NCBI GenBank assembly: GCA_963695335.1
Contig: OY968764.1
Location: 640,001 to 704,000, forward strand
DNA from: an uncultured bacterium
GTDB taxonomy: Bacteria > Babelota > Babeliae > Babelales > Vermiphilaceae
Length of the DNA stretch: 64,000 nucleotides
Direction of reading: 5' to 3'
The translations under genes were made by a program, and so were the position numbers. Below are positions 1 through 64,000 of the stretch, piece after piece. The stretch's first letter is position 1, and every line of letters starts with the position of its first letter. The notes beneath the pieces are model-generated. The model had not been told where the DNA came from and did no database searches. It saw only the letters and a list, made by a program, of their open reading frames with translations.

Positions 1-66
1 CAGGACGAACGGTTTAATAAATGCTTTAGTCCCGTTCGTATTGAGCTTGTCGAAATATACGAACGT
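1..66. repeat. Palindromic REP-like repeat, family A (truncated by window edge)
   Basis: caggacgaacgg...cccgttcgtattgagcttgtcgaaatatacgaacg; same arms as 10047-10137 and 44865-44955. Confidence 0.85.
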
Positions 67-67
67 T

Positions 68-1498
68 TTAGTTAGATAATTTCTTAAGACCTTTGTGTTT
101 CCAGTATTCAGACACAATCGATGCTGAACCGGTAATCACAATAACGCCATGACGTTCATCAACTGTTTTTTGTGCAGCTTCAAGAGCTTCAGCAAAGTTT
201 GCAGTCGCTTTTGCTTTTATTTTTAAGCTCTTAATATCATTTGTTATTTTTTCAACATCCCAAACTTTGTGGCCTTTGTGCCCTGGAACTGCTTCTACGG
301 GGCAAACAACAACTTGACCAGATGTTTTTTTGAAGAAATAACGAAGCAATTTAATGAGTTCATGCGTGTCTAATTCTTCATTATTGCAACCAAGGATAAT
401 GGTTAATCCTTTAAGTGGACGTTTGTAATGGAGAAGTCTTGTGCCAAGAAGTAAGTTTTTAAAGGCATCAAGATTTGCTGCAGGATCCAAAAGAATTGTT
501 GGTTTTTCTTTGTCTAGTACTTGAAAATGTCCAGGAAGTGTGCTTAACGTTTCTTTCCAGAACTGCTCAATAGTACGTTTTGGATTGAGTTCAGTTTGAC
601 GTTTTACTTCCAATGTTGGTCTGCCTCGTTGGCCTTTTTTCTTAGTAAGAAGGCTATTAGTAACAAGTACTGCATCTTTGTTAGCAAATGAATTGATATA
701 AATAGATGTAATACGTTCTGCTAAGGCTGCGCATCTACCGTGTAATTGTTCAAATGGGTAAGCAAGTGGAGCAAGTTTGCGAATAGGCATTGCCCACTCT
801 GCATTTTTTGCTACAACAATTTCTTGCATTGTTTGAAGATTCAGTTTGCTTTGATCAGCAGACACAACGATCGATGTTGGTTTAACGATGCTTAAAATTT
901 CTTGAATTAATGCTTTATCAGTATGTTTTGCATTTGGAGCTGCTTGAGGATCAATAATTCTTGTAATTGCTACAATTTTTGAAGTGCAAATATTGGTTGC
1001 ATCAGATGGACCGTTTTCATGAACTTCTAAAATAGCAACATCAACATTGCTTTGTTTGAAGTATACAAGTGCCATCATCGTAAGAAGTTCAAATGAATTT
1101 AATGATAAGTTAAGTTCTTCGGCGGTGTTGATAACATCGTTACCAATGTCAGTAAAGTTTTTGTTAGAAATAACTTCATTATTAAGAGAAAAACGTTCGT
1201 TATACGTTAAAAAATGCGGAGTGTAAAATGTACCAACTATTAAACCTTCTTCGCGTAAAAGACGCGTTGTAAAATGAGCGGTTAAGCTTTTTCCATTGGT
1301 ACCAGCAATGATGATACTCGGAACTTTTTGAGAGAGGGAACCAAGAGCTTTATCGAGTTGCTTAAGTGCAGAAAGAGTTGTATCTGCACGGTTAGCTGTC
1401 CAACGGGTTTCTAAATAATCGACAATCTCATTATAGCTGCGTTGCTTGCTTGCTGCTTTGGTTGAAGCAGTGGCTTTTTGTGTGGTTGCATTTTTCAT
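68..1498 (-). CDS. FolC/Mur-ligase family protein (folylpolyglutamate synthase-like, divergent)
   Basis: IAGTNGKS P-loop, YTPH...NERF, FELLT, DVAILEV..DATN and C-terminal ITGS motifs; GLGG motif is degenerate. Confidence 0.75.
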   Translation of the reverse strand: MKNATTQKATASTKAASKQRSYNEIVDYLETRWTANRADTTLSALKQLDKALGSLSQKVPSIIIAGTNGKSLTAHFTTRLLREEGLIVGTFYTPHFLTYNERFSLNNEVISNKNFTDIGNDVINTAEELNLSLNSFELLTMMALVYFKQSNVDVAILEVHENGPSDATNICTSKIVAITRIIDPQAAPNAKHTDKALIQEILSIVKPTSIVVSADQSKLNLQTMQEIVVAKNAEWAMPIRKLAPLAYPFEQLHGRCAALAERITSIYINSFANKDAVLVTNSLLTKKKGQRGRPTLEVKRQTELNPKRTIEQFWKETLSTLPGHFQVLDKEKPTILLDPAANLDAFKNLLLGTRLLHYKRPLKGLTIILGCNNEELDTHELIKLLRYFFKKTSGQVVVCPVEAVPGHKGHKVWDVEKITNDIKSLKIKAKATANFAEALEAAQKTVDERHGVIVITGSASIVSEYWKHKGLKKLSN

Positions 1499-1721
1499 CG
1501 AATTTCTCCGTTCTCTAATGGTTATTTATTATTACTTTGATATTCTGTGTATATGTAAGTTATAGATGCCATTTAGCTTTATTTTCAAGAAATTTGAAAA
1601 AAATTAGTCAGTTAGGCAAAAACATAACCTATAATTTATCGTACAATAGAATGCAAAAATGTCAAACAAGAAATTTTAATAGAGCGATTACATCATTATT
1701 TACAAAAGAAAAAGGCCTTGT

Positions 1722-2342
1722 ATGAAAACATTATTTTGGGATAATCAAGCAACTATAGACTGTCTTGAAAAAGAGTTGCACAAAGGTGGGGTTGTTTTGG
1801 CTGAAGGGGATACTGTTTTGGGTCTTCTAGCCGATGTATCGCAAAAAGGACGTACTCAACTTGATGAGATTAAAAGCCGGTCACAAAAACCGTATCTTAT
1901 TCTTGTCGCAACAGTTGCAAAAGCCCTTGATTTTATTGCAATTGATGCCGATAAAGTTTTTCAAACTGAAAAACTTATGGGAAAATGTTGGCCGGGCCCA
2001 GTTACCCTGATTTTTAAAGCAAAGACAGATATTCCTGCTTATGCGCAGTCAGCAAATGGAACAGTTGCCTTGCGGGTTCCAGACCATGCAGGTTTGCTGC
2101 ATTTATTACCCCATTTTGATGGTTTATTCTCCACGAGTGCTAATCATAGTGGAAATCCGGTTCCAGCAACTGTGGACGCAGTGGATAGCTCTATTTTAGA
2201 TGCTGTTTCTTGTGTGGTAATGAATAATCATCAAAACAATGGAGAATCAACGCTCCCGTCCACAATTATTGATTGCACGGAAGAAACATTAACTATTGTT
2301 CGCCAAGGTGCTTTTGATGCAAGTGGGTTGTTGAAGATTTAA
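1722..2342 (+). CDS. tsaC: L-threonylcarbamoyladenylate synthase (Sua5/YrdC/TsaC)
   Basis: DTVLGL, K.R...KP, WPGPVTLI, VALRVPDH, STSANHSG, PSTIID motifs. Confidence 0.9.
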   Translation: MKTLFWDNQATIDCLEKELHKGGVVLAEGDTVLGLLADVSQKGRTQLDEIKSRSQKPYLILVATVAKALDFIAIDADKVFQTEKLMGKCWPGPVTLIFKAKTDIPAYAQSANGTVALRVPDHAGLLHLLPHFDGLFSTSANHSGNPVPATVDAVDSSILDAVSCVVMNNHQNNGESTLPSTIIDCTEETLTIVRQGAFDASGLLKI

Positions 2343-3995
2343 CATACACATTTTTGCTAATGTAGACGTATTTTTTTGTGTCTTGTATATTTCTGCAATT
2401 TGTTTGTCATGTAAATCATATGAAGTGAGAGTTAAAAGACGGTTCCAATTTGGAATGAGTGCTTGATCGTCCCATTTTAATTCTAAAGATATAATAATAA
2501 TATTTTTCCCATTTTTACTCATAATGCTGTTAACAATATTATTGCCAAAATTAAAAATTGTATTACCATACACATCCAATAGCAATGCCCTTCCTGGGGT
2601 TGGCGTAGGGTTTGGAGTATTCCAAACGTCACCTAATTTTGATTGAGATAGTAATAGTTGATTATTACCAAACGTAAGAGATTCAATAACGCCATTACTA
2701 GTGATAATTGTCTTATTTTTGCTGCATAAATCCCAAATAATAATGGTGCCATTTGAATGTCCTATTGCAAGGTAGTTGCCGGTGTTATCGGTAGCAAGGG
2801 CGGAAATATAGCTATTATGTGGGGCATTGTGTGTTGCAATAACGTGGGCTGCTTCATTAAATAATTGTAGTGTACATCCATTGTCTGTTATATGAGTGAT
2901 CATTTTTGTGTGAGGAATGCTTAATACTGGTAATTTCTTTGTTTGGTGACATGATTGCGGCGGGAGTATGACTGATGTTACATTATCAAGATTTTCAATA
3001 TTAAAAACTATGTGACCACATGCGTCAGAATCGGTAAGCTGAGTTTCAGCAATTATTCTTGTATTGTCATTATTGAATTCTAACGTATTAATACAATTAA
3101 CACTCTCATTGTATTCGGTTATTTGTTTATCCCATCGACTAATATGCATGCCTGTGGAAATAATCTCATAGGAATAAAGAGTGTTGCGTTTTTTGTCATC
3201 AGATCTGTTGTGAACAATGTGTTTACCATCGGGGTGAAATGCAGCTGCCATGGATCCATGCATAGGCCATTCTAGATAATGTTCAACTACTTTTTCCTGT
3301 GCATCAATTTCTCGTAATTCGTAGAGTGCTTTGGCATATGTTGGGCCACATTTAATTAAAATATATCTACTATCATTACTTATGATTACTTCAAAGACTT
3401 GATCATTAGTATAATCTACTATGTTCCACATTCTTTTATTAGATAGGTTATAAATACCAGTATTGCATGCATTTCCCCCTCCCATAATACAATATTTATT
3501 ATTTGGGCTGAAACAAATAGAGTTACGATCTGCTGCCCTGAATGTTGTAAGGAATTCTTTAGTTTTTAAATTTATTAAATTAAAGCAGATGTTTTTAACT
3601 AATATAACATGATTACAAACATTATGTGCAAGATAATAGCCGTTATTGCTGATGCTCAGTTGTGGTGCATCTGTATTGTATGATCTTCCTGAGTGAAGTA
3701 TTTTTGTAATACACTTTTCTTGAATAACTTTGTTATTGAGTAATGCCGAGAAAATATCGATGTGTTTACATATGTCATGTGGTAAAAATGAGGCAATACA
3801 GGTTTTATAGAATGGTAGATATTGTTTGCAGAATAGAGTATATTTATCGGGCGCTTCTAATTTTTTTTCAATATTTTTTTGTTCTGTAATTTCCATAAGA
3901 TTGTAAAGACAACCTTTTTCTTTTGGTAAAGAATCAGTGTGCATACCGAAAATATAACTGTTGATGAACAGGCTGCATAATAATAGATACTTCAT
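2289..3995 (-). CDS. Secreted WD40/beta-propeller protein
   Basis: N-terminal signal peptide; ISALATDNTGNYLAIGHSNGTIIIWD WD repeat; paralog of 4065-5606. Confidence 0.75.
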   Translation of the reverse strand: MKYLLLCSLFINSYIFGMHTDSLPKEKGCLYNLMEITEQKNIEKKLEAPDKYTLFCKQYLPFYKTCIASFLPHDICKHIDIFSALLNNKVIQEKCITKILHSGRSYNTDAPQLSISNNGYYLAHNVCNHVILVKNICFNLINLKTKEFLTTFRAADRNSICFSPNNKYCIMGGGNACNTGIYNLSNKRMWNIVDYTNDQVFEVIISNDSRYILIKCGPTYAKALYELREIDAQEKVVEHYLEWPMHGSMAAAFHPDGKHIVHNRSDDKKRNTLYSYEIISTGMHISRWDKQITEYNESVNCINTLEFNNDNTRIIAETQLTDSDACGHIVFNIENLDNVTSVILPPQSCHQTKKLPVLSIPHTKMITHITDNGCTLQLFNEAAHVIATHNAPHNSYISALATDNTGNYLAIGHSNGTIIIWDLCSKNKTIITSNGVIESLTFGNNQLLLSQSKLGDVWNTPNPTPTPGRALLLDVYGNTIFNFGNNIVNSIMSKNGKNIIIISLELKWDDQALIPNWNRLLTLTSYDLHDKQIAEIYKTQKNTSTLAKMCMLNLQQPTCIKSTLANNS

Positions 3996-4064
3996 ATATT
4001 CCTTGTGTGGTTATTTTTTGTACAATAATGGTGAAATTATACTATTGTTTTATGAGGAAATATA

Positions 4065-5606
4065 TTATTGATCATGAAAGAGTTTATCTTTTTCGTGAAT
4101 AAGCCTTGATAGCTGCGCCAAACTAGGTCCATCATAGCCATATTGAGCTAACACCTCATCTTTTTGGTAATACGTTGTGAGCGTAAAGAGATAATCACAG
4201 AGCGATGCTTTTTCAGGAGCCCATTGCAATGTTGTAGAAACAGTGTTAATGGTTTTTCCGTTGGGACTGATAATGCTATCAATAATATTATTGCCCGCTC
4301 CTTCAAACTGCATAATTTCATTGCCATACACATCCCACAGGGTTGCGGTGCCAAGCATGCTTTTTGGTTCTTGTTCGCGTGATTGTGACAATAACAGTTG
4401 GTTGTTTGTAAATGTAAGGGATGTGATAGGATAATAATCTCTTTTGCATAATTTATCCCAGTATTCAGGGTTGGAACCAAATAAATGCCAGATCATAATA
4501 GTGCCATCCGAATAGCCTGCTGCAAGATGCAACCCTCTTGTATCAACCGTGAGAGCAGTAATATAACTGTTTTTTTTTGCATCATATGATGTAATAAGTT
4601 GTGCATTATGATCAATGAGTTGCAGTGTGCGCCCTTCATTGGTTATGTGAGTGAGCACGTTTTTGTGAGGAATAGAAAGTACCGATAATTCTGTATCTTT
4701 ATGACATGATTGTTGTGGGAGTGTAATGGCAGTTACATGAGCAAGATCTTCAATATTAAAAAGTATGTAACCTGGTTGAGTAGCTAATTTTTTAAAATCA
4801 GTTTTTGCAATTATTGTTTTGTTGTCAGGAGTCATTGTTAGTGTATCGATACAAAAAACATTTTCATTACGTTTGGGTGAAATGATGATATTTTCAGTTG
4901 TTGCAATGTTATAGAAACTTAATTCGTCTGCCCATTGACTATGAATAATATGATTATTGTCTGGATGGAATATAACTGCCCAAGAATGTAATAAATTATT
5001 TTTCAGATTAGTTTTTTGAGGTATACCATTTGCATTAAGAGTCCAGAGCAAATAGCTGGGAGTACTTTGTTGCATCGTATCTCGTCCTTCAAATAAAATG
5101 TGTTGGCTATCATTACTTATGGTAATGCCAAAACATGTATTATATCTCTGGTTAGTAAGTTCATATCGTGTCATGTGTGGAAATTTGGAGAAGTATGTGC
5201 AGTGAGTATCTCTTACAATATAGTATGTATTATTTGGACTGAAACATAATGGAGTTATATGTCCTGAATAGAGCTGTGTCGCAATATTGTGGCTTTCTGT
5301 ATGGATTAATTCTGGATTTTTTGCAATAGTATGAGCAACATAATACCCATCATTACTGATTGTAAGATGAGGTCTCCATTCATCATAATGATAATTTTCC
5401 CACGGTCCGCGAGCTGTTTTTGGTTTTATAAATGTTTCTTTACGCCCGATATTTTTAAGTTGAGCATATAAAAGGTCAATTTGTTTGCATATATCATGAG
5501 GAAGATTGCGAGCGATGTGCGCTTTGTAGAGTAAAAGAGTGTCTGTTGTAGACATTCCAGTGAGGCTTGTAGAAATGAGTAAAAAATATAAGAATATCTG
5601 TTTCAT
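4065..5606 (-). CDS. Secreted WD40/beta-propeller protein
   Basis: Signal peptide; ITALTVDTRGLHLAAGYSDGTIMIW; shares LPHDICK, ISN.GYY, CFSPNN, ILPPQSCH-like blocks with 2289-3995. Confidence 0.75.
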   Translation of the reverse strand: MKQIFLYFLLISTSLTGMSTTDTLLLYKAHIARNLPHDICKQIDLLYAQLKNIGRKETFIKPKTARGPWENYHYDEWRPHLTISNDGYYVAHTIAKNPELIHTESHNIATQLYSGHITPLCFSPNNTYYIVRDTHCTYFSKFPHMTRYELTNQRYNTCFGITISNDSQHILFEGRDTMQQSTPSYLLWTLNANGIPQKTNLKNNLLHSWAVIFHPDNNHIIHSQWADELSFYNIATTENIIISPKRNENVFCIDTLTMTPDNKTIIAKTDFKKLATQPGYILFNIEDLAHVTAITLPQQSCHKDTELSVLSIPHKNVLTHITNEGRTLQLIDHNAQLITSYDAKKNSYITALTVDTRGLHLAAGYSDGTIMIWHLFGSNPEYWDKLCKRDYYPITSLTFTNNQLLLSQSREQEPKSMLGTATLWDVYGNEIMQFEGAGNNIIDSIISPNGKTINTVSTTLQWAPEKASLCDYLFTLTTYYQKDEVLAQYGYDGPSLAQLSRLIHEKDKLFHDQ

Positions 5607-5698
5607 GGATTCCTTTTTTTAGTAATTATCATATGATGACGATAGTATTATACGAATGTTTATATGATTTGTTGAGCACAAAAAAAAGAGAGGTATGT

Positions 5699-6553
5699 AT
5701 GAATCAGAAATATTGTATTGTAGTAATGTTATTATTTGTTTTTGGTTGCCAGGCAGCAAAAAAAAATAGATCAGACGAGTATGTAACGATAGCTATTTTA
5801 GCTAAAGATAAAGCTCATACATTGCCACTGTACCTTGAATGTCTTGAGGCGCAAACATGGCCAAAGCATAAAACATATCTGTATATTCGTACCAATAATA
5901 ATAATGATGACACAGCTCAAGTTTTACGTGATTGGATTGCACGTGTAAATACAAAATACGCAAAAATTTATTTTGACGATTCTGATGTTGATGTGCCTGT
6001 GCAGCAATTTGGGCAGCATGAATGGACATATGAAAGATTTAAAGTTTTAGGCAAAATTAGACAAGATTCTGTTGATTGGGCGTATGCGCAAAAATCGCAT
6101 TATTTTGTAGCAGATTGTGATAACTTTATTGTTCCAGATACCATTGAAAGTATGATGAAAACTCATTTGCCGATTGTAGCACCATTTTTGCGATGCGTAG
6201 ATTATGAAAAACGTTTTTATTCTAATTATCATGAAACGATTGATGAGAATGGGTATTATAAAGCATCAACATTTTATTACGATATACTTGATCAAAAAGT
6301 ACGCGGCATTATTGATGTGCCGGTAGTTCATTGTACGTATTTTATTCATTACGAAGTGCTTGATAAAATCTGTTACGATGATGAATCATGGCGTTATGAA
6401 TATGTTATTTTTAGTGACTCTGCACGTAAACAAAATGTTCCGCAATATATCGATAACAGAAAAATATATGGGTATGTTTCTTTTGCTGAAACCAAAGAAG
6501 AGTTAAAAAAAGAACCGTTTTTGAGTGCATTTTTTAGTAGTAACTGTTTGTAA
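5699..6553 (+). CDS. GT-A fold glycosyltransferase resembling the N-terminal domain of procollagen galactosyltransferase (COLGALT/GLT25D) and PLOD-type proteins
   Basis: AILAKDKAHTLP, TNNNNDDT..VLRDW, ADCDNFI (DxD), IVAPFL, YSNY, GYYK, VPVVHCTYFI; GAGG RBS before ATG 5699; possible lipobox VFGC. Confidence 0.7.
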   Translation: MNQKYCIVVMLLFVFGCQAAKKNRSDEYVTIAILAKDKAHTLPLYLECLEAQTWPKHKTYLYIRTNNNNDDTAQVLRDWIARVNTKYAKIYFDDSDVDVPVQQFGQHEWTYERFKVLGKIRQDSVDWAYAQKSHYFVADCDNFIVPDTIESMMKTHLPIVAPFLRCVDYEKRFYSNYHETIDENGYYKASTFYYDILDQKVRGIIDVPVVHCTYFIHYEVLDKICYDDESWRYEYVIFSDSARKQNVPQYIDNRKIYGYVSFAETKEELKKEPFLSAFFSSNCL

Positions 6554-6564
6554 GGGAGTAGAGT

Positions 6565-7014
6565 ATGAAGCGGAGTGGATTTAGTTTGATAGAGTTGATG
6601 GTTGTTGTTGCGATTATTGCGTTTCTTGCCATGATCGCAGTACCTAATTTTAATCGTTTTTTGGCAAAAGCAAAACGTGCTGAAGCATATATGAATTTAA
6701 GTTCCATTTATGCTGCAGAAAAAGCATACTATGCAGAACATGGTACTTATTCAGATGTTTTGAGTGGTCAAGGTGGCATTGGTTGGAAACCGGAAGGTAA
6801 AACATATTATACGTATGGTTTTGCAGGTGCAGATGGAAGAAACCATTTTGTAGGTAAACTAGGAGCATCAGGTGCACAGCTGCAAGGTTCGCGTGCTGAT
6901 AAAAATGGATTTGTTGCAGTTGCTGCAGGCGATATTGATGGCGATGGTGATGTGGATATTATCACTGTTGATGAAAATAATAATGTTGTTATTGTGCATG
7001 ATGATTTAGTGTAA
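6565..7014 (+). CDS. pilA: Type IV pilin with prepilin N-terminal cleavage/methylation site
   Basis: MKRSG|FSLIELMVVVAIIAFLAMIAVP class III signal; C-terminal GDIDGDGDVD motif. Confidence 0.9.
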   Translation: MKRSGFSLIELMVVVAIIAFLAMIAVPNFNRFLAKAKRAEAYMNLSSIYAAEKAYYAEHGTYSDVLSGQGGIGWKPEGKTYYTYGFAGADGRNHFVGKLGASGAQLQGSRADKNGFVAVAAGDIDGDGDVDIITVDENNNVVIVHDDLV

Positions 7015-7035
7015 AATTTGATAAGTGTTTTAATT

Positions 7036-7078
7036 AAAGAGAGCGGCTGTTATTTTTGTAACAGCCGCTCTCTTTTTT
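7036..7078. terminator. Bidirectional intrinsic terminator
   Basis: aaagagagcggctgtta/taacagccgctctcttt inverted repeat between convergent genes. Confidence 0.85.
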
Positions 7079-7096
7079 ATTGTGTTCGTTTTTGAA

Positions 7097-9404
<2,308 letters not shown>

Positions 9405-9418
9405 AATATAATAAGGAA

Positions 9419-9787
9419 TTATAACTTTCCTTCAGCTTTTAATGTATCAAGTAAGCGATTAATCTTTTCTACTTTTTCGTAATCTTCATCGTAACGGAAA
9501 ATAAGATTTGGTGTATAACGGCCGCTTGATGTTTTTGCTAAAGCTGAGCGCATGGACGGTTTATAAAGCACAAGCGTTGGCAGTTTTTCTTCAAATTCAA
9601 CTCTGCCATTTGTTGCAAGAAATAAAACAACACATGTTCCACCATCAGAAGAAAGCTGGACTCTATTGATGAATAAACCATTAAGGGATGATTCATCAAT
9701 GGTAATTTGTCGAAAGAGCTTAGAGATTTCCTGATAAAAATAGGACTCTTTTTGTGCTTTTCTTATTTCTTGCTGTTGTTTGCTCAT
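9419..9787 (-). CDS. rbfA: Ribosome-binding factor A
   Basis: V.LSSDG and RYTPNLIFRYDE...I.RLL motifs; 122 aa. Confidence 0.85.
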   Translation of the reverse strand: MSKQQQEIRKAQKESYFYQEISKLFRQITIDESSLNGLFINRVQLSSDGGTCVVLFLATNGRVEFEEKLPTLVLYKPSMRSALAKTSSGRYTPNLIFRYDEDYEKVEKINRLLDTLKAEGKL

Positions 9788-9792
9788 GGGGA

Positions 9793-10011
9793 TTAGTCTT
9801 TAGGTGCTGTACCTGCAGTGATCATGCGCATCATGTTTTGTTTGATAGCACGAACGAGGCGTTTTCTTCTTTTTTGAGTAGTAGATTCAAAATAAACTGT
9901 ACGTTTCATATCGCGTACGATACCTTCACGTTCAATTTTCTTTTTTAATTGTCTGAGCGCTTTATCGATGTGTCCACTGACATTGATTTCGATATTTGAT
10001 TTTTTTGACAT
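9793..10011 (-). CDS. rpsU: 30S ribosomal protein S21
   Basis: IDKALRQLKKKIEREGIVRDMKR..YFE...KRRKR. Confidence 0.9.
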   Translation of the reverse strand: MSKKSNIEINVSGHIDKALRQLKKKIEREGIVRDMKRTVYFESTTQKRRKRLVRAIKQNMMRMITAGTAPKD

Positions 10012-10046
10012 CGGAAAAACATTACCTTTCGTTACATTTTTAACGG

Positions 10047-10137
10047 TCGTTCGTATCCTTCGACAGGCTCAGGACGAACGGAAAGCTGAAATTTTTATGA
10101 CCCCGTTCGCATTGAGCTTGTCGAAATGAGCGAACGA
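10047..10137. repeat. Palindromic REP-like repeat, family A
   Basis: tcgttcgtatccttcgacaggctcaggacgaacgg...ccgttcgcattgagcttgtcgaaatgagcgaacga long imperfect inverted repeat. Confidence 0.9.
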
Positions 10138-10172
10138 ATATTACTTATAATACTTTACTTTAGGCCTGCTGT

Positions 10173-11696
10173 CTAGAAGGTTACGTTCAAACCAGCCATA
10201 ATTGTTGAGCTTCGGTACGAATTACGTTGGGAGAATGGTATTTGCCACAAGAAGCCAATGCCAATATTGGGCGATAGATCGTAATTAAAGCCAGCATTGC
10301 CCAGCTTTGTTTTAAAGGTGGAAATACATTCAAGAACTTCCGGAACAAAGGCAGGATCGCCATTTGTGACGCAGACTTCATCTTTTTGGTGATCAAGGAC
10401 AAACCATTCAAAGTACATAGAAAGATTGTCTACAAAGTGATATGCCGCAATACGAGCTCCAAAATACCAGTTGTCTCCAGGGCTTACGCTGACTTCTGTT
10501 GAGAAGGGGTAAAGATTCATTTGAAATTCATTATTGGGAACTGGCATGCAATAACTTTTTTTAAAGAAATGAGTGTATCCAGCTTCTCCGCCAACTTCTA
10601 TGGTTTCTTTAAAATCGAGATTAAATCCTGCGGTGAATCCAGCACTTGAGTGGCCATTATTGCCAAAAGGTGCTGAAAAGAATTTATGGCTGGTTTCTTT
10701 TTTGCCTGGAGAGAACCCTCCACCAACTTCTATATATGGAATAATTAAGAATTTTGCCCATTCAGTATCGGCATCTTCATTGATGGCAAATGCTTCTCGC
10801 CAAAAGGCATAAAAGCGTGTTTCCTCAGCAGATGTTTTGATGAAATCACATAAACCAATATTGCTTTGCTCAGCAATATCATCAAGTTCTCTCATTAAAA
10901 ATTGATTAACATTGGCTTGGGTTAAAGTAGGTGTAACTGGTGTAAATTGAGTTGCAATATCGCTATTGGTTAAATTAATGGTTTCTTCACGTACTTGACG
11001 GATAGTAGCAAAGCCTGTTTGTAGGCGGAAGCCAAAATTATAAAATCTTACAGCTGCATCAAAGCGAACACCACGCTTTCTATATTTAAGAGGAAAAGAA
11101 AAATAACCAAATATTTCGCGTGGATCTATGTTGCCTTCACTGTTGAGTCCTATAATATCACAAGGTCCATTTGTTGGTTGACATTCTGGAGGTGTTTGTG
11201 TGAAAAATTTATCAAATGCATTTAATAATGCTGGCTTGTCTGCAAAAGCTTGTGCACCAGTTGTTGCTCCTCCTGGCCATAGGTTTTCCCCGTTAACAAT
11301 GTTGCTATATAATAGTGGAATCATAGCAGTTCTGCCTGTTAAATCGCCAAGTGGCGTATCTACAATAGTAATTCCGCAATTATCCGGAAATGGATTAGGA
11401 AGCGTGCAACTTTGTCCTCTAATTGTTTTACCACGATCTGCATTTTGAGCAAAAGGAGAGATAGAAAGTGTAAAGCGATCATGTTTTTTTTCTGCCCAAT
11501 CGTATTCTCTATACTCAAGTTGTTTTTTGGTGAGTAAGTGAAGATCGTCCCAATTAAGTGTAGAAAATACCGGTATGGCATCATTTTTTGCAAGTGAGGT
11601 TAAATCTGCGCGTGTTGGTACATGTATTGTGGAGAGCATACAGATGAATAAGGGGAGTAGACGTGACATTATATGTGTTTGTTTATCGCGAAGCAT
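10173..11696 (-). CDS. Secreted, probable outer-membrane beta-barrel protein
   Basis: Signal peptide, alternating amphipathic strands, C-terminal AGLNVTF. Confidence 0.6.
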   Translation of the reverse strand: MLRDKQTHIMSRLLPLFICMLSTIHVPTRADLTSLAKNDAIPVFSTLNWDDLHLLTKKQLEYREYDWAEKKHDRFTLSISPFAQNADRGKTIRGQSCTLPNPFPDNCGITIVDTPLGDLTGRTAMIPLLYSNIVNGENLWPGGATTGAQAFADKPALLNAFDKFFTQTPPECQPTNGPCDIIGLNSEGNIDPREIFGYFSFPLKYRKRGVRFDAAVRFYNFGFRLQTGFATIRQVREETINLTNSDIATQFTPVTPTLTQANVNQFLMRELDDIAEQSNIGLCDFIKTSAEETRFYAFWREAFAINEDADTEWAKFLIIPYIEVGGGFSPGKKETSHKFFSAPFGNNGHSSAGFTAGFNLDFKETIEVGGEAGYTHFFKKSYCMPVPNNEFQMNLYPFSTEVSVSPGDNWYFGARIAAYHFVDNLSMYFEWFVLDHQKDEVCVTNGDPAFVPEVLECISTFKTKLGNAGFNYDLSPNIGIGFLWQIPFSQRNSYRSSTIMAGLNVTF

Positions 11697-11871
11697 AAGA
11701 TTCCTTTTTTTTGTTCTTTCAAAAACAAATCATCTATTTATATCATTGTTACGGTGATACAGTCAACTTTACACCGTATTAGGTATAATGTATATCCATA
11801 AAGCTTACATATTGCTTTGTTAGAAGAAAAGAGATACCATAAAATTTATATTAAAGCGCGGGGGTCCTCAA

Positions 11872-12129
11872 TTGGAATCATTATACTGTTCTTATTATCA
11901 AGCGAATGTTCAGCGTGAATTGTGTTTGTATGCTGTTGCAGCATTGCGTAGCTACGAGCATCTTGCTTTTGATCGTACATTAGATCCAGAAACGAGTTTG
12001 TTTGAATTTTTTGTTCCAACTTCAACAGAAGAATATTTTTTGACCCTCATGACTCATTTAGAGTCAGAGGGCCTTATATATGATCTTAAAAAAGTACCAA
12101 ACCGTTTAATCAATTCAGATCAGCTGTAA
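11872..12129 (+). CDS. Small conserved protein (DUF4911-like)
   Basis: LRSYEHLAFDRTLD motif; GGGGG RBS before a TTG start. Confidence 0.5.
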   Translation: MESLYCSYYQANVQRELCLYAVAALRSYEHLAFDRTLDPETSLFEFFVPTSTEEYFLTLMTHLESEGLIYDLKKVPNRLINSDQL

Positions 12130-13557
12130 AGCTTTTTCTATTCTTTTCAAGGCTTCTGGGCCACCAAGCATTGTAACAAGTTCGTGAATGCCAGGTCCAT
12201 TTGTTTTACCCATCATAGCTAAACGTAAAAACCAAAAGAGTTCTTTGAGTGATAGTCCACTATTTTTTGCAGCTATTTTTATCTGTGATGCAAACTCTTG
12301 CTCGTTACTGAGTAAAAGGTTTTTATGTTCAGTAATGACAGTTTTTAATGCATTGTATGAAGCTTGTGGAATGCATGCTTCAATATCAACAACTGTTACT
12401 TGTGGTTGTGTAAAATAAAATTCAAGTGCATTAACAGCATCACATATTGTTGTTAATTCTGATTTTATCGTTTGAATAAGACCAGTTAAAATTGCATCGT
12501 CAAGATTTTTTACTTTATCGCCATAGGCGATTTCTAGATATGGACGGCATTGCGCTGTTAACTGTTCTGGTGAGTAACGATTAATCCAGCTCTTGTTAAT
12601 CCATTTTAATTTTTCTAAATCATACGTTATGTGGCTTGATGAATTGATAGCATCAAAATTAAAATTGGCAGCAAGAACATCAAGTGGCATAATTTCATCT
12701 TTAAATGATCCACCAATAATAGAAACATAATTGGCAACTGCTTCAGGTAAAAAGCCAGCATCTTTTAGATCTCGTAATGAAAAACCAAAATCACGTTTGG
12801 AAAGTTTTTTTCCTTCTAAATTCACCAAAATTGGTAAGTGCCAATATGTTGGCAGTGATGCATTGATTGCATGAAAAAGAGCTGCTTGATTGGCAGTGTT
12901 AGAAAGATGGTCTGCGCCACGGAAAATATGTGTAATTTCCATAAGGTAATCATCAACAAAGTTAGCAAATATGAACGTAAAACTACCATCTTTACGTGTG
13001 ATAGCAAAATCAGAAAAATTACTCATATCAAAAGTAACATTGCCGTATGCCAAATCAGTAATGGTTAAGGAAAGATTATGATCGCACTTAAAACGCCAAA
13101 TATAAGGAACATTTTCTTGCAATAAACGATCAATTTCTGGTTGCGATAATGCCAAGCATGTGCGATCGTAGCGTGGAGGTAATTTAAGAGCTTGTTGCCT
13201 GAGGCGTTTTTTTTCTAATTCTTGTTCAGTACAAAAACAATGGTAAATTGCTTTTTTTTCTTCAAAAATAGCGCGTTGTTGTTCATAAAGATCTGTGCGA
13301 GCAGATTGGTAGTATGGAGTGTATGGCCCGCCAACGTGAGGCCCTTCATCATATGTCAACCCTAACCATGTAAGATCTTCAATAATTTTTTGTGCTTCAG
13401 GATCAAACATGCGTTGGGCATCAGTATCTTCAATGCGAAGAATAAAAGTGCCATTTTTTTGTTTGGCGAATAAAAAGTTGATAAGTGCTGCGCGAACATT
13501 GCCTAAATGCATCATTCCTGTAGGAGATGGGGCAAAGCGTACACGAATTTTGTGCAT
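12115..13557 (-). CDS. gltX: Glutamate--tRNA ligase
   Basis: RVRFAPSPTG.MHLGN, LRIEDTD, PYYQS.R, KLSKR. Confidence 0.95.
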   Translation of the reverse strand: MHKIRVRFAPSPTGMMHLGNVRAALINFLFAKQKNGTFILRIEDTDAQRMFDPEAQKIIEDLTWLGLTYDEGPHVGGPYTPYYQSARTDLYEQQRAIFEEKKAIYHCFCTEQELEKKRLRQQALKLPPRYDRTCLALSQPEIDRLLQENVPYIWRFKCDHNLSLTITDLAYGNVTFDMSNFSDFAITRKDGSFTFIFANFVDDYLMEITHIFRGADHLSNTANQAALFHAINASLPTYWHLPILVNLEGKKLSKRDFGFSLRDLKDAGFLPEAVANYVSIIGGSFKDEIMPLDVLAANFNFDAINSSSHITYDLEKLKWINKSWINRYSPEQLTAQCRPYLEIAYGDKVKNLDDAILTGLIQTIKSELTTICDAVNALEFYFTQPQVTVVDIEACIPQASYNALKTVITEHKNLLLSNEQEFASQIKIAAKNSGLSLKELFWFLRLAMMGKTNGPGIHELVTMLGGPEALKRIEKALQLI

Positions 13558-13715
13558 ATTGAGTTCCTAGTTATATGAATATTACTATTTTAGTTTACTC
13601 GCAATAGTTTCAAAGTCCAGATTGTACTCCAAGACTTTTGCTTTAAATTCTTTGACATATAGACCCTTGGTTTGCTATTTTTCTCCCAAAAGGTTTTTAG
13701 TAAAAGGGTAGAATA

Positions 13716-13994
13716 ATGAAGAAATGTCTTAAAATTACCTTGGTGTCAAAAATTCTCAAGGGAGCCTTACGGGATTCCATTCAAGCAACAGCAAGAAAGC
13801 TTGCTATAGAAGGCACAGTTCAGATGATTGAGCCAAATGAGTTGGTGATTATTGCGTGTGGAGAAAAAGAAAGAATTGATGATTTTCTGGATGCTGTTCA
13901 CCAGGGGTTTGATGCGTATGTGCCTGAAGATGTCTTGATTGAGCCTTTTTTAAAGGAAAAGGATTATCGAGGTATTTTTAGAATTTTAGAATAG
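13716..13994 (+). CDS. Acylphosphatase-like protein
   Basis: 92 aa; R..I...ARKL.IEG.V....ELVIIACGE...D.FL pattern; catalytic Asn not evident. Confidence 0.6.
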   Translation: MKKCLKITLVSKILKGALRDSIQATARKLAIEGTVQMIEPNELVIIACGEKERIDDFLDAVHQGFDAYVPEDVLIEPFLKEKDYRGIFRILE

Positions 13995-14005
13995 TATTGT
14001 TGTTC

Positions 14006-14056
14006 ACAATGTAAGCGGGAGGGAATATAAAAAACCCCTCACGCTTACATTGTTTT
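14006..14056. terminator. Intrinsic terminator between convergent genes
   Basis: acaatgtaagcg.gaggg / ccctc.cgcttacattgt hairpin followed by T run. Confidence 0.75.
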
Positions 14057-14067
14057 ATTTAAAAAGT

Positions 14068-16152
14068 CTAGATTGTTCTTCTTTTTATGTTAGCAATTCT
14101 TGTGTTTATTGCATCGCGTTCTTGCGTAGTTATTTGATCTTTTGGAAGTAAGTTTAATTGGCGTTCTAATGTGTATACGTCATTTCTATAGCGGTTTAAA
14201 ATACTCTCGCGCGATATATGAGCAGTCTCTTTATTTTGTTGTCGCCAAGCTTCTTCTTTTTTGAGTTGTTCAGGATTGGTAGCCAATTCAAGTGCGCTGA
14301 GTTGTTGGAGTAAAAGAGTTTTTTTTAATGCGCCAGGTTTTTTGACTAGAGTGTCTTTATTAGTTTTTTTTGTAATTACCGGTGTTGATGTGCCGATACT
14401 GGAAGATACTTGTAAAGTATCAAATATGTCAAAAAGATCTTGGTTATCAGCAAGATTTTCAAGATGTTCTGATACGGTGTATGGTTTTCCCTTAAAATTA
14501 AAAGTAACATTAACAGTTGAATCTATGACAAGTTTTTCAGGATCAGGAGATAGTTTTCCGGTAATTTGGATTGTCATATTGTCAAGAGAAATTTTTTCGT
14601 AATCACCCGCATCTAATCCTGAATTCTCAGGGTTAAGAGTTTCTAATTTTTTAATAATGAACGTAATTTTTGTATAACTACTGTTCAGGCGTACAAAATT
14701 ATAGATAGTCCAATTAAATCCGGAGCTATCTATAATTTTTTCAAAAGTGTGTGTAGCTTGATTGTCTTTAACAATTGTTGCTGGTGATACAATATCGGTC
14801 AGTCCATTCAATTGTAATGGAACTTTGATGTGTGTGGGATACATAATAATTGTTCTTATATCTGGATTACTTAAATCAATGGTGCGACCTTCATGTTCAT
14901 GAGCCTTGGCAATTGTATTAGTCAAAATTTTTACTGACGTATCAACTGATAGGGCATTGAAGACGCCAACGGAAGGTATACGGACAAAAGGTTGATTTGT
15001 TTGAATAGTATTAGGATCAATAAGATTACGTACAATTGCCCCAATAGGATCTTTTTTTAAAGCATCTTGTTGTGTTTTCGTTGTAACAAATTCCATCGGA
15101 TTGCAAAAAAAATTTTCAAGCATGCCAAAAAAGGGAGTGAATATTAGATGAGACAAAATGAAATTGGTTCCTTTGTCATTTATCTTGTATTTAAGACTAT
15201 TACCTAGAGTGAATGCTTCATTAATGCCTTCTGCGGTAACAATAAAATTAACGTTTAACTTGGATAAAATTTCATTTACTGTTGTTTGATTATATCCTCC
15301 TGCAAAACAAGTAGCATAATACACAAATGATGTTGTTATATCATTGTTAAAGAGCTTCATGAGCTGTGCAAAATCATTAAATGGTATTCCTGCAACGTAT
15401 GCGGTTTCTGGTGCAAGTATTCCATTTTTTTGTATAGCGGGGTCGCCGTGGCCTGTTATGTAAATATTCCATGAACCACTATCGGGTTGCGAGATTGATT
15501 TTTTTGTTATAAGCATTGATTGAAGCGCTTCTGTAATGTTTATGTGTTTTTCGCTACGCTTTGTTTGTATGTATTTTAGCAACGTTTCGGGAGATACATT
15601 ATTAATTTTATCAAGGTTGGTAATGTTAAACCCGCATTCTTTTATGTGGGCATTACTATCACCAGATGATTTTTGTGTACGCTTGGTAACATAGGTTTTT
15701 GGTATTAAAAGTATAAAATTTGCTTGTTTGTGAGCATAACAATACCAGTCATCATCGGTTAAGTTAGTTACGCTCAGTTCTGCTGCAAGAGAGGGTTCTG
15801 GTTTATTAGATTGTTCTGTGGCATCTAAAAGTGTTTTAGCTTTTTCTATTGCATCGTCAAAATTCTTTGTACTGAGAGCTTCTTTCTTTATATCATCAAG
15901 CATTTGCTTGAATTCATTTTTCCAAAAACAAAAATTGTTTACTACATTGCTTGATATGATTATAGGAACACTTTTTTCTTGTAAGGCACATAGAAAACTC
16001 CCTGCCATAGCAAGATGTTTCCCGTCAGTTTTTTCCTTTTCTCTGGGATCAAGGATAAGAATGAGGCTGTTGCATTTTGTATTAGCCCAACAATTTTGTA
16101 GGGTTCCGAGTCCAATAATCAGCATAAGTGAATATTTAATTGCTCTTTTCAT
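14068..16152 (-). CDS. Secreted protein with putative clan-CD (His-Cys) cysteine protease domain
   Basis: GGGGAGG RBS before ATG 16152, signal peptide; NIYITGHG ... FVYYATCFAGG. Confidence 0.55.
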   Translation of the reverse strand: MKRAIKYSLMLIIGLGTLQNCWANTKCNSLILILDPREKEKTDGKHLAMAGSFLCALQEKSVPIIISSNVVNNFCFWKNEFKQMLDDIKKEALSTKNFDDAIEKAKTLLDATEQSNKPEPSLAAELSVTNLTDDDWYCYAHKQANFILLIPKTYVTKRTQKSSGDSNAHIKECGFNITNLDKINNVSPETLLKYIQTKRSEKHINITEALQSMLITKKSISQPDSGSWNIYITGHGDPAIQKNGILAPETAYVAGIPFNDFAQLMKLFNNDITTSFVYYATCFAGGYNQTTVNEILSKLNVNFIVTAEGINEAFTLGNSLKYKINDKGTNFILSHLIFTPFFGMLENFFCNPMEFVTTKTQQDALKKDPIGAIVRNLIDPNTIQTNQPFVRIPSVGVFNALSVDTSVKILTNTIAKAHEHEGRTIDLSNPDIRTIIMYPTHIKVPLQLNGLTDIVSPATIVKDNQATHTFEKIIDSSGFNWTIYNFVRLNSSYTKITFIIKKLETLNPENSGLDAGDYEKISLDNMTIQITGKLSPDPEKLVIDSTVNVTFNFKGKPYTVSEHLENLADNQDLFDIFDTLQVSSSIGTSTPVITKKTNKDTLVKKPGALKKTLLLQQLSALELATNPEQLKKEEAWRQQNKETAHISRESILNRYRNDVYTLERQLNLLPKDQITTQERDAINTRIANIKRRTI

Positions 16153-16356
16153 CAATACCTCCCCATTATTTACGACTGATTGTAATAGATATATAGTACT
16201 TATTAATATAAATATAGAGCAGTTAGATTCAGATTGTAAATAATTTTTATGAATAATATAAAAAAGTGTGGTGTTAAAAGTAAATATTCTTATTTTTGAT
16301 ACACTGTTGGAATGTATTCCTATGAAAAAAATCACATTCCAATATTTTTATTTTTT

Positions 16357-19245
16357 ATGAATCGATCAGCATTGTGGTATCATCTTGGTGGTTTGTTATT
16401 ATTGTGTTTTGTATCTACCAGTGCCCAGCAAGAAACTGTTAGCCATGAGATTGTCGTTTTATCTGACAATGTTGTTAACACAGATATTATTAAAAAAACT
16501 TTTATTGAACCAATCCGTTATGATGAGATTTCATTTGAATCTGATGCTATGTTGCAGCAGGATGAATTTTTTTATCTGTTTCCTTTTAAAGGTGGCGATT
16601 GCATAGATAGTGATCAGCTTATTGCGTCCCTTGAGCTTTGTGCAAAGAAAAATAAATTCTCTAAGATTAGCATTACAATTCTCACCACACATGAAACGGT
16701 ACGATTACATTTCAGTTTTTCAGCCGCATGGACATTTAAAAAAATTAAAATTCATAACGTCTATCAAGGTAAGCATGCGTTATTGCAGTTTTATGCAATG
16801 GAAAGAGGGGAACTGTTTGACAAATCAAAGCATGACTATTCGCTAGAAAAGATTAAAGAGTTTTTATTACACAACGGTTATTTTGACTGCAGTGTAACGA
16901 GTCATCTTGCATATGATAATCAGACAAAAGAAGTGATAGTTCATATTTGTGTCAAAAAAGGGAAGCGTTTCTCTTTTGGTTCAGTTGATGTTGCGTTAAC
17001 CGTTGAAGATGGTCTGTGTGATGATAATGATGAGTTACGTAAGCAGATAAAGAAAAAGATTTCACATGCGTTAGCATCCCGCTCATTCACGCAAGAGCAG
17101 CTTGATAAAGAGTTAGCTGATGTAAAAGATTATTTAGCAAAAAAAGGTTTTTTTTATAGCGTTATCAAATGTAAGCAAAAAGTTGATCATGAGCATGTAA
17201 AAGTGAATCTTTTGTGGAAAATTAATATAACTCAAAAAAGAGAGATTGTTTTTTTTGGACATCGTTTTTTTTCTAAAAAAGAGTTGCTTGAAAAAATTTT
17301 AGCGTTTGGACAATCGGTATATTTGTTGCCAGCAACAATTTTGGTAGAAGAGATAATGCGTGCGTATAAAAGTAAGGGGTTTTTTAATGCACAAGTCACA
17401 ACGCAGGAAGAAAAAGATCGTTCTTTTTTTATCATAAAAGAAGGGTCTCGTGCAGTTATCACATCAGTTGAAATTAAAAACGGCGCTTTTATCAATCAAA
17501 CAGTTTTGCGAAAAAAATTTTTTGCAAGACTTTTAAAATACGGATATTACGACGCTCAGCTTTATGATGATGCGGTTGCTCATTTGACTCACTATTATTT
17601 TAATCAAGGATTTGTTTATTTTGCTGTTGTTAACTATGAGTGTGTACCGACTGAAGTTGAAAATGAATACCGGTTAATTGTGACCGTTGATGAAGGGACG
17701 CAGCGATGTATTACATCGTCTACAGTTGAAGGTTATCCAGAATTAAATCGAAAGGGACCTTTTCTTATACAAGATGGTGGTGTGTCTTTTAATAGTAAGA
17801 TTATTGATGAACAACGTGCATGGTTGGTGACTCATTTTCAATCTTTGGGTTTTTTGCGTGCCCGTTTTAAGTCCGTTATAGAAACTGATGGTGATAGTGT
17901 TATGATCAAATGGGTTGTTGATCCAGGAGAGAAGATTTATTTTGGAAAAACTATTGTGTCAGGAAGCTTGTCTTTACCTTTTTCTTATATTCAACGTTTA
18001 CTAGCTTATCAAGAAGGAGATTTGTGGGATCAGGCGAAAATCAAACAGACATATAAAGCGTTTAAAGATTTAGAAATATTTGAATCAATCCATTTGTCCA
18101 CGGATTATACTCATAATGACGAAAACAAATCTGTTTTATTAAAATTACATCTTGATGATCGTTATGAGATACGAACACGTGTAGGTTTTGAACTACAACA
18201 TTTACGTAAATATCATATATTCACTGGACCAGCATACCGCGTAGGTGGAACGGCGATTATCAAAAACCCTACTGATTCTGCCGATCAAATTCGTTTTGAT
18301 TGTGATTTTGCCACATCGCACCGTGAAATTGTTGGGCGATATAAACGCCCTGTATTTACACAAAAGCCGTTTTTTGTTCTTGCTCAGGTATATAGCACGC
18401 TTTATGATCAGTTTGGATTTATAGGAAGCACCAATAGTGTTTATACGGTTTTGCAGCATGGATTTTTATGTGGTATTCAAAAGAAAAATCAACGCTCTGA
18501 TTTGGCTTGCAATGGTGGGTTTGAATGGATGAAATTGCATATTAATGATAAAGAAGAGCCGTTATCATTTGCCCGTGCCATTGATTTTGAACCACAATAT
18601 TTGGAAAAATTGGTACCGTTCGTTTTTGTTGAACCAACATTTATGTTTGAGCGGGTTGATGATGTACTTAATCCTACACAGGGGGGTATTGGGCTTATTT
18701 CTTTAAAAGGGATGTTTCCTCTTAAGCATAAATACAAAGATACTTCGTTTTTTAAGGTTATGGCTGAACAATCATTTTTTATTCCATTAAAGTGTGTCGT
18801 AGCGGCATTCAGATTTAGGTGCGGACATATTTTTTATCGAGAATTTGCTGGCATTATGCCTTCAGAGCGTTTTTATTTAGGAGGATCGCATTCCTTGCGT
18901 TCTTATGAATCTGATCTTGCACCGCCTGTGGGAGTATTTGAGGACTATAATGGGAAAAAGCATATTGTTCCACGCGGAGGCCGCACAATGGTCAACGGTA
19001 ATATTGAGCTGCGCTTTTCATTGTATAAAAAAATGGGGGCTGTGTTGTTTCAAGATTTGGGAGCGTTGAGTGGTACTATGTTTGCTAACTTTAAGCGGCA
19101 AGATATTTTGGCCTCAACGGGATTTGGTGTGCGATTTTTCACGCCTATTGGCCCATTACGTTTTGATATTGGATGGAAGTGGCGCAAGCAGATTCCGGAA
19201 GAACGTTCATTTGCTTGGTTTCTGACATTCGGGCAGGCATTCTAA
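16357..19245 (+). CDS. Omp85 family (BamA/TamA-like) outer-membrane assembly protein
   Basis: POTRA-like repeats, ERFYLGGSHSLRSY, GFGVRFFTPIGPLRFDIG, C-terminal FGQAF; start may be 16312. Confidence 0.9.
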   Translation: MNRSALWYHLGGLLLLCFVSTSAQQETVSHEIVVLSDNVVNTDIIKKTFIEPIRYDEISFESDAMLQQDEFFYLFPFKGGDCIDSDQLIASLELCAKKNKFSKISITILTTHETVRLHFSFSAAWTFKKIKIHNVYQGKHALLQFYAMERGELFDKSKHDYSLEKIKEFLLHNGYFDCSVTSHLAYDNQTKEVIVHICVKKGKRFSFGSVDVALTVEDGLCDDNDELRKQIKKKISHALASRSFTQEQLDKELADVKDYLAKKGFFYSVIKCKQKVDHEHVKVNLLWKINITQKREIVFFGHRFFSKKELLEKILAFGQSVYLLPATILVEEIMRAYKSKGFFNAQVTTQEEKDRSFFIIKEGSRAVITSVEIKNGAFINQTVLRKKFFARLLKYGYYDAQLYDDAVAHLTHYYFNQGFVYFAVVNYECVPTEVENEYRLIVTVDEGTQRCITSSTVEGYPELNRKGPFLIQDGGVSFNSKIIDEQRAWLVTHFQSLGFLRARFKSVIETDGDSVMIKWVVDPGEKIYFGKTIVSGSLSLPFSYIQRLLAYQEGDLWDQAKIKQTYKAFKDLEIFESIHLSTDYTHNDENKSVLLKLHLDDRYEIRTRVGFELQHLRKYHIFTGPAYRVGGTAIIKNPTDSADQIRFDCDFATSHREIVGRYKRPVFTQKPFFVLAQVYSTLYDQFGFIGSTNSVYTVLQHGFLCGIQKKNQRSDLACNGGFEWMKLHINDKEEPLSFARAIDFEPQYLEKLVPFVFVEPTFMFERVDDVLNPTQGGIGLISLKGMFPLKHKYKDTSFFKVMAEQSFFIPLKCVVAAFRFRCGHIFYREFAGIMPSERFYLGGSHSLRSYESDLAPPVGVFEDYNGKKHIVPRGGRTMVNGNIELRFSLYKKMGAVLFQDLGALSGTMFANFKRQDILASTGFGVRFFTPIGPLRFDIGWKWRKQIPEERSFAWFLTFGQAF

Positions 19246-19341
19246 GCATATTGGTGGAGGCTTTTGAGATATTTTTATTTATGGTACAATTGGAGTTGAT
19301 AGTAAATTGAAAGAAATTAAATATATTTTTAGGGGTTACGT

Positions 19342-19794
19342 ATGAATATGAGAATATTATTAAGTTCATTGTTGTTGGTTGTTGGTTGTATCAATTGTAA
19401 TGATCATGATCTTAGACTTAAAGATTTGTTTATAAAATCTGAGATAATAACGAAGCAGTTGCTCAATAATCCCGCATTAAGCGGAGCTTCTCGAGAGATG
19501 ACATTAACTGTCTTAGAGCAAGTATTAGCTTGTCAAATGGTATCATTTTGTGCAGCTCGTGCAGCTCGATATACCAATTTAAATAGCAAGGATGCATTGG
19601 AAAAAGTAATCCAAAGCGGGTGTTTAGATGATTTTGATAAAGCGTTTTCTGCTGATGAAGCGGAAAAAATATTTAAAAATAAACTTTCGCCAAATGACGT
19701 AAGAGCATCTTATCAGGAGGCAAAAGTTATTGCGAAGGATTGTTGCCAAGCAGCAATGAATGATTGGGAAAAGCAAGATAATCAAAATAAGTAA
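19342..19794 (+). CDS. Hypothetical secreted protein/lipoprotein
   Basis: AGGGG RBS; LLLVVGC signal. Confidence 0.6.
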   Translation: MNMRILLSSLLLVVGCINCNDHDLRLKDLFIKSEIITKQLLNNPALSGASREMTLTVLEQVLACQMVSFCAARAARYTNLNSKDALEKVIQSGCLDDFDKAFSADEAEKIFKNKLSPNDVRASYQEAKVIAKDCCQAAMNDWEKQDNQNK

Positions 19795-19819
19795 TTTATA
19801 TTACTTCATATTAATGAAA

Positions 19820-19856
19820 TGGGCGATGCGTATAAAAACGCATCACCCGATTTTTA
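19820..19856. terminator. Intrinsic terminator
   Basis: gggcgatgcgt/acgcatcaccc hairpin plus T run. Confidence 0.65.
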
Positions 19857-19860
19857 TTAA

Positions 19861-20736
19861 TTAATCAACAGAAGGTTCTGATACATTCGCCTTAGTTTTT
19901 AGAAATGTTCTTGCTTTTTGTAGTTCGGAACGTTCTAATTTTCTTGATGCTTGTTCTTCTGGAGAAAGTTTATTTTCTACTGCTTGTTTATTTTTAAGGC
20001 GGAAGTATACCGATAAATATCCCTGCATTCCTGGAATATCAAAATTACCTAGAGGATCTTTGCAATAGTCTTCTAAAAATTTGATTTGTTCTTCCAGTAT
20101 GTCAGTTTGAGCTATAATGATCCTTGCTTCTGCCATTTTGTCATCAATAATAGCATCATTTTCTTTTTGCTCGCTAGAATACGGAATAGCATTAATTTCT
20201 CTAATCAACTCATTACATGCTTCTTGAACAAGTCCATCTTTGTCATTGATATATTGTAAGAATTCATCTTTTTTGAGTAATGCATGCAGTTTGGATGAAC
20301 GTGTAGGATAGAGTAATTCTTGGTTGATAGTCACCATTAAATTATTTTGTATATCTTTTATAGCTTCTTCTTTGGATATTGTGCCTCTTCGATATTGATT
20401 GATAATTTTACCACATAAATCAACAGTAATTAGAAAAATACCGACTTTAGCATATAAAAGTAAAGGTGGTGTAAACACAGTAGCCGCGTATATAGGTCTT
20501 CCTAATACCTGTAGCGTTGCTTGAGAATATGGTAAGAGAGCTCTTCCTTGAGTTGCTATAGTTCCTGCTACAGCAGCTGTTGTTAAGGCTGGTCGTATAT
20601 CTGTGGTTTTTTTAGTCCACTGAGTGTATTTCGCTTTAAGCCAATCGCCCCAGCTTTGGTTTTCACTTGCAAAGTCGATATTTGATTGCAAAACTGCACA
20701 AAGTGCAATGGTTATAAGAAATACTTTTTTCTTCAT
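19861..20736 (-). CDS. Hypothetical secreted protein
   Basis: AAAGGA RBS; MKKKVFLITIALCAVLQ signal peptide. Confidence 0.7.
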   Translation of the reverse strand: MKKKVFLITIALCAVLQSNIDFASENQSWGDWLKAKYTQWTKKTTDIRPALTTAAVAGTIATQGRALLPYSQATLQVLGRPIYAATVFTPPLLLYAKVGIFLITVDLCGKIINQYRRGTISKEEAIKDIQNNLMVTINQELLYPTRSSKLHALLKKDEFLQYINDKDGLVQEACNELIREINAIPYSSEQKENDAIIDDKMAEARIIIAQTDILEEQIKFLEDYCKDPLGNFDIPGMQGYLSVYFRLKNKQAVENKLSPEEQASRKLERSELQKARTFLKTKANVSEPSVD

Positions 20737-20772
20737 GGAACTTCCTTTGTAATAAACAAATAAAGCAACTGT

Positions 20773-20813
20773 TATTCAATTTGAATATAAAGAGTAAGGG
20801 GCGTAGAAAGCAA
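20773..20813 (-). promoter_or_regulatory. Sigma70-like promoter overlapped by palindrome TATTCAATTTGAATA
   Basis: TTGCTT-N18-TATATT on minus strand; palindrome 20773-20787 recurs at 21725 and 24808. Confidence 0.55.
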
Positions 20814-20867
20814 TAATTTTAAAAAGAAATTTTAAAGAGTAGAGGAACAATGTGTGCGAATCGCTTG

Positions 20868-20951
20868 TTTGATATTGGATGGAAATGGCGTAAACAGATT
20901 CCAGAAGAACGCTCATTCGCTTGGTTTTTGACCTTTGGATAGGCATTTTAA
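20868..20951 (+). pseudogene. Orphan second copy of the last 28 codons of the Omp85 gene
   Basis: Gap-free match to 19162-19245 with 12 substitutions (11 synonymous, 1 CAG>TAG). Confidence 0.9.
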
Positions 20952-20991
20952 AAATAAGAGAGCGAAGATTTTTTATACCTTCGCTCCTTCT

Positions 20992-21690
20992 TTATTCATA
21001 TACTGGTGTCTCTAGGTATGGATTGCTCTCGGTAGTGGCATATTCTGAATGATATATTGGTTGTGAAGTTGTTGGGGTTGATCTAAAAGAACTTAGCCAA
21101 TTAGTAAATCGATACCAATAACTTTGTTCTCTTGCTTGTCTGTTGCGTTCTTTTATTCTTTTTTCAACACGATTCCAGAATTCAGGATCGGACATCGTTG
21201 ATTGTTTTGTTCTTGATTGTCTTTCGACTTCTAAAAGTCTATCTCTTTCTTGAGCTTGTTGCTCTTGATATTCCGGATTTTTTAATAATTCCTTACGCTG
21301 CGCCCATCTTGATCTATTTTTAATCCAATCGGAATGCGGACCTCCAGCTACTATTCTTTTCTCAAATTCTTCTTTAGGCTCATAGCCTTCGATAAACATA
21401 TTATATTTTTCATGTTGTGTGGAAATAGGTAATTTTTTTTGAAAATAATGAGTGGTTCCCACTCGAACATAACCTTCTGGAATAGATTCTCTCTGTCGGA
21501 TACGTGCAGATTGACTTTCCTTTATATGGGCATAAGGAGTAGATGGTGCATAACGGGTTTCATGCCCACCTCTATGCATTGTATACTTCAACTTAGGTCC
21601 AAAAGATATATCCTTTTCTTTAATTTCACTACCCCTCACTATTCCATTCATTATTCCGACCAGTAGCATTAATTGTACTACCTTCTTCAT
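20992..21690 (-). CDS. Hypothetical secreted protein
   Basis: AAGGAG RBS; signal peptide MKKVVQLMLLVGIMNGIVRG; charged coiled region. Confidence 0.7.
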   Translation of the reverse strand: MKKVVQLMLLVGIMNGIVRGSEIKEKDISFGPKLKYTMHRGGHETRYAPSTPYAHIKESQSARIRQRESIPEGYVRVGTTHYFQKKLPISTQHEKYNMFIEGYEPKEEFEKRIVAGGPHSDWIKNRSRWAQRKELLKNPEYQEQQAQERDRLLEVERQSRTKQSTMSDPEFWNRVEKRIKERNRQAREQSYWYRFTNWLSSFRSTPTTSQPIYHSEYATTESNPYLETPVYE

Positions 21691-21724
21691 TATGACTCCT
21701 TTTGACTTAAACTATAATACTTAT

Positions 21725-21764
21725 TATTCAATTTGAATTATACATGGGGGGGGGTAGAAAGCAA
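21725..21764 (-). promoter_or_regulatory. Sigma70-like promoter with a 9-bp G/C homopolymer in the spacer and palindromic operator
   Basis: TTGCTT-N16-TATAAT on minus strand; G9 at 21746-21754; TATTCAATTTGAAT at 21725-21738. Confidence 0.55.
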
Positions 21765-21946
21765 GAGTTGGGGTAAAATTTAATAAAAATAAGATCAATA
21801 GTGCGTGTGGGGCGTTTGTTTGAGCATTCGATGGAAGTGGTCAAATAGATGCCCTCCTCTTTTAGTGCGATTTTGACATTTTGTAACAAAAATATAAAGT
21901 TATAAATATATGTTGTAATACTAATGATAATTTTATAGGGGCTATT

Positions 21947-22621
21947 GTGAATAAGAAAAGTGTTATATTAGCGGTCAATTTGATATTGTTTTCCATGTCT
22001 TTTGTATTGCCAAAAAATTTTCAGCAAAAATTAGATAATGTTGTAGCAGAGATTACTACAGAGATTATTCAAGAAAAAAATAATGCCATCATAGAAGCTA
22101 TCTATGCTGCGGATAAAGCAGGTGAATTAGCTCAATTTGCACAAGATAAATATATTGAAATTTTGGAACGCAAAAATGAAGAGTTGCAAGAAAAAAAGGG
22201 TAAGAAATATAATGGGTTTATTGCGGAGCATTCTTGGGAACCTATAGGTACTAACGGCCTTGGTCTTGATGCTCATGGTCTTGAGTTTGCTGAGAGGAAG
22301 GCTGACGATCTTAGCTTTGTTGCCGGAAGTCTTAAATATCTTGGATATGCTTCTTTTATGTATATGTTGTATTTGCCGCTCCAAAACATGTTTACAGAAT
22401 TTAATGCACTTAAATCTAATGCACCTATAAGTATTGCTGATCTTGATAAAGCCGCGTGGGCATTGCAAATGAGGTTATGGTTAAGCACTGCACTTGGATT
22501 TTTGTCTATGATGGGCAGACAAAAAGTTCTCAGAATCCAGCGTGATCGTATAATAGATGCTCTTATTGAAAAAAATCAAACTATTATTGCGCAATTACAA
22601 GAGATTCAGCGGGCAGCTTAG
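21947..22621 (+). CDS. Hypothetical exported/membrane protein
   Basis: AGGGG RBS, GTG start, signal peptide, two hydrophobic segments. Confidence 0.6.
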   Translation: MNKKSVILAVNLILFSMSFVLPKNFQQKLDNVVAEITTEIIQEKNNAIIEAIYAADKAGELAQFAQDKYIEILERKNEELQEKKGKKYNGFIAEHSWEPIGTNGLGLDAHGLEFAERKADDLSFVAGSLKYLGYASFMYMLYLPLQNMFTEFNALKSNAPISIADLDKAAWALQMRLWLSTALGFLSMMGRQKVLRIQRDRIIDALIEKNQTIIAQLQEIQRAA

Positions 22622-22649
22622 GATTAAGTGGCGATAAGCTTTAAAAAGT

Positions 22650-22685
22650 AAGAGAGCGATGGTTTTTGTGCCATCGCTCTTTTTA
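22650..22685 (+). terminator. Intrinsic terminator
   Basis: agagcgatgg/ccatcgctct hairpin plus T run. Confidence 0.75.
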
Positions 22686-22772
22686 ATAGGACTATTCGAA
22701 TTTGCAACGCAATCTTTTTAATATAGGCTATATTTATATACCTTTTTATGTAGTAATTGCCGGCGCAGGGAT

Positions 22773-24335
22773 ATGATAATGAAAAAATTGCCTATTGGTC
22801 TTCAAACGTTTTCTGAATTGATACGTGATAATTATGTATACGTTGATAAAACAAAAATTATTTATGAGCTTATCTCCACAGGAAAATATTACTTTCTTGC
22901 TCGTCCACGTAGATTTGGAAAATCATTACTTGTCTCCACATTAGGGGATATTTTTTCTGGTAATAAAGATCTTTTTAAAGGTCTTGCGATTAGTTCGCTG
23001 CCATACGATTGGAAGCAATATCCTGTTATCAAAATATCTTTTTCCGATATACCATGTTCAACACCAGAAGAATTTAAAAAAGAATTGAGGCATTATTTAT
23101 TGGACATAGCAAAGCATCATAATATTGCTTTAGATGATGGAGATGTTCCTGCGCGAATGTTACGTGAGATAGTAAAACAATTATCCGATAAAAATTTAGT
23201 AGTATTGCTTATCGACGAATATGATTATCCAATTTTGCGCCATCTTCATGAAGGATCTATTGCAGATAAAATGCGAGAGATTCTTAAAGATTTTTATATT
23301 GTCATTAAGGGTCTTGATGAATATTTAAGATTTGTTTTGTTGACAGGAGTAAGTAAGTTTGCAAAAACATCGGTTTTTTCAGGTCTTAATAATTTAGAAG
23401 ATATAAGCTTAGCAGCACAGTACAATGATTTGGCTGGGTATACAAAAAATGAAATATCTATTTATTTTAAAGAACACTTAACTCTTTCTGCTGAAAAGAT
23501 GAAGATATCTTTTGAGCAATTATTTGAAAAAATAACCATATGGTATGATGGTTATCGATTTGCCAAAGATGCTATAGTTACAAAGATATATAATCCTTTC
23601 TCAGTGATGTTGTGTTTAAAAAATAGTGATTTTTCAAATTATTGGTTTGCTACAGGAACTCCAACTTTTTTAATTAATTTACTTAAAGTAAAACAATATC
23701 CATTACAGAGCTTTGAAAGCGTTAAAGCAAGTGAAGGTGAATTGGGCCAGTTTGATATAGAAGATATTGATTTAAAAGTGTTGATGTTTCAAACAGGATA
23801 TTTGTCAATTAAAGCTTATAATCCAGAAACACGTAATTATACTTTGGGGTATGCCAACAAAGAAACAATGGATTCTCTTGCTGAACTTGCTATTAAATCA
23901 ATGAGTGATTTGCCAAGGGCACAGGTATATGAAATTGTTGTTTTGTTGTTAAAAGCTTTTGAGAAGAATGATCTGAAGCAATTGGAAGCTGTTTTGACGG
24001 AGCTTTTTGCATCAGTTCCTTACACTATTCAGATTGGTGAAGAAAAATATTATCAAACTATTTTTTATTTAATTCTCAAGATGGTTGGGGCTGATATCAT
24101 TGTTGAATATCCGACTAATATTGGCCGTCTTGATGCTGTGGTTCAGACAAAAAACAGTTTTTTCATTGTTGAATTTAAGATTAATTCGACTGCTTCAAAA
24201 GCTATTCAGCAAATTGAAGATAAAAAATACTATCAACCGTACTTATCGCGTGGAAAAAATATCATATTGGTTGGCATTGCTTTTGATACTATTATGAAAA
24301 ATGTGAGCTCGATTGAATATAAGACATATAAATAA
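22773..24335 (+). CDS. AAA-ATPase-like domain plus PD-(D/E)XK nuclease protein
   Basis: KKLPIGLQTF, YVDKT, RPRRFGKSL, LIDEYDYP, LTGVSKF, WYDGY, YW..TGTP, GRLD..VEFK. Confidence 0.9.
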   Translation: MIMKKLPIGLQTFSELIRDNYVYVDKTKIIYELISTGKYYFLARPRRFGKSLLVSTLGDIFSGNKDLFKGLAISSLPYDWKQYPVIKISFSDIPCSTPEEFKKELRHYLLDIAKHHNIALDDGDVPARMLREIVKQLSDKNLVVLLIDEYDYPILRHLHEGSIADKMREILKDFYIVIKGLDEYLRFVLLTGVSKFAKTSVFSGLNNLEDISLAAQYNDLAGYTKNEISIYFKEHLTLSAEKMKISFEQLFEKITIWYDGYRFAKDAIVTKIYNPFSVMLCLKNSDFSNYWFATGTPTFLINLLKVKQYPLQSFESVKASEGELGQFDIEDIDLKVLMFQTGYLSIKAYNPETRNYTLGYANKETMDSLAELAIKSMSDLPRAQVYEIVVLLLKAFEKNDLKQLEAVLTELFASVPYTIQIGEEKYYQTIFYLILKMVGADIIVEYPTNIGRLDAVVQTKNSFFIVEFKINSTASKAIQQIEDKKYYQPYLSRGKNIILVGIAFDTIMKNVSSIEYKTYK

Positions 24336-24354
24336 GAGTGTTTTTTTGATGAGT

Positions 24355-24768
24355 TTATTGTTCAGATGGAGTTTCATCACTATTTTTAGAAGGAGGTTTT
24401 TGCAGATAATATGAAAGCATTTTATACGTTATTACTAAAGCGGCAAGTCCGCCAATAATACTCCAAGACCGTACAATATCAGAGTTTCTTCGAGGTATTA
24501 TCGTTGCCCATAGTGGGTCCTCTGACATTGGAAGTATGAATTTTTCTTCGGCTACTATTCTCCCCAAAATAGCTCCAGGGACAATGGACATAGCAGGGAG
24601 CACATAAGAAAGTGTTTTTTTGGGAATGAGGCTTGTGTAAGAAGAGTGGGAGAGTTCGGCCCATCGTGATCTGAGATAATCATATAAGCGCTGACTCATG
24701 CCTGCACAATGGATGGATGATGCAAGTATCAGGCAGCATGCGAGCATTAAAAGAGCTTTGTTTTTCAT
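24355..24768 (-). CDS. Hypothetical exported membrane protein
   Basis: AAGGA RBS, signal peptide, two TM-like segments. Confidence 0.6.
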   Translation of the reverse strand: MKNKALLMLACCLILASSIHCAGMSQRLYDYLRSRWAELSHSSYTSLIPKKTLSYVLPAMSIVPGAILGRIVAEEKFILPMSEDPLWATIIPRRNSDIVRSWSIIGGLAALVITYKMLSYYLQKPPSKNSDETPSEQ

Positions 24769-24807
24769 ATTTTTATCCTTGAATCCCCATTATGGCGCCT
24801 TTGGCGC

Positions 24808-24848
24808 TATTCAATTTGAATATAGAGCATGCGAGTAGATTGATTCAA
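24808..24848 (-). promoter_or_regulatory. Third copy of palindrome TATTCAATTTGAATA with promoter-like hexamers
   Basis: Palindrome 24808-24822; TTGAAT-N18-TATATT on minus strand. Confidence 0.5.
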
Positions 24849-24936
24849 TAGTTTCTTCACTTACCCACAATTTATGGTACATTATATAATAATAGAACTT
24901 TAAGATAGAATTATCCTTTTACAAAAGGGGTTTGTC

Positions 24937-25656
24937 ATGCACGACGAGCACTCACATAAGCACGATCATTCACATGGTCACGATCATAATCATGATCTTC
25001 TTGAGCATAGTATTATTGACGAATTAGTTTGTCATTTGCCATATGCAATTTACTCAGTAGCATTCAGCCTTATCGCTTTGAGTATATATTCCGTTTTTTC
25101 TATGAGCTTGGAGCCAGCAATTGTTAAAAAAGGTTGCAAGGCGCTGTTTCATAGTTTCCACTTTATGCACATTGTTTTTGCGGCAACAGGAACTGTTATA
25201 ACGTTTTGCCGTTTTTCAAAAAATTATGTGCGTGCATTGATTGTTGGTCTTATTTCGCCAACTTTTTTTTGTATCCTTTCTGATGCAGTTTTGCCGTATA
25301 TTGGTGGTAGACTTCTTGGTGTACAAATGCATTTCCATGCATGCTTTTTCACTGAACCAGAACGCGTTATTCCATTTTTAATTGTTGGTGTTATTAACGG
25401 CTTTGTATTGAGTCGTCATCATGCAAGTAAACAGGGTGGGTACTCGTTGAGTTCTCACGCTACGCATATATTTATCAGCTCTTTAGCATCAACGTTTTAT
25501 TTGATGTCTCATGGTTTTACTAACTGGTATACAGCAATCGGTAATGTTTTTGTTTTGATGATCATTGCTGTTGTTGTACCATGTACTTTAGCGGATGTTG
25601 TTGTACCTATGACAATGGCGCGATTGGGTAAAAAACCAAAATCATGCTGTGGTTAA
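24937..25656 (+). CDS. His-rich multi-pass membrane protein (possible metal transport)
   Basis: HDEHSHKHDHSHGHDHNH N-terminus, about 6 TM segments, HSFHFMH. Confidence 0.65.
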   Translation: MHDEHSHKHDHSHGHDHNHDLLEHSIIDELVCHLPYAIYSVAFSLIALSIYSVFSMSLEPAIVKKGCKALFHSFHFMHIVFAATGTVITFCRFSKNYVRALIVGLISPTFFCILSDAVLPYIGGRLLGVQMHFHACFFTEPERVIPFLIVGVINGFVLSRHHASKQGGYSLSSHATHIFISSLASTFYLMSHGFTNWYTAIGNVFVLMIIAVVVPCTLADVVVPMTMARLGKKPKSCCG

Positions 25657-25701
25657 TTTCTGGCATTGAATGAGGCTGAAGCATTAGTTTGAAAGGGGCT
25701 G

Positions 25702-26793
25702 ATGAGAAGTATTCGTTTTGATAAAATTACTAAATCTTATCATGGTGAACTGATTCTTGATAAACTTTCTTTGGAAATACCAGGAGGAACGTTTTTTGCG
25801 TTACTTGGACCAAGTGGAAGTGGAAAAACAACAGTTTTGCGTTTGATTGCCGGTTTAGAGCAGGCAGATTCGGGCTCAATTTTTTTGGGTGACGAAGATA
25901 TCACTCATACGCCTATTTATAAACGTCCTGTTAATACAGTATTTCAGAATTATGCTCTTTTTCCTCACATGAATGTTTTTGATAATGTTGCGTATAGTCT
26001 CTCTGTACGCAACGTTCCAGAAGAGATTATCAAAGAAAAAGTTACTAAAATACTGAACACTGTTGGTCTTGAAAAACATATCTATAAATCTATTCAAAAT
26101 CTTTCCGGCGGACAAAAACAGCGCGTTGCATTAGCACGAGCGATTATTAATGAGCCGGATGTTCTTTTATTAGATGAACCGCTTGCAGCACTTGATTTAA
26201 AGCTTCGTGAAAAAATGTTGATTGAGTTGATTGATCTGCAATCTATTCTTAAAACTACGTTTGTGTATGTTACTCATGATCAATTTGAAGCGTTAACGGT
26301 TGCTGATCACATGGCAATTATGAATGATGATGGTGAGATTGAGCAAATTGGCACGCCTAAAGAAATTTATGAGTTTCCGGTGAGTACATTTGTTGCTGCG
26401 TTTGTAGGGACAACAAATATACTGCAGGGTACATTGCATATTAGTGGTGAGCAATGTCATATTGAATTTGCTGGTCTTGGTAAATTTGAAGTTGCATGTT
26501 CATCAGAAAAAGAATGGATGCGTCATGGTAATAAAGTTTTTATGAGTATTCGTCCTGAAAAAATTGATATCAGCAAAACGCCGTTAACAGGTTTTTCTAA
26601 TGCATTAGAAGGTATTGTGCAATCAATTGTGTATCATGGACGCTCAACGCAATATAATGTTCGCTTGCAAAATGGTGACGTGATGCAAGTGTTTGAGCAA
26701 AATGAAGAGCATTTTCCGCAAGAAAATATTGATTATGATGATTCAGTATTTTTATATTGGCAAAAAGAAAACGTGGTGTTGCTTGAAAAATGA
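25702..26793 (+). CDS. potA: Spermidine/putrescine ABC transporter ATPase
   Basis: GPSGSGKTT, RPVNTVFQNYALFPH, LSGGQKQR, LLLDEP. Confidence 0.92.
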   Translation: MRSIRFDKITKSYHGELILDKLSLEIPGGTFFALLGPSGSGKTTVLRLIAGLEQADSGSIFLGDEDITHTPIYKRPVNTVFQNYALFPHMNVFDNVAYSLSVRNVPEEIIKEKVTKILNTVGLEKHIYKSIQNLSGGQKQRVALARAIINEPDVLLLDEPLAALDLKLREKMLIELIDLQSILKTTFVYVTHDQFEALTVADHMAIMNDDGEIEQIGTPKEIYEFPVSTFVAAFVGTTNILQGTLHISGEQCHIEFAGLGKFEVACSSEKEWMRHGNKVFMSIRPEKIDISKTPLTGFSNALEGIVQSIVYHGRSTQYNVRLQNGDVMQVFEQNEEHFPQENIDYDDSVFLYWQKENVVLLEK

Positions 26794-27674
26794 AAATTAA
26801 AGAAGCAGTTGTTGATTTTTTTACTGAAAACGCGTCGTTTATATTTTTAGTGCCAGCAGTGTTGTGGCAACTATTTTTTTTATATATACCATTTTTGCTT
26901 GTTTTGTATATGAGTTTTCAGTCTGCAGCAGGCATTGTTGGTATAACATTTGATCATTATAAAATTGTTTTAACAAGCCCTTATTTTTATATTATTGGCA
27001 GATCTGTTTTTATTGCATTGTGCACAACATTGTTGTGTCTTATCTGTGCATATCCTGTGGCATATTATTTAGCGCTTAAAGTGGGTAGACGTTGGAAAAA
27101 CGTACTTCTTTTTTTCTTAACGTTGCCATTTTGGACTAATTTTTTAATTCAAATTTATTCGTGGATTTTTGTGCTTGATCAGAATGGTTTGATTAATATG
27201 ATGTTGCTTAAACTGGGTATTATTCAAGAGCCGCTGCACATGATTAATAATACGGGAGCAATTTTTTTTGTGATGCTCTATTATTATCTTCCGTTTATGA
27301 TCATGCCTCTTTATAGTATTTTGGAAAAAATTCAGCATGATATTTTAGAAGCTTCTATGGATTTGGGCGCAACGCATTGGCAAACATTTAAACGTATTAC
27401 ACTTCCTCTTTCTATGTCAGGTATCAAAACGGGAGTGTTTTTGGTATTTGTTCCTGCGTTTGGTGAGTTTGTGATTCCTGCAATTGTTGGCGGTGCGCAT
27501 CACTTGTTTGTTGGATCACTGATTTCTCATTATTTCTTGGTGGCACGAGATAGTCAGTTGGGTGCAGCATTTACGATGGTAAGTGGTTTTGTTCTCTTGG
27601 TATGCGCACTGTTGTTTAATTGGTTTTGTACGGTTCCTCTGCAAAAAGTGCAAAAGAAGGAGCCTATCATATGA
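26790..27674 (+). CDS. potB: Spermidine/putrescine ABC permease
   Basis: LPFWTNFLI, YLPFMIMPLY, EASMDLGA. Confidence 0.9.
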   Translation: MKIKEAVVDFFTENASFIFLVPAVLWQLFFLYIPFLLVLYMSFQSAAGIVGITFDHYKIVLTSPYFYIIGRSVFIALCTTLLCLICAYPVAYYLALKVGRRWKNVLLFFLTLPFWTNFLIQIYSWIFVLDQNGLINMMLLKLGIIQEPLHMINNTGAIFFVMLYYYLPFMIMPLYSILEKIQHDILEASMDLGATHWQTFKRITLPLSMSGIKTGVFLVFVPAFGEFVIPAIVGGAHHLFVGSLISHYFLVARDSQLGAAFTMVSGFVLLVCALLFNWFCTVPLQKVQKKEPII

Positions 27675-28450
27675 GAACGTTTGGATCATATTTTATACCA
27701 ATTACCGTTGCAGGATTATATCTTTTTTTATATATTCCTATTTTTGTTTTGATCGTTTTTTCTTTTAATTCCAATGCATTCACCTGTGCATGGAGTTCGT
27801 TCACCACTCAGTGGTATTATGATCTATTTGCTTCTGCAGAAGTGTGGGATGCTTTGCAAAACTCTTTGATGATTGCATTATCATCTGTCTTTTTAAGTTT
27901 AACAATCGGTTCAAGTTTAATTTTTTTTGGTTCTCGTGATACGGTAAAACGTTTGTTATCATTTTTTTATGGAAGTCTTGCCATGCCAGAAATAGTTTTG
28001 GCTGCTGGGCTCCTTTCATTTTATTCTTTTTTTGCAGTACCTCTTGGTGCAATGACAATTATAGCTGGTCACACGTTGCTTGGTCTTGGGTATGTTATTC
28101 CGATTTTATATGATCGATTTATTGAATTGGATGAAAGTTTAATTGAGGCGTCGTATGATCTTGGTGCAACACAAAGACAAACTTTTTTTTCTATTGTATT
28201 ACCGTTGCTCACTCCAGCACTTATGGCGTCAGGCCTCTTGGTTTTTATTATCTCTTTAGATGATTTTCTTATTTCATTTTTCTGCGCAGGGGCATCAGTA
28301 CAAACCTTGCCACTGTATATTTTTGCGGTCATTCGGACAGGTGCTTCACCAATGATTAATGCATTATCTACAATAATGCTTATCGTGAGCAGTTTATGTG
28401 TAGTTCTTTTTTCTTTTTTACATGTTAGAAAATTGAGGGTCCCTGAATGA
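27671..28450 (+). CDS. potC: Spermidine/putrescine ABC permease
   Basis: LFLYIPI..LIVFSFN, EASYDLGA, SLDDF; ATGA overlap with potB stop. Confidence 0.9.
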   Translation: MRTFGSYFIPITVAGLYLFLYIPIFVLIVFSFNSNAFTCAWSSFTTQWYYDLFASAEVWDALQNSLMIALSSVFLSLTIGSSLIFFGSRDTVKRLLSFFYGSLAMPEIVLAAGLLSFYSFFAVPLGAMTIIAGHTLLGLGYVIPILYDRFIELDESLIEASYDLGATQRQTFFSIVLPLLTPALMASGLLVFIISLDDFLISFFCAGASVQTLPLYIFAVIRTGASPMINALSTIMLIVSSLCVVLFSFLHVRKLRVPE

Positions 28451-29523
28451 ACCATACAACATCAATACGTTTTCTTGCAAAAGCATCTGTTGTTGTTATT
28501 GTTGGCGTACTTATTATAGCGTTTCTTTCTTTGGGACGTCTGACAGAACTGTTCAATCAAGAGAAAAGCATTAATGTTGTGGTGTGGGGACAAATTCTTG
28601 ATAAAGAGTTTTTATCAGATTTTGAACGTGAAACAGGCATACGTGTTAATATGAGTTACATTGAAAGTAATGAAGAACTGCTTGCAAAACTTCATTCAAC
28701 TGAAGCGCATGATTATGATCTTATTATGCCATCTGATTGGGCTGCAGAGTTATTGATTAAAGAAGGTTTGGTTAAAAAGCTTGATCGCAATAAAATAACG
28801 GTGTGGAACGATATTTATCCTACGTTGTGTCATCATTATTTTGATCCACATAATGAATATACCATTCCCTATTTTTGGTCATTCATGGGATTGGGAATAA
28901 ATAGTTCTTATTGGGATGAAGGATCTGTTCCCAAAACATGGGGATTAATTTTTGATGAGCGTATTATGCCAAAACGCATAGGGATGATTGAGAATGCAAG
29001 AGCGCTTGTTTTAATTGCGGCTCTCTATTTATTTGGAGAAATTAGAGCTTTAAATAGTGATGAAGTAGATAAGATAAAAAAACTGTTGGGTCAACAAAAA
29101 TCTCATGTAGAAATTTATACAGATTCTCGCTCTGAGTATATTTTGGCTTCAGGAGCTGTTCCTGTTGGCGTAGTGCTTTCTGGTGATTTATTAAAAATAA
29201 TGAAACGATTTGATAATATTGATTTTGTTATACCAAAAGAAGGCGCATTTGCAGTGATTGATTCTTTTGCTATACCAACAACTACTGAAAAAGATGATCT
29301 TGTGTATCCATTCTTGAATTACCTTTTCCGACCAGATATTGTTGAAAAATATATAGAAAAGTTCGATTTTTTTCCTGCTATAGAATTAGATGTTGCATAC
29401 GATGATGACCGATTCGCTCGATTGACTGAGCCTACTCAAGACCTTTTTAAGAATATACATTTTTTTAAGGATGTTATTTCTAAAGAGGTTGTTAATGATG
29501 TTCTCGTTACTCTGAAAACATAA
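28447..29523 (+). CDS. potD: Polyamine ABC substrate-binding protein
   Basis: FERETGIRV, ESNEELLAKL, YDLIMPSD, IPYFW, PKEG. Confidence 0.9.
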   Translation: MNHTTSIRFLAKASVVVIVGVLIIAFLSLGRLTELFNQEKSINVVVWGQILDKEFLSDFERETGIRVNMSYIESNEELLAKLHSTEAHDYDLIMPSDWAAELLIKEGLVKKLDRNKITVWNDIYPTLCHHYFDPHNEYTIPYFWSFMGLGINSSYWDEGSVPKTWGLIFDERIMPKRIGMIENARALVLIAALYLFGEIRALNSDEVDKIKKLLGQQKSHVEIYTDSRSEYILASGAVPVGVVLSGDLLKIMKRFDNIDFVIPKEGAFAVIDSFAIPTTTEKDDLVYPFLNYLFRPDIVEKYIEKFDFFPAIELDVAYDDDRFARLTEPTQDLFKNIHFFKDVISKEVVNDVLVTLKT

Positions 29524-29716
29524 TATCTTTGCTTATGTCTTTACTTTTGGTTTAGCATTATTTTATTGTTTTATGGTCCAAAAGTTGACATTGTCTGAAA
29601 GTTAACATTATATAAAATAATCAAGGCATGCGTGATATTGGAGGGTCTGTGTAGTAAAAAAATTATGTATTGAGTAATAATGAAGTAGTAGTTGTTTCAA
29701 AAAAAAGGGTGAGTAT

Positions 29717-32700
29717 ATGAAAAGATGCTTTTCTCGTTATCGGTTAGCTCTTTTTGCAATGTCTTTAATCTCTTCTGTTACAATGGCAGATCAGATATGG
29801 AGAGGGCAATTTGGCAAAACATGTGTTGTTGATGAAGATCTTGTTATTAAAGGTGATGTGTTACTTCCATTAGGAGGTAGTCGCATTGAAGCGATTCATA
29901 AAGACGTCACTATTACTTTAACAGAAGATTCAGTAGTAAGGGGTCACTGGGCTGGTGCATCCCAACTTTATTTAATTGCTGCAGAAGGTAGAAAAATTAC
30001 TTTTGTGCTTGATCATAATCTTACGTTCGTAGGATCTTCTCATATTACGGCAGCAGATCTTTTAATGGTTCAAAGTGGTCCTGGTACGGTTGAAGTTGCT
30101 ATCGCAGAAGGCAAAACATTTGAACTTACTGCTCAAGATAGATCTGGCGGTGTTCAATATTATGTGTTGATGTATGGTGGAGCAAATGCTCAGATAGATG
30201 AGTATTGTTGTGATGAATATGGTTTAAAACCATGTGATGAATATGTTTGTGATTCACTATTCTGTAATCCAGATGAATATTGTGAAGAGTATACTACACC
30301 AGGAACTGGTTGTAATGAAAATAGTCTTTTCAGACCAACGTTAAATTTTGTTAATTTAGAACTTTTCCCATTTTCTTGCAATAGAGACCGCAGCGTTGTT
30401 GTTGGTTGCAGATCAATTTTAAGTTTCTTATCTTCTCGTAAGGTTGGTATAGGCCAAGATGCTGGATATATTAATTTCAATCCAGTTATGACAGGCTTAG
30501 GCCGCATGATTTTAGAAATACAAGATACTGGTGCATTCATAGTATCAGGTAGATACACGTGCCAAAGAAATGGTGAATGTATCACATTAGATAATATCAG
30601 ACCGGCGCTTGCTGCTGGATACCAAGCATATTGGACAGTAACAAATGATATGGGTGCTGATGCTGCATCTGGTTTATTAGTTCTTGATAAAAATGAAACA
30701 TTATCAGAATTGCTTGTTGATCCATTCTTAAATCTTCACGCTCGTCAAGATATAACAAATTATCGTGGATTGTTCTGTGGACAACGTTATGGATTAATCT
30801 TGGGCGCCAACGGTATTTTAAATGTAGGTGACCAAGCATATGTTGATTTTGTTGGGCTTGCTCTTAATCAATTACCATGCGTTGTACTTCCAGGCGCAAC
30901 ATGCGCATCATTGAACAGCATGCTTAAACCGCGTAATCCATCTGCATTTATTATTGATGGTAACTTAAATCCAGCTGCAACAGAAGCTCAAATTATATTT
31001 GGTGATAGTGCAGCATTGTTCTTAAGATCAGGTATTGCTGATAATGGCTTTATTCGTGATGAAAATGATGTTGATCCATTTACTATAGATCCTGAATTTA
31101 GAACTGCAGGATTTGGTAATATTGTATTTGATCTTGAAGGTCAATTAAATGTTAACGGTGTTCTTGTAGATGGTGAAATGACAAGTAAAATTGAACTTCT
31201 TTCTCTTGAAGTTCTTCCAACTGGAGGATCTCTTTTTGTAGGTTCTGATGAAACCAATTTCCCTTTCCGTACATTCAATACAGAAGATAATGCATTCTTG
31301 ATGTATAACTGTGGTGCATTCCTTATTAATAATAGAATGAACTTATATGACACAGTGTTGAGTCATAGTGACGAATGTCATAATGTGTATCCAAACAATG
31401 ATCTCAGATCAGAACCAACATATATTGGTGGTGAAACATTCAAACTTTTACATTCTGATGAAAGACCAAATATACGTTTCATCAATGCAGAGCTTGATGT
31501 ACATTCTAATATAGCATTAACTGGTTTAGATTTAGTGGTACCTAATTTTGTTGATGATTTTGGTATCTTACATGCGAACCTTTCTAATTTCACTTTCTTC
31601 TCAAATGGTGCATGTGTTGATAACGGTACTGGTCGCCAAATGATTCTTGGTACTCGTATTGGTTCAACTGCAGCTAATGGATGCACTCGTATTGATGCTG
31701 ATGCGCATTTAAACATCATGGAACAAGATAATGCTATTGCTTCTGATCTTGATCCAGAAGATCCAAATGGTAATCAGACATTAGATCTTTTAAGTGCATT
31801 TAATGATGCAACAATTGTTCCTAATGCTGAAACAAATGTTAACTCTATTCATACAATTTTCTTGGGCGGAACGAGTAACATTTCTATCGGTGTAAATGCT
31901 GATTCAACTGGATTTAATATTGATACTAACCCTTGGTTACGTATCGCAGGTAACGTGTTCTCATTTGAAGCTCGCGGTGGCGCGGCTACTGTTGCACGAA
32001 GTGTTATTACTGGTAAAAATGCTATTTTTGTTGATTTGAATGGTGAAATTAGTATTGAGCTAGGATTTATTGCTGATATGGATGTTATGGTTATTAAAAG
32101 CCATAATGGTATTGTTGATCTTCCTGCAAATCAAGTCTTCTTCACTAAGGGAGCTGCAGTTGCAACATGGAATGTTGATCTCAGAAATCCTGAAGATCAA
32201 ATTATTATTGGACCAGATCAAGAATTACCAACATATGTATTCAATTGGATGCGTGCGAAAAAAGATTGTCCAAATTTTGTACCATTCAGTTGCTGTTCTA
32301 ATGCATGTATGTGTGCATCAGTAACAGATGCAAATATAACTGGATTACCAACAATTCAGGGAACCATTAATGACTTACAAATTCAAGGAACACGTATCGG
32401 TGATCCTGCACAATTCTTGATTGATGGCGGTAATGTTGATCAGTTAACTTTCTCAAGCAGTAATTGCAGTGGCGAAGTTCCAGTTGCTACAATCGTGTTG
32501 CAAAATAATGGAATGGTAAGTCTTGATAGCACAACTACGCTTGGTGTAAATGGTGTTGTTATTATAGCGAATGGCTCTGGACAAGTGAACGTCACGAGTG
32601 ATCTTGTTATTGATAATACATGTGCATTTGTTAAAGGTCCTGATTTTGCATCATGTGATGTATTAGAACTTTACAGTGCAGTACCTCGTCAAATTCTTCT

Positions 32701-34072
32701 TAAATCTGGTGCTACATTAAACTTAACTTCATTTACTGATCCTTCTGAAATTGTTGCAATTGGTGGTGAGCTTACTCTTGCCGTTGAACCTGGTGCGCAA
32801 ATTGTTACAGGTTCCGGAACATTGCGTTTTGCTGATAATGCACGCTTGTTATTTATTCCAGCAAATAATGCTGAAGCATTCTTTAATGCAATTCCATTTG
32901 GTGCGCAAGATTCAACGTTACCAGTTACGATTGTTCCTGCAGCTGATCCTCATAATCCACTTTCTTCATTGATCAATTTTGGTCAAGGTCTTCATAACAC
33001 TGATCAGTTCCGTGTGAAATTAATTGGTAGCGGTACAATTGAATTGGTAGACAATGCACAAGGCATATTGCCATTCAATGCATTTGTTGGTGTTGAAACA
33101 ATAAGCAATGATCTGTGTGAAATTCCAACAACTGATCTTATTTTAAGTCTTGCTGATAATGGTACATTTGCAATAGGTCATTACAATTATAATGAAGGCG
33201 GTGTGTTGCAAATTGGTAACATTGATCCAATAGAAGGTCATTCAGTTAACTTCACACTCCTTCTTGATGGTGATAATGCTAACTTTAGTATTGGTAGCCG
33301 TGGATTCCTTGGTCTTGGTGTTGGTATTGAACGCTTTGATGGTCAGGTACAACTGTTACGTGCTCGTAATTGCCCAACAAACTTTGTACCAAACGTAAAC
33401 ATTGTTAATAATCTGAGTAATGTTGATCTGATTACGCTTCAAATGTTCAATGGTAGATTTGAACATGATCGTATCTTCTCTGGTGATGATATGAATGCAT
33501 CATTGCTTGCAGTAAGTAGTACTGCTACATTTGCGCTTGATTTTGAATTGCCAGATGAAAACGTTGATCCTACATTAAGCAGTCAATCCAACTTCAATAT
33601 GGCTGGCGGTGCTAATATTGTACTTGTTCAACCAGGACCAGTTGGTGGATTGCAGCCTATTGTATTAGATCAAGCTGGCGCTCTTTCTTTACTGTTAAGT
33701 GCGGGTGTTATGGCTTCAACGTTGTTACAACCGGATAATGTTGATGTTTCAGATCTTACTGGTACAGAATTCTTTAATTATATTGCTACGCAAGATGCAA
33801 GTAATGCTATGACAACTCGTGATAATACATTTGGTAGAGCAAATGCTGCAGCGCAAGGTGATAGCTTCCGACCTGAATCAGAAAACATTCGTGTTGATAC
33901 AGTAAGTGGTGATACGATTATTCGTTCTCAAGTATTTGATGTTGTTGGTATTGGTCAGGAAGATTCTAAGAATCGTGCAGCAATTGATGCAGCAGCGGTG
34001 TTTGCAGATATTAATATTGCAGCAAATCAAATAGTATCAGTTACAGTTATAGAAGAAGGTTTACAGATATAA
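29717..34072 (+). CDS. Very large secreted Cys-rich, beta-strand-rich protein
   Basis: 1451 aa ORF with signal peptide; DEYCC/CDEY cluster; no recognised family. Confidence 0.75.
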   Translation: MKRCFSRYRLALFAMSLISSVTMADQIWRGQFGKTCVVDEDLVIKGDVLLPLGGSRIEAIHKDVTITLTEDSVVRGHWAGASQLYLIAAEGRKITFVLDHNLTFVGSSHITAADLLMVQSGPGTVEVAIAEGKTFELTAQDRSGGVQYYVLMYGGANAQIDEYCCDEYGLKPCDEYVCDSLFCNPDEYCEEYTTPGTGCNENSLFRPTLNFVNLELFPFSCNRDRSVVVGCRSILSFLSSRKVGIGQDAGYINFNPVMTGLGRMILEIQDTGAFIVSGRYTCQRNGECITLDNIRPALAAGYQAYWTVTNDMGADAASGLLVLDKNETLSELLVDPFLNLHARQDITNYRGLFCGQRYGLILGANGILNVGDQAYVDFVGLALNQLPCVVLPGATCASLNSMLKPRNPSAFIIDGNLNPAATEAQIIFGDSAALFLRSGIADNGFIRDENDVDPFTIDPEFRTAGFGNIVFDLEGQLNVNGVLVDGEMTSKIELLSLEVLPTGGSLFVGSDETNFPFRTFNTEDNAFLMYNCGAFLINNRMNLYDTVLSHSDECHNVYPNNDLRSEPTYIGGETFKLLHSDERPNIRFINAELDVHSNIALTGLDLVVPNFVDDFGILHANLSNFTFFSNGACVDNGTGRQMILGTRIGSTAANGCTRIDADAHLNIMEQDNAIASDLDPEDPNGNQTLDLLSAFNDATIVPNAETNVNSIHTIFLGGTSNISIGVNADSTGFNIDTNPWLRIAGNVFSFEARGGAATVARSVITGKNAIFVDLNGEISIELGFIADMDVMVIKSHNGIVDLPANQVFFTKGAAVATWNVDLRNPEDQIIIGPDQELPTYVFNWMRAKKDCPNFVPFSCCSNACMCASVTDANITGLPTIQGTINDLQIQGTRIGDPAQFLIDGGNVDQLTFSSSNCSGEVPVATIVLQNNGMVSLDSTTTLGVNGVVIIANGSGQVNVTSDLVIDNTCAFVKGPDFASCDVLELYSAVPRQILLKSGATLNLTSFTDPSEIVAIGGELTLAVEPGAQIVTGSGTLRFADNARLLFIPANNAEAFFNAIPFGAQDSTLPVTIVPAADPHNPLSSLINFGQGLHNTDQFRVKLIGSGTIELVDNAQGILPFNAFVGVETISNDLCEIPTTDLILSLADNGTFAIGHYNYNEGGVLQIGNIDPIEGHSVNFTLLLDGDNANFSIGSRGFLGLGVGIERFDGQVQLLRARNCPTNFVPNVNIVNNLSNVDLITLQMFNGRFEHDRIFSGDDMNASLLAVSSTATFALDFELPDENVDPTLSSQSNFNMAGGANIVLVQPGPVGGLQPIVLDQAGALSLLLSAGVMASTLLQPDNVDVSDLTGTEFFNYIATQDASNAMTTRDNTFGRANAAAQGDSFRPESENIRVDTVSGDTIIRSQVFDVVGIGQEDSKNRAAIDAAAVFADINIAANQIVSVTVIEEGLQI

Positions 34073-34078
34073 TTGAAT

Positions 34079-34112
34079 ACAGATGGGTATGTAAAAGTAC
34101 CCATCTGTTTCT
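34079..34112 (+). terminator. Intra-operon hairpin (terminator or processing site)
   Basis: acagatgggta/tacccatctgt. Confidence 0.6.
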
Positions 34113-34163
34113 TCCGTTAAAAAAAGGTAGCGAGGTATGGACGTAATAAAGAAAAGGAATGTA

Positions 34164-36017
34164 ATGAAGAAAACCTTAAAAAGTATTGTGCTTTTAGGCG
34201 CATTATATGGTGGATCACTTCATGCAAGTTTTGAATTTAGATCTCCGTTAGATTTTGATGCTCGTGGGTATCAACATTGGTTTTTAGCACCAGCTGATCA
34301 AGCATGGTGGTATGGCCAAATGCCAAGTGAGAAAACGAATACTGATTGGAACATTCACATGTGGGGTGTGGGATATTCCCGTACAGCTGATAGAGCATTC
34401 TCTTCATGTGGTTGCGAAGATAAAGTAACTCGTAACACAACAACACTCTCAGAACTGTTTTTTGGTAAAGCAGTATTCCGCGGGGAAAATGCATTCACCA
34501 ATGGAACATTTGCAGGAAATCAGGGAAATGCTGATGTTCTTGCTAATCAAGTTTTAGTAAATGCGGTAAACCCATTCTTAGCTTTTGCGAGTATTGCACC
34601 GGTATTTGATTACAATGAAAAAGGTGCGAATATGGGTATCGATTTTGCACGGTATGTAGGCAATAATGATAGATTCCATATTGGTGGCCGTATTAATGTT
34701 CCGTTTAAAGTAATTGAAATTCAACCAGACAGTGATGCTACCTTTGAAGAAACACTTGATAATGTATTTGTCACAAGAATAGTTGATCTTAATGATGGAA
34801 CATTTTCACCGAGTCAAGTTGAATATGCAATGCGATTTGATTTTTTAAGTACATTAGTTTTTCAACAAAATGCTTTGCCATCTGGTAATACAGAGGCACG
34901 TCCTGTTGTAGTATACAGTAATGATTCCGCAGGAAACGCTATTATACAGCTTGCTGGTCAATCATTAACTGGTACAAGTGCTGATCAAAATAACACAATG
35001 CCAGCTGCATATGCTACTATAAGAAAAGATGGAACGGTTCCAGCTGTTCCATTCAGAAAAGCACCAAACCAAGTGACTGGTTCTGTTGGGCCTGATGGTG
35101 AAGGTGCTAATAATGATGTGTTATTCTTTAAAACTAATGTTGACTATGCAGGACAGTTACAAAAAGATAGATGTGCGCAAAGCACTATTTTTATAACACC
35201 ACGTTCAGATGTTAATACCGGTGTCATTACAGCTTCTTCAAATGCTATTTTGACAACTATCCAAACATTGCTTGGTACAGATCTTATTCCTTCAGAACCA
35301 GCATCTGCTTTCTTTTTAGAAAATGGAATAGATTTGACGGGTTACAGCCGTGTTGTTGGTGTTGGTGATTTAGCTGCAGAAGTGTATGGCGGTATCTGTA
35401 ATTATGATAATTGGTTTGCTGATGGTATCTTTGGTCTTCAAGTTCCAACAGCAAAAAGACAAGAAAATCCTAATCAAGTTTTCTATAAACCAACAGGTAA
35501 CAATGGCCACGCTGTTGTTAAAGTTGGTTTAGATGGTGGCTGGAAACCACGTCCATGGTTTGCATTTGAAATTCGTCCATTCTACTTCCATGCGTTTAGA
35601 GCAAGAGAACATCGCGCAGCTCCATTTGCGGGCGCAACAATTGTTAACGTTGGACCAGAATTTGATGTTAATGTTGCTTGGAATTATTTCACACTACAAA
35701 CAGATTTCAACTTCTTCCATCCACATAATCCTGATCTTGGTTTTGTGCTTGGCTATGAGTTGTTTGCTAAAGGACACGATAATGTATCAGTTGATTGTTG
35801 TCCTGCAACAGCAACGGATTTATTAGGTCGTCCAAATCAACCAATCGATGTGTCTAATTATGAAAGACATACAAATTCACTTTCTAACAAGTTACGTGGT
35901 GAAGTATTCTACCGTGCACATTATTTTGAAATCTTTGGTGGTGGATCGCAAATGGTTTCTGGTAGAAACATTATGAAAGAAACTGAAGCTCATATTGGTT
36001 TAGCAATATACTTCTAA
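34164..36017 (+). CDS. Secreted probable outer-membrane barrel protein
   Basis: Signal peptide; C-terminal HIGLAIYF; shares P.GNNGH motif with 10173-11696. Confidence 0.65.
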   Translation: MKKTLKSIVLLGALYGGSLHASFEFRSPLDFDARGYQHWFLAPADQAWWYGQMPSEKTNTDWNIHMWGVGYSRTADRAFSSCGCEDKVTRNTTTLSELFFGKAVFRGENAFTNGTFAGNQGNADVLANQVLVNAVNPFLAFASIAPVFDYNEKGANMGIDFARYVGNNDRFHIGGRINVPFKVIEIQPDSDATFEETLDNVFVTRIVDLNDGTFSPSQVEYAMRFDFLSTLVFQQNALPSGNTEARPVVVYSNDSAGNAIIQLAGQSLTGTSADQNNTMPAAYATIRKDGTVPAVPFRKAPNQVTGSVGPDGEGANNDVLFFKTNVDYAGQLQKDRCAQSTIFITPRSDVNTGVITASSNAILTTIQTLLGTDLIPSEPASAFFLENGIDLTGYSRVVGVGDLAAEVYGGICNYDNWFADGIFGLQVPTAKRQENPNQVFYKPTGNNGHAVVKVGLDGGWKPRPWFAFEIRPFYFHAFRAREHRAAPFAGATIVNVGPEFDVNVAWNYFTLQTDFNFFHPHNPDLGFVLGYELFAKGHDNVSVDCCPATATDLLGRPNQPIDVSNYERHTNSLSNKLRGEVFYRAHYFEIFGGGSQMVSGRNIMKETEAHIGLAIYF

Positions 36018-36038
36018 AAGTTATTTTTGAAAAAGGTA

Positions 36039-36650
36039 ATGAATATGAATTCAATAATTACTCGATATAAAAAAACAGCGGTGTTAGCAGCGTTTGTTGC
36101 TGCAATAAGCATAAGCTCAGTTATATCTGCTGGATGTGGTGCTTGTGCAGCAGCAGCAGTGATTAGACAATCAATTAAAGATGCTCAAGCGGCAGCGCTT
36201 AACAGTGGAAAAAAAGCATTAGAAGATGAATTAGATGATCTTGATGGAGAAGAAGCAGCAGATCGTGCAGCACGTGAAGCGTTAGTTGATCCATGCGATC
36301 CTTTTGCATCATGCAATGGATGTGAAGGTGGATGTAGTTTAAATTGTAAACTACAAACATTGTTCAACTGTTGTGTTGCTACAAATAAAGAAGTGCGTCG
36401 TCAAGGTCATGAAGCAAACAAATGTTGCAAAAGAGTACGTCATGAACTGAATGAAATTGAAGATCAAATTTCTGTTCTTGATAGCGTGATTGTAAGCCAA
36501 GGCGATGCAGCTGCAACATGTTGTTCTGTTACATCAGCACAGATAAATACATTAAGCATTTCAGTTGCTGATCAAATCAGTGCACTTAATCTTTCTATTG
36601 CTGACGTTCTTGCTTTAGTGACACTTGTATTTAATTGTACATGTACGTAA
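36039..36650 (+). CDS. Small secreted cysteine-rich protein
   Basis: Signal peptide; CGAC, CDPFASCNGCEGGCSLNC, CC pairs, C-terminal CTCT. Confidence 0.7.
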   Translation: MNMNSIITRYKKTAVLAAFVAAISISSVISAGCGACAAAAVIRQSIKDAQAAALNSGKKALEDELDDLDGEEAADRAAREALVDPCDPFASCNGCEGGCSLNCKLQTLFNCCVATNKEVRRQGHEANKCCKRVRHELNEIEDQISVLDSVIVSQGDAAATCCSVTSAQINTLSISVADQISALNLSIADVLALVTLVFNCTCT

Positions 36651-36692
36651 TAGAAGATTAATAATATAAGTTATTATATTATCGATTTTAAA

Positions 36693-36737
36693 AGAGTGGG
36701 ATATGGCCTAAAAAGCCGTATCCCACTCGTGTTTTTT
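36693..36737 (+). terminator. Intrinsic terminator
   Basis: gagtgggatatggc/gccgtatcccactc hairpin plus T run. Confidence 0.8.
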
Positions 36738-36801
36738 GACAATACCCTCTGCTGCGCGTACCCTGTTATCATAGGGGTATTTTTATGAGGGGATTTTTTT
36801 T

Positions 36802-37860
36802 ATGTATAATTATATCGTTAAGTTGTATTTTTTCGCGCTCGTCCTGAACTTGTTGAAGGATTTCTTCGAGCGCTCAAAGATATCCTTCGACAGGCTCAGG
36901 ACGAGCGCAGGAAAGAAAGTTTTTCTTGCAATGATTGTTGGAATGTATTGTGTGCAAAGCGTGCGTCCAATGGAGCCTGAAAAGTGGAATGGTGATACAA
37001 AAAATGATGTTGCAATAGAGATGTATCATTTTTGGTCCAATGATTATAATCAAAATATCAATAATATAAAGAATGTTGATTTAAAAGAAATTCGGTCAAC
37101 TTTAAATAAAGAAGATTTTTTATCCAGTTCTGATGATACATTAAAGCATCTCTTGTATCTTTCTACGATACGTAAAAATGACGATAAAACGCTTTTTACG
37201 CAAAAACAACAGAATAAGTTTGATGCAGCTTTTAAAACAAAACAATCTGTTCCTATGTGGTTTGGTATTAACGGAGCAGTTATTGTTGGTACATCACTTT
37301 TGCCATGTATTAATTTTACTGGTTTATTACAATGTTCAAATGCAACATTAGTTGGGTGTTTATCTCAACTTGTTACTATCACAACGCCAACAGTAGCTTC
37401 TGTGGCAGGAGCTCTTACTGTGGGGTTTGTGTCTTTATATGCTACGGGACTTTCGCCTGATTATTCTTCTCGTAAAGCAAATAAAGTGCAAGATGAAATA
37501 GGTCATTTGCGTACAAATTATGCAACAATAGCCAAATATTGGATTGATATTTATTTTAAATATCCAGAAAAAGCCCAGTACATTGCTCAAAAAATTGATA
37601 TTGAAGCGTTGAGAACAAGGGCGCAATTAAAAACGCATAAAAAGAGAAGTGGCAGCTCTTTGGTGACTCCTCTTGAAGAAGCATGGCATTTTATTACGCA
37701 TAAGACTGTTCTGATAACATTTACGGAAATTGAAAATTACCTTTATAATAAGATGCATAGCCAAGATATCGATCTTTTTAAGAGACGAATTGAATCCCTT
37801 GAAAGCATTATTTATCAACAAAATGCAGAAATACAAAAATTGAAACAAGAAAAAATATGA
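36802..37860 (+). CDS. Hypothetical exported/membrane protein with in-frame palindromic repeat near the N-terminus
   Basis: GAGGGG RBS before ATG 36802; two TM segments; coiled C-terminus. Confidence 0.65.
   Translation: MYNYIVKLYFFALVLNLLKDFFERSKISFDRLRTSAGKKVFLAMIVGMYCVQSVRPMEPEKWNGDTKNDVAIEMYHFWSNDYNQNINNIKNVDLKEIRSTLNKEDFLSSSDDTLKHLLYLSTIRKNDDKTLFTQKQQNKFDAAFKTKQSVPMWFGINGAVIVGTSLLPCINFTGLLQCSNATLVGCLSQLVTITTPTVASVAGALTVGFVSLYATGLSPDYSSRKANKVQDEIGHLRTNYATIAKYWIDIYFKYPEKAQYIAQKIDIEALRTRAQLKTHKKRSGSSLVTPLEEAWHFITHKTVLITFTEIENYLYNKMHSQDIDLFKRRIESLESIIYQQNAEIQKLKQEKI
36835..36908. repeat. Palindromic repeat, family A (compact 74-bp form); contains two empty IS110 target sites
   Basis: gcgctcgtcctgaacttgttgaagga...tccttcgacaggctcaggacgagcgc. 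Confidence 0.9.
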
Positions 37861-39782
37861 AAAAAAATAGTTTTTACGTCACTACTCCCATCTATTATGT
37901 CACAGCCAAACCTCATTTGGGATCATTGTATACCACATTACTTGCCGATGTTATTGCCCGTTGGAATAAACTGCTGGGCAATGACACATTTTTTTTAACA
38001 GGTACTGATGAGCATGGGCAAAAGATAGCACAAGCTGCAGCCGCCGCAGGAAAACAACCAAAAGAGTTTGTGGATAGTTTTATTCCTGATTATAAACATG
38101 CATGGCAGATGTATGACATTCAGTACGATAAATTTATTCGTACAACGGATCCAGATCATGTTAAAGGTGCACAAAAATTTACCACTGAGTTGATGGAAAA
38201 GGGGTATGTGTATAAATCTGTTTATGAAGGTTGGTATTGCACATCATGCGAAACATTTGTAGAAGAAATTCATGCAGGTGATCAACGGCTTAAAGGACCA
38301 CAATGCCCAACGTGCGGCAGAGATACGCATATTGTTTCTGAAGAAACATATTTTTTTAAACTGTCTGCGTTTACTGATAAACTTTTGACGTTTTATAAAG
38401 AAAATCCTGATTTTATTGTTCCCAAAGAACGCGCGAATGAAGTGATCAATTTTGTTGCATCAGGATTAAAAGATTTGAGTATTTCCCGAACAACGGTTAA
38501 GTGGGGTATACCATTCCCGAATGATCCTCATCACACATTGTATGTCTGGGTGGATGCATTATCAAATTATATTACCGGTGTTGGGTATGGACAGCCAGAT
38601 AAAATAGATGAGTTTCATAAACGTTGGCCAGCAAATGTGCATCTTCTTGGAAAAGATATTGTACGGTTTCACGCAGTGTTTTGGCCAGCATTTTTGATGG
38701 CTGCAGATTTACCTCTACCAAAACAATTATTAGTCCATGGTTGGATTAAAGTTGATAAACAAAAGATGTCAAAATCTCTTGGCAATGTTGTTGATCCTGT
38801 TGAATTACAAAAAAAATATGGGACCGATCCAATTCGTTATTATTTATTGCGTCAGATTCCGATAAACCAAGATGGTGATTTTAGTATTACTGATGTTGAA
38901 AATCGTATAGAATCTGATCTTGCTAATGATTTGGGTAATTTATTAAATCGTATGTTGGTGCTTGCTGAGAAGTATGATTTGTTTGATGTTGCACCGTGTA
39001 CAGTGTGGTCACCTGCATCATTGGATTTGCGTGATGCAAGTTGGAATGCGATTGAAGATTTTACTGCGCATATGAATGAGTATATGTTTCATCATGCATT
39101 ATCAAGTTTGTGGAAATTTATCAGTAGTACGAATGCGTATTTCCATGGGCAGGAGCCTTGGAAAGTTGCTAAGATTGATCAACAGTTGTTTGCAGAAATT
39201 ATTTCAGCTACGTGTCACAGTTTGCGTACCATTGCACTGTTATTGTGGCCAGTAATGCCACAAAAAATGGAAGAACTTTTACATAGTATTGGTGTTGAAT
39301 TTAAGTTAGAAAATCATACGCTTGAAAATTTAGAACTAAATAGTTGGAATAAACATTTTATGTTGAAGAAATCACCCACTTTGTTTGAGAAGCCTATTAA
39401 AGAAATTGAAGAGGAAAAAATGTCACAAGAAGTTGTACAACAAGAAGAGAAATCATACATCACAATCGATGATGTTGTTAAAGTTGAATTGTTAACCGGA
39501 ACTATTGAAGCGTGCACTGATGTTGCAGGTTCAGATAAGTTGGTGCAAATGACGGTTGATTTGGGAGTGCATGGTAAACGTACTATTTTAGCAGGAATTA
39601 AAAAAGATCATGCGCCATCAGAATTGGTTGGCAGACGTGGACTGTTTATTACCAATTTAAAGCCACGCAAAATGGCTGGAACAGAATCACAAGGTATGAT
39701 GCTTGTTGCAGAAGATGCAGATGGCAAAGTGCAGCTTGTGCAATTCCCTGACAGTGTTGGTAACGGTGTGAGATTGAGATAG
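37857..39782 (+). CDS. metG: Methionine--tRNA ligase with C-terminal tRNA-binding domain
   Basis: YVTTPIYY...PHLG, TGTDEHGQK, KMSKS, NLKPRKMAG.ESQGM. Confidence 0.97.
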   Translation: MKKNSFYVTTPIYYVTAKPHLGSLYTTLLADVIARWNKLLGNDTFFLTGTDEHGQKIAQAAAAAGKQPKEFVDSFIPDYKHAWQMYDIQYDKFIRTTDPDHVKGAQKFTTELMEKGYVYKSVYEGWYCTSCETFVEEIHAGDQRLKGPQCPTCGRDTHIVSEETYFFKLSAFTDKLLTFYKENPDFIVPKERANEVINFVASGLKDLSISRTTVKWGIPFPNDPHHTLYVWVDALSNYITGVGYGQPDKIDEFHKRWPANVHLLGKDIVRFHAVFWPAFLMAADLPLPKQLLVHGWIKVDKQKMSKSLGNVVDPVELQKKYGTDPIRYYLLRQIPINQDGDFSITDVENRIESDLANDLGNLLNRMLVLAEKYDLFDVAPCTVWSPASLDLRDASWNAIEDFTAHMNEYMFHHALSSLWKFISSTNAYFHGQEPWKVAKIDQQLFAEIISATCHSLRTIALLLWPVMPQKMEELLHSIGVEFKLENHTLENLELNSWNKHFMLKKSPTLFEKPIKEIEEEKMSQEVVQQEEKSYITIDDVVKVELLTGTIEACTDVAGSDKLVQMTVDLGVHGKRTILAGIKKDHAPSELVGRRGLFITNLKPRKMAGTESQGMMLVAEDADGKVQLVQFPDSVGNGVRLR

Positions 39783-39815
39783 TCAACTACATAATAAAAA
39801 TAAGATTCTTTTTCT

Positions 39816-39999
39816 GCGCTCATCAGCTTCTCCCATCTTCGATTTTTCTTGATGGGGACCCCGATTCAACCCCATTTCCATTATATTCCAATGGGGACCC
39901 CAATTCAGCCCCATTTCCATTTCTTCCAATGGGGACCCCAATTGGAGTAAGACGTAAATTGGGGATAAAAATTGGAGCTAAAGGATATCTTCGAGCGCT
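39816..39999. repeat. Composite repeat: three GGGGACCCC-centred units (family C) with a family A remnant
   Basis: GGGGACCCC at 39854, 39893, 39931; aaggatatcttcgagcgct at 39981-39999. Confidence 0.8.
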
Positions 40000-40012
40000 T
40001 TTGGTAAAATTC

Positions 40013-41080
40013 ATGAAAAATATAAACATCATTTTTTTGTTACTTATCAGTAATGTAATTATCGGAATGGAAGCTGAACGTAAAAGTTTGGCTTCCTTTT
40101 TTTGTGTTGAGAAATGTGTGCAAAATGAAGACATTTGTACAGTAGTTGCGCAGCAGCATGTGTCCGATCAGAAATGGTGGTATATGGATAAAGAAATTCA
40201 GTATATCAACCAAGGTTGTTTAGATGCATCGTATCAGAAAAAAAACAGTTTTGCTTTTGTGCATTTTAATAAAGCCTGTACAGAAATAATAATTTTTCCC
40301 GGGGGTATTGGGGATTGTTTTATATGTGTGTGTGATAGAAAAAGCGGAAAGGAACGGGAGCGTATTTTTTTTGAAGATTATAATGAGGTCAATTTTTCTT
40401 ACCCTCAAATATGGGCGGATAGACTTTATTCCTCAACTCGTGCTCCTCAGGTCAGTTATAATGAGGGTTTATGGTGTGGTGAGTATTCTTTTTGTGAAGA
40501 ATCTGGAGGATTGAAGGAGGCTCTTGTAGTAGTAAAGCGTGAATATATGTGTGGTCGTGTAACAAATATTAATGAATCCAAAGCTTGTGTGTGGGATAGA
40601 ATAGAAGGAAAGGAATCATTACAGCTTGTGCATGATGGTCCAGTTAATATGGCACATTTTAATCCGCAAGGTATAGAAATAATAACGGCATCAGATGATT
40701 GTACAATGCGTTTATGGCATAGCAAAACAGGGCAAGAGTTGTTGCGTATCGCATATGGTACCTGTGTTCAGTCAGCATGGTTTAATGAGATGGGAACGGA
40801 AATGGTGGTTGCAACCGATGATGGTAACATACAAATTTTTGCGCAGTATAAGACTGATAATTTGCCACAAGTCTTGCTGAAAAAATTATTGCATCTATGG
40901 TTGCAATTGCAAAAGCCAAGTAAAAAAATTGATTCACCTGAAAAATTATTAGATAATGTTGCTCAATTGTTATCGTGTGATAAGAATGAAATGAATATAA
41001 CATGGCAATCGTTTCCAAAACATATGCAGAAAGCGATGTGGTTATCGATGCATAATAAGATTCAGAAATATGGAAAGTAA
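40013..41080 (+). CDS. Secreted WD40 protein (type 1)
   Basis: Signal peptide; HDGPVNMAHFNPQGIEIITASDDCTMRLW; paralog of 42976-44064. Confidence 0.8.
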   Translation: MKNINIIFLLLISNVIIGMEAERKSLASFFCVEKCVQNEDICTVVAQQHVSDQKWWYMDKEIQYINQGCLDASYQKKNSFAFVHFNKACTEIIIFPGGIGDCFICVCDRKSGKERERIFFEDYNEVNFSYPQIWADRLYSSTRAPQVSYNEGLWCGEYSFCEESGGLKEALVVVKREYMCGRVTNINESKACVWDRIEGKESLQLVHDGPVNMAHFNPQGIEIITASDDCTMRLWHSKTGQELLRIAYGTCVQSAWFNEMGTEMVVATDDGNIQIFAQYKTDNLPQVLLKKLLHLWLQLQKPSKKIDSPEKLLDNVAQLLSCDKNEMNITWQSFPKHMQKAMWLSMHNKIQKYGK

Positions 41081-41095
41081 ACATAAAGAGCAATA

Positions 41096-41824
41096 ATGAA
41101 GTATGCATATTTAGTTTTTTTGATGAGTATTAGCAACGGTTTTTTATTTTCTATGGAAATGGACTTTGCATCTAGAGATAAAATATGGCGGGTTGATAGA
41201 GAGATTCAGTGTGAGAAGTTGCCTACTTCTTATCGTGGTCAAGAATATTCATTTAAAGATTGGTTGAGATTTATACATTTTAGTAAAAATGGTACAGAGA
41301 TTATAGGGTGGAATCGTGGATTTCCTCTTTGTCTTGTATGGGATAGAAAGAGTGGAATATTGTTAGCGCGGGTCGAAGATGCCACTGCTAATAATCCTGT
41401 ATTTGACGAACCAAGATGGAAAGATAGATTGCCTGAACCACATTTTCCTAAGGAATATCCTGAAGGGTGGAAGAAAGATTTTAATGATTATGACTTAGAA
41501 GAAGAGTCAGAAACTTTGGTGTTAGCAACTAAGAACAAAGAATACCAAGTTTGTGTGTGGGATAAAAGAGAAAAAAGAGAGACATTGCAGCTTGTGCATG
41601 AGAATAGAGTGAATCAGGCACATTTTAATAGAAAAGGTATAGAAATAATCACAGCATCGCAAGATGGTACAATGCGTTTGTGGCATTCACAGACAGGGCA
41701 AGAGTTGTTGCGTATGAATCATGCCTCAAATGTAACAGATGCAGAATTTAATGAAATGGGAACGGAAATAGTTGTTGCAAGAGAAGATGGTAAGATACAA
41801 ATTTTAGTACAAGAAGTTAAATAA
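41096..41824 (+). CDS. Secreted WD40 protein (short type 2)
   Basis: HENRVNQAHFNRKGIEIITASQDGTMRLW; paralog of 44061-44840. Confidence 0.8.
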   Translation: MKYAYLVFLMSISNGFLFSMEMDFASRDKIWRVDREIQCEKLPTSYRGQEYSFKDWLRFIHFSKNGTEIIGWNRGFPLCLVWDRKSGILLARVEDATANNPVFDEPRWKDRLPEPHFPKEYPEGWKKDFNDYDLEEESETLVLATKNKEYQVCVWDKREKRETLQLVHENRVNQAHFNRKGIEIITASQDGTMRLWHSQTGQELLRMNHASNVTDAEFNEMGTEIVVAREDGKIQILVQEVK

Positions 41825-41829
41825 AATTC

Positions 41830-42948
41830 ATGAAAAATATAAACATCATTTTTTTGTTACTCATCAACAATCTTATTAATGCAATGGAAGTGGTTTCTGT
41901 ACCTGCAAATTTCCCTGTTGACTGCAGAAACAGAATCCTTTTTTTTGAGCTTGCTCAAAACAGTCATAACTATGTTGATAAATATGCTGGTGGTGATTCT
42001 GTTAACTTTTCTGGTACTTTTGTTTCTAAAGGAAAGGGTTCTTATGACCCTTTGAGCGAAGTAAGACGTATTCTTTGTAAGATAAGTTGTCTCAATTGGG
42101 AATGGTATGAAAAGCTTGATCAACAGAGGAATAATCCTGTTGCTGCGCGTACTATGATGCAAAATATTGGCATTACTTGCTATTCAAATTTTTTTGGCAA
42201 TAACAGATCTCCTTTTATATCGTATATTGTTAATCGATTTTGTACTCTAGGTGCACAAAAATGCCGTGAATTGAGCTGTCAGTTGTATGATAAAGATCTT
42301 AGTCCAGAAAAAGTTGAGCAATTATATAAAGAAGGAGCTGTTCTTGATTATTGGAATAGAGGACCAAAGGAGACTGTTCTTCGTTATTGGATTATAAAAA
42401 ATGATAAGAATAGTATAGAAATTGTGGAAAAGCTTTTACAATTAGGTGCAAATCCTGATGCTTATTATGAAGAGAGTAATTATTCTCCTCTACCACTAGT
42501 TGTGTGTAATAATAATGTTGATGTAGTTAAATTGTTATTGAGTTATAAAGCAAGAAAGCAATGGTATTGGGTTTTTCGAGACCAGCCTCCTAAATGTATT
42601 GATCTTTTTATTGATTATTCCACAAAAGATGAACTTACTGATGGATTAATTGCTTGTGTTAGATGCAGGGATTATTTACCAGAAATTATGCAGAAATTGA
42701 TTGATAAGGGAGCAAACCCGAGCGCTGCACTCCCTTATGTTTTTACATCTATGATAGAGAATGTTGGTAAATCTACACCTGATCATGATGCATTTAGACA
42801 ATTACGCGTACAAGTGTATGATTTTCTTTGCGCTCAACAAGCGTATGATGCAGAGGTCTACAATAAGATACAAAATCTACAGGAGTTTTTGAGTTCTCTG
42901 GTCAATAAACTTGAACAAAATAAACCGATTTTTGATGATGGTATTTAG
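41830..42948 (+). CDS. Secreted ankyrin-repeat-like protein
   Basis: IVEKLLQLGANPD, SPL..V....VDVVKLLLSY, KLIDKGANP. Confidence 0.75.
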   Translation: MKNINIIFLLLINNLINAMEVVSVPANFPVDCRNRILFFELAQNSHNYVDKYAGGDSVNFSGTFVSKGKGSYDPLSEVRRILCKISCLNWEWYEKLDQQRNNPVAARTMMQNIGITCYSNFFGNNRSPFISYIVNRFCTLGAQKCRELSCQLYDKDLSPEKVEQLYKEGAVLDYWNRGPKETVLRYWIIKNDKNSIEIVEKLLQLGANPDAYYEESNYSPLPLVVCNNNVDVVKLLLSYKARKQWYWVFRDQPPKCIDLFIDYSTKDELTDGLIACVRCRDYLPEIMQKLIDKGANPSAALPYVFTSMIENVGKSTPDHDAFRQLRVQVYDFLCAQQAYDAEVYNKIQNLQEFLSSLVNKLEQNKPIFDDGI

Positions 42949-42975
42949 TGATGATTATTCAAAAGGGAGAAAATA

Positions 42976-44064
42976 ATGAAGAGTATGAAAGTTATTTTTT
43001 TGTTATTCGTGAGTAATCTAATTTTTCCCATGGAAGCTGAACGTAAAAGTTTGGCTTCCTTTTTTTGTGTTGAGCAATGTGTGCAACATCAAGATATTTC
43101 TCAGCATATTTCGCGGCACTGTTTGTCTGATCAGAAGTGGTGGTATGTGGATAAAGAGATTCAGTTTTATGGTTTTAAGCATCATAATAGTTATCATCCA
43201 ATTTTGGGCAGATATCCAAATTATTTAAGATGTGTCTGTTTTGATAGTGCTGGCACAAACATAATAGCTTTTCCTAATGAAGGATGGGGTGATCTTGCAT
43301 GCATATGGAATAGGGATGGAAAAGAGCTAGAGCGCTTAGATCAGGATGCTTTGTATACATTTTGTGACAGCAATGATCAATGGGCAAGTGAATTATATAA
43401 TTCAGGCAATAGTCCTTGGAAGCATGAGTATGCAAAGGATATGCAAAAGTTATTGGATGAGCAATTTGATTTGGCTTCCATGATATGCTGGAATGATGGA
43501 CAGGCTTTTGTGGCATCACAATTTAAAGCATATGGTTGTTGTAGAGTGCATGCTTGGAATCAAAAAGAAAATAAAATATTATTTACCATTCATCATCAAA
43601 ATCTTATTAATTCAGTGGCATTCAATCCACAGGGCATAGAAATGATAACGGCATCATCAGATAAAAGTATGCGTTTGTGGAACAAAAAAACTGGACAACA
43701 ATTATTGCGTATTAATTATGATACGCGTCTTACATCAGCAAGTTTTAATGGGTTGGGAACAGAAATGGTAGTTGCAACAGATGATGGTAACATACAAATT
43801 TTTGCAAAGTATTGTATAGATAATTTGCAGCACATATTATTGAAAAAACTGTTGCATCTATGGTTACAGTTGCAAATGCCAAATAAAGAAATTGATTCAC
43901 CTGAAAAATTATTAGATATTGTTGGGTGCATGTTGCACTGCAATTACGATGAAATAAAAGAAGCATGGCAATCATTTCCAGAGCATATGCAGAATGCTAT
44001 CTGGTTATCAATGCATAAAAAGATTCAGAGATATGGAATAATAAAAGAAGAGGAAAGTGTATGA
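42976..44064 (+). CDS. Secreted WD40 protein (type 1)
   Basis: HQNLINSVAFNPQGIEMITASSDKSMRLW; MEAERKSLASFFCVE shared with 40013. Confidence 0.8.
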   Translation: MKSMKVIFLLFVSNLIFPMEAERKSLASFFCVEQCVQHQDISQHISRHCLSDQKWWYVDKEIQFYGFKHHNSYHPILGRYPNYLRCVCFDSAGTNIIAFPNEGWGDLACIWNRDGKELERLDQDALYTFCDSNDQWASELYNSGNSPWKHEYAKDMQKLLDEQFDLASMICWNDGQAFVASQFKAYGCCRVHAWNQKENKILFTIHHQNLINSVAFNPQGIEMITASSDKSMRLWNKKTGQQLLRINYDTRLTSASFNGLGTEMVVATDDGNIQIFAKYCIDNLQHILLKKLLHLWLQLQMPNKEIDSPEKLLDIVGCMLHCNYDEIKEAWQSFPEHMQNAIWLSMHKKIQRYGIIKEEESV

Positions 44065-44840
44065 ACTGTAAGAATATTATTTTTTTGTTACTTGCGAGTA
44101 ATCTGATTGTTGCGATGGAGCCTGAACATAAAAGTTTTGCTATAACATATCATGAGAAATCTGATAAGCAATGGCGGATGGATAAAGAGATTCAGTTTAA
44201 TACTGAAAAAAAGGATATTCCAAAATTGATACGACATAAAAATGGTTTGAGAAGTGTATGTTTTGATCCCACCGGTAAAAAGATATTAGCTTTTCCTTGG
44301 CATGCCGATTGCTTTGTATGTATATGGGATAGAGATGGAAAAGCGTTGGAATCCTTAGATTTTGACGCTTTTGATCAATTTTCTGAAAATAATAGTGAAT
44401 GGTCTGATAGATTATTGAGTTCAGGTAATTCCCCTGCTTTTCCAATCTATGAAGGTGATGATAGACAGTTATTGGAAAAAGAATTTGGTTGGTTGCCAAT
44501 GGTATGTTTTAATGAAGAACAAGTTTTTGTAGTGCCAAAGTTTAGGGTGTATGGTGGTCATAATGCGTACGCATGGAATCGCTCAGAACAGAAAAGATTG
44601 TTTAGTCTTAAGCATACAGACATAATCTATTCTATAGATTTTAATCCAAAGGGCATAGAAATAATAACTGCATCAGCAGATAAAACTGTGCGTTTGTGGG
44701 ATGCAAAAACAGGTAAAGAATTAGTATGCATTGGTTATGATACACGTGTTACATCTGCAAGTTTTAATCAAGATGGTACAGAGATAGTTGTTGCAACGGA
44801 TGATGGTAAAATACGAGTTTTGGTACAAGATAATAAATAA
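44061..44840 (+). CDS. Secreted WD40 protein (short type 2)
   Basis: HTDIIYSIDFNPKGIEIITASADKTVRLWD. Confidence 0.8.
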   Translation: MNCKNIIFLLLASNLIVAMEPEHKSFAITYHEKSDKQWRMDKEIQFNTEKKDIPKLIRHKNGLRSVCFDPTGKKILAFPWHADCFVCIWDRDGKALESLDFDAFDQFSENNSEWSDRLLSSGNSPAFPIYEGDDRQLLEKEFGWLPMVCFNEEQVFVVPKFRVYGGHNAYAWNRSEQKRLFSLKHTDIIYSIDFNPKGIEIITASADKTVRLWDAKTGKELVCIGYDTRVTSASFNQDGTEIVVATDDGKIRVLVQDNK

Positions 44841-44864
44841 GTTGTTGATATAAAGTAAAAAATA

Positions 44865-44955
44865 TGAGTTTGTATGTTTCGACAAGCTCAACACGAACGG
44901 AGAAAAAAAATATTTAATCCCGTTCGTGCTGAGCCTGTCGAAGTATACGAACTCA
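44865..44955. repeat. Palindromic REP-like repeat, family A
   Basis: tgagtttgtatgtttcgacaagctcaacacgaacgg...ccgttcgtgctgagcctgtcgaagtatacgaactca. Confidence 0.9.
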
Positions 44956-44978
44956 TTAGGTTTAATAGGATTTGTAGA

Positions 44979-46061
44979 ATGCACAAATTATTAACATCAT
45001 TATTATGTGCCGTTATTTTCACTTGTTCTGTTATTGGAATGGAAAAAGAAATATCAGTTCCTGCAAATTTTCCTGATGATTGTAAAAATAAAATATTGAT
45101 TGATTATCTTGTTAAAGATGTTCATAAGCAAATCAAAAATTTTCATAAAGATAGTTGTTATTGTTTTGGTTATAGCGTTGATCAGGTTTGTAGGTTAGCA
45201 GGGCGCCTCATTGTGAGAATTAGTCGCATCAATTGGGATTTTTATAAGATACTGGAAAAAGAAAGAAATGATCCTGTTGCCACTCGTACTATGCTTAAAA
45301 ATATTGTATCTACCTATTATCCAAATCATGAAGGCACTGAATTAGAGATGGTTCATTGGTTTAAGAGTCCTGGGGCACAAAAATGCATTAGATTGAGTAA
45401 TCAATTATTTTTGACTGGAATGACTCCAGAAAAAATTGAACAGTTATATAATGAGGGTGCCTTTCTTAATTATTATGATAGCTATAATTATGTTGATCCT
45501 AGTAAAGAGACGGTTCTGAGTTATTGGGTTGATTGTGGGGCTCAAGAAAGTGACATTATTGTTGAAAAACTTCTTCAGTTGGGAGCAAATCCTAATCTTA
45601 GTGAAGGATATACTTCTTTTCCTTTGATTAAGGCAATGCGAAGGAATAGCATTGAAAAAATTAAATTATTACTGAGCTATAAGGCAAAAAAAGAGTGGTA
45701 TAATGTGTTGTCATGTATATTGTATCATCGTTATATTGATACGATTATTGCTTATTGCACCAAAGATGAGCTTAATGATGGATTGGTTGCTTGTGTTGAT
45801 GCATATGCTTATCGACCAGAAATTATGCAAAAATTGATTGATAATGGAGCAGAACCTAGCGCTGCGCTGCCTCATGTATTAAAAAATATAATTGAAAAAG
45901 TTGATATATTGGATTCAGATAATTCGGCAGTACTCAATTTCAATTTCCTTTGTAATCAAGGAGCATATGATCAAACTGTTTTTGATAAGGTGAAAAATTT
46001 ACAAATAATTTTTGGTGCTCTTGCCAATAATCTTGAAAAGAATAAAGTATTAGAAACTTAA
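44979..46061 (+). CDS. Secreted ankyrin-repeat-like protein
   Basis: Signal peptide from ATG 44979; VPANFP.DC and IVEKLLQLGANP shared with 41830. Confidence 0.75.
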   Translation: MHKLLTSLLCAVIFTCSVIGMEKEISVPANFPDDCKNKILIDYLVKDVHKQIKNFHKDSCYCFGYSVDQVCRLAGRLIVRISRINWDFYKILEKERNDPVATRTMLKNIVSTYYPNHEGTELEMVHWFKSPGAQKCIRLSNQLFLTGMTPEKIEQLYNEGAFLNYYDSYNYVDPSKETVLSYWVDCGAQESDIIVEKLLQLGANPNLSEGYTSFPLIKAMRRNSIEKIKLLLSYKAKKEWYNVLSCILYHRYIDTIIAYCTKDELNDGLVACVDAYAYRPEIMQKLIDNGAEPSAALPHVLKNIIEKVDILDSDNSAVLNFNFLCNQGAYDQTVFDKVKNLQIIFGALANNLEKNKVLET

Positions 46062-46110
46062 AAAGAGACTGTAATTTGGAAACGATCAATTCCAAATTAC
46101 AGTCTCTTTT
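46061..46110. terminator. Bidirectional intrinsic terminator
   Basis: aaaagagactgtaatttgga/tccaaattacagtctctttt. Confidence 0.85.
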
Positions 46111-46128
46111 GCTCAAAAATAAGAAAAA

Positions 46129-47682
46129 TTACATACCCCAAACGGTTATTATTTTGTTCTCGTACGTATCTTCTTTGTTGAATATTTTTTTATCCCATGA
46201 TTTTCCTGGTGTACGATCAAACACAAGCAAGTGACCTTCGGTTGCATTGCTTGTATCCATATAACCAGCCGTTTGTTCAAGACCTTCAGGAATAGTATGT
46301 TTTCCACGGTTAATTTTAATCTCAATAACAATGCGTTGGTCGCCAAATTCAATAAGTAGATCTACGCGTTTTCTTCCCAAAGCATATTCACGATGAATTT
46401 TACCACCGCCATTTACCACGCGTTGTAAATATGCCATGAGTAATAAATGTGGAGCTGATTCTGGGTAATCAATTTGTTCTAACCAAATAGCAGAATTTAC
46501 ACGGAAAAATTGAGTAAAAGCACTGAGCAGTTTATGCATATTTAAAGATTTGTCTTTATTTTGGTACGATGCAATTCCTGGTACAGTTTCTTGCATACTT
46601 TCTTGTTTGGTATAGACAAGAGCTCGAGGAATAACTTCTTGGTATATAGGGTTTGCTATTCTAATACCTTTTTGTGTGATAAGTCCTAAATCACGTACAT
46701 ATTGTAGATCATCTGGTTTAAAGATTTGTTCTTGTTCTGTACCACTAATGATGGCATCTATAATATAACGTACGCGTGGTTCATGTAATTTATGAGCAAG
46801 TTGATCGATGTGCGTATCACGACGTAAAATGAGTGTTTCTTTTGAGCGTTCAATAATATCTTTGGTGATTGGTTTATTACGATCAGTAACATCTCTAAAG
46901 CATGCTTGATATGCAAGAGCATTGACAAGCCAAGGTTGGCCTTGAGTTAAGTAAAAAGCATATTCTATAGCTTCGTCACTGAATTTTTGTCCTGTTTCTT
47001 GAGTATGTTGATTATATAAATTACGAACTTGATCTAATGAAAAATTAGGTAAGGTTAAGCTTTCAGCTTTTATATTAAATGCACTGCCTCCAAGTACCAT
47101 GTTATGTTCTGCTTCAGACCAAATCATGTAGTCACGTACATCACGTACTCCAAATAAACAAACTGATTGTGGGAAATGTTTTGGTCGATTGGGGTAACCA
47201 GCGCGTAGTTGGCGTAACACGGAAATAAGTGTATCTCCAATTAATGAATCAATTTCATCAATAAAAAGAACAATGGGTTTATCTGATGTAGAGCTCCATT
47301 CTTGTAAAAATCCTTGTAGACTTGCTCCAGATAAATTTTTTAATGCTTGTTCAATGATTGGAAAGATGGAATCATTGAGATGGTAATATATTTTTGCTTG
47401 GTTTTGAAATTGCTTCAAAATAATTTCCATTCCCTTTTCTACATTGCCTCGTGCAATTTGAGCTGGTTCAACATTAACATAAAATGCTTTGTAATGACTT
47501 TCTTTATTGAGTTCTTCAACAAGTATTTGAATAGCTGTTGTTTTTCCACTTTGGCGTGGTGCGTGAAGAATAAAATATTTTTTTTGATCAATAAGTTGTT
47601 TAACTTCAATTTCATTTAATCTATGTGGTATAAAATAATGTTCTTTTGGGTTAATTGGACCCGCTGTATTAAAAAAACGCAT
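46129..47682 (-). CDS. AAA-like ATPase with C-terminal PD-(D/E)XK-like domain
   Basis: RFFNTAGP, HAPRQSGKTT, LFIDEIDSL, GSAFNIK, T.GQPWLVN, REYALG..RVDL..IEIK. Confidence 0.85.
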   Translation of the reverse strand: MRFFNTAGPINPKEHYFIPHRLNEIEVKQLIDQKKYFILHAPRQSGKTTAIQILVEELNKESHYKAFYVNVEPAQIARGNVEKGMEIILKQFQNQAKIYYHLNDSIFPIIEQALKNLSGASLQGFLQEWSSTSDKPIVLFIDEIDSLIGDTLISVLRQLRAGYPNRPKHFPQSVCLFGVRDVRDYMIWSEAEHNMVLGGSAFNIKAESLTLPNFSLDQVRNLYNQHTQETGQKFSDEAIEYAFYLTQGQPWLVNALAYQACFRDVTDRNKPITKDIIERSKETLILRRDTHIDQLAHKLHEPRVRYIIDAIISGTEQEQIFKPDDLQYVRDLGLITQKGIRIANPIYQEVIPRALVYTKQESMQETVPGIASYQNKDKSLNMHKLLSAFTQFFRVNSAIWLEQIDYPESAPHLLLMAYLQRVVNGGGKIHREYALGRKRVDLLIEFGDQRIVIEIKINRGKHTIPEGLEQTAGYMDTSNATEGHLLVFDRTPGKSWDKKIFNKEDTYENKIITVWGM

Positions 47683-47700
47683 ATTACTTTCTCCTAGCTA

Positions 47701-47949
47701 TTAATGTTCAGCTAATTTTCTAAGGACGTCATCATATTTCTCAATAAGTTCTTCATATAATTTTTGTAATTTTGGATTGTCGCTAATAGTTCTAACTGAT
47801 GGATGATCACGCACAGGTTCAATGATGATATTTGCTCCATCAGTTTTAAGATTAATCCGTGTATCTTCGGTGATATTGAGTAGTTCGAGGATTGGTTTGT
47901 CGATAAGAATTGCGAGACTGTTGCCATGTTTGGTGAGTTTTTTAACCAT
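47701..47949 (-). CDS. AbrB/MazE/SpoVT family DNA-binding protein
   Basis: KKLTKHGNSLAILIDKPILELLNI...IIIEP. Confidence 0.85.
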   Translation of the reverse strand: MVKKLTKHGNSLAILIDKPILELLNITEDTRINLKTDGANIIIEPVRDHPSVRTISDNPKLQKLYEELIEKYDDVLRKLAEH

Positions 47950-48131
47950 GAAAAATCCTTTTTATATCTGATTTTTTAATTTAATAGTAGCTTAGACAAT
48001 GTTTTGACGTCGGTCAATACATTGTTGTTTTGTAAAGAAATAATATTTTGATGTTCCCTTGATACTTTCTCTTTGAATATTGCATATTTGAATAAGATGA
48101 TAATGTTTTTATAAAAATAGGGGGAGTGATG

Positions 48132-49466
48132 ATGAAGATGAATAAAGTACATATTGTATTGGCTGTTGTTTTGCTTGGCAATGCAGTTGCAATGCAGGGC
48201 ATGATGCAGCAGGGAAGAAAAGTATTCAAAAAACCAATCTATAGACCAGTAAATCAGAGAGTTAATAAGCCAACTACTCAGACATGGGGAAATTGGTTTA
48301 AATCTTTTTTTCATCCTCAAGCAGTCAAGCCGGTAGAAAATTATGCTGCCGAAGAAGTTTACAGTTCGCCTTTTGAGAAGGGTGGGCAGAAGAGAATGTA
48401 TAGTACATATCAATCGTCTACCACCGAATCTTTTGCAATCCCAGGATCTTTTGAACCTTCTTGGAAGTCGAAACTGCCTTGGACAGATGAGTATAAAATT
48501 GAGGAATTGTTTAAAGAATTGAATGATGATCTTGATGGGAGAATTAATGCTTCGGGGCTTCGTAGTGCAGGACGTATGCCAGATGCTTATCAGTTCCAAA
48601 AAATGTATGACTTGATCAAGGTGTCTGGATACAATCCTCTTAATAGATTTATTCAAGGACAACCTTCTTTTTCTGCAAAAATGCTGAAATTTGTTTTTAG
48701 ATATGGAAGAGTTGATATAAGCAATTATGGAAAAATTTTAGATATGTCTCATGCTATGGGGGCTCGTATTAGAAAAGAAGAGGAAAATGAAATTGGTATA
48801 CTTGTGAGTCATTTCTTACAAAGCATAGGTATTAATCGAATAAGCAGCATTGATGCAAAGTGGAGATTATCTGAAATTATAGCATTTGCTCGGCCAATAT
48901 TGGCGGCTTATAATATTTTACGTAGCATTGAGATACATATTAATACTCCGTTTATAAATTGGGATAAGCTTGATGAATTGTGTGATCTTCAATTAGATCC
49001 TGAAAAATTGAAAAAAACAATTGAAGATTTACAAAAAAATCCAAAGGAATTATTAAATTCTCACTATGGGATGATCAGAATTGTAATGATGACTAAGTAT
49101 GGGCGCAGCGATAGACCGATTACTGGTGAGTATGTAATTAATTTGTTAAAACAAGCAGGTTTTTCAGGTATTGGTGCAAGAAGACAAGAATATCATGAAC
49201 AGCAGTATGGATCATCTCAGTTTGGAACAGAATCTTTTGGTACGGCAAGAAATAAACTTGCACAATTACTTGGCATTGCAGCTAGCTCATCAGAAAAAGA
49301 AATCAGTAATGCATATCGCAAGTTTGTGATGCAGTATCATCCTGATATTACCAAAAATCCGAATAATCCAATGTCATTGAAATTGAAGAATGAAATTAAT
49401 CCAGCATGGGATGAATATAATAAAGCATTGAATGCGGTTAAGCAGGAGAAGGGTGGTAGGGAGTAG
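48132..49466 (+). CDS. Secreted protein with C-terminal J (DnaJ) domain
   Basis: Signal peptide; LLGI...SS.KEI.NAYRKFVMQYHPD...IN.AWD. Confidence 0.75.
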   Translation: MKMNKVHIVLAVVLLGNAVAMQGMMQQGRKVFKKPIYRPVNQRVNKPTTQTWGNWFKSFFHPQAVKPVENYAAEEVYSSPFEKGGQKRMYSTYQSSTTESFAIPGSFEPSWKSKLPWTDEYKIEELFKELNDDLDGRINASGLRSAGRMPDAYQFQKMYDLIKVSGYNPLNRFIQGQPSFSAKMLKFVFRYGRVDISNYGKILDMSHAMGARIRKEEENEIGILVSHFLQSIGINRISSIDAKWRLSEIIAFARPILAAYNILRSIEIHINTPFINWDKLDELCDLQLDPEKLKKTIEDLQKNPKELLNSHYGMIRIVMMTKYGRSDRPITGEYVINLLKQAGFSGIGARRQEYHEQQYGSSQFGTESFGTARNKLAQLLGIAASSSEKEISNAYRKFVMQYHPDITKNPNNPMSLKLKNEINPAWDEYNKALNAVKQEKGGRE

Positions 49467-49473
49467 TTTTATA

Positions 49474-49647
49474 AGCGCTCGAAGATATCCTTTAACCCCA
49501 ACAATCGTTACACTCTTATTGGGGACCCCGATTGGAACGGAGTGAAAATTGGGGTAAAAGATATCCTTCAACCTGTCTTCGCCAAGGCTTCGGCAGGCAC
49601 GGCAAGTTCTTAAGACAGGTGTTTACTAGTGAGCCTGTCGAACTATC
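49474..49647. repeat. Nested palindromic repeat cluster (family A host with family C, family D and a further insert)
   Basis: agcgctcgaagatatcctt; C unit 49496-49554; D unit 49572-49602; actagtgagcctgtcgaacta at about 49625-49645. Confidence 0.8.
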
Positions 49648-49664
49648 AGCGATTATGATCAAAG

Positions 49665-50630
49665 TCAAGTAGAATAGGCATTTTTATTAGGTGCCCACTT
49701 TCTATTTTCAGTAAGAAGAACATTAGCAAGTATAATAAACTTGCGCATTACAGCAATTAGGGCAATCTTAGATGGTTTTCCTTCTTCACGTAATCGCTCA
49801 TAAAATTTCTTAAAATCTGGATTATGTTGAACAGCTGAAAGTGTAGGCATATACAGCATTTTTCGTGGTAAGGATCTACCTTCTCTAATGATAGATTTTT
49901 TCTTATAATTACCACTTTCATTGGTGTATGGAGCTACGCCTAATAAGGCTGCAACTTGCTTATTTCCAATACTTCCTAATTCAGAAAAAAAAGCAATTAA
50001 CGTTGCTGATGTTCCTTTTCCAGCACCAGGAATTGATGTGATAATATTTTGCTTATGTTTCCAGTCATCATCATTATCAATTAATTGTTCTATTTCTTTT
50101 TCCAATTCCTTAACTTGTTCATCCATAAAATCAATATGTTGTTGAATTTTGTCTTTACAAAATTCAACTTGTGGATGAGCCAATCGTGTTTTTTCTCGAC
50201 TGATCATTCCCGTCAAATCACTTTTCCTTCTTATTAAAGCTTTCAATAATTCTTCATTCTCTTTTGGCACTTTAATGCGTGTTTCCTCTGATAATTCTTT
50301 TTGTTGTGCAAACAAAGCAATCATAGATGCATCAATCTTGTCTGTTTTTGCTTTTGCTCCATCTGATGCGATAAACGACTTAATTCGTTTCGGCTCAATT
50401 AGCCATACAAAATATCCAGCATTACTTAATGTACGAATCAATAATTTTTCGTATCCACCAGATGATTCACATACAACGCGAACAACATTGTACTCAGAAA
50501 ATACATTAAGTATTTTATTGAGACCAGCGGCGCTATTTGGCGTTTTAAAATATTGATTCAATGGACGTAAAAAAACATCCAAATTATCTTTTGAAATATC
50601 GACACCAACAAATATTTCTGTTAGCTTCAT
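49665..50630 (-). CDS. IS110 family DEDD transposase/recombinase
   Basis: VGVDISK (D), CESSGGYE (E), KTDKIDA (DD); C-terminal SIPGAG...LGVAP..NESG with putative catalytic Ser. Confidence 0.95.
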   Translation of the reverse strand: MKLTEIFVGVDISKDNLDVFLRPLNQYFKTPNSAAGLNKILNVFSEYNVVRVVCESSGGYEKLLIRTLSNAGYFVWLIEPKRIKSFIASDGAKAKTDKIDASMIALFAQQKELSEETRIKVPKENEELLKALIRRKSDLTGMISREKTRLAHPQVEFCKDKIQQHIDFMDEQVKELEKEIEQLIDNDDDWKHKQNIITSIPGAGKGTSATLIAFFSELGSIGNKQVAALLGVAPYTNESGNYKKKSIIREGRSLPRKMLYMPTLSAVQHNPDFKKFYERLREEGKPSKIALIAVMRKFIILANVLLTENRKWAPNKNAYST

Positions 50631-50808
50631 AGTAATTCTTCCTCATAATACGAGCCTTGCGCTCAAGCGATTATTCGAATCTTCTACAAATCTGGTTGAT
50701 AGCTCTTTAGCTGAAAACGGTTCTTGTAACCTAGGACGAGCACAAGACGCTATCAACCTTTTTTTATAGCCTAGTTTCCTAAACCTAAAAAACTCAATAA
50801 TCTACATG
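50631..50808 (-). ncRNA. Predicted bridge RNA of the IS110 element
   Basis: 5' hairpin; target loop closed by GGTTGATAGC/GCTATCAACC carrying GCTCGTCCT and TTCAG; donor loop carrying ATAATCGCT and TATGAG; exact ends inferred. Confidence 0.85.
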
Positions 50809-50855
50809 CTTTTATCATATGAGGACGAGCGCGAGAAAGGATTGGATTTAAAGTG

Positions 50856-50892
50856 TATGCGGTGAAGAAAATTTTTTTTCACCGCATATTTA
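50856..50892. terminator. topA terminator hairpin
   Basis: tatgcggtgaa/ttcaccgcata. Confidence 0.7.
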
Positions 50893-53142
50893 TTATTTTG
50901 CAGATGTATAACCGCACTCTTTATTCAAACAAACAAGCGTAGTTTCACCTTCTTTATTTGTTTTTTTAACTAAGAACGGCCACTTACATTTTGGACATTT
51001 CTTTTCTTCGATAGGGTCAAAGATTGCAAATTTACATTTTGGATATCCAGCACAGCCCCAGAATTTGCCGCCCCGCCATGCGCGTTCAATAATTTCATCA
51101 CCACTTTCCGGGCAATGGAACGGTAATGTTTTACGTTCAACGTATTTGCAATCAGGGTACCCTGAGCATGCAACAAAATCACCGTACTTACCTTTAAGTT
51201 GGCGTAACTGTTTGCCGCACGTTGGGCATTGTTTATCAAGCAGTTTTGGTGCTTCATGTTCTTTTAGTTCAATTTTGCCATGTTCGTCACGTGCAAAATT
51301 AGAAGTAAACGTACATTCAGGAAATCCAGTACAACCTAAAAACTCACCAGCTTTGCCAAAACGGATTGCCAATTTATGTTTGCCACATTGTGGGCAGATC
51401 ATATCAATTTCAACCGCTTTTTTGCCACCATCTTTGCCAGCAAACGCTTCTAAATCTTTTTCAAATGTTTCATGGAAACTTCTGAGTAATGTGTCGCGCT
51501 CAAGCTCACCTTCTGCAATTTTATCAAGCTCTTCTTCCATACGTGCAGTGAATTTGGGGCTCATGAGTTCTGGTAAATTTTTAACCAACATTTCTGTTAC
51601 GGTCATACCCAATTCTGTTGGTACAAATTTCTTTTTTTCAAGATTTGTATATGCACGTGCGCGGATAGTATTAAGAACTGCCACGTAGGTACTTGGTCGG
51701 CCAATACCTTCTTTTTCTAACTCTTTAACAAGTGAAGCTTCAGTAAATCGTGCAGGTGGTTGTGTGAAATGTTGCTTAGGATCAATCTTTTTAAGATCAA
51801 CATTGTTTTTTGCTTTAATGTCAGCAGGCAGCGTAACTTTATCTTCTTTTTCGCCTTCTTCCTCTTCTTGATATACAAGTAAGAAGCCATCAAAGATAAG
51901 CGTTGAGCCAGTGACTTTGAATGTATAAATACCACCTTTAATCACTACTTGGCGCTGTGCATATTCAGCCGGTTTCATTTGGCATGCAACAAATCGTTTC
52001 CAAATAAGATCATATAGTTTTGCTTCATCAGCAGGGATATACGGTCTTACTTTGTCAGGTGTAAGGGTAATATTAATTGGTCTAATTGCTTCATGGGCAT
52101 CTTGTGTTTTACCTTTTGATTTTTTTTCAAACATGTTCGCTTTTGCAGGTAAATAATCAGCAGGAAAATTCTTGTTGATATATGAACGTACTTGCGTCAT
52201 TGCCGTATCAGAGATACGTAATGAGTCTGTACGCATATAGGTGATTAATGCCACAGGAGTAGAGGCATCTGTAAGCGGTAAACCTTCATACAGATGTTGC
52301 GCAAGTTGCATTGTTTTTTTAACAGAAAACCCAAGTAAGTTGTATGCTGCTTGTTGCAAGGTACTGGTCATAAATGGAGGCAGTGGATTTCTGGTGCGGG
52401 TTTTATCAGTTATTGAATCGATCGCATAATTTTCATTTTTGAGCGCTTCAATAACCTTTTTTGCCGTTTTTTCATCTTTAATTTCTGCTTTTTCTTTGCC
52501 AATATTAGTGAGCGGTGCAGCAATTGTTGCTTTGTTGTGTGCAAAGTTACCGGTGATACTCCAGTATTCTTCGGGAACAAAGTTGCGGATTGCAGTTTCA
52601 CGATCACAGATCATGCGCAATGCTACTGATTGCACGCGTCCAGCAGAAAGACCTTTTGCTATTTTGCGCCATAAAATAGGAGAAACTTCATAACCTACCC
52701 AGCGGTCTAAAACTCTGCGTGCTTGCTGAGCTTCTACTAATTTTATATTAATTTCACCAGGTTTGTTAATAGCTTCTAAAATGGCAGGTTCGGTAATTTC
52801 GTTAAAAGCGATTCGGTATGTTTTTGTGCCTTTTTTGGCGACTTTATTAATTTCTTGTGCAATGTGCCATCCAATAATTTCCCCCTCACGGTCAGGATCG
52901 GGAGCTATATAAATGGTATCGCAGGTGGATGCTTGTTTACAGATGCCGGCGATAGTTGCTTCTTTACCTTCTAAGGTAACGTATTCAAGGTGGATACCTT
53001 TTTTATCCATGGTGACGCCGATAGATTTTGCAGGAAGATCTTTAATATGCCCCATGGTGGACATGATCACAAAATCTTTGCCGAGAAACTTTGCAATGGT
53101 TTTAATTTTTGCTGGTGACTCAACGATGATTAACTTTTTCAT
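50893..53142 (-). CDS. topA: DNA topoisomerase I with C-terminal Zn ribbons
   Basis: LIIVESPAK, DPDREGE, SAGRVQS, ITYMRTDS, QDAHEAIRP, GIGRPSTY, C4 repeats. Confidence 0.97.
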   Translation of the reverse strand: MKKLIIVESPAKIKTIAKFLGKDFVIMSTMGHIKDLPAKSIGVTMDKKGIHLEYVTLEGKEATIAGICKQASTCDTIYIAPDPDREGEIIGWHIAQEINKVAKKGTKTYRIAFNEITEPAILEAINKPGEINIKLVEAQQARRVLDRWVGYEVSPILWRKIAKGLSAGRVQSVALRMICDRETAIRNFVPEEYWSITGNFAHNKATIAAPLTNIGKEKAEIKDEKTAKKVIEALKNENYAIDSITDKTRTRNPLPPFMTSTLQQAAYNLLGFSVKKTMQLAQHLYEGLPLTDASTPVALITYMRTDSLRISDTAMTQVRSYINKNFPADYLPAKANMFEKKSKGKTQDAHEAIRPINITLTPDKVRPYIPADEAKLYDLIWKRFVACQMKPAEYAQRQVVIKGGIYTFKVTGSTLIFDGFLLVYQEEEEGEKEDKVTLPADIKAKNNVDLKKIDPKQHFTQPPARFTEASLVKELEKEGIGRPSTYVAVLNTIRARAYTNLEKKKFVPTELGMTVTEMLVKNLPELMSPKFTARMEEELDKIAEGELERDTLLRSFHETFEKDLEAFAGKDGGKKAVEIDMICPQCGKHKLAIRFGKAGEFLGCTGFPECTFTSNFARDEHGKIELKEHEAPKLLDKQCPTCGKQLRQLKGKYGDFVACSGYPDCKYVERKTLPFHCPESGDEIIERAWRGGKFWGCAGYPKCKFAIFDPIEEKKCPKCKWPFLVKKTNKEGETTLVCLNKECGYTSAK

Positions 53143-53415
53143 GAGTATCTTTTTAGGTTTAGCTGATAATTATGTTGTAACATAGTACTCCTTTTCCATT
53201 TTTTTGCATTACTTTATCTATAATAGAGGATCTATTTTCAAAAAGTCAAATAATTATACCCCAGATTTTTAGTTAAAGCTTTAATCCGAGGACTTCTTAA
53301 TAAGAATTAAGAGGAAATTAACTCTCCGGGAGGCGAGATTTCTTGGTGGATTGTTAAAAACCGGACTTTTGTGTAAAATAGATAGCAATAAATCTTTAAA
53401 CTGATCGGGGGTAAA

Positions 53416-53802
53416 ATGTCTGTTAATTATCGTGAAATGCTAGAAAAAGTAAGAGATTTAAAGATTGGCAAAGATGATATGCCGCCATTACGCTACGATG
53501 ATGAAGCAGAGCTGTTTGAAAATCCTGTCATCATTGAGCGTAAACATTTAATTACTATTCTTAAGCGTTTTAAGCAAGAACTTATCTCCCAAGAAGATCT
53601 TTTTGATTGGATTCATTTTGTTTGGTTTTCAGATTTATACACATGCGCGGATGAAGATGCGGAATGTATTTCTGGTGTTATTCAAATATTAGAAGAGTTA
53701 GAAGAAGAGGGCGAAGTGCTACCGGAAGACGTGCAGCATTGTTTGTATGCGCTTGAGCACAATGTGGAAAATCCGCTTCGCTTATTTGACCATTCTTTAT
53801 AA
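53416..53802 (+). CDS. Hypothetical acidic protein
   Basis: GGGGG RBS; 128 aa ORF. Confidence 0.6.
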   Translation: MSVNYREMLEKVRDLKIGKDDMPPLRYDDEAELFENPVIIERKHLITILKRFKQELISQEDLFDWIHFVWFSDLYTCADEDAECISGVIQILEELEEEGEVLPEDVQHCLYALEHNVENPLRLFDHSL

Positions 53803-53806
53803 TTGC

Positions 53807-53931
53807 ACCCTTCGATACATTCTCTTCCGCAAAGCTACAGAGAACACTCAGGGCGAGCGGTGGGAGGTGCAATAAGTTATTTTCTTCCGCTCGTCCTGAG
53901 TGTTTTTGCTTGCAAAAATGTATCGAAGGGT
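53807..53931. repeat. Palindromic repeat, family B
   Basis: acccttcgatacat...cactcagggcgagcgg...ccgctcgtcctgagtg...atgtatcgaagggt. Confidence 0.9.
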
Positions 53932-54006
53932 AGCGTATCGGAGAACTTGCTGAAAGAATGAATATTTTATAAGTTAAAGAATAAAAAATAAATTTAGGGA
54001 TAACGC

Positions 54007-54783
54007 ATGACATTACTCCAATCATGGGCAGATTCATTAACATTACTTAAGCCAAAGAACTTACAACTTTTTGTGATGGTGACAATTAAATCAATTATCG
54101 AAGCGTACAAATTATATTTTAAATATTTTTGGTGGTTAATATTGGCAATGCCAATTTTTTTATTTATAGCACCAGACGTTGCAGCAGCTTGGAAAAATAA
54201 TGATGGTAACAGTTTAGCTCACTACGCTACGATAGTTGGTATCGCAGCTTCATTGTATGGATTGCTTTTTTTAGCGGCTTGTTTTGCCACACGCCCTTCT
54301 ATTTTGCAAAAAGATTGTGCTTATTTCCGTACTCAATTCAAAAAAATTATTGTGTACTGGTTTGTGTGGGGGATCTTCAGAGTACTATTGATGAAATACG
54401 CAGTATCATTTGGCAAAACAGCTTTTTACATAGGAAACATATCTTTTAATAAAACAGCTTTTTATGTAGGAAACACCTCTTTATGTGCACCAGAACTTAT
54501 ATTTTTTATTCTCTTTTTTGCTGATTCAGATGGAGGATTAAAAAATATTTTTGTTTCTTTTTGGAACACATTAAAAATGATCGTTTATAATCTTCCTTTG
54601 ATATTTTTGATTAATCTTATTTTTGGTATCTCTTTATTTGTGTTCAGTTATTTTTTTAATATTTCTCCCTTGATGCAAATTATTATTGGAGCGTTTTTGA
54701 TGCCAATTGGTGTGTGCACATACGCCAATATTTATATTAAAAGGTTGCATGATCAATTTGATCTCTATTTTAAGCAGCCATAA
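54007..54783 (+). CDS. Hypothetical multi-pass membrane protein
   Basis: Several TM segments; AGGGA RBS. Confidence 0.7.
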   Translation: MTLLQSWADSLTLLKPKNLQLFVMVTIKSIIEAYKLYFKYFWWLILAMPIFLFIAPDVAAAWKNNDGNSLAHYATIVGIAASLYGLLFLAACFATRPSILQKDCAYFRTQFKKIIVYWFVWGIFRVLLMKYAVSFGKTAFYIGNISFNKTAFYVGNTSLCAPELIFFILFFADSDGGLKNIFVSFWNTLKMIVYNLPLIFLINLIFGISLFVFSYFFNISPLMQIIIGAFLMPIGVCTYANIYIKRLHDQFDLYFKQP

Positions 54784-54794
54784 TAGGAAAATGT

Positions 54795-55526
54795 ATGAAA
54801 ATTGGAATGGTTGTACGGAATCTTTTTTCACGTTTTTTACTTGTTGTTATTACGATTGTTTTTCTTATTCCGATTATTATCTTTCTTTGTATTCCAGAAA
54901 AATATCGTTATAAATATCCGATCTTTTTTTATCCTGTACACTGGTTTTACGTTCTTATATTAAAAGGTTCGATGTTGCCAATCACATACAAAGGAGTTGA
55001 TAATATTCCCAAAGATAAGCCAGTTATTTTTGTGGCAAATCATCAATCAGCCTTAGATATTCCTCTGCTTGGTGTATTATCAAAATATGTTCCTCACGTG
55101 TGGCTTGCAAAAGCAGAGTTGATGGATTCTATTTTTATTAGATGGATAATACCATTATTATCGGTGCTTGTTGACGTTGATTCACCAAGAGCAGCAATGC
55201 TTTCGCTGCGTAAAATATTAAATGTAGTGAATAATCATCATCGTAATCTTATGATATTTCCAGAAGGAACTCGGTATACAGACGGTAAGATTCATGAGTT
55301 TCTTGGCGGTTTTGTGATTCTCGCAAAAAAATTAGGACGTCCTGTGGTGCCTGTGTGTATTATTGGTATTAACAAAGCGTATCCACCAGAAACGTTTTGG
55401 GTGCAGTGGTATCCAATTACGGTGATTGTGGGTAAGCCGTTTATGTATGAAGAGAATGATACGGATGAAGCATTTAAAGATAGAGTGCATCAGTGGTTTG
55501 TTGAACAAGTGGAGCAAAATGCGTGA
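54795..55526 (+). CDS. plsC: 1-acyl-sn-glycerol-3-phosphate acyltransferase
   Basis: NHQSALD, IFPEGTR, PVVPV. Confidence 0.9.
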   Translation: MKIGMVVRNLFSRFLLVVITIVFLIPIIIFLCIPEKYRYKYPIFFYPVHWFYVLILKGSMLPITYKGVDNIPKDKPVIFVANHQSALDIPLLGVLSKYVPHVWLAKAELMDSIFIRWIIPLLSVLVDVDSPRAAMLSLRKILNVVNNHHRNLMIFPEGTRYTDGKIHEFLGGFVILAKKLGRPVVPVCIIGINKAYPPETFWVQWYPITVIVGKPFMYEENDTDEAFKDRVHQWFVEQVEQNA

Positions 55527-56518
55527 TTAACCATTTTTTTTTACGTTGCGCGTATCCGTTATATACCGCCATTTTGATTGCTGTTATTGTTGCGGTTATG
55601 TTGGCACGTAAATTTTTACACAAAACAGTTGTGTATTGTTATTCATTGGGGCATGCGCTTAAAAAAAGTAGTCGTGCCACGTCTCATATCCATAAAAAAG
55701 TTTTTTATATTCTACGTTTGCTTGTTTTAATTCTTCTTGCGCTGTTGATTGCAAAGCCTCAAGTTGTTGATTCCCGTTCCAAAATTCCTGTGCAAGGTAT
55801 TGATATTGTTTTGGTGCTTGATGTCTCTGGCAGTATGCAGTTTAGAGATTATGAAGATGATAATCGCTCCCGTTTTGACGTTGCAAAATCGGAAGCGATT
55901 CATTTTATTGAAAAGCGTGATAATGATGCGCTTGGTCTTGTTTTGTTTGGTAAAGATACTGTATCGCGTTGTCCCATTACCTTTGATAAGCAGCTGTTAC
56001 AAAATGTGGTTGATGAGCTACAACTTGGCGTTATAGATTCTGATGGCACTATGTTGGTTACGGGCATTGTTACTGCAGCAAACCGTTTAAAACATTCAAA
56101 ATCAAAAACAAAAGTGATGATTGTGTTAACTGATGGCGAACCAAGTGAAGGGGATATGGATCCATCAGTTGGTATTGAAGTTGCACAAAAATTAGGCATA
56201 AAAATATACACCATTGGTATTGGTAGTGAACAGGAACAAATTTTTAGACATCAATTTTATGGTATGATGATTCGCCCAAAAGTGAATAAAGAGTTGTTAA
56301 CGAGTATTGCACAACAAACGGGCGGATCATATTTCTTTGCGCGCAGCGCTGCAGATATGCGCCGCGTGTATGATACCATTGATGCGTTGGAGCGCACAGA
56401 TCATGAAGTTCCACATTTTAGCTTGTATTATGATTTGCTCGTTCCATTTATTGCGGTTATTATGGCGGCTCTTTTTTGTGAGCTATTACTTTCAACATAT
56501 ATATGGTTTTCATTATGA
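55523..56518 (+). CDS. batA: BatA-like vWA membrane protein
   Basis: GIDIVLVLDVSGSM, LTDGE, IKIYTIGIG, IAQQTGG.YF.A. Confidence 0.85.
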   Translation: MINHFFLRCAYPLYTAILIAVIVAVMLARKFLHKTVVYCYSLGHALKKSSRATSHIHKKVFYILRLLVLILLALLIAKPQVVDSRSKIPVQGIDIVLVLDVSGSMQFRDYEDDNRSRFDVAKSEAIHFIEKRDNDALGLVLFGKDTVSRCPITFDKQLLQNVVDELQLGVIDSDGTMLVTGIVTAANRLKHSKSKTKVMIVLTDGEPSEGDMDPSVGIEVAQKLGIKIYTIGIGSEQEQIFRHQFYGMMIRPKVNKELLTSIAQQTGGSYFFARSAADMRRVYDTIDALERTDHEVPHFSLYYDLLVPFIAVIMAALFCELLLSTYIWFSL

Positions 56519-57513
56519 TATATATAACAGATATTCATTGGGCTACACCGAATAATATGTGGACGCTGTTGTTGGCATGTATTGCAGCATTGCTATTATG
56601 TGTGCGCTACAAAAAACAGTTACAAGCGCGATTCGCTTTGGTTGGAGTGCACACACAGTTTCTAAAAAATGTATCACCACAGAAACAGTTATTAAAATCT
56701 GTTTTGCTATCAGTTGGATTTTTATTTTTATGCTTTGCATTATTACGACCGCAGTGGGATAAATCTGAAGAAACGATTGTGCAAGAAGGGCGTGATTTAT
56801 ATATTGCGCTTGATATATCCCGTAGTATGCTTGCTACTGATTGTTCTCCCAATCGCCTGCACTTTGCAAAAGACAAAATTAAGCGCTTAGTAAAAAAGCT
56901 TTCTTGTGAACGTGTTGGGCTTATTCTTTTTTCTGGTTCTGCTTTTGTGCAATGTCCTTTAACATCGGATTATGGAGCATTTTATTTATATCTTGACGCA
57001 GTTGATGCAGAACTTATCTCTTCCGGAACAACTGCGCTTGATCAAGCTATTATACAAGCATTAACCTCGTTTGCATCTGCTCCAGATCGTAAAAGTAAAT
57101 TATTGGCACTGTTCACTGATGGTGAAGATTTTTCTCAGAATTTGAACAGTATAAAACAAGATGCAGCAGAATCTGGGCTTTCTATTTTTACGTTTGGTGT
57201 GGGAACTCCTGAAGGTGCTCCTGTTCCTCTGTTTGATGCTCATGGTAAACTTCTTGGTCATCAGAAAGATGCGCACGGTGGCATTGTTATTTCTCGCCTT
57301 AATGAAGGAATTTTACATTCACTTTCGCAAGATGCTGGTGGTAGATATATTAGATCGGTTGATAATGATGATGATATTGCAACATTTATTCGAGCGGTGC
57401 ATGCTTTTGAAAAAGAACAAATTTCGGAACGTAAGCATTCGCGGTATGAAGATCAATATCATTATTTTTTGCTGGTAAGTTTTATTTGTTTTGCGCTTGA
57501 GTGGTTATTATGA
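56515..57513 (+). CDS. batB: BatB-like vWA protein
   Basis: RPQW, ALDISRSMLATD.SPNRL, PLTSDY, TDGED, GVGTPEGAP. Confidence 0.85.
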   Translation: MIYITDIHWATPNNMWTLLLACIAALLLCVRYKKQLQARFALVGVHTQFLKNVSPQKQLLKSVLLSVGFLFLCFALLRPQWDKSEETIVQEGRDLYIALDISRSMLATDCSPNRLHFAKDKIKRLVKKLSCERVGLILFSGSAFVQCPLTSDYGAFYLYLDAVDAELISSGTTALDQAIIQALTSFASAPDRKSKLLALFTDGEDFSQNLNSIKQDAAESGLSIFTFGVGTPEGAPVPLFDAHGKLLGHQKDAHGGIVISRLNEGILHSLSQDAGGRYIRSVDNDDDIATFIRAVHAFEKEQISERKHSRYEDQYHYFLLVSFICFALEWLL

Positions 57514-58796
57514 AATTACATGTATCAAGTATGATGATTACTAAATTTATTAAATCAGTTAGAGCACCTCTCACCGCTCGCCCTGAGTGTTTTACGAAGC
57601 GTAGCGTAGTAAAATGTATCGAAGGGTGCAAAAATCAAAAGTTATTGTTATGTCGCATCCTGCGATACATTTTTGAAGACAAAAACACTCAGGACGAGCG
57701 GAGGGTAAGCAAGTGTATTTTTGTAGTCACCATTTTTATGACATCTTTCTTTACCCATCCTTTCTCCTACGATTCCGCAATTTATAAAGCTCAAAAGGGC
57801 AATTGGCAAGATGCGCACAGTGCATTAAGCAGTATTATTACGGATAATCCTGATAGAGCAGATGTTATGTATGATGCAGGAGTTGCTGCATATAATCTTG
57901 GCAACAAATGTCAGGCAGCAACTTGTTTTGCGCGTGCAGCTGAATGTAGTGCTGATAAAAATATTGCGTTTTGTGCTCATTTTAATGCGGGCAATACATA
58001 TGTTGATGAAAAAGAATTAGAACAAGCGCTTGTAGAATATGATAAAGCGCTTGCAATAGAATCTGATAATGAGTATGCGCGTCATAATCGTGATCGTGTT
58101 GCGCAGATGTTACAAGAGCAGGAAAAACAGCAAGAGAATAAGCAAGATGATCAGCAGCAGAATAAAGATCAAGAAAAAAATGAACAAAACCAGGATGACA
58201 AGCAAGATCAGGATAAGCAGCAAAAAGATAAGCAAGATGGACAGCAAGACAGCCAAGATTCCTCCTCCGCTGAAGCTTCGGCGGACAGGCAAAACCAAAA
58301 GCAAAATGGTAATGATAAAAAAGATGGTCAACAAAACCAAAACGGCAACGACACGCAAAATGAAAAAAACGACTCATCGCAAGATGAATTGTCAAATAAG
58401 CAATCCCAAGGTGATAGCGATCAAAGAGACGCTGCAAACAACAGCAAAGACACACAGCGACAAGAGTATGGGAAGAATAAAAAAGAGCGCCATCAAAATT
58501 CCACCAATGATAAGAAGGGGGATGGTAAAAATGAGTTTGATAAACAATCGCAAGATGCACAAAAAGAGGGCAATGAGCAACAAAGAGATAAACATGGAAC
58601 AACTCCTGGTCAACAAAATATAAGTGATGATAAAGATAATCTATCAGCGCAAGAGGGTCAAGAGCAAGCGATCACTGATCCATGGCTTTTGAGAATTCTG
58701 AATGATCAGGAAATGCTTGATAAGACAGTTAATAAACAGTTAATGGAAGCAAAAATTCGTCAACATGGTGGAAAAAATGGTCAAAATTGTTGGTAA
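57510..58796 (+). CDS. batC: BatC-like TPR protein with Q/D/K-rich tail
   Basis: TPR (AHFNAGNTY..ALVEYDKAL), low-complexity tail, C-terminal W; ATGA overlap with batB stop. Confidence 0.75.
   Translation: MKLHVSSMMITKFIKSVRAPLTARPECFTKRSVVKCIEGCKNQKLLLCRILRYIFEDKNTQDERRVSKCIFVVTIFMTSFFTHPFSYDSAIYKAQKGNWQDAHSALSSIITDNPDRADVMYDAGVAAYNLGNKCQAATCFARAAECSADKNIAFCAHFNAGNTYVDEKELEQALVEYDKALAIESDNEYARHNRDRVAQMLQEQEKQQENKQDDQQQNKDQEKNEQNQDDKQDQDKQQKDKQDGQQDSQDSSSAEASADRQNQKQNGNDKKDGQQNQNGNDTQNEKNDSSQDELSNKQSQGDSDQRDAANNSKDTQRQEYGKNKKERHQNSTNDKKGDGKNEFDKQSQDAQKEGNEQQRDKHGTTPGQQNISDDKDNLSAQEGQEQAITDPWLLRILNDQEMLDKTVNKQLMEAKIRQHGGKNGQNCW
57574..57701. repeat. Palindromic repeat, family B, in-frame in batC
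   Basis: ccgctcgccctgagtg...tgtatcgaagggtgc...gcatcctgcgatacat...cactcaggacgagcgg. Confidence 0.9.
58261..58289. repeat. Short GC-rich hairpin, family D, in-frame in batC
   Basis: cctcctccgctgaagcttcggcggacagg; similar to 49572-49602. Confidence 0.65.
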
Positions 58797-60450
58797 ACTT
58801 TTTATAATTTTTCTCTGTTTGATGGGATCTTTTTTACATGCGGGTATTTCTTTGGAAGTTCGTACAGATAATGGCACTCCCAATAGCGTTGTAGTAGGAC
58901 AACCATTTACGCTTGATGTTGTTATTAATGGAGTGTATGGATCAATTCCACAGCCAACAATTCGCGGCATAGAAAAGTTTAATCCACGGCAATGTGGATC
59001 ATATATGAGCAGTGTGAATGGCAAAGCAACAGCGCGTTATTCTTATCAGATTCGTATTGATAAAATTGGATCATATGTGCTGGGGCCGGCAACTATTACA
59101 CATCAGCAACAAGAGTTTGTTTCCAATGAACTGCACGTAGATGTAGTAAAAGATATTGGTGCAGTGCAGACGAATAATAAAAATAGTACAGCTGCAGAGC
59201 CAAAAACATTTTTACGATTGATGGTCAGTTCAGAATCTGTAGTTGTTGGGCAAAAGATACATTGTGTGTTGCGTTTTTATTATCAAGATCCGTCACTTTC
59301 ATTAACAAGTATCGGTTCACCAGAGTTGCCTGGATTTGATGTTAAAGAGAATATTCCGCTAGAACAAGGTTCTGCGCAGGTTGATGGTGTAGAATATCGT
59401 TATGTGCAATGGCAGTGGGAGATGTATCCAACCAAGCCGGGCGAATTTCTTATTCCTGCATATAGTGCTGATTATGAATTGCCGATAAAAGATAATAACC
59501 ATCTTTTTGGTGGTTTTTTTGCGTTCAGCAGAGCTGAGCATAAGCGAGTATACTCAAATGCTGTGAATATTAAAGTTTCTCCACTGCCGCATTCAAAATT
59601 GCCCGTGCATGCAGTTGGGCAGTTTGAACGTTTTTCTGCTGAAATAAAACCGGGAGTGGCAAAAGAAGGTGAAGGAATGGCGTTAACATTAGAAATAGAA
59701 GGTAATGGTAATTTATCATCCATAGCAACACCACTGTTACAGATGCCTGATACGTTAAAATATTATGATTCAAATAGTTCTATTATTGCTCCCAAACATA
59801 GTGATGAATTACCTAAAAAAAGATTTGAATTCATTGTACAGGGTATGAAATCAGGGTATTGCGAAATTCCTGAGCAACTGTTTACCTATTTTGATATTGA
59901 TACTCATCGATATGTAACATTGCGTACTGTACCGCTTGCAGTTTCAATTATGCCGGGAGTAATCAGTGCAAAAAAAGATATTGGTGCACCGTTATTGCCG
60001 ATTGAAGAGTCGGGCGCTATTGCTGCTCATCGGACTATTGCAGATATTAATAGATCAGGGGTGTGGTATGACATACCAGAACGGCGTTCATTGCCATGGT
60101 GGTTGTTTCAGTTGTTGTTATTATTGCCATGTTTTTATCTTGCATATCCTCTTGTGTTAGAGAGAAGCATTGTGCTGACTGGAAACAGTGCGCGATTGGT
60201 ACGATGGCGCGCGTTTAGAAACGCTCATAAACAGCTTGAGCATGCTATTAAAAACAGTGATGATACGCAGCTGTATGCTATTTTTATGCAATTGTTTGCA
60301 GATCTTGATAAGAATGAAGAAGTTTTGCGACAAGATGTTTTTTTTGAACGTATTGTGCACGCAGCATATGGAAAATCAGATAATAAAAATAGTGATGAAT
60401 TATGTGGGATGGCAAAGCAATGGTTAGAGCGCTTAGAAAAAGCTATATAA
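58777..60450 (+). CDS. batD: BatD-like protein
   Basis: Signal peptide, VGQPFTL.V, AVGQF, GNGNL, YFD.....Y..L, C-terminal TM; operon position. Confidence 0.8.
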   Translation: MVKIVGKLFIIFLCLMGSFLHAGISLEVRTDNGTPNSVVVGQPFTLDVVINGVYGSIPQPTIRGIEKFNPRQCGSYMSSVNGKATARYSYQIRIDKIGSYVLGPATITHQQQEFVSNELHVDVVKDIGAVQTNNKNSTAAEPKTFLRLMVSSESVVVGQKIHCVLRFYYQDPSLSLTSIGSPELPGFDVKENIPLEQGSAQVDGVEYRYVQWQWEMYPTKPGEFLIPAYSADYELPIKDNNHLFGGFFAFSRAEHKRVYSNAVNIKVSPLPHSKLPVHAVGQFERFSAEIKPGVAKEGEGMALTLEIEGNGNLSSIATPLLQMPDTLKYYDSNSSIIAPKHSDELPKKRFEFIVQGMKSGYCEIPEQLFTYFDIDTHRYVTLRTVPLAVSIMPGVISAKKDIGAPLLPIEESGAIAAHRTIADINRSGVWYDIPERRSLPWWLFQLLLLLPCFYLAYPLVLERSIVLTGNSARLVRWRAFRNAHKQLEHAIKNSDDTQLYAIFMQLFADLDKNEEVLRQDVFFERIVHAAYGKSDNKNSDELCGMAKQWLERLEKAI

Positions 60451-61163
60451 CATTATTCTCTCTTTGCGCGTTTATTGTAATCACAACAAACGCAAAAAAT
60501 GATGAAGAATTTTTTTTGCGTGGCAACAAGCAGTATACACAAAAGAATTATGATGATGCATTCAATTCTTATGAAATGATAAGTAAAAAAGGTAGCGCTG
60601 TTTTGTATAATATGGGTAATTGCTGTTTTCATAAAGGTGATTATGCTCAGGCTCTTGTATATTGGTCACGTGCGCAAGTTGGAGCAACGCCTCAAGAATA
60701 TGCTCTTATTGTACACAATAAAGAGCATGTTGCTCATTTGCTTGGTAAAGAAGATCTTGTATCAGGACGACAAAAAATAGTTGCTTTTTTACAAGCTTTA
60801 TTGCCTTACATTTCTCTTTTTTTACTCCAACTTTTATTTTTGTTGTGTTGGTATTTTTCTTTGTTTTTACTGCGTAAACAACAGATAAGATTTAAAAAAA
60901 TTATTGTTGGGTGTGCATCATTTATAATGATGTTTTTTGGATCTCTGTTGCATGTGCATTATATGCAGCAAGATGTACAAGGTGGTATTGTGGTAAAGAA
61001 AGATGCACAGCTTTTAGTTGGTCCTGATAAAGGGTTTCAAGCCCTTTGCCCACTTGTTTATGCTTATAACGTAGCGGTTAAAGAAAGAAGAGAAGGGTGG
61101 TATAAAATTCAATATGCTGATATGATTGGCTGGGTTGAAGCAGATATGGTGCAAATTATATAA
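60420..61163 (+). CDS. batE: BatE-like TPR/SH3 protein
   Basis: FLRGNKQY, YNMGNC, two TMs, W.KI....IGWV; start uncertain (60402/60420). Confidence 0.8.
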   Translation: MVRALRKSYITLFSLCAFIVITTNAKNDEEFFLRGNKQYTQKNYDDAFNSYEMISKKGSAVLYNMGNCCFHKGDYAQALVYWSRAQVGATPQEYALIVHNKEHVAHLLGKEDLVSGRQKIVAFLQALLPYISLFLLQLLFLLCWYFSLFLLRKQQIRFKKIIVGCASFIMMFFGSLLHVHYMQQDVQGGIVVKKDAQLLVGPDKGFQALCPLVYAYNVAVKERREGWYKIQYADMIGWVEADMVQII

Positions 61164-61190
61164 TAAAAACTCATAAATTGATAACAGCGT

Positions 61191-62369
61191 ATGATTAAAC
61201 GTTTTTCTATTGTGCATTCGGTACTGTTTAGTGTGTGTATAAGTATCATGATGATTCTCATGATACTTCTTTTTATTGAATATCGTTTTTTTTGCAAACA
61301 AGCGCGGGAAATGGTTGAGCTTAAACAGCAGTATGCTGTGTATGTTGCTTTATTTAATCAACGTTTATATCCCGATGATTCTTGTCTATATTCCAATGAT
61401 CCTAGTAGCGCTCGCCCTGAACTTGTTGAAGGGTATCTTGGAGCACTCGAAGATATCCTTTTTCCCCAGTTTTCGTTTCACTCCAAACCGGGGTCCCCGT
61501 CTGAAGGAACTGAAGATGGGGTTAAACAGGCTCAGGGTGAGCGCGGGGTGACAAGTGACGATTTTGATGCTTCATCTTTTGACCGGGTCCCCGATCGAAA
61601 CGATAGTGAAGATTGGGGTGGAGTTGATGAATCATCAATTTCCATGGATGAAATTCTTGCCGCAGAAGCCAGCGACGCACCAGATGATGACGATGATTAT
61701 GTAGATGATTCTTTTGTGGTAATTAATAGGCAACCTGAATACCTTAAGCAATCAACATTTGATTATATGCAGGCACAAGAACTTAATTCATTAATGACAG
61801 CAATTGATGTTGATCGTTGGTCTGATTATACTGAATCATCTTCACGCCCAGTTATATCTGCACCAACAAAAAAACCTACTGCACAAAATAAGCGTGTTAC
61901 TAAACCTGTAACTAAGCCCAAACAGCATATTACAGTGCAACGTTCGTTTAAAGATTGTGGATTTATTTTACCGATTGATGCAGGTAAATTTTGGTTGAGT
62001 TCACTGTTTGGTCCACGTAAACGTGTTGACGGAACATGGGGATTTCATCATGGCATTGATATGGCGGCTGTAAAAGGTACGCCTGTAAAAGTAGCACGAG
62101 CGGGAACGGTTGTAGAAGCTGGTTTTCAGACAGGATACGGTAATACCGTTGTTGTGCAGCATTCTGATGCATTAAAAACACGCTATGCTCATTTGCATAC
62201 CATTCGTGTATATATGGGACAAAAGATAAAACAAGGTATTATTGTGGGGACGGTGGGAGAAACAGGATTTATTAGAAAAAAAGGAAAAGACGGTTCACAT
62301 TTGCATTTTGAAGTGTATGAAAAAGGTAAGCGAGTGAATCCTATGCATTGTTTACCAAGAGCAGTATAA
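61191..62369 (+). CDS. M23 family metallopeptidase with repeat-derived linker insertions
   Basis: HHGIDMAA..GTPV, GYGN.VVVQH, YAHL, HLHFEV. Confidence 0.92.
   Translation: MIKRFSIVHSVLFSVCISIMMILMILLFIEYRFFCKQAREMVELKQQYAVYVALFNQRLYPDDSCLYSNDPSSARPELVEGYLGALEDILFPQFSFHSKPGSPSEGTEDGVKQAQGERGVTSDDFDASSFDRVPDRNDSEDWGGVDESSISMDEILAAEASDAPDDDDDYVDDSFVVINRQPEYLKQSTFDYMQAQELNSLMTAIDVDRWSDYTESSSRPVISAPTKKPTAQNKRVTKPVTKPKQHITVQRSFKDCGFILPIDAGKFWLSSLFGPRKRVDGTWGFHHGIDMAAVKGTPVKVARAGTVVEAGFQTGYGNTVVVQHSDALKTRYAHLHTIRVYMGQKIKQGIIVGTVGETGFIRKKGKDGSHLHFEVYEKGKRVNPMHCLPRAV
61408..61544. repeat. Family A repeat with nested family C unit, in-frame in M23 gene
   Basis: Matches 36835-36908 with 63 extra bp containing cccc..ggggtcccc..gggg (61464-61521). 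Confidence 0.9.
61581..61618. repeat. Partial family C unit, in-frame in M23 gene
   Basis: gggtccccgatcgaaacgatagtgaagattgggg. Confidence 0.7.
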
Positions 62370-62470
62370 TCCTTCGATACATTTTTGAAGACAAAAACAC
62401 TCAGGATGACCGGAAGATAATGATGATTCCCGCTCGCCCTGAGTGCCCCGTTAGGGGTGTATCGAAGGGT
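62369..62470. repeat. Palindromic repeat, family B
   Basis: atccttcgatacatttttgaagacaaaaacactcagga...ccgctcgccctgagtg...tgtatcgaagggt. Confidence 0.9.
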
Positions 62471-62507
62471 GCGGGAAAGAAAAAATATTACATATTAAAG
62501 GAAAAAG

Positions 62508-63485
62508 ATGGCGCAAGATAATATTAAAAAGCAACAAAGTTGGCTTTCCAGTATCACCGAATTTTTGTTTTTATTAATGGTTGTTTTTTTGATTCGTACG
62601 TTTGGTTTTGGATTGTATCAAGTACCAACCGGATCAATGGAAACAACTATGTTAGTTGGAGAACGGTTTTTTGCAGATAAATTTTCTTATAATTTCAGAA
62701 AACCACGGTTTGGTGAAATTATTTCCATGAATGATCCTGAATTTAAATATTCAAAAAACTCTTTAATGAATCTATTTCAGCATTATGTGTGGGGACCATC
62801 CAACTGGACAAAGCGAGTTATTGGTTTGCCTGGAGATACTATTAAAGGTGTTATAGAAGATGGTAAAGCGGTTGTGTATCGTAATGGTCAGAAGTTAGAT
62901 GAGCCGTATATTAATAAATATCCACTCTTGAGATCATTCAAACAAGATATCAATGTATTAATGCAACAGATAGAACAAGATATACAGCAGATGGCACGTG
63001 GATACAAGCTTGATCGTAGTGCTGTTGATGCATATGTGATGCAACGGTTATCGCAAGAATTGTCTGCTCCACGCTCATATGATCCATCTGTGCCGTATGA
63101 TCAACAACCATTTTATCGTACCAATGCAAATCGAGTAATTCGTGATGAAGAAGGCAATCTTGAATTGATCGTTCCAGGCGAACCGTTGATGCCAAGAAAT
63201 GGTGTGTTGGTTTCTGATGAATCGCGCAATAATTGGAATGGCTCAGATGTGTTTTTTGTTAAGCTTGGTCCAGATGAATATTGGGGAATGGGAGATAACC
63301 GTTTAGGTAGTCATGATTCACGTTTTTTTGGAATTATTAAAGAGCGGGAAATTCACGGTAGAATTCTGTTCCGTATTTGGTCAATGGATAGTGATGAAGC
63401 GTGGTGGATTTTAGACCTTATTAAACATCCAATAGATTTTTGGTCACGAATCCGTTGGAGCAGATGGCTGCAGTTTGTACGCTAG
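62508..63485 (+). CDS. lepB: Signal peptidase I
   Basis: VPTGSMETT, KRVIGLPGD, MGDNR..SHDSRFFG. Confidence 0.95.
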   Translation: MAQDNIKKQQSWLSSITEFLFLLMVVFLIRTFGFGLYQVPTGSMETTMLVGERFFADKFSYNFRKPRFGEIISMNDPEFKYSKNSLMNLFQHYVWGPSNWTKRVIGLPGDTIKGVIEDGKAVVYRNGQKLDEPYINKYPLLRSFKQDINVLMQQIEQDIQQMARGYKLDRSAVDAYVMQRLSQELSAPRSYDPSVPYDQQPFYRTNANRVIRDEEGNLELIVPGEPLMPRNGVLVSDESRNNWNGSDVFFVKLGPDEYWGMGDNRLGSHDSRFFGIIKEREIHGRILFRIWSMDSDEAWWILDLIKHPIDFWSRIRWSRWLQFVR

Positions 63486-63503
63486 TAGATTATATTATAA
63501 ATA

Positions 63504-63536
63504 AAAATGCGCATCTTTAAACGATGCGCATTTTTT
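63504..63536. terminator. Bidirectional intrinsic terminator
   Basis: aaaatgcgcatc/gatgcgcatttt. Confidence 0.8.
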
Positions 63537-63978
63537 ATTGATTATTTTTGTTATGAATTGTGTTCCAGTAGTTTTTGTACGTATCAAACTCTTTTTCGTC
63601 ATATACACGATCACTTACTATTGTGAAAGTGTTATTACCATCGGTGAGAGTATAAGTTTTGTCTGTCTCTATAAATAAATTGAGAGGTACGGCAGACAAT
63701 AATCTATCTTTTAAAAATTTGTAGATTGGGTTTCTTGTATCATTGTTCATTGGTGTAAAATGAATTGTCTTTTCTATGGCATTATCTTTGTAAAAGCTAC
63801 GTATATCATCTCTGCAATATTCATGTAATGCAATATACCCTCCCAGTGGTTGGAGAACCAAGGTGTTACTATCGCTTTGCTTTAATTGTGATCTTTGTTG
63901 GTCTTTTTCCATTCCTATAAGAGAAATAGAGATTGCTGATAATCCGATTAATAGATATTTTTGGTATGATTTACTCAT
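63535..63978 (-). CDS. Hypothetical secreted protein
   Basis: Signal peptide ending LIG followed by ME. Confidence 0.65.
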   Translation of the reverse strand: MSKSYQKYLLIGLSAISISLIGMEKDQQRSQLKQSDSNTLVLQPLGGYIALHEYCRDDIRSFYKDNAIEKTIHFTPMNNDTRNPIYKFLKDRLLSAVPLNLFIETDKTYTLTDGNNTFTIVSDRVYDEKEFDTYKNYWNTIHNKNNQ

Positions 63979-64000
63979 TTTTTAGCCTTTCAGTTTGCTC

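What the first reader, a model, noticed from the sequence alone, without database searches (positions are those of the whole stretch)
36835..57701. The IS110 is programmed against the genome's own palindromic repeat, with empty targets in the window
The guide-defined target GCTCGTC-CT-GA is the conserved arm of repeat families A and B. Unoccupied 11-nt matches lie at 36837-36847 (extends to CTGAA), 36896-36906 (minus), 53889-53899 and 57689-57699 (minus). Single-mismatch arms (GTTCGTCCTGA, GCTCGCCCTGA) occur near 10069, 53849, 57576, 61410 and 62432. This parallels IS621 targeting of E. coli REP sequences but with a different repeat, suggesting repeats are used as safe landing sites.
Basis: partly seen in the sequence, partly recalled or inferred. 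Interest (0 to 1): 0.78.

Follow-up and report, generated by a model that had tools for sequence, protein, structure and literature searches.

The report
IS110 guided to host hairpin repeat
A small jumping gene in this bacterium carries a guide RNA that spells out one end of the host's most common hairpin repeat, and all three of its copies sit exactly there; this habit is already known from E. coli and Pseudomonas, and here some of the repeats lie inside essential genes, so they are only mostly safe landing sites.

Summary
Observation confirmed. An intact IS621-type IS110 (49648-50823, minus) has left-end guides matching the target GCTCGTC-CT-GA and its own donor. All 3 identical genomic copies sit at that exact site in a hairpin-repeat arm. 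There are 72 free exact sites (Markov expectation 0.07-1.5), 71 of them in repeats. In related elements the guides change with their flanks (left 90 of 108 positions in 18 elements, shuffled mean 34). In 10 of 15 relatives tested the flank is a multi-copy repeat (5 clearly, 5 loosely). Two corrections. The guide is the arms' consensus but matches only about a quarter of them exactly. 'Safe' is only partly true: the repeat is inserted in frame in pheT and ddl (3 exact targets), and a chance target lies in murD. The repeat also brackets small UPF0213-like GIY-YIG nuclease genes, which probably spread it (inferred). IS110 targeting of REP repeats is published (IS621, ISPpu9/10), and this scan has noted both IS110-in-hairpin cases and the GIY-YIG/hairpin pairing on other DNA. 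Verdict: new member of a known kind.

The parts
49648..50823 (-). IS110 element, CT core to CT core (1176 bp including both cores); 3 identical copies in the genome
49665..50630 (-). IS110 recombinase, 321 aa, with D11/E55/D97/D100 and S239
   Evidence: Pfam PF01548 + PF02371; NF033542 above cut-off; PDB IS621 E 7.5e-40 and ISCro4 E 1e-41; residues
50631..50821 (-). 191-bp non-coding left end encoding the predicted bridge RNA
   Evidence: fold z -3.27 for 50628-50800; stems covary across 18 relatives
50733..50741 (-). left target guide (9 of 9 match to left target plus core)
50711..50714 (-). right target guide (pairs with CTGA; the next base could pair with A, or with G by wobble)
50666..50674 (-). 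left donor guide (9 of 9 match to the element's right end plus core)
50642..50647 (-). right donor guide (6 of 6 match to core plus start of left end)
49663..49668 (-). -35 box TTGACT in the right end; sits 17 bp from the -10 box only in the excised circle
   Evidence: sequence; same geometry at the junctions of relatives
50814..50819 (-). -10 box TATGAT at the start of the left end
50824..50830 (-). left half of the occupied target (repeat arm), just downstream of topA and its terminator-like hairpin
49472..49647 (-). right half of the occupied target and remainder of the interrupted, nested hairpin repeat
36835..36908 (.). family-A repeat dimer with two exact empty targets (36837-36847 +, 36896-36906 -); inside a naive ORF call but probably upstream of the true start (inferred)
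53805..53931 (.). family-B repeat pair: 1-mismatch arm 53848-53858 (-) and exact empty target 53889-53899 (+)
57574..57702 (.). family-B repeat pair: 1-mismatch arm at 57576 (+) and exact empty target 57689-57699 (-), ahead of the probable start of the BatC-like TPR gene (inferred)
61408..61544 (.). nested family-A repeat inserted in frame (about 45 codons) in the M23 peptidase gene 61191-62369; 1-mismatch arm at 61410
   Evidence: orthologue alignment
10049..10136 (.). family-A variant pair; arm 10069-10079 has a true (non-wobble) mismatch to the guide
62371..62472 (.). family-B pair with 1-mismatch arm at 62432

Best explanation
This is a recently arrived IS621-type IS110 bridge-recombinase element. 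It excises as a circle. The RE-LE junction builds a sigma-70 promoter (TTGACT, 17 bp, TATGAT) that drives a bridge RNA from the left end. The target loop pairs with GCTCGTC-CT-GA and the donor loop with the circle junction, and the DEDD/serine recombinase joins the two at the CT core. The target is the consensus 5' arm of the host's most abundant hairpin-repeat family (over 250 arms), so the element has dozens of mostly intergenic landing sites. The repeat is older than the IS and is probably spread by, or is the substrate of, small stand-alone GIY-YIG nucleases whose genes it brackets. The IS thus lives on another repeat system's products. SHOWN: anatomy, guide-target and guide-donor matches, 3 of 3 copies in repeat arms, covariation of guides with flanks in relatives, repeat present in relatives that lack the IS, repeat bracketing GIY-YIG genes. 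INFERRED: expression, circle formation and chemistry (from IS621), recency, the GIY-YIG role, and any selective benefit of targeting repeats.
For: Recombinase family and catalytic residues (IS621 residues from PMC11208158). Four guides match exactly. Three 100% identical copies, each at the exact target in a repeat arm. 72 free sites, 71 in repeats. The guide equals the column consensus of the arms. Bridge-RNA stems: 44 cells with changes on both sides versus 16.7 shuffled, and 80% paired versus 33-49% when slid. Guide-flank covariation: left 90 of 108 versus shuffled mean 34 (max 65) in 18 elements; right 31 of 34 versus 10 in 17 elements. The target 11-mer has 22-65 copies in 8 of 10 same-genus genomes. 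None of the 10 has this IS by protein search; 1 of 10 has a more distant IS110. GIY-YIG bracketing: 13 of 20 genus loci; of 69 metagenome loci with enough flank, 36 have arms on both sides and 43 an inverted repeat of 16 nt or more (5.7% for non-cognate pairs).
Against: No direct sign of activity: no circle junction, empty allele or new site was seen. Only three insertions, so preference among arm variants is weakly sampled. Five of 15 relatives tested (G064, G231, G236, G030, G013) have a reconstructed target with 0-2 free copies, so repeat targeting is not universal in the clade. The permutation tests treat related elements as independent and overstate significance. RNAalifold on its own recovered only one 4-bp helix; the target-loop stems were named by me. 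The GIY-YIG's action on the repeat is untested. In this genome only a family-B-flanked GIY-YIG gene was found, no family-A one.
Confidence: 0.9

Rival explanations
1. The repeat is a non-autonomous miniature (MITE) or derivative of the IS110 itself, so the match reflects descent rather than targeting.
For: IS110-derived MITEs were noted by this scan in another genome (e1-5396283, unchecked). Both IS flanks are repeat sequence.
Against: BLASTN of the whole element against the genome finds only the 3 full copies. The free repeats carry target, not donor or RE/LE, sequence. The repeat is abundant in 8 of 10 same-genus genomes in which this IS was not found, and it brackets GIY-YIG genes instead.
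Confidence: 0.03
2. Guides are not tuned to repeats by selection for safety. An IS arriving with whatever guide it has simply persists and multiplies only where that guide happens to have many targets (target abundance, not safety).
For: Exact targets lie in ddl, pheT and murD. Five of 15 relatives have non-repeat targets. Three of 3 intergenic insertions are expected from the target distribution alone.
Against: Related elements hit several different repeat families in their own hosts (G135 42 free copies, G119 32, G120 17, G242 10, G174 9), which shows a recurrent bias towards repeats whatever its cause. Most targets are outside genes.
Confidence: 0.5
3. Target choice also needs the repeat's hairpin structure (as reported for ISPpu10), so the lone non-repeat 11-mer in murD would not be used.
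For: All 3 insertions are in hairpins in which the left target can pair with the distal arm. A stem-loop gate is reported for ISPpu10 (10.64898/2026.03.19.712850).
Against: With 71 of 72 free sites in repeats, sequence alone predicts the 3 of 3 result. The sequence 5' of the target differs among the three sites, so no conserved 5' stem-loop of the ISPpu10 kind is evident. Folding z-scores of 24 reconstructed empty sites were mostly unremarkable.
Confidence: 0.2

Closest known systems
IS621 of E. coli (IS110 group; Durrant et al. 2024 PMC11208160, Hiraizumi et al. 2024 PMC11208158)
   Same: DEDD + serine recombinase, CT core, 11-bp target (7+2+2), 191-bp left end holding the bridge RNA, sigma-70 promoter formed at the circle junction, insertion into a host palindromic repeat.
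   Different: Different guides and a different repeat; host is a small AT-rich genome; the right end is very short (15 bp from stop to core); the guide matches its natural sites with no mismatch; some targets lie in frame in essential genes.
ISPpu9, ISPpu10, ISPa11 and other REP-targeting IS (Tobes and Pareja 2006 PMC1525189; Na et al. bioRxiv 10.64898/2026.03.19.712850)
   Same: Every copy breaks the repeat at the same position; many empty targets, often in inverted pairs.
   Different: Those REPs are 97% extragenic for ISPpu10 and carry a conserved 5' stem-loop. Here the target is at the outer 5' end of a long hairpin, and the repeat is linked to GIY-YIG genes, not to a RAYT.
Ssn nucleases with NTS/SRM repeats (Chenal et al. 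2025 PMC11893778), as closest known home for the target repeat
   Same: About 95-aa stand-alone GIY-YIG gene bracketed by inverted copies of a hairpin repeat that is dispersed genome-wide.
   Different: The published SRM search pattern finds 0 matches in this genome. The protein's best PDB relatives are UPF0213 proteins (1zg2, 1ywl), not shown to be cd10448.
Rickettsia palindromic elements and intragenic CGTC REPs (described in PMC3733652)
   Same: Palindromic repeats inserted in frame in housekeeping genes such as tRNA synthetases.
   Different: Different sequence; the inner stem and loop do not fit the 8-9-bp stem, 4-5-nt loop description of CGTC families. That paper's consensus figure was not visible to me.

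Membership tests
IS110 family, IS110 (IS621-like) group | RuvC-like DEDD domain (PF01548) plus C-terminal PF02371 domain with catalytic serine | tested here: met
   D11/E55/D97/D100/S239
IS110 family, IS110 (IS621-like) group | Long non-coding left end and short right end; element bounded by a 2-nt core rather than by a long target duplication | tested here: met
   LE 191 bp, RE 15 bp beyond the stop, CT at both ends; flanks of the 3 copies diverge outside the target
IS110 family, IS110 (IS621-like) group | Bridge RNA with target- and donor-binding loops whose guides match target and donor | tested here: met
   LTG 9/9, RTG 4/4, LDG 9/9, RDG 6/6; covariation in relatives; stems
IS110 family, IS110 (IS621-like) group | Promoter reconstituted at the circle junction | tested here: met
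   TTGACT-17 bp-TATGAT by sequence; same geometry in relatives. Sequence only; activity not tested
IS110 family, IS110 (IS621-like) group | Circular intermediate, expressed bridge RNA, recombination activity | not testable with these tools
   only low-depth DNA contigs were available
IS110 family, IS110 (IS621-like) group | Handshake guides | not tested
   positions not mapped
REP-targeting IS, type 1 association (Tobes and Pareja) | All copies inserted at the same position of the repeat | tested here: met
   3 of 3
REP/REPIN with RAYT (for the target repeat) | Repeat flanks a Y1 tyrosine transposase (RAYT) gene | tested here: not met
   the 3 PF01797 genes of G000 are near-identical IS200-like copies with their own end hairpins, not flanked by this repeat
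REP/REPIN with RAYT (for the target repeat) | Extragenic, multi-copy, palindromic, often in inverted pairs | tested here: inconclusive
   multi-copy, palindromic and paired: yes. Mostly extragenic, but 14 pattern hits (probably one spurious) lie deep in 7 long ORFs, with in-frame insertion confirmed for 3 genes
Ssn/SRM system (for the target repeat) | Small single-domain GIY-YIG gene bracketed by inverted repeat copies | tested here: met
   13 of 20 genus loci; 36 of 69 metagenome loci
Ssn/SRM system (for the target repeat) | Repeat matches the published degenerate SRM pattern | tested here: not met
   0 matches genome-wide (pattern)
Ssn/SRM system (for the target repeat) | Protein belongs to cd10448 | not testable with these tools
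   no CDD here; best PDB hits are UPF0213 proteins; that its motif looks cd10456-like is recalled, not tested
Ssn/SRM system (for the target repeat) | Site-specific cleavage of the repeat as ssDNA | not testable with these tools
   needs purified protein

The most novel reading that the evidence does not exclude
A three-tier parasitism. A UPF0213-type GIY-YIG nuclease cassette (distinct from Ssn and from RAYT) seeds hundreds of hairpin repeats, some in frame in essential genes. One IS110 clade in this phylum has repeatedly rewritten its bridge-RNA guides to follow different arms and families of those repeats. Here the guide sits on the arm consensus, where G-T/U-G wobble would extend its reach from 67 to 166 of 274 arms. 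This would be a natural, phylum-wide record of guide reprogramming tracking a moving target made by another mobile system, and a test bed for how bridge RNAs acquire new guides.
Probability: 0.35. Interest if true: 0.62.

Novelty: new member of a known kind. Interest (0 to 1): 0.38.

Why it matters
It adds a compact, intact bridge recombinase with fully readable guides from a little-studied lineage. It also gives a set of 18 elements (this one and 17 relatives) that keep one RNA scaffold while guides and targets change together, useful for studying how guides are reprogrammed in nature. It refines the safe-harbour idea: the targeted repeat is mostly intergenic but also sits in frame in pheT and ddl, so abundance may matter as much as safety. 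It ties IS110 target choice to repeats associated with small GIY-YIG nucleases rather than RAYTs. The principle itself (IS110 guides spelling a REP) is already published.

Tried and rejected
(1) Reads: 5 runs listed, no RNA holder listed. 4 were laid, all low-depth contigs from one study; no joints were seen. The two loose ends at the IS termini match the flanks of the other genomic copies, so there is no new site, empty allele or circle junction. This is uninformative, not negative. (2) RAYT as the repeat's partner: the 3 PF01797 genes are not flanked by it. (3) Wobble tuning as a clade rule: 4 of 18 left-guide mismatches and 2 of 14 right-guide mismatches in relatives are wobble-type, about the 1 in 6 expected by chance. 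All 3 real insertions here are at perfect sites, so use of wobble arms is not shown. (4) Hairpin strength of 24 reconstructed empty sites against dinucleotide shuffles: z from +1.0 to -4.4, not discriminating. (5) RNAalifold consensus found only one helix. (6) Search for left junctions of the same kind in 80 family genomes: 4 hits outside G000, none followed by a left end or preceded by a repeat, read as chance. (7) Rfam: 0 matches in the window. (8) Exact target counts were low in G111 (0), G231 (1), G064 (0), G236 (0), G030 (2, control 3) and G013 (2); G010, G026 and L004 were not counted. (9) Literature searches for the repeat's core 12-mers gave 12 papers whose titles are unrelated. Searches combining IS110 or repeats with this phylum and GIY-YIG with REP/REPIN/MITE terms listed nothing on this element or this repeat apart from the Ssn paper; (IS110 with safe, REP, target selection) listed only the known systems. 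(10) ESM Atlas for the GIY-YIG protein gave only generic GIY-YIG clusters; the nearest plasmid hit sits between nrdR and an RNA methyltransferase gene and its flanks were not analysed.
Full report
OBSERVATION. None appeared in 100 dinucleotide shuffles of the window. The window lies in a single-contig genome of 1.37 Mb and 36% G+C. I infer, from size, gene content and a one-order phylum of 261 genomes, that it belongs to the Babelota/Dependentiae; no call named it. Genome-wide there are 72 free exact sites against Markov expectations of 0.07-1.5, and 71 of the 72 continue into repeat sequence.

THE ELEMENT. ORF 49665-50630 (minus) is an IS110 recombinase: PF01548 and PF02371, NF033542 above cut-off, and closest solved relatives ISCro4 and IS621. 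D11, E55, D97, D100 and S239 correspond to IS621 D11/E60/D102/D105/S241 (PMC11208158 passages). The element runs from the CT at 50822-50823 to the CT at 49648-49649. Its 191-bp left end folds stably (z -3.27). It contains a 9-of-9 left target guide, a 4-of-4 right target guide, a 9-of-9 left donor guide and a 6-of-6 right donor guide. A TTGACT box in the right end and a TATGAT box in the left end would lie 17 bp apart in the circle. There are three 100% identical copies. Each is flanked by GCTCGTC-CT on the left and CT-GA on the right, and each rebuilt empty site is a repeat arm. All three are intergenic; the window copy lies between topA and a convergent DnaJ-domain gene.

RELATIVES. 22 of 261 phylum genomes, G000 included, have a match at E<=1e-20. 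I analysed 19 elements: this one, 17 from relatives at 42-49% identity, and locus L004 (44%). I dropped four matches below 33% identity, one contig-end copy (G199), duplicate copies, a second G110 element for which no locus was fetched, and the 76 more distant loci. They share one RNA scaffold (18 rows): 80% of cells pair, with 44 two-sided changes against 16.7 shuffled and 33-49% pairing when slid (a structure that I named). Guides differ between elements and follow their own flanks. Left guide: 90 of 108 positions in 18 elements (G026 lacked a junction), shuffled mean 34, maximum 65. Right guide: 31 of 34 at the two core-proximal positions and 54 of 68 at four, in 17 elements (two dropped for lack of register), shuffled means 10 and 23. 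Kin are not independent, so these figures overstate significance. Free copies of each element's own target, counted with patterns holding 0-2 degenerate positions, were G135 42, G119 32, G120 17, G242 10 and G174 9, with controls of 0-1. G110 had 5. G219, G150, G029 and G111 sit in or beside a looser hairpin family (40, 17, 8 and 7 matches at up to 2 mismatches; exact counts far lower). G064, G231, G236, G030 and G013 had 0-2. So repeat targeting is common (5 clear, 5 loose, of 15 tested) but not universal. G135 targets the same position of a related arm, yet the tree does not resolve it as sister to this element.

WHAT THE REPEAT IS. 274 arms can be defined from the sequence right of the core. 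The guide is their column-by-column consensus and the commonest single 11-mer (67), followed by one-change variants (61 and 26); 99 arms differ only by wobble-type changes and 108 by true mismatches. The exact 11-mer has 22-65 copies in 8 of 10 same-genus genomes, none of which yielded this IS, so the repeat is older than the element here; incomplete assemblies can hide an IS. The three Y1-transposase genes are not flanked by it. Small GIY-YIG genes are: 13 of 20 genus loci fetched have inverted arms on both sides, one truncated gene has an upstream arm only, and six (UvrC and two other subclades) have none. Among 80 metagenome loci, 69 had enough flank; 36 have arms on both sides and 43 have a cognate inverted repeat of at least 16 nt (non-cognate pairs 5.7%, direct-repeat control 12 of 69, only 1 of 8 loci below 45% identity). 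This is the layout of the Ssn/SRM system (PMC11893778), but the SRM pattern has 0 matches here and the protein's solved relatives are UPF0213 proteins. That these nucleases spread the repeat is an inference.

HOW SAFE. By a crude ORF caller, 48 of the 72 exact sites are outside any ORF of 80 codons or more. Of the other 24, most are near naive 5' ends or in doubtful ORFs and two supply stop codons. Four are in housekeeping genes. PheT carries a 28-residue repeat insertion absent from 4 of 4 orthologues. Ddl carries two: the first is shared with G257 and absent from 4 of 5 orthologues; the second is absent from 3 of 5, with other insertions at that spot in G251 and G249. MurD has a chance match. 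In the window, the arm at 61410 begins an insertion of about 45 codons in the M23 peptidase that the closest orthologue (G257) lacks; G251 appears to hold a decayed version. An insertion at such sites would probably be harmful or lethal (inferred), so the repeat is a mostly, not wholly, safe target. Three intergenic insertions cannot separate selection for safety from simple abundance.

ACTIVITY. Identity of the three copies suggests recent movement (inferred). One hint: the sister species G251 has the same arm behind topA, and its contig ends exactly at the CT core. That is where an assembly would fork if the site were filled in some cells and empty in others. It is a single observation.

COMPARISON AND NOVELTY. 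IS elements, including IS621, ISPpu9, ISPpu10 and ISPa11, that insert at a fixed point of REP repeats were catalogued in 2006 (PMC1525189; I read part 1 of 6). Bridge-RNA guidance of IS621 to REPs, with 144 of 173 mapped insertion sites in REPs, is in PMC11208160 (passages). ISPpu10 targets are 97% non-coding and need a stem-loop (10.64898/2026.03.19.712850; abstract, outline and section 7). In-frame repeats in genes are described in PMC3733652 (part 2 of 8 and passages). PMC11893778 was read as part 1 of 11, section 10 and passages, PMC11208158 as passages, and PMC12288879 only in search listings. I did not open supplements: the Durrant tables of natural guides and targets, and the consensus figure of PMC3733652, could already hold this clade or this repeat. 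My searches listed no paper on this element, or on an IS110 aimed at GIY-YIG-associated repeats. Earlier notes of this scan report IS110 elements in hairpin repeats and the GIY-YIG/hairpin pairing in other genomes (unchecked AI notes), and none on this genome or this sequence.

VERDICT. Real, well supported and mechanistically readable, but a new member of a known kind. The added value is the clade-wide reprogramming series, the link to a GIY-YIG-associated repeat, and the in-gene targets that qualify the safe-harbour reading. Interest 0.38.

Noticed in passing
G000:C1:565523-565810 (L124:1438-1725, minus) and loci L121-L136, L178-L257: 95-aa UPF0213-like GIY-YIG gene bracketed by inverted copies of the repeat. 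The arms on the two sides of one gene are often near-perfect mirror images over 40-100 bp, and the cassette has different neighbours in different genomes of the genus.
   Followed up: partly
G000:C1:205106-205318 and 895128-895328; L123, L130, L138, L139: Two other small GIY-YIG subclades, each preceded by a different conserved hairpin motif on the upstream side only.
   Followed up: no
window 61408-61544; G000:C1 149606, 150788 (ddl), 581946 (pheT), 847762 and 848410 (dprA), 1048887 (pgk), 166308 (glycosyltransferase): Hairpin repeats inside housekeeping genes in the reading frame, as with Rickettsia RPEs. Confirmed as insertions against orthologues for the M23 peptidase, PheT and Ddl; the others were not compared.
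   Followed up: partly
G251:C28 end (L281): The contig of a sister species ends exactly at the CT core of the orthologous target behind topA, a possible filled/empty fork.
   Followed up: partly
window 49472-49647 and 39800-40005: Repeats are nested in several layers: other small hairpin families sit inside the loop of the family-A repeat, and a short unit is tandemly repeated behind metG.
   Followed up: no
G000:C1:369218, 574578, 1166633: Three near-identical IS200-like (Y1 transposase) elements with terminal hairpins; G254 has 14 matches to that family.
   Followed up: partly
window 39929-46061: Tandem array of paralogous genes of about 240-395 aa with shared N-terminal sequence; one has WD40 hits, the last ankyrin hits.
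   Followed up: no
window 7097-8809 (minus): Collagen-like (Gly-X-Y) repeat protein of 570 aa.
   Followed up: no
L271 (G249:C28:1-2279): A distant IS110-family element in a same-genus genome, with a different layout (long non-coding sequence on both sides of the gene); its guides were not analysed.
   Followed up: no
L087 (G064), L091 (G029), L082 (G026): Irregular ends in relatives: a duplicated left-end start in G064, a right flank repeating upstream sequence in G029, and a right end followed by left-end-like sequence (possible circle or tandem junction) in G026.
   Followed up: no

Follow-up and report, generated by a model that had tools for sequence, protein, structure and literature searches.

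The window, by which we mean the whole 64,000-nt stretch of DNA that was analysed (contig OY968764.1, positions 640,001-704,000), carries on its minus strand what is very probably an intact and still active insertion sequence of the IS110 group, working as a bridge recombinase of the IS621 type. The anatomy of the element, its conservation and the conservation of its catalytic residues, the covariation of its RNA and its use of targets were observed directly and are presented below.

Anatomy of the element and its recombinase

The element is about 1.17 kb long (its interior, 49650-50821, measures 1,172 bp) and adjoins the end of a topoisomerase I gene (ORF 50893-53142) and the terminator hairpin of that gene (50855-50889). 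Its parts and its immediate surroundings are as follows:

49648..50823, minus strand: complete IS110-group element, both CT cores counted in; three identical copies share these ends
50823-50822 and 49649-49648, minus strand: left CT core and right CT core
50821-50631, minus strand: left end of 191 nt, with no long reading frame
49665..50630, minus strand: gene of the 321-aa recombinase, which has a RuvC-like DEDD domain, a coiled coil and a Tnp domain
50824..50832, minus strand: head of a hairpin repeat, forming the left half of the target; GCGCTCGTC stands directly before the core
49560..49647, minus strand: right half of the target, belonging to a variant repeat subfamily (GATAGTTCGACAGGCTCACTAGTAAAC...)

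Terminal inverted repeats are absent from the window element. The right end comprises the 15 nt past the stop codon (17 with the CT core), the last bases of which are ATAATCG, and the sequence after the right CT of this copy reads GATAGTTCGACAGG... Judged by sequence, the element belongs to the IS110 group on every criterion for that group.

The protein matched two Pfam domains, both above their cut-offs: PF01548 DEDD_Tnp_IS110 (6e-22, 78.5 bits) and PF02371 Transposase_20 (1e-16, 61.1 bits). Among proteins of solved structure its best matches were two transposases, those of ISCro4 (9t56, 1e-41) and of IS621 (8wt6, 7.5e-40). Residues D11, E55, D97, D100 and S239 align with D11, E60, D102, D105 and S241 of IS621, the catalytic residues given in PMC11208158; for this comparison the numbering of the deposited IS621 chain was taken to be shifted by +2, because all five catalytic positions then agree. 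In an alignment of 47 homologues all five residues are invariant. The first-pass annotation had described the enzyme as intact and compact (321 aa). The former holds, with an open frame and the five catalytic residues kept, whereas the latter is not distinctive, since the solved IS621 and ISCro4 chains have 328 and 341 residues and 321 aa is thus an ordinary size for the family.

The nearest relatives of the recombinase share 43-49% identity with it among the loci compared and up to 86% among metagenome proteins, and they come from Dependentiae/Babeliales and other uncultured bacteria; those with 55-86% identity were found only on short metagenomic contigs. The distribution is patchy, with one of 30 other related genomes carrying a relative (43% identity) and none of the 10 genomes of the same genus carrying the recombinase. 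The assembly itself is a single contig of 1,366,684 bp with 35.7% G+C. The best named relatives of the flanking topoisomerase (92%, 85% and 80% identity) are labelled Candidatus Babeliales, and the host is a Babeliales bacterium (Dependentiae). Bacteria of this group are parasites of protists.

The left end carries a predicted bridge RNA

The left end contains, in order along the minus strand, the parts of a bridge RNA with a target-binding and a donor-binding loop:

50636..50808, minus strand: predicted bridge RNA, its 5' end deduced from the -10 box
50768..50785, minus strand: 5' hairpin of 7 bp, weak and with several G-U pairs (minimum-energy fold)
50694..50758, minus strand: target-binding loop, made of an outer 10-bp stem, a second stem and an inner hairpin
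50758-50749 (GGTTGATAGC) / 50703-50694 (GCTATCAACC), minus strand: outer stem of the target loop, 10 bp, perfect
50747-50744/50707-50704, minus strand: second stem of the target loop
50733..50741, minus strand: left target guide (LTG) GCTCGTCCT, 7 nt + CT, identical to the left flank plus core (50830-50822)
50731-50719, minus strand: inner hairpin GGTT/AACC of the target loop, separating LTG and RTG
50711..50715, minus strand: right target guide (RTG) TTCAG, complement of CT+GAA
50710, minus strand: target-loop handshake base C, complementary to donor position 7 (G, 49650)
50635..50680, minus strand: donor-binding loop, which in the consensus fold of 7 orthologues is closed by the stem 50680-50677/50638-50635
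50666..50674, minus strand: left donor guide (LDG) ATAATCGCT, identical to the right end plus core (49656-49648), 9/9
50664-50652, minus strand: inner hairpin GAGC/GCTC of the donor loop, separating LDG and RDG
50642..50647, minus strand: right donor guide (RDG) TATGAG, complement of CT+CATA at the left end, 6/6
50640..50641, minus strand: donor-loop handshake bases G50641 and A50640, complementary to target positions 7 and 6 (C, T) in the flank GCTCGTC

This description agrees base for base with the first-pass annotation, which had proposed the perfect 10-bp stem of the target loop, the identity of the LTG with the left flank and core, TTCAG as the complement of the core and right target, the identity of the LDG with the right end and core, TATGAG as the complement of CTCATA, and a small hairpin between the guides of each pair. 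The 5' hairpin that it mentioned can be recognized in the weak 7-bp one of the minimum-energy fold (50785-50768). The LTG matches the left flank and core in 9/9 positions at all three genomic copies of the element. The RTG matches 5/5 at the two other copies (CTGAA) and 4/5 at the window copy, where the flank CTGATAG provides only CTGA, again as had been noticed before. The RDG also overlaps the ribosome-binding site GAGGAAG.

Folding of the region on the minus strand, as had been suggested, gave a structure more stable than those of shuffled sequences, with none of 200 shuffles as stable as the left-end region (z = -4.7 and -4.5 in two runs). The minimum-energy fold of the window sequence alone recovers the target loop and the inner hairpin of the donor loop; the closing stem of the donor loop is missing from this single-sequence fold, in which the LDG pairs with the 5' region.

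Since the sequence is AT-rich, the resemblance to a bridge RNA might be fortuitous, and the short guides alone are indeed common in shuffled sequences: among 200,000 mononucleotide shuffles of the 191-nt left end, TATGAG was present in 9% and TCAG in 46%, so these motifs are uninformative by themselves. The two 9-mers behave differently. The left-flank 9-mer occurred in 21 and the right-end 9-mer in 188 of the 200,000 shuffles, whereas both together occurred in none, and neither did the ordered layout of four guides. Moreover, what the RNA predicts is found at two independent copies and across the orthologues, as described below. We regard a chance origin as exceedingly improbable.

The RNA is conserved in orthologous elements

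The first-pass annotation had proposed a search with covariance models of bridge RNAs. Rfam 15 gave no bridge-RNA match, either for the locus at permissive E-values or for the whole window at gathering scores, and only sub-threshold chance matches were obtained; we therefore built our own covariance model. Seeds were picked with an exact-match scan for all four guides in 129 related loci, which is too strict for any other use and returned 15 full models, nine with a CT core and six with other, doubtful 'cores'. The seed alignment (A2) of seven distinct elements, i.e. the window element and six orthologues, yielded model R1. The consensus fold of the seven has the textbook layout: first an inner hairpin enclosed by a second and an outer stem, then another closing stem with an inner hairpin of its own. 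Compensatory changes were seen in 20 of the 27 pairs.

R1 was run on 100 of 164 sources, duplicate copies from the same genome and L121-L163 being left out, and found matches in 82 of the 100. In 79 of these 82 the match ends at most 45 nt from the start codon of the recombinase; of the other three, L110 has a distance of 72 nt, L099 had no ORF assigned to it and L079 has its match on the opposite strand. In the window the model gave a single match, at 50628-50767 with 89.4 bits (its E-values are roughly calibrated), and in the whole genome exactly three, one per copy of the insertion sequence.

Across 68 distinct orthologue rows, 90.2% of the cells are paired and 26 of the 27 pairs show compensatory changes, whereas in controls with the partners slid by 1-3 columns 28-48% of the cells pair; the percentages are inflated by the fitting of the alignment (A3) to the model, a bias that the slid controls share only in part. 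The outer, second and inner helices of the target loop are paired in 96%, 87% and 77% of the cases, with compensatory changes, and the closing and inner helices of the donor loop in 93% and 99%.

The guides follow the DNA of each element

The covariation between guides and flanks that had been proposed as a test in orthologous elements was found for all four guides, which track their own ends and flanks far above the level of cross-paired controls. The LDG 9-mer recurs just past the element's own stop codon in 43 of 57 elements, without mismatch in 19 of them and with a single one in 24, compared with 7.9% of 2,560 cross-pairings. Its first seven bases set the right boundary in 54 of the 57, and the core at that boundary is CT in 48 of the 54. 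For the RTG, the 3' side of the target loop contains an unbroken complement to three or more bases of the right flank, the core not counted, in 41 of 54 elements (mode 5, n=25), against 2.2% of 2,828 cross-pairings. An uninterrupted LTG identity of at least five bases before the core was observed in 24/71 elements vs 2.5% of 5,074 cross-pairings, and an RDG match of the core plus four bases in 7/13 elements with a well-defined left boundary vs 2% of 150; L084, whose apparent upstream sequence was an artefact of indexing, was left out of both the LTG and the RDG counts.

The figures for the RTG, LTG and RDG come from a register-free test, which took the place of a comparison of fixed alignment columns. 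The latter showed no RTG or RDG signal (RTG mean 2.13 vs 1.81 matches); in the model alignment the register of the unstructured loops varies from row to row, and the row of the window element is displaced by one column. In the fixed-column test of the LTG 9-mer, two of the 11 zero-mismatch cases (L084 and L048) were self-matches at contig starts.

Differences in donor sequence between relatives are matched by their guides. The window donor ATAATCG-CT-CATA goes with the guides ATAATCGCT and TATGAG, relatives with the donor ACAATCA-CT-TGTA carry ACAATCACT and TACAAG, and those with ACAGT(C/T)G-CT-TGTA carry ACAGT(C/T)GCT and GCAAG. The donor core region is flanked by ATA...TAT in the window element and by ACA...TGT in relatives. 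The window RTG has 5 nt and that of most relatives 7. L084, a metagenomic relative whose recombinase is 49% identical, has the same LDG and right end (ATAATCG-CT) as the window element and the right flank GAACTTGTT, of which its longer RTG matches eight bases; by comparison, the RTG of the window element looks shortened.

A further link between the two loops is provided by the handshake base, described in PMC11208158 as the nucleotide after the right target guide; it is complementary to the non-cognate DNA at position 7. Watson-Crick complementarity between the target-loop handshake base and the last base of the right end was observed in 39 of 41 orthologues, whereas 2,000 shuffles gave a mean of 19.1 and a maximum of 30.

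The repeats of ends and flanks within the left end were found as DNA identities. They could in principle be features of the DNA itself, for instance subterminal sites to which a protein binds or what is left of nested insertions, with no guide RNA involved. Several of the above observations are difficult to reconcile with this explanation, which we consider highly unlikely. Two of the four matches lie outside the element, vary among orthologues and are tracked by their loops; the stems keep their pairing through compensatory changes; the right guides are reverse complements and the left guides direct copies, as strand-specific pairing of an RNA requires; and the handshake base covaries with the other loop.

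Copies of the element and the target repeat in the genome

The genome contains three copies of the element, 100% identical across the 1,172 internal bases and with the same boundaries. To the left of each of the other two stands gcgctcgtcCT and to the right CTgaacttgttgaagg, which is exactly the target GCTCGTC-CT-GAAC that the first-pass annotation had derived from the guides. These flanks account for the fifth base of the RTG, which is unmatched at the window copy.

The target belongs to a repeat. GCTCGTCCT occurs 87 times in the genome and the 11-mer GCTCGTCCTGA 72 times, with A (14), G (56) or T (2) as the next base; in the window, GCTCGTCCTGA has 10 matches with at most one mismatch against 0.23 expected. 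The A-type sites are 14 empty, perfect GCTCGTCCTGAA targets, 13 of which read GAACTTGTTGAAGG. Copies of the element are inserted in two units of the AACTTG type and in one of the T type, whereas all 56 units of the G type are free of it.

The T-type unit is the one that holds the window copy, the right flank of which reads CTGATAG (gatagttcgacaggctcactagtaaac), with a mismatch at base 3 of the right target. Two empty T-type sites elsewhere in the genome, GCTCGTCCTGAT followed by ...TTCG...CTCAG.AGTAAAC, resemble this flank, from which it follows that the window copy is a plain insertion into a variant subfamily of the repeat. A rearrangement was considered as the source of the odd right flank and rejected, since empty sites of the same variant subfamily exist in the genome. 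The window copy is thus a natural example of an insertion tolerated despite a mismatch in the right target.

As DNA, the repeat can form the hairpin GCGCTCG-TCCT ... AGGA-...-CGAGCGC, in which the CT crossover tops the stem, and it folds slightly better than shuffled sequences (z = -1.8). An orthologous empty site was not found in the 10 genomes of the same genus, where the 3' end of topA is present in 10/10 and the downstream region is not syntenic. The contig of one relative stops exactly at ...gcgctcgtcct. In the literature searched, we found no mention of the 14-nt loop motif of the hairpin repeat.

Similar sites are used by related elements in other hosts. Relatives in Chloroflexota MAGs (L047, L053 and L062) insert at GTTCG(T/C)C-CT-GAGCCTGTCGAAGG (GAGCCTGTCG), at the same position of the hairpin, and the loop there is nearly identical to that of the commonest repeat subfamily in the host genome of the window element. 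The same hairpin, with covarying stems, was present in flanks from an Alphaproteobacteria MAG, from other Babeliales-like MAGs and from metagenome contigs, and the metagenomic relative with 49% identity shares its donor with the window element and has a target that is almost identical. We tentatively raise the possibility, in which we place rather little confidence, that this lineage of bridge elements is tied to one particular hairpin repeat and not to arbitrary sites. If so, the lineage would have co-evolved for a long time, or been co-transferred, with a widespread REP-like hairpin, and the hairpin could be a structural gate for insertion, as proposed for ISPpu10.

Promoter and proposed mechanism

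Two promoter boxes are found at opposite ends of the element:

50814..50819, minus strand: -10 box TATGAT in the left end
49663..49668, minus strand: -35 box TTGACT of the right end, which shares bases with the stop codon

As a sequence match, the arrangement TTGACT-17 nt-TATGAT arises across the RE-CT-LE junction only on circularisation, and the same arrangement of a junction promoter is readable in the ends of orthologues. No sigma-70-like site was found upstream of the RNA in the integrated copy. Transcription from the junction promoter would place the 5' end of the RNA near 50808, with the start about 7 nt past the -10 box. A junction promoter is described for IS621 in PMC11208160, where the formation of a promoter only in the circle is given as the normal state for the IS110 family.

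By analogy with IS621, we infer transcription, RNA-protein binding, circle formation and catalysis and propose that they proceed as follows. Transcription of the 191-nt left end would yield an RNA of ~170 nt that forms two internal loops. The target loop would read the genomic target, GCTCGTCCT pairing with the bottom strand of the left target and core and UUCAG with the top strand of the core and GAA. The donor loop would read the circle junction of the element itself, where AUAAUCGCU would pair with the right end and core, and UAUGAG with the core and left end. The handshake bases, one after each right-hand guide, could pair with the other DNA following strand exchange. Strands would be exchanged at the CT core by the 321-aa DEDD/serine recombinase, which is presumably tetrameric like that of IS621, and the circular element would thereby be inserted into the head of a hairpin repeat that is present dozens of times in the genome. 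The strong promoter TTGACT-17-TATGAT arises only when the element is excised as a circle, so that most of the RNA and enzyme should come from this form.

A genuine IS110 element with a bridge-RNA-like left end might also have lost its mobility, so that the copies seen today would have been amplified recently and would now be silent, possibly because this host fails to make the RNA or because insertion is crippled by the short RTG. A silent state would be in line with the missing promoter-like site upstream of the RNA when integrated, with an RTG of 5 nt compared with a mode of 7 in relatives, and with the presence of only three copies though 14 perfect empty targets remain. However, the circle-only promoter is normal for the family and IS621 itself works with an RTG of 4 bp (PMC11208160), while the three copies are 100% identical over 1.17 kb and have kept an open reading frame with all catalytic residues. 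We therefore consider the loss of mobility unlikely and prefer the reading that the element is still active.

Comparison with known systems

In elements of the IS1111 group it is the right end that is long and encodes the RNA (seekRNA or bridge RNA), and the subterminal inverted repeats are longer. These elements share the recombinase family and the RNA-guided logic with the window element, which differs from them in its 191-nt left end and short right end; the presence of the RNA in the long left end, together with the 15-nt right end, assigns it to the IS110 group and not to the IS1111 group.

A close parallel is IS621 of E. coli (Durrant et al. 2024, PMC11208160; Hiraizumi et al. 2024, PMC11208158). 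The two elements have in common both protein domains and the five catalytic residues, an RNA that is encoded between the left boundary and the gene and has two internal loops, each with a left and a right guide split by a small hairpin, the CT core, left guides (LTG and LDG) of 9 nt and an RTG that is short in both (4 bp in IS621 and 5 in the window element). They also share handshake bases, a circle-junction promoter and a target inside a repeated extragenic hairpin element. The first-pass annotation had recognized the IS621-type order LTG/RTG/LDG/RDG and the CT core, and this assignment passed all of the sequence-level tests. On the other hand, the proteins are only distantly related (phmmer 7.5e-40 over residues 7-303), the guides differ, and the wild-type target of IS621 is ATCAGGCCTAC (PMC11208160), whereas that of the window element is GCTCGTC-CT-GAA, with ATAATCG-CT-CATA as the donor. 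The RDG of IS621 pairs discontiguously, whereas here it is one contiguous 6-mer. In addition, the window element belongs to an uncultured Babeliales bacterium and is known here from sequence alone. The natural RTG of IS621 has 4 bp, its extension to 7 bp improves specificity and some orthologues have longer RTGs, as reported in PMC11208160.

ISCro4, of the IS622 type (PDB 9t56; 10.1101/2025.05.14.653916), is the best match of solved structure and has the same domain order, but belongs to a clade other than that of the window protein; ISCro4 / IS622-type bridge recombinases are used for genome engineering. In ISPpu10 of Pseudomonas putida, according to 10.64898/2026.03.19.712850, the target stem-loop is a second specificity determinant. 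The window element resembles ISPpu10 in that all of its insertions lie in copies of one conserved intergenic repeat that can form a hairpin; here, a role of the hairpin in recognition is putative, and the DNA fold, as noted above, scores only weakly better than shuffles.

Bridge RNAs have been predicted in 85.7% of the IS110-group elements in ISfinder, and IS110-family elements are cited as targeting REP sequences, both in PMC11208160. A bridge RNA is thus to be expected for an intact IS110 element. Such RNAs are already predicted for most elements of the group, and the known mechanism is unchanged by our findings. The donor junction and target strings of the element were not found in the searchable text of the PMC11208160 supplements, which covers them partially, and a literature search returned no paper that combines 'Dependentiae' and 'IS110'. 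What the window adds is a cleanly readable natural bridge recombinase from the little-studied Babeliales/Dependentiae and a lineage of insertion sequences linked to a hairpin repeat that recurs across phyla. As the four guides, the handshake bases, the junction promoter and the target family can all be read in one genome, the element is a ready candidate for orthologue screens and a compact teaching case. Set beside IS621, ISCro4 and ISPpu10, it is a new example of the known bridge-recombinase system and not a new kind of system.

Repeats targeted by the IS110-group element

The target of the IS110-group element is a superfamily of hairpin repeats, which share the conserved head GCTCGTCCTGA and occupy about 72 sites across the genome. 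Behind this head several bodies were found, namely AACTTGTTGAAGG, GCCTGTCGAAGG, GTGTTTTT...ATCGAAGG and T.CTTCG...AGTAAAC, and the units are frequently arranged head-to-head. The window contains the following sites:

10054-10147, hairpin repeat
36835-36923, hairpin repeat
53848-53929, hairpin repeat
57552-57702, hairpin repeat
61408-61460, hairpin repeat
62369-62442, hairpin repeat

The hairpin repeats adjoin an 85-nt repeat with internal GGGGACCCCG-type palindromes, present in two copies that are 71% identical, one of them just past the right flank of the IS:

49474-49558, 85-nt repeat
61442-61526, 85-nt repeat

Two other repetitive regions were observed in the window. A long run with a 9-nt period (7489-8074) comprises 23-30 overlapping copies of CCAGTTGCA-type units; translated from the opposite strand, it would encode a collagen-like protein of Gly-X-Y repeats. 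A cluster at 40006-45909 holds at least four diverged tandem paralogues (families D3-D8), whose common 5' ends, beginning ATGAAAAATATAAACATCATTTTTTTGTTAC..., look like signal peptides.

The region downstream of topA in same-genus genomes

In genome G002, contig 28 ends 3' of the orthologous topoisomerase gene (L170), and its very last bases are ...gcgctcgtcct, the left half of the target together with the core. The break in the assembly at this sequence suggests that the corresponding position in that genome carries a repeat or a copy of the IS. Downstream of topA in G010 (L178) lie three units in tandem, which measure about 80 nt and contain gttcgtggtgatagttcgataaactcactagtaaacgc; they are related to the variant repeat making up the right flank of the window copy, with an altered head (GTGGTGA versus GTCCTGA).

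A similar hairpin in other phyla

A literature search for the 14-nt motif of the hairpin loop found no paper containing it. A near-identical loop, CCTGAGC(C/T)TGTCGAAGG, is present in flanks from Chloroflexota, Alphaproteobacteria and other MAGs, at these sites in sequences carrying relatives of the recombinase:

L053, 1039-2790
L056, 915-2564
L062, 1100-2626
L028, 28-50
L077, 2347
L087, 697-1018

These hairpins frequently form tandem arrays (about 62-83 nt); their stems covary (TCGTCC/GGACGA, TCATCC/GGATGA, TCGTGC/GCACGA), with G-T wobbles on one strand. The same position of the hairpin is the insertion point of IS110 relatives.
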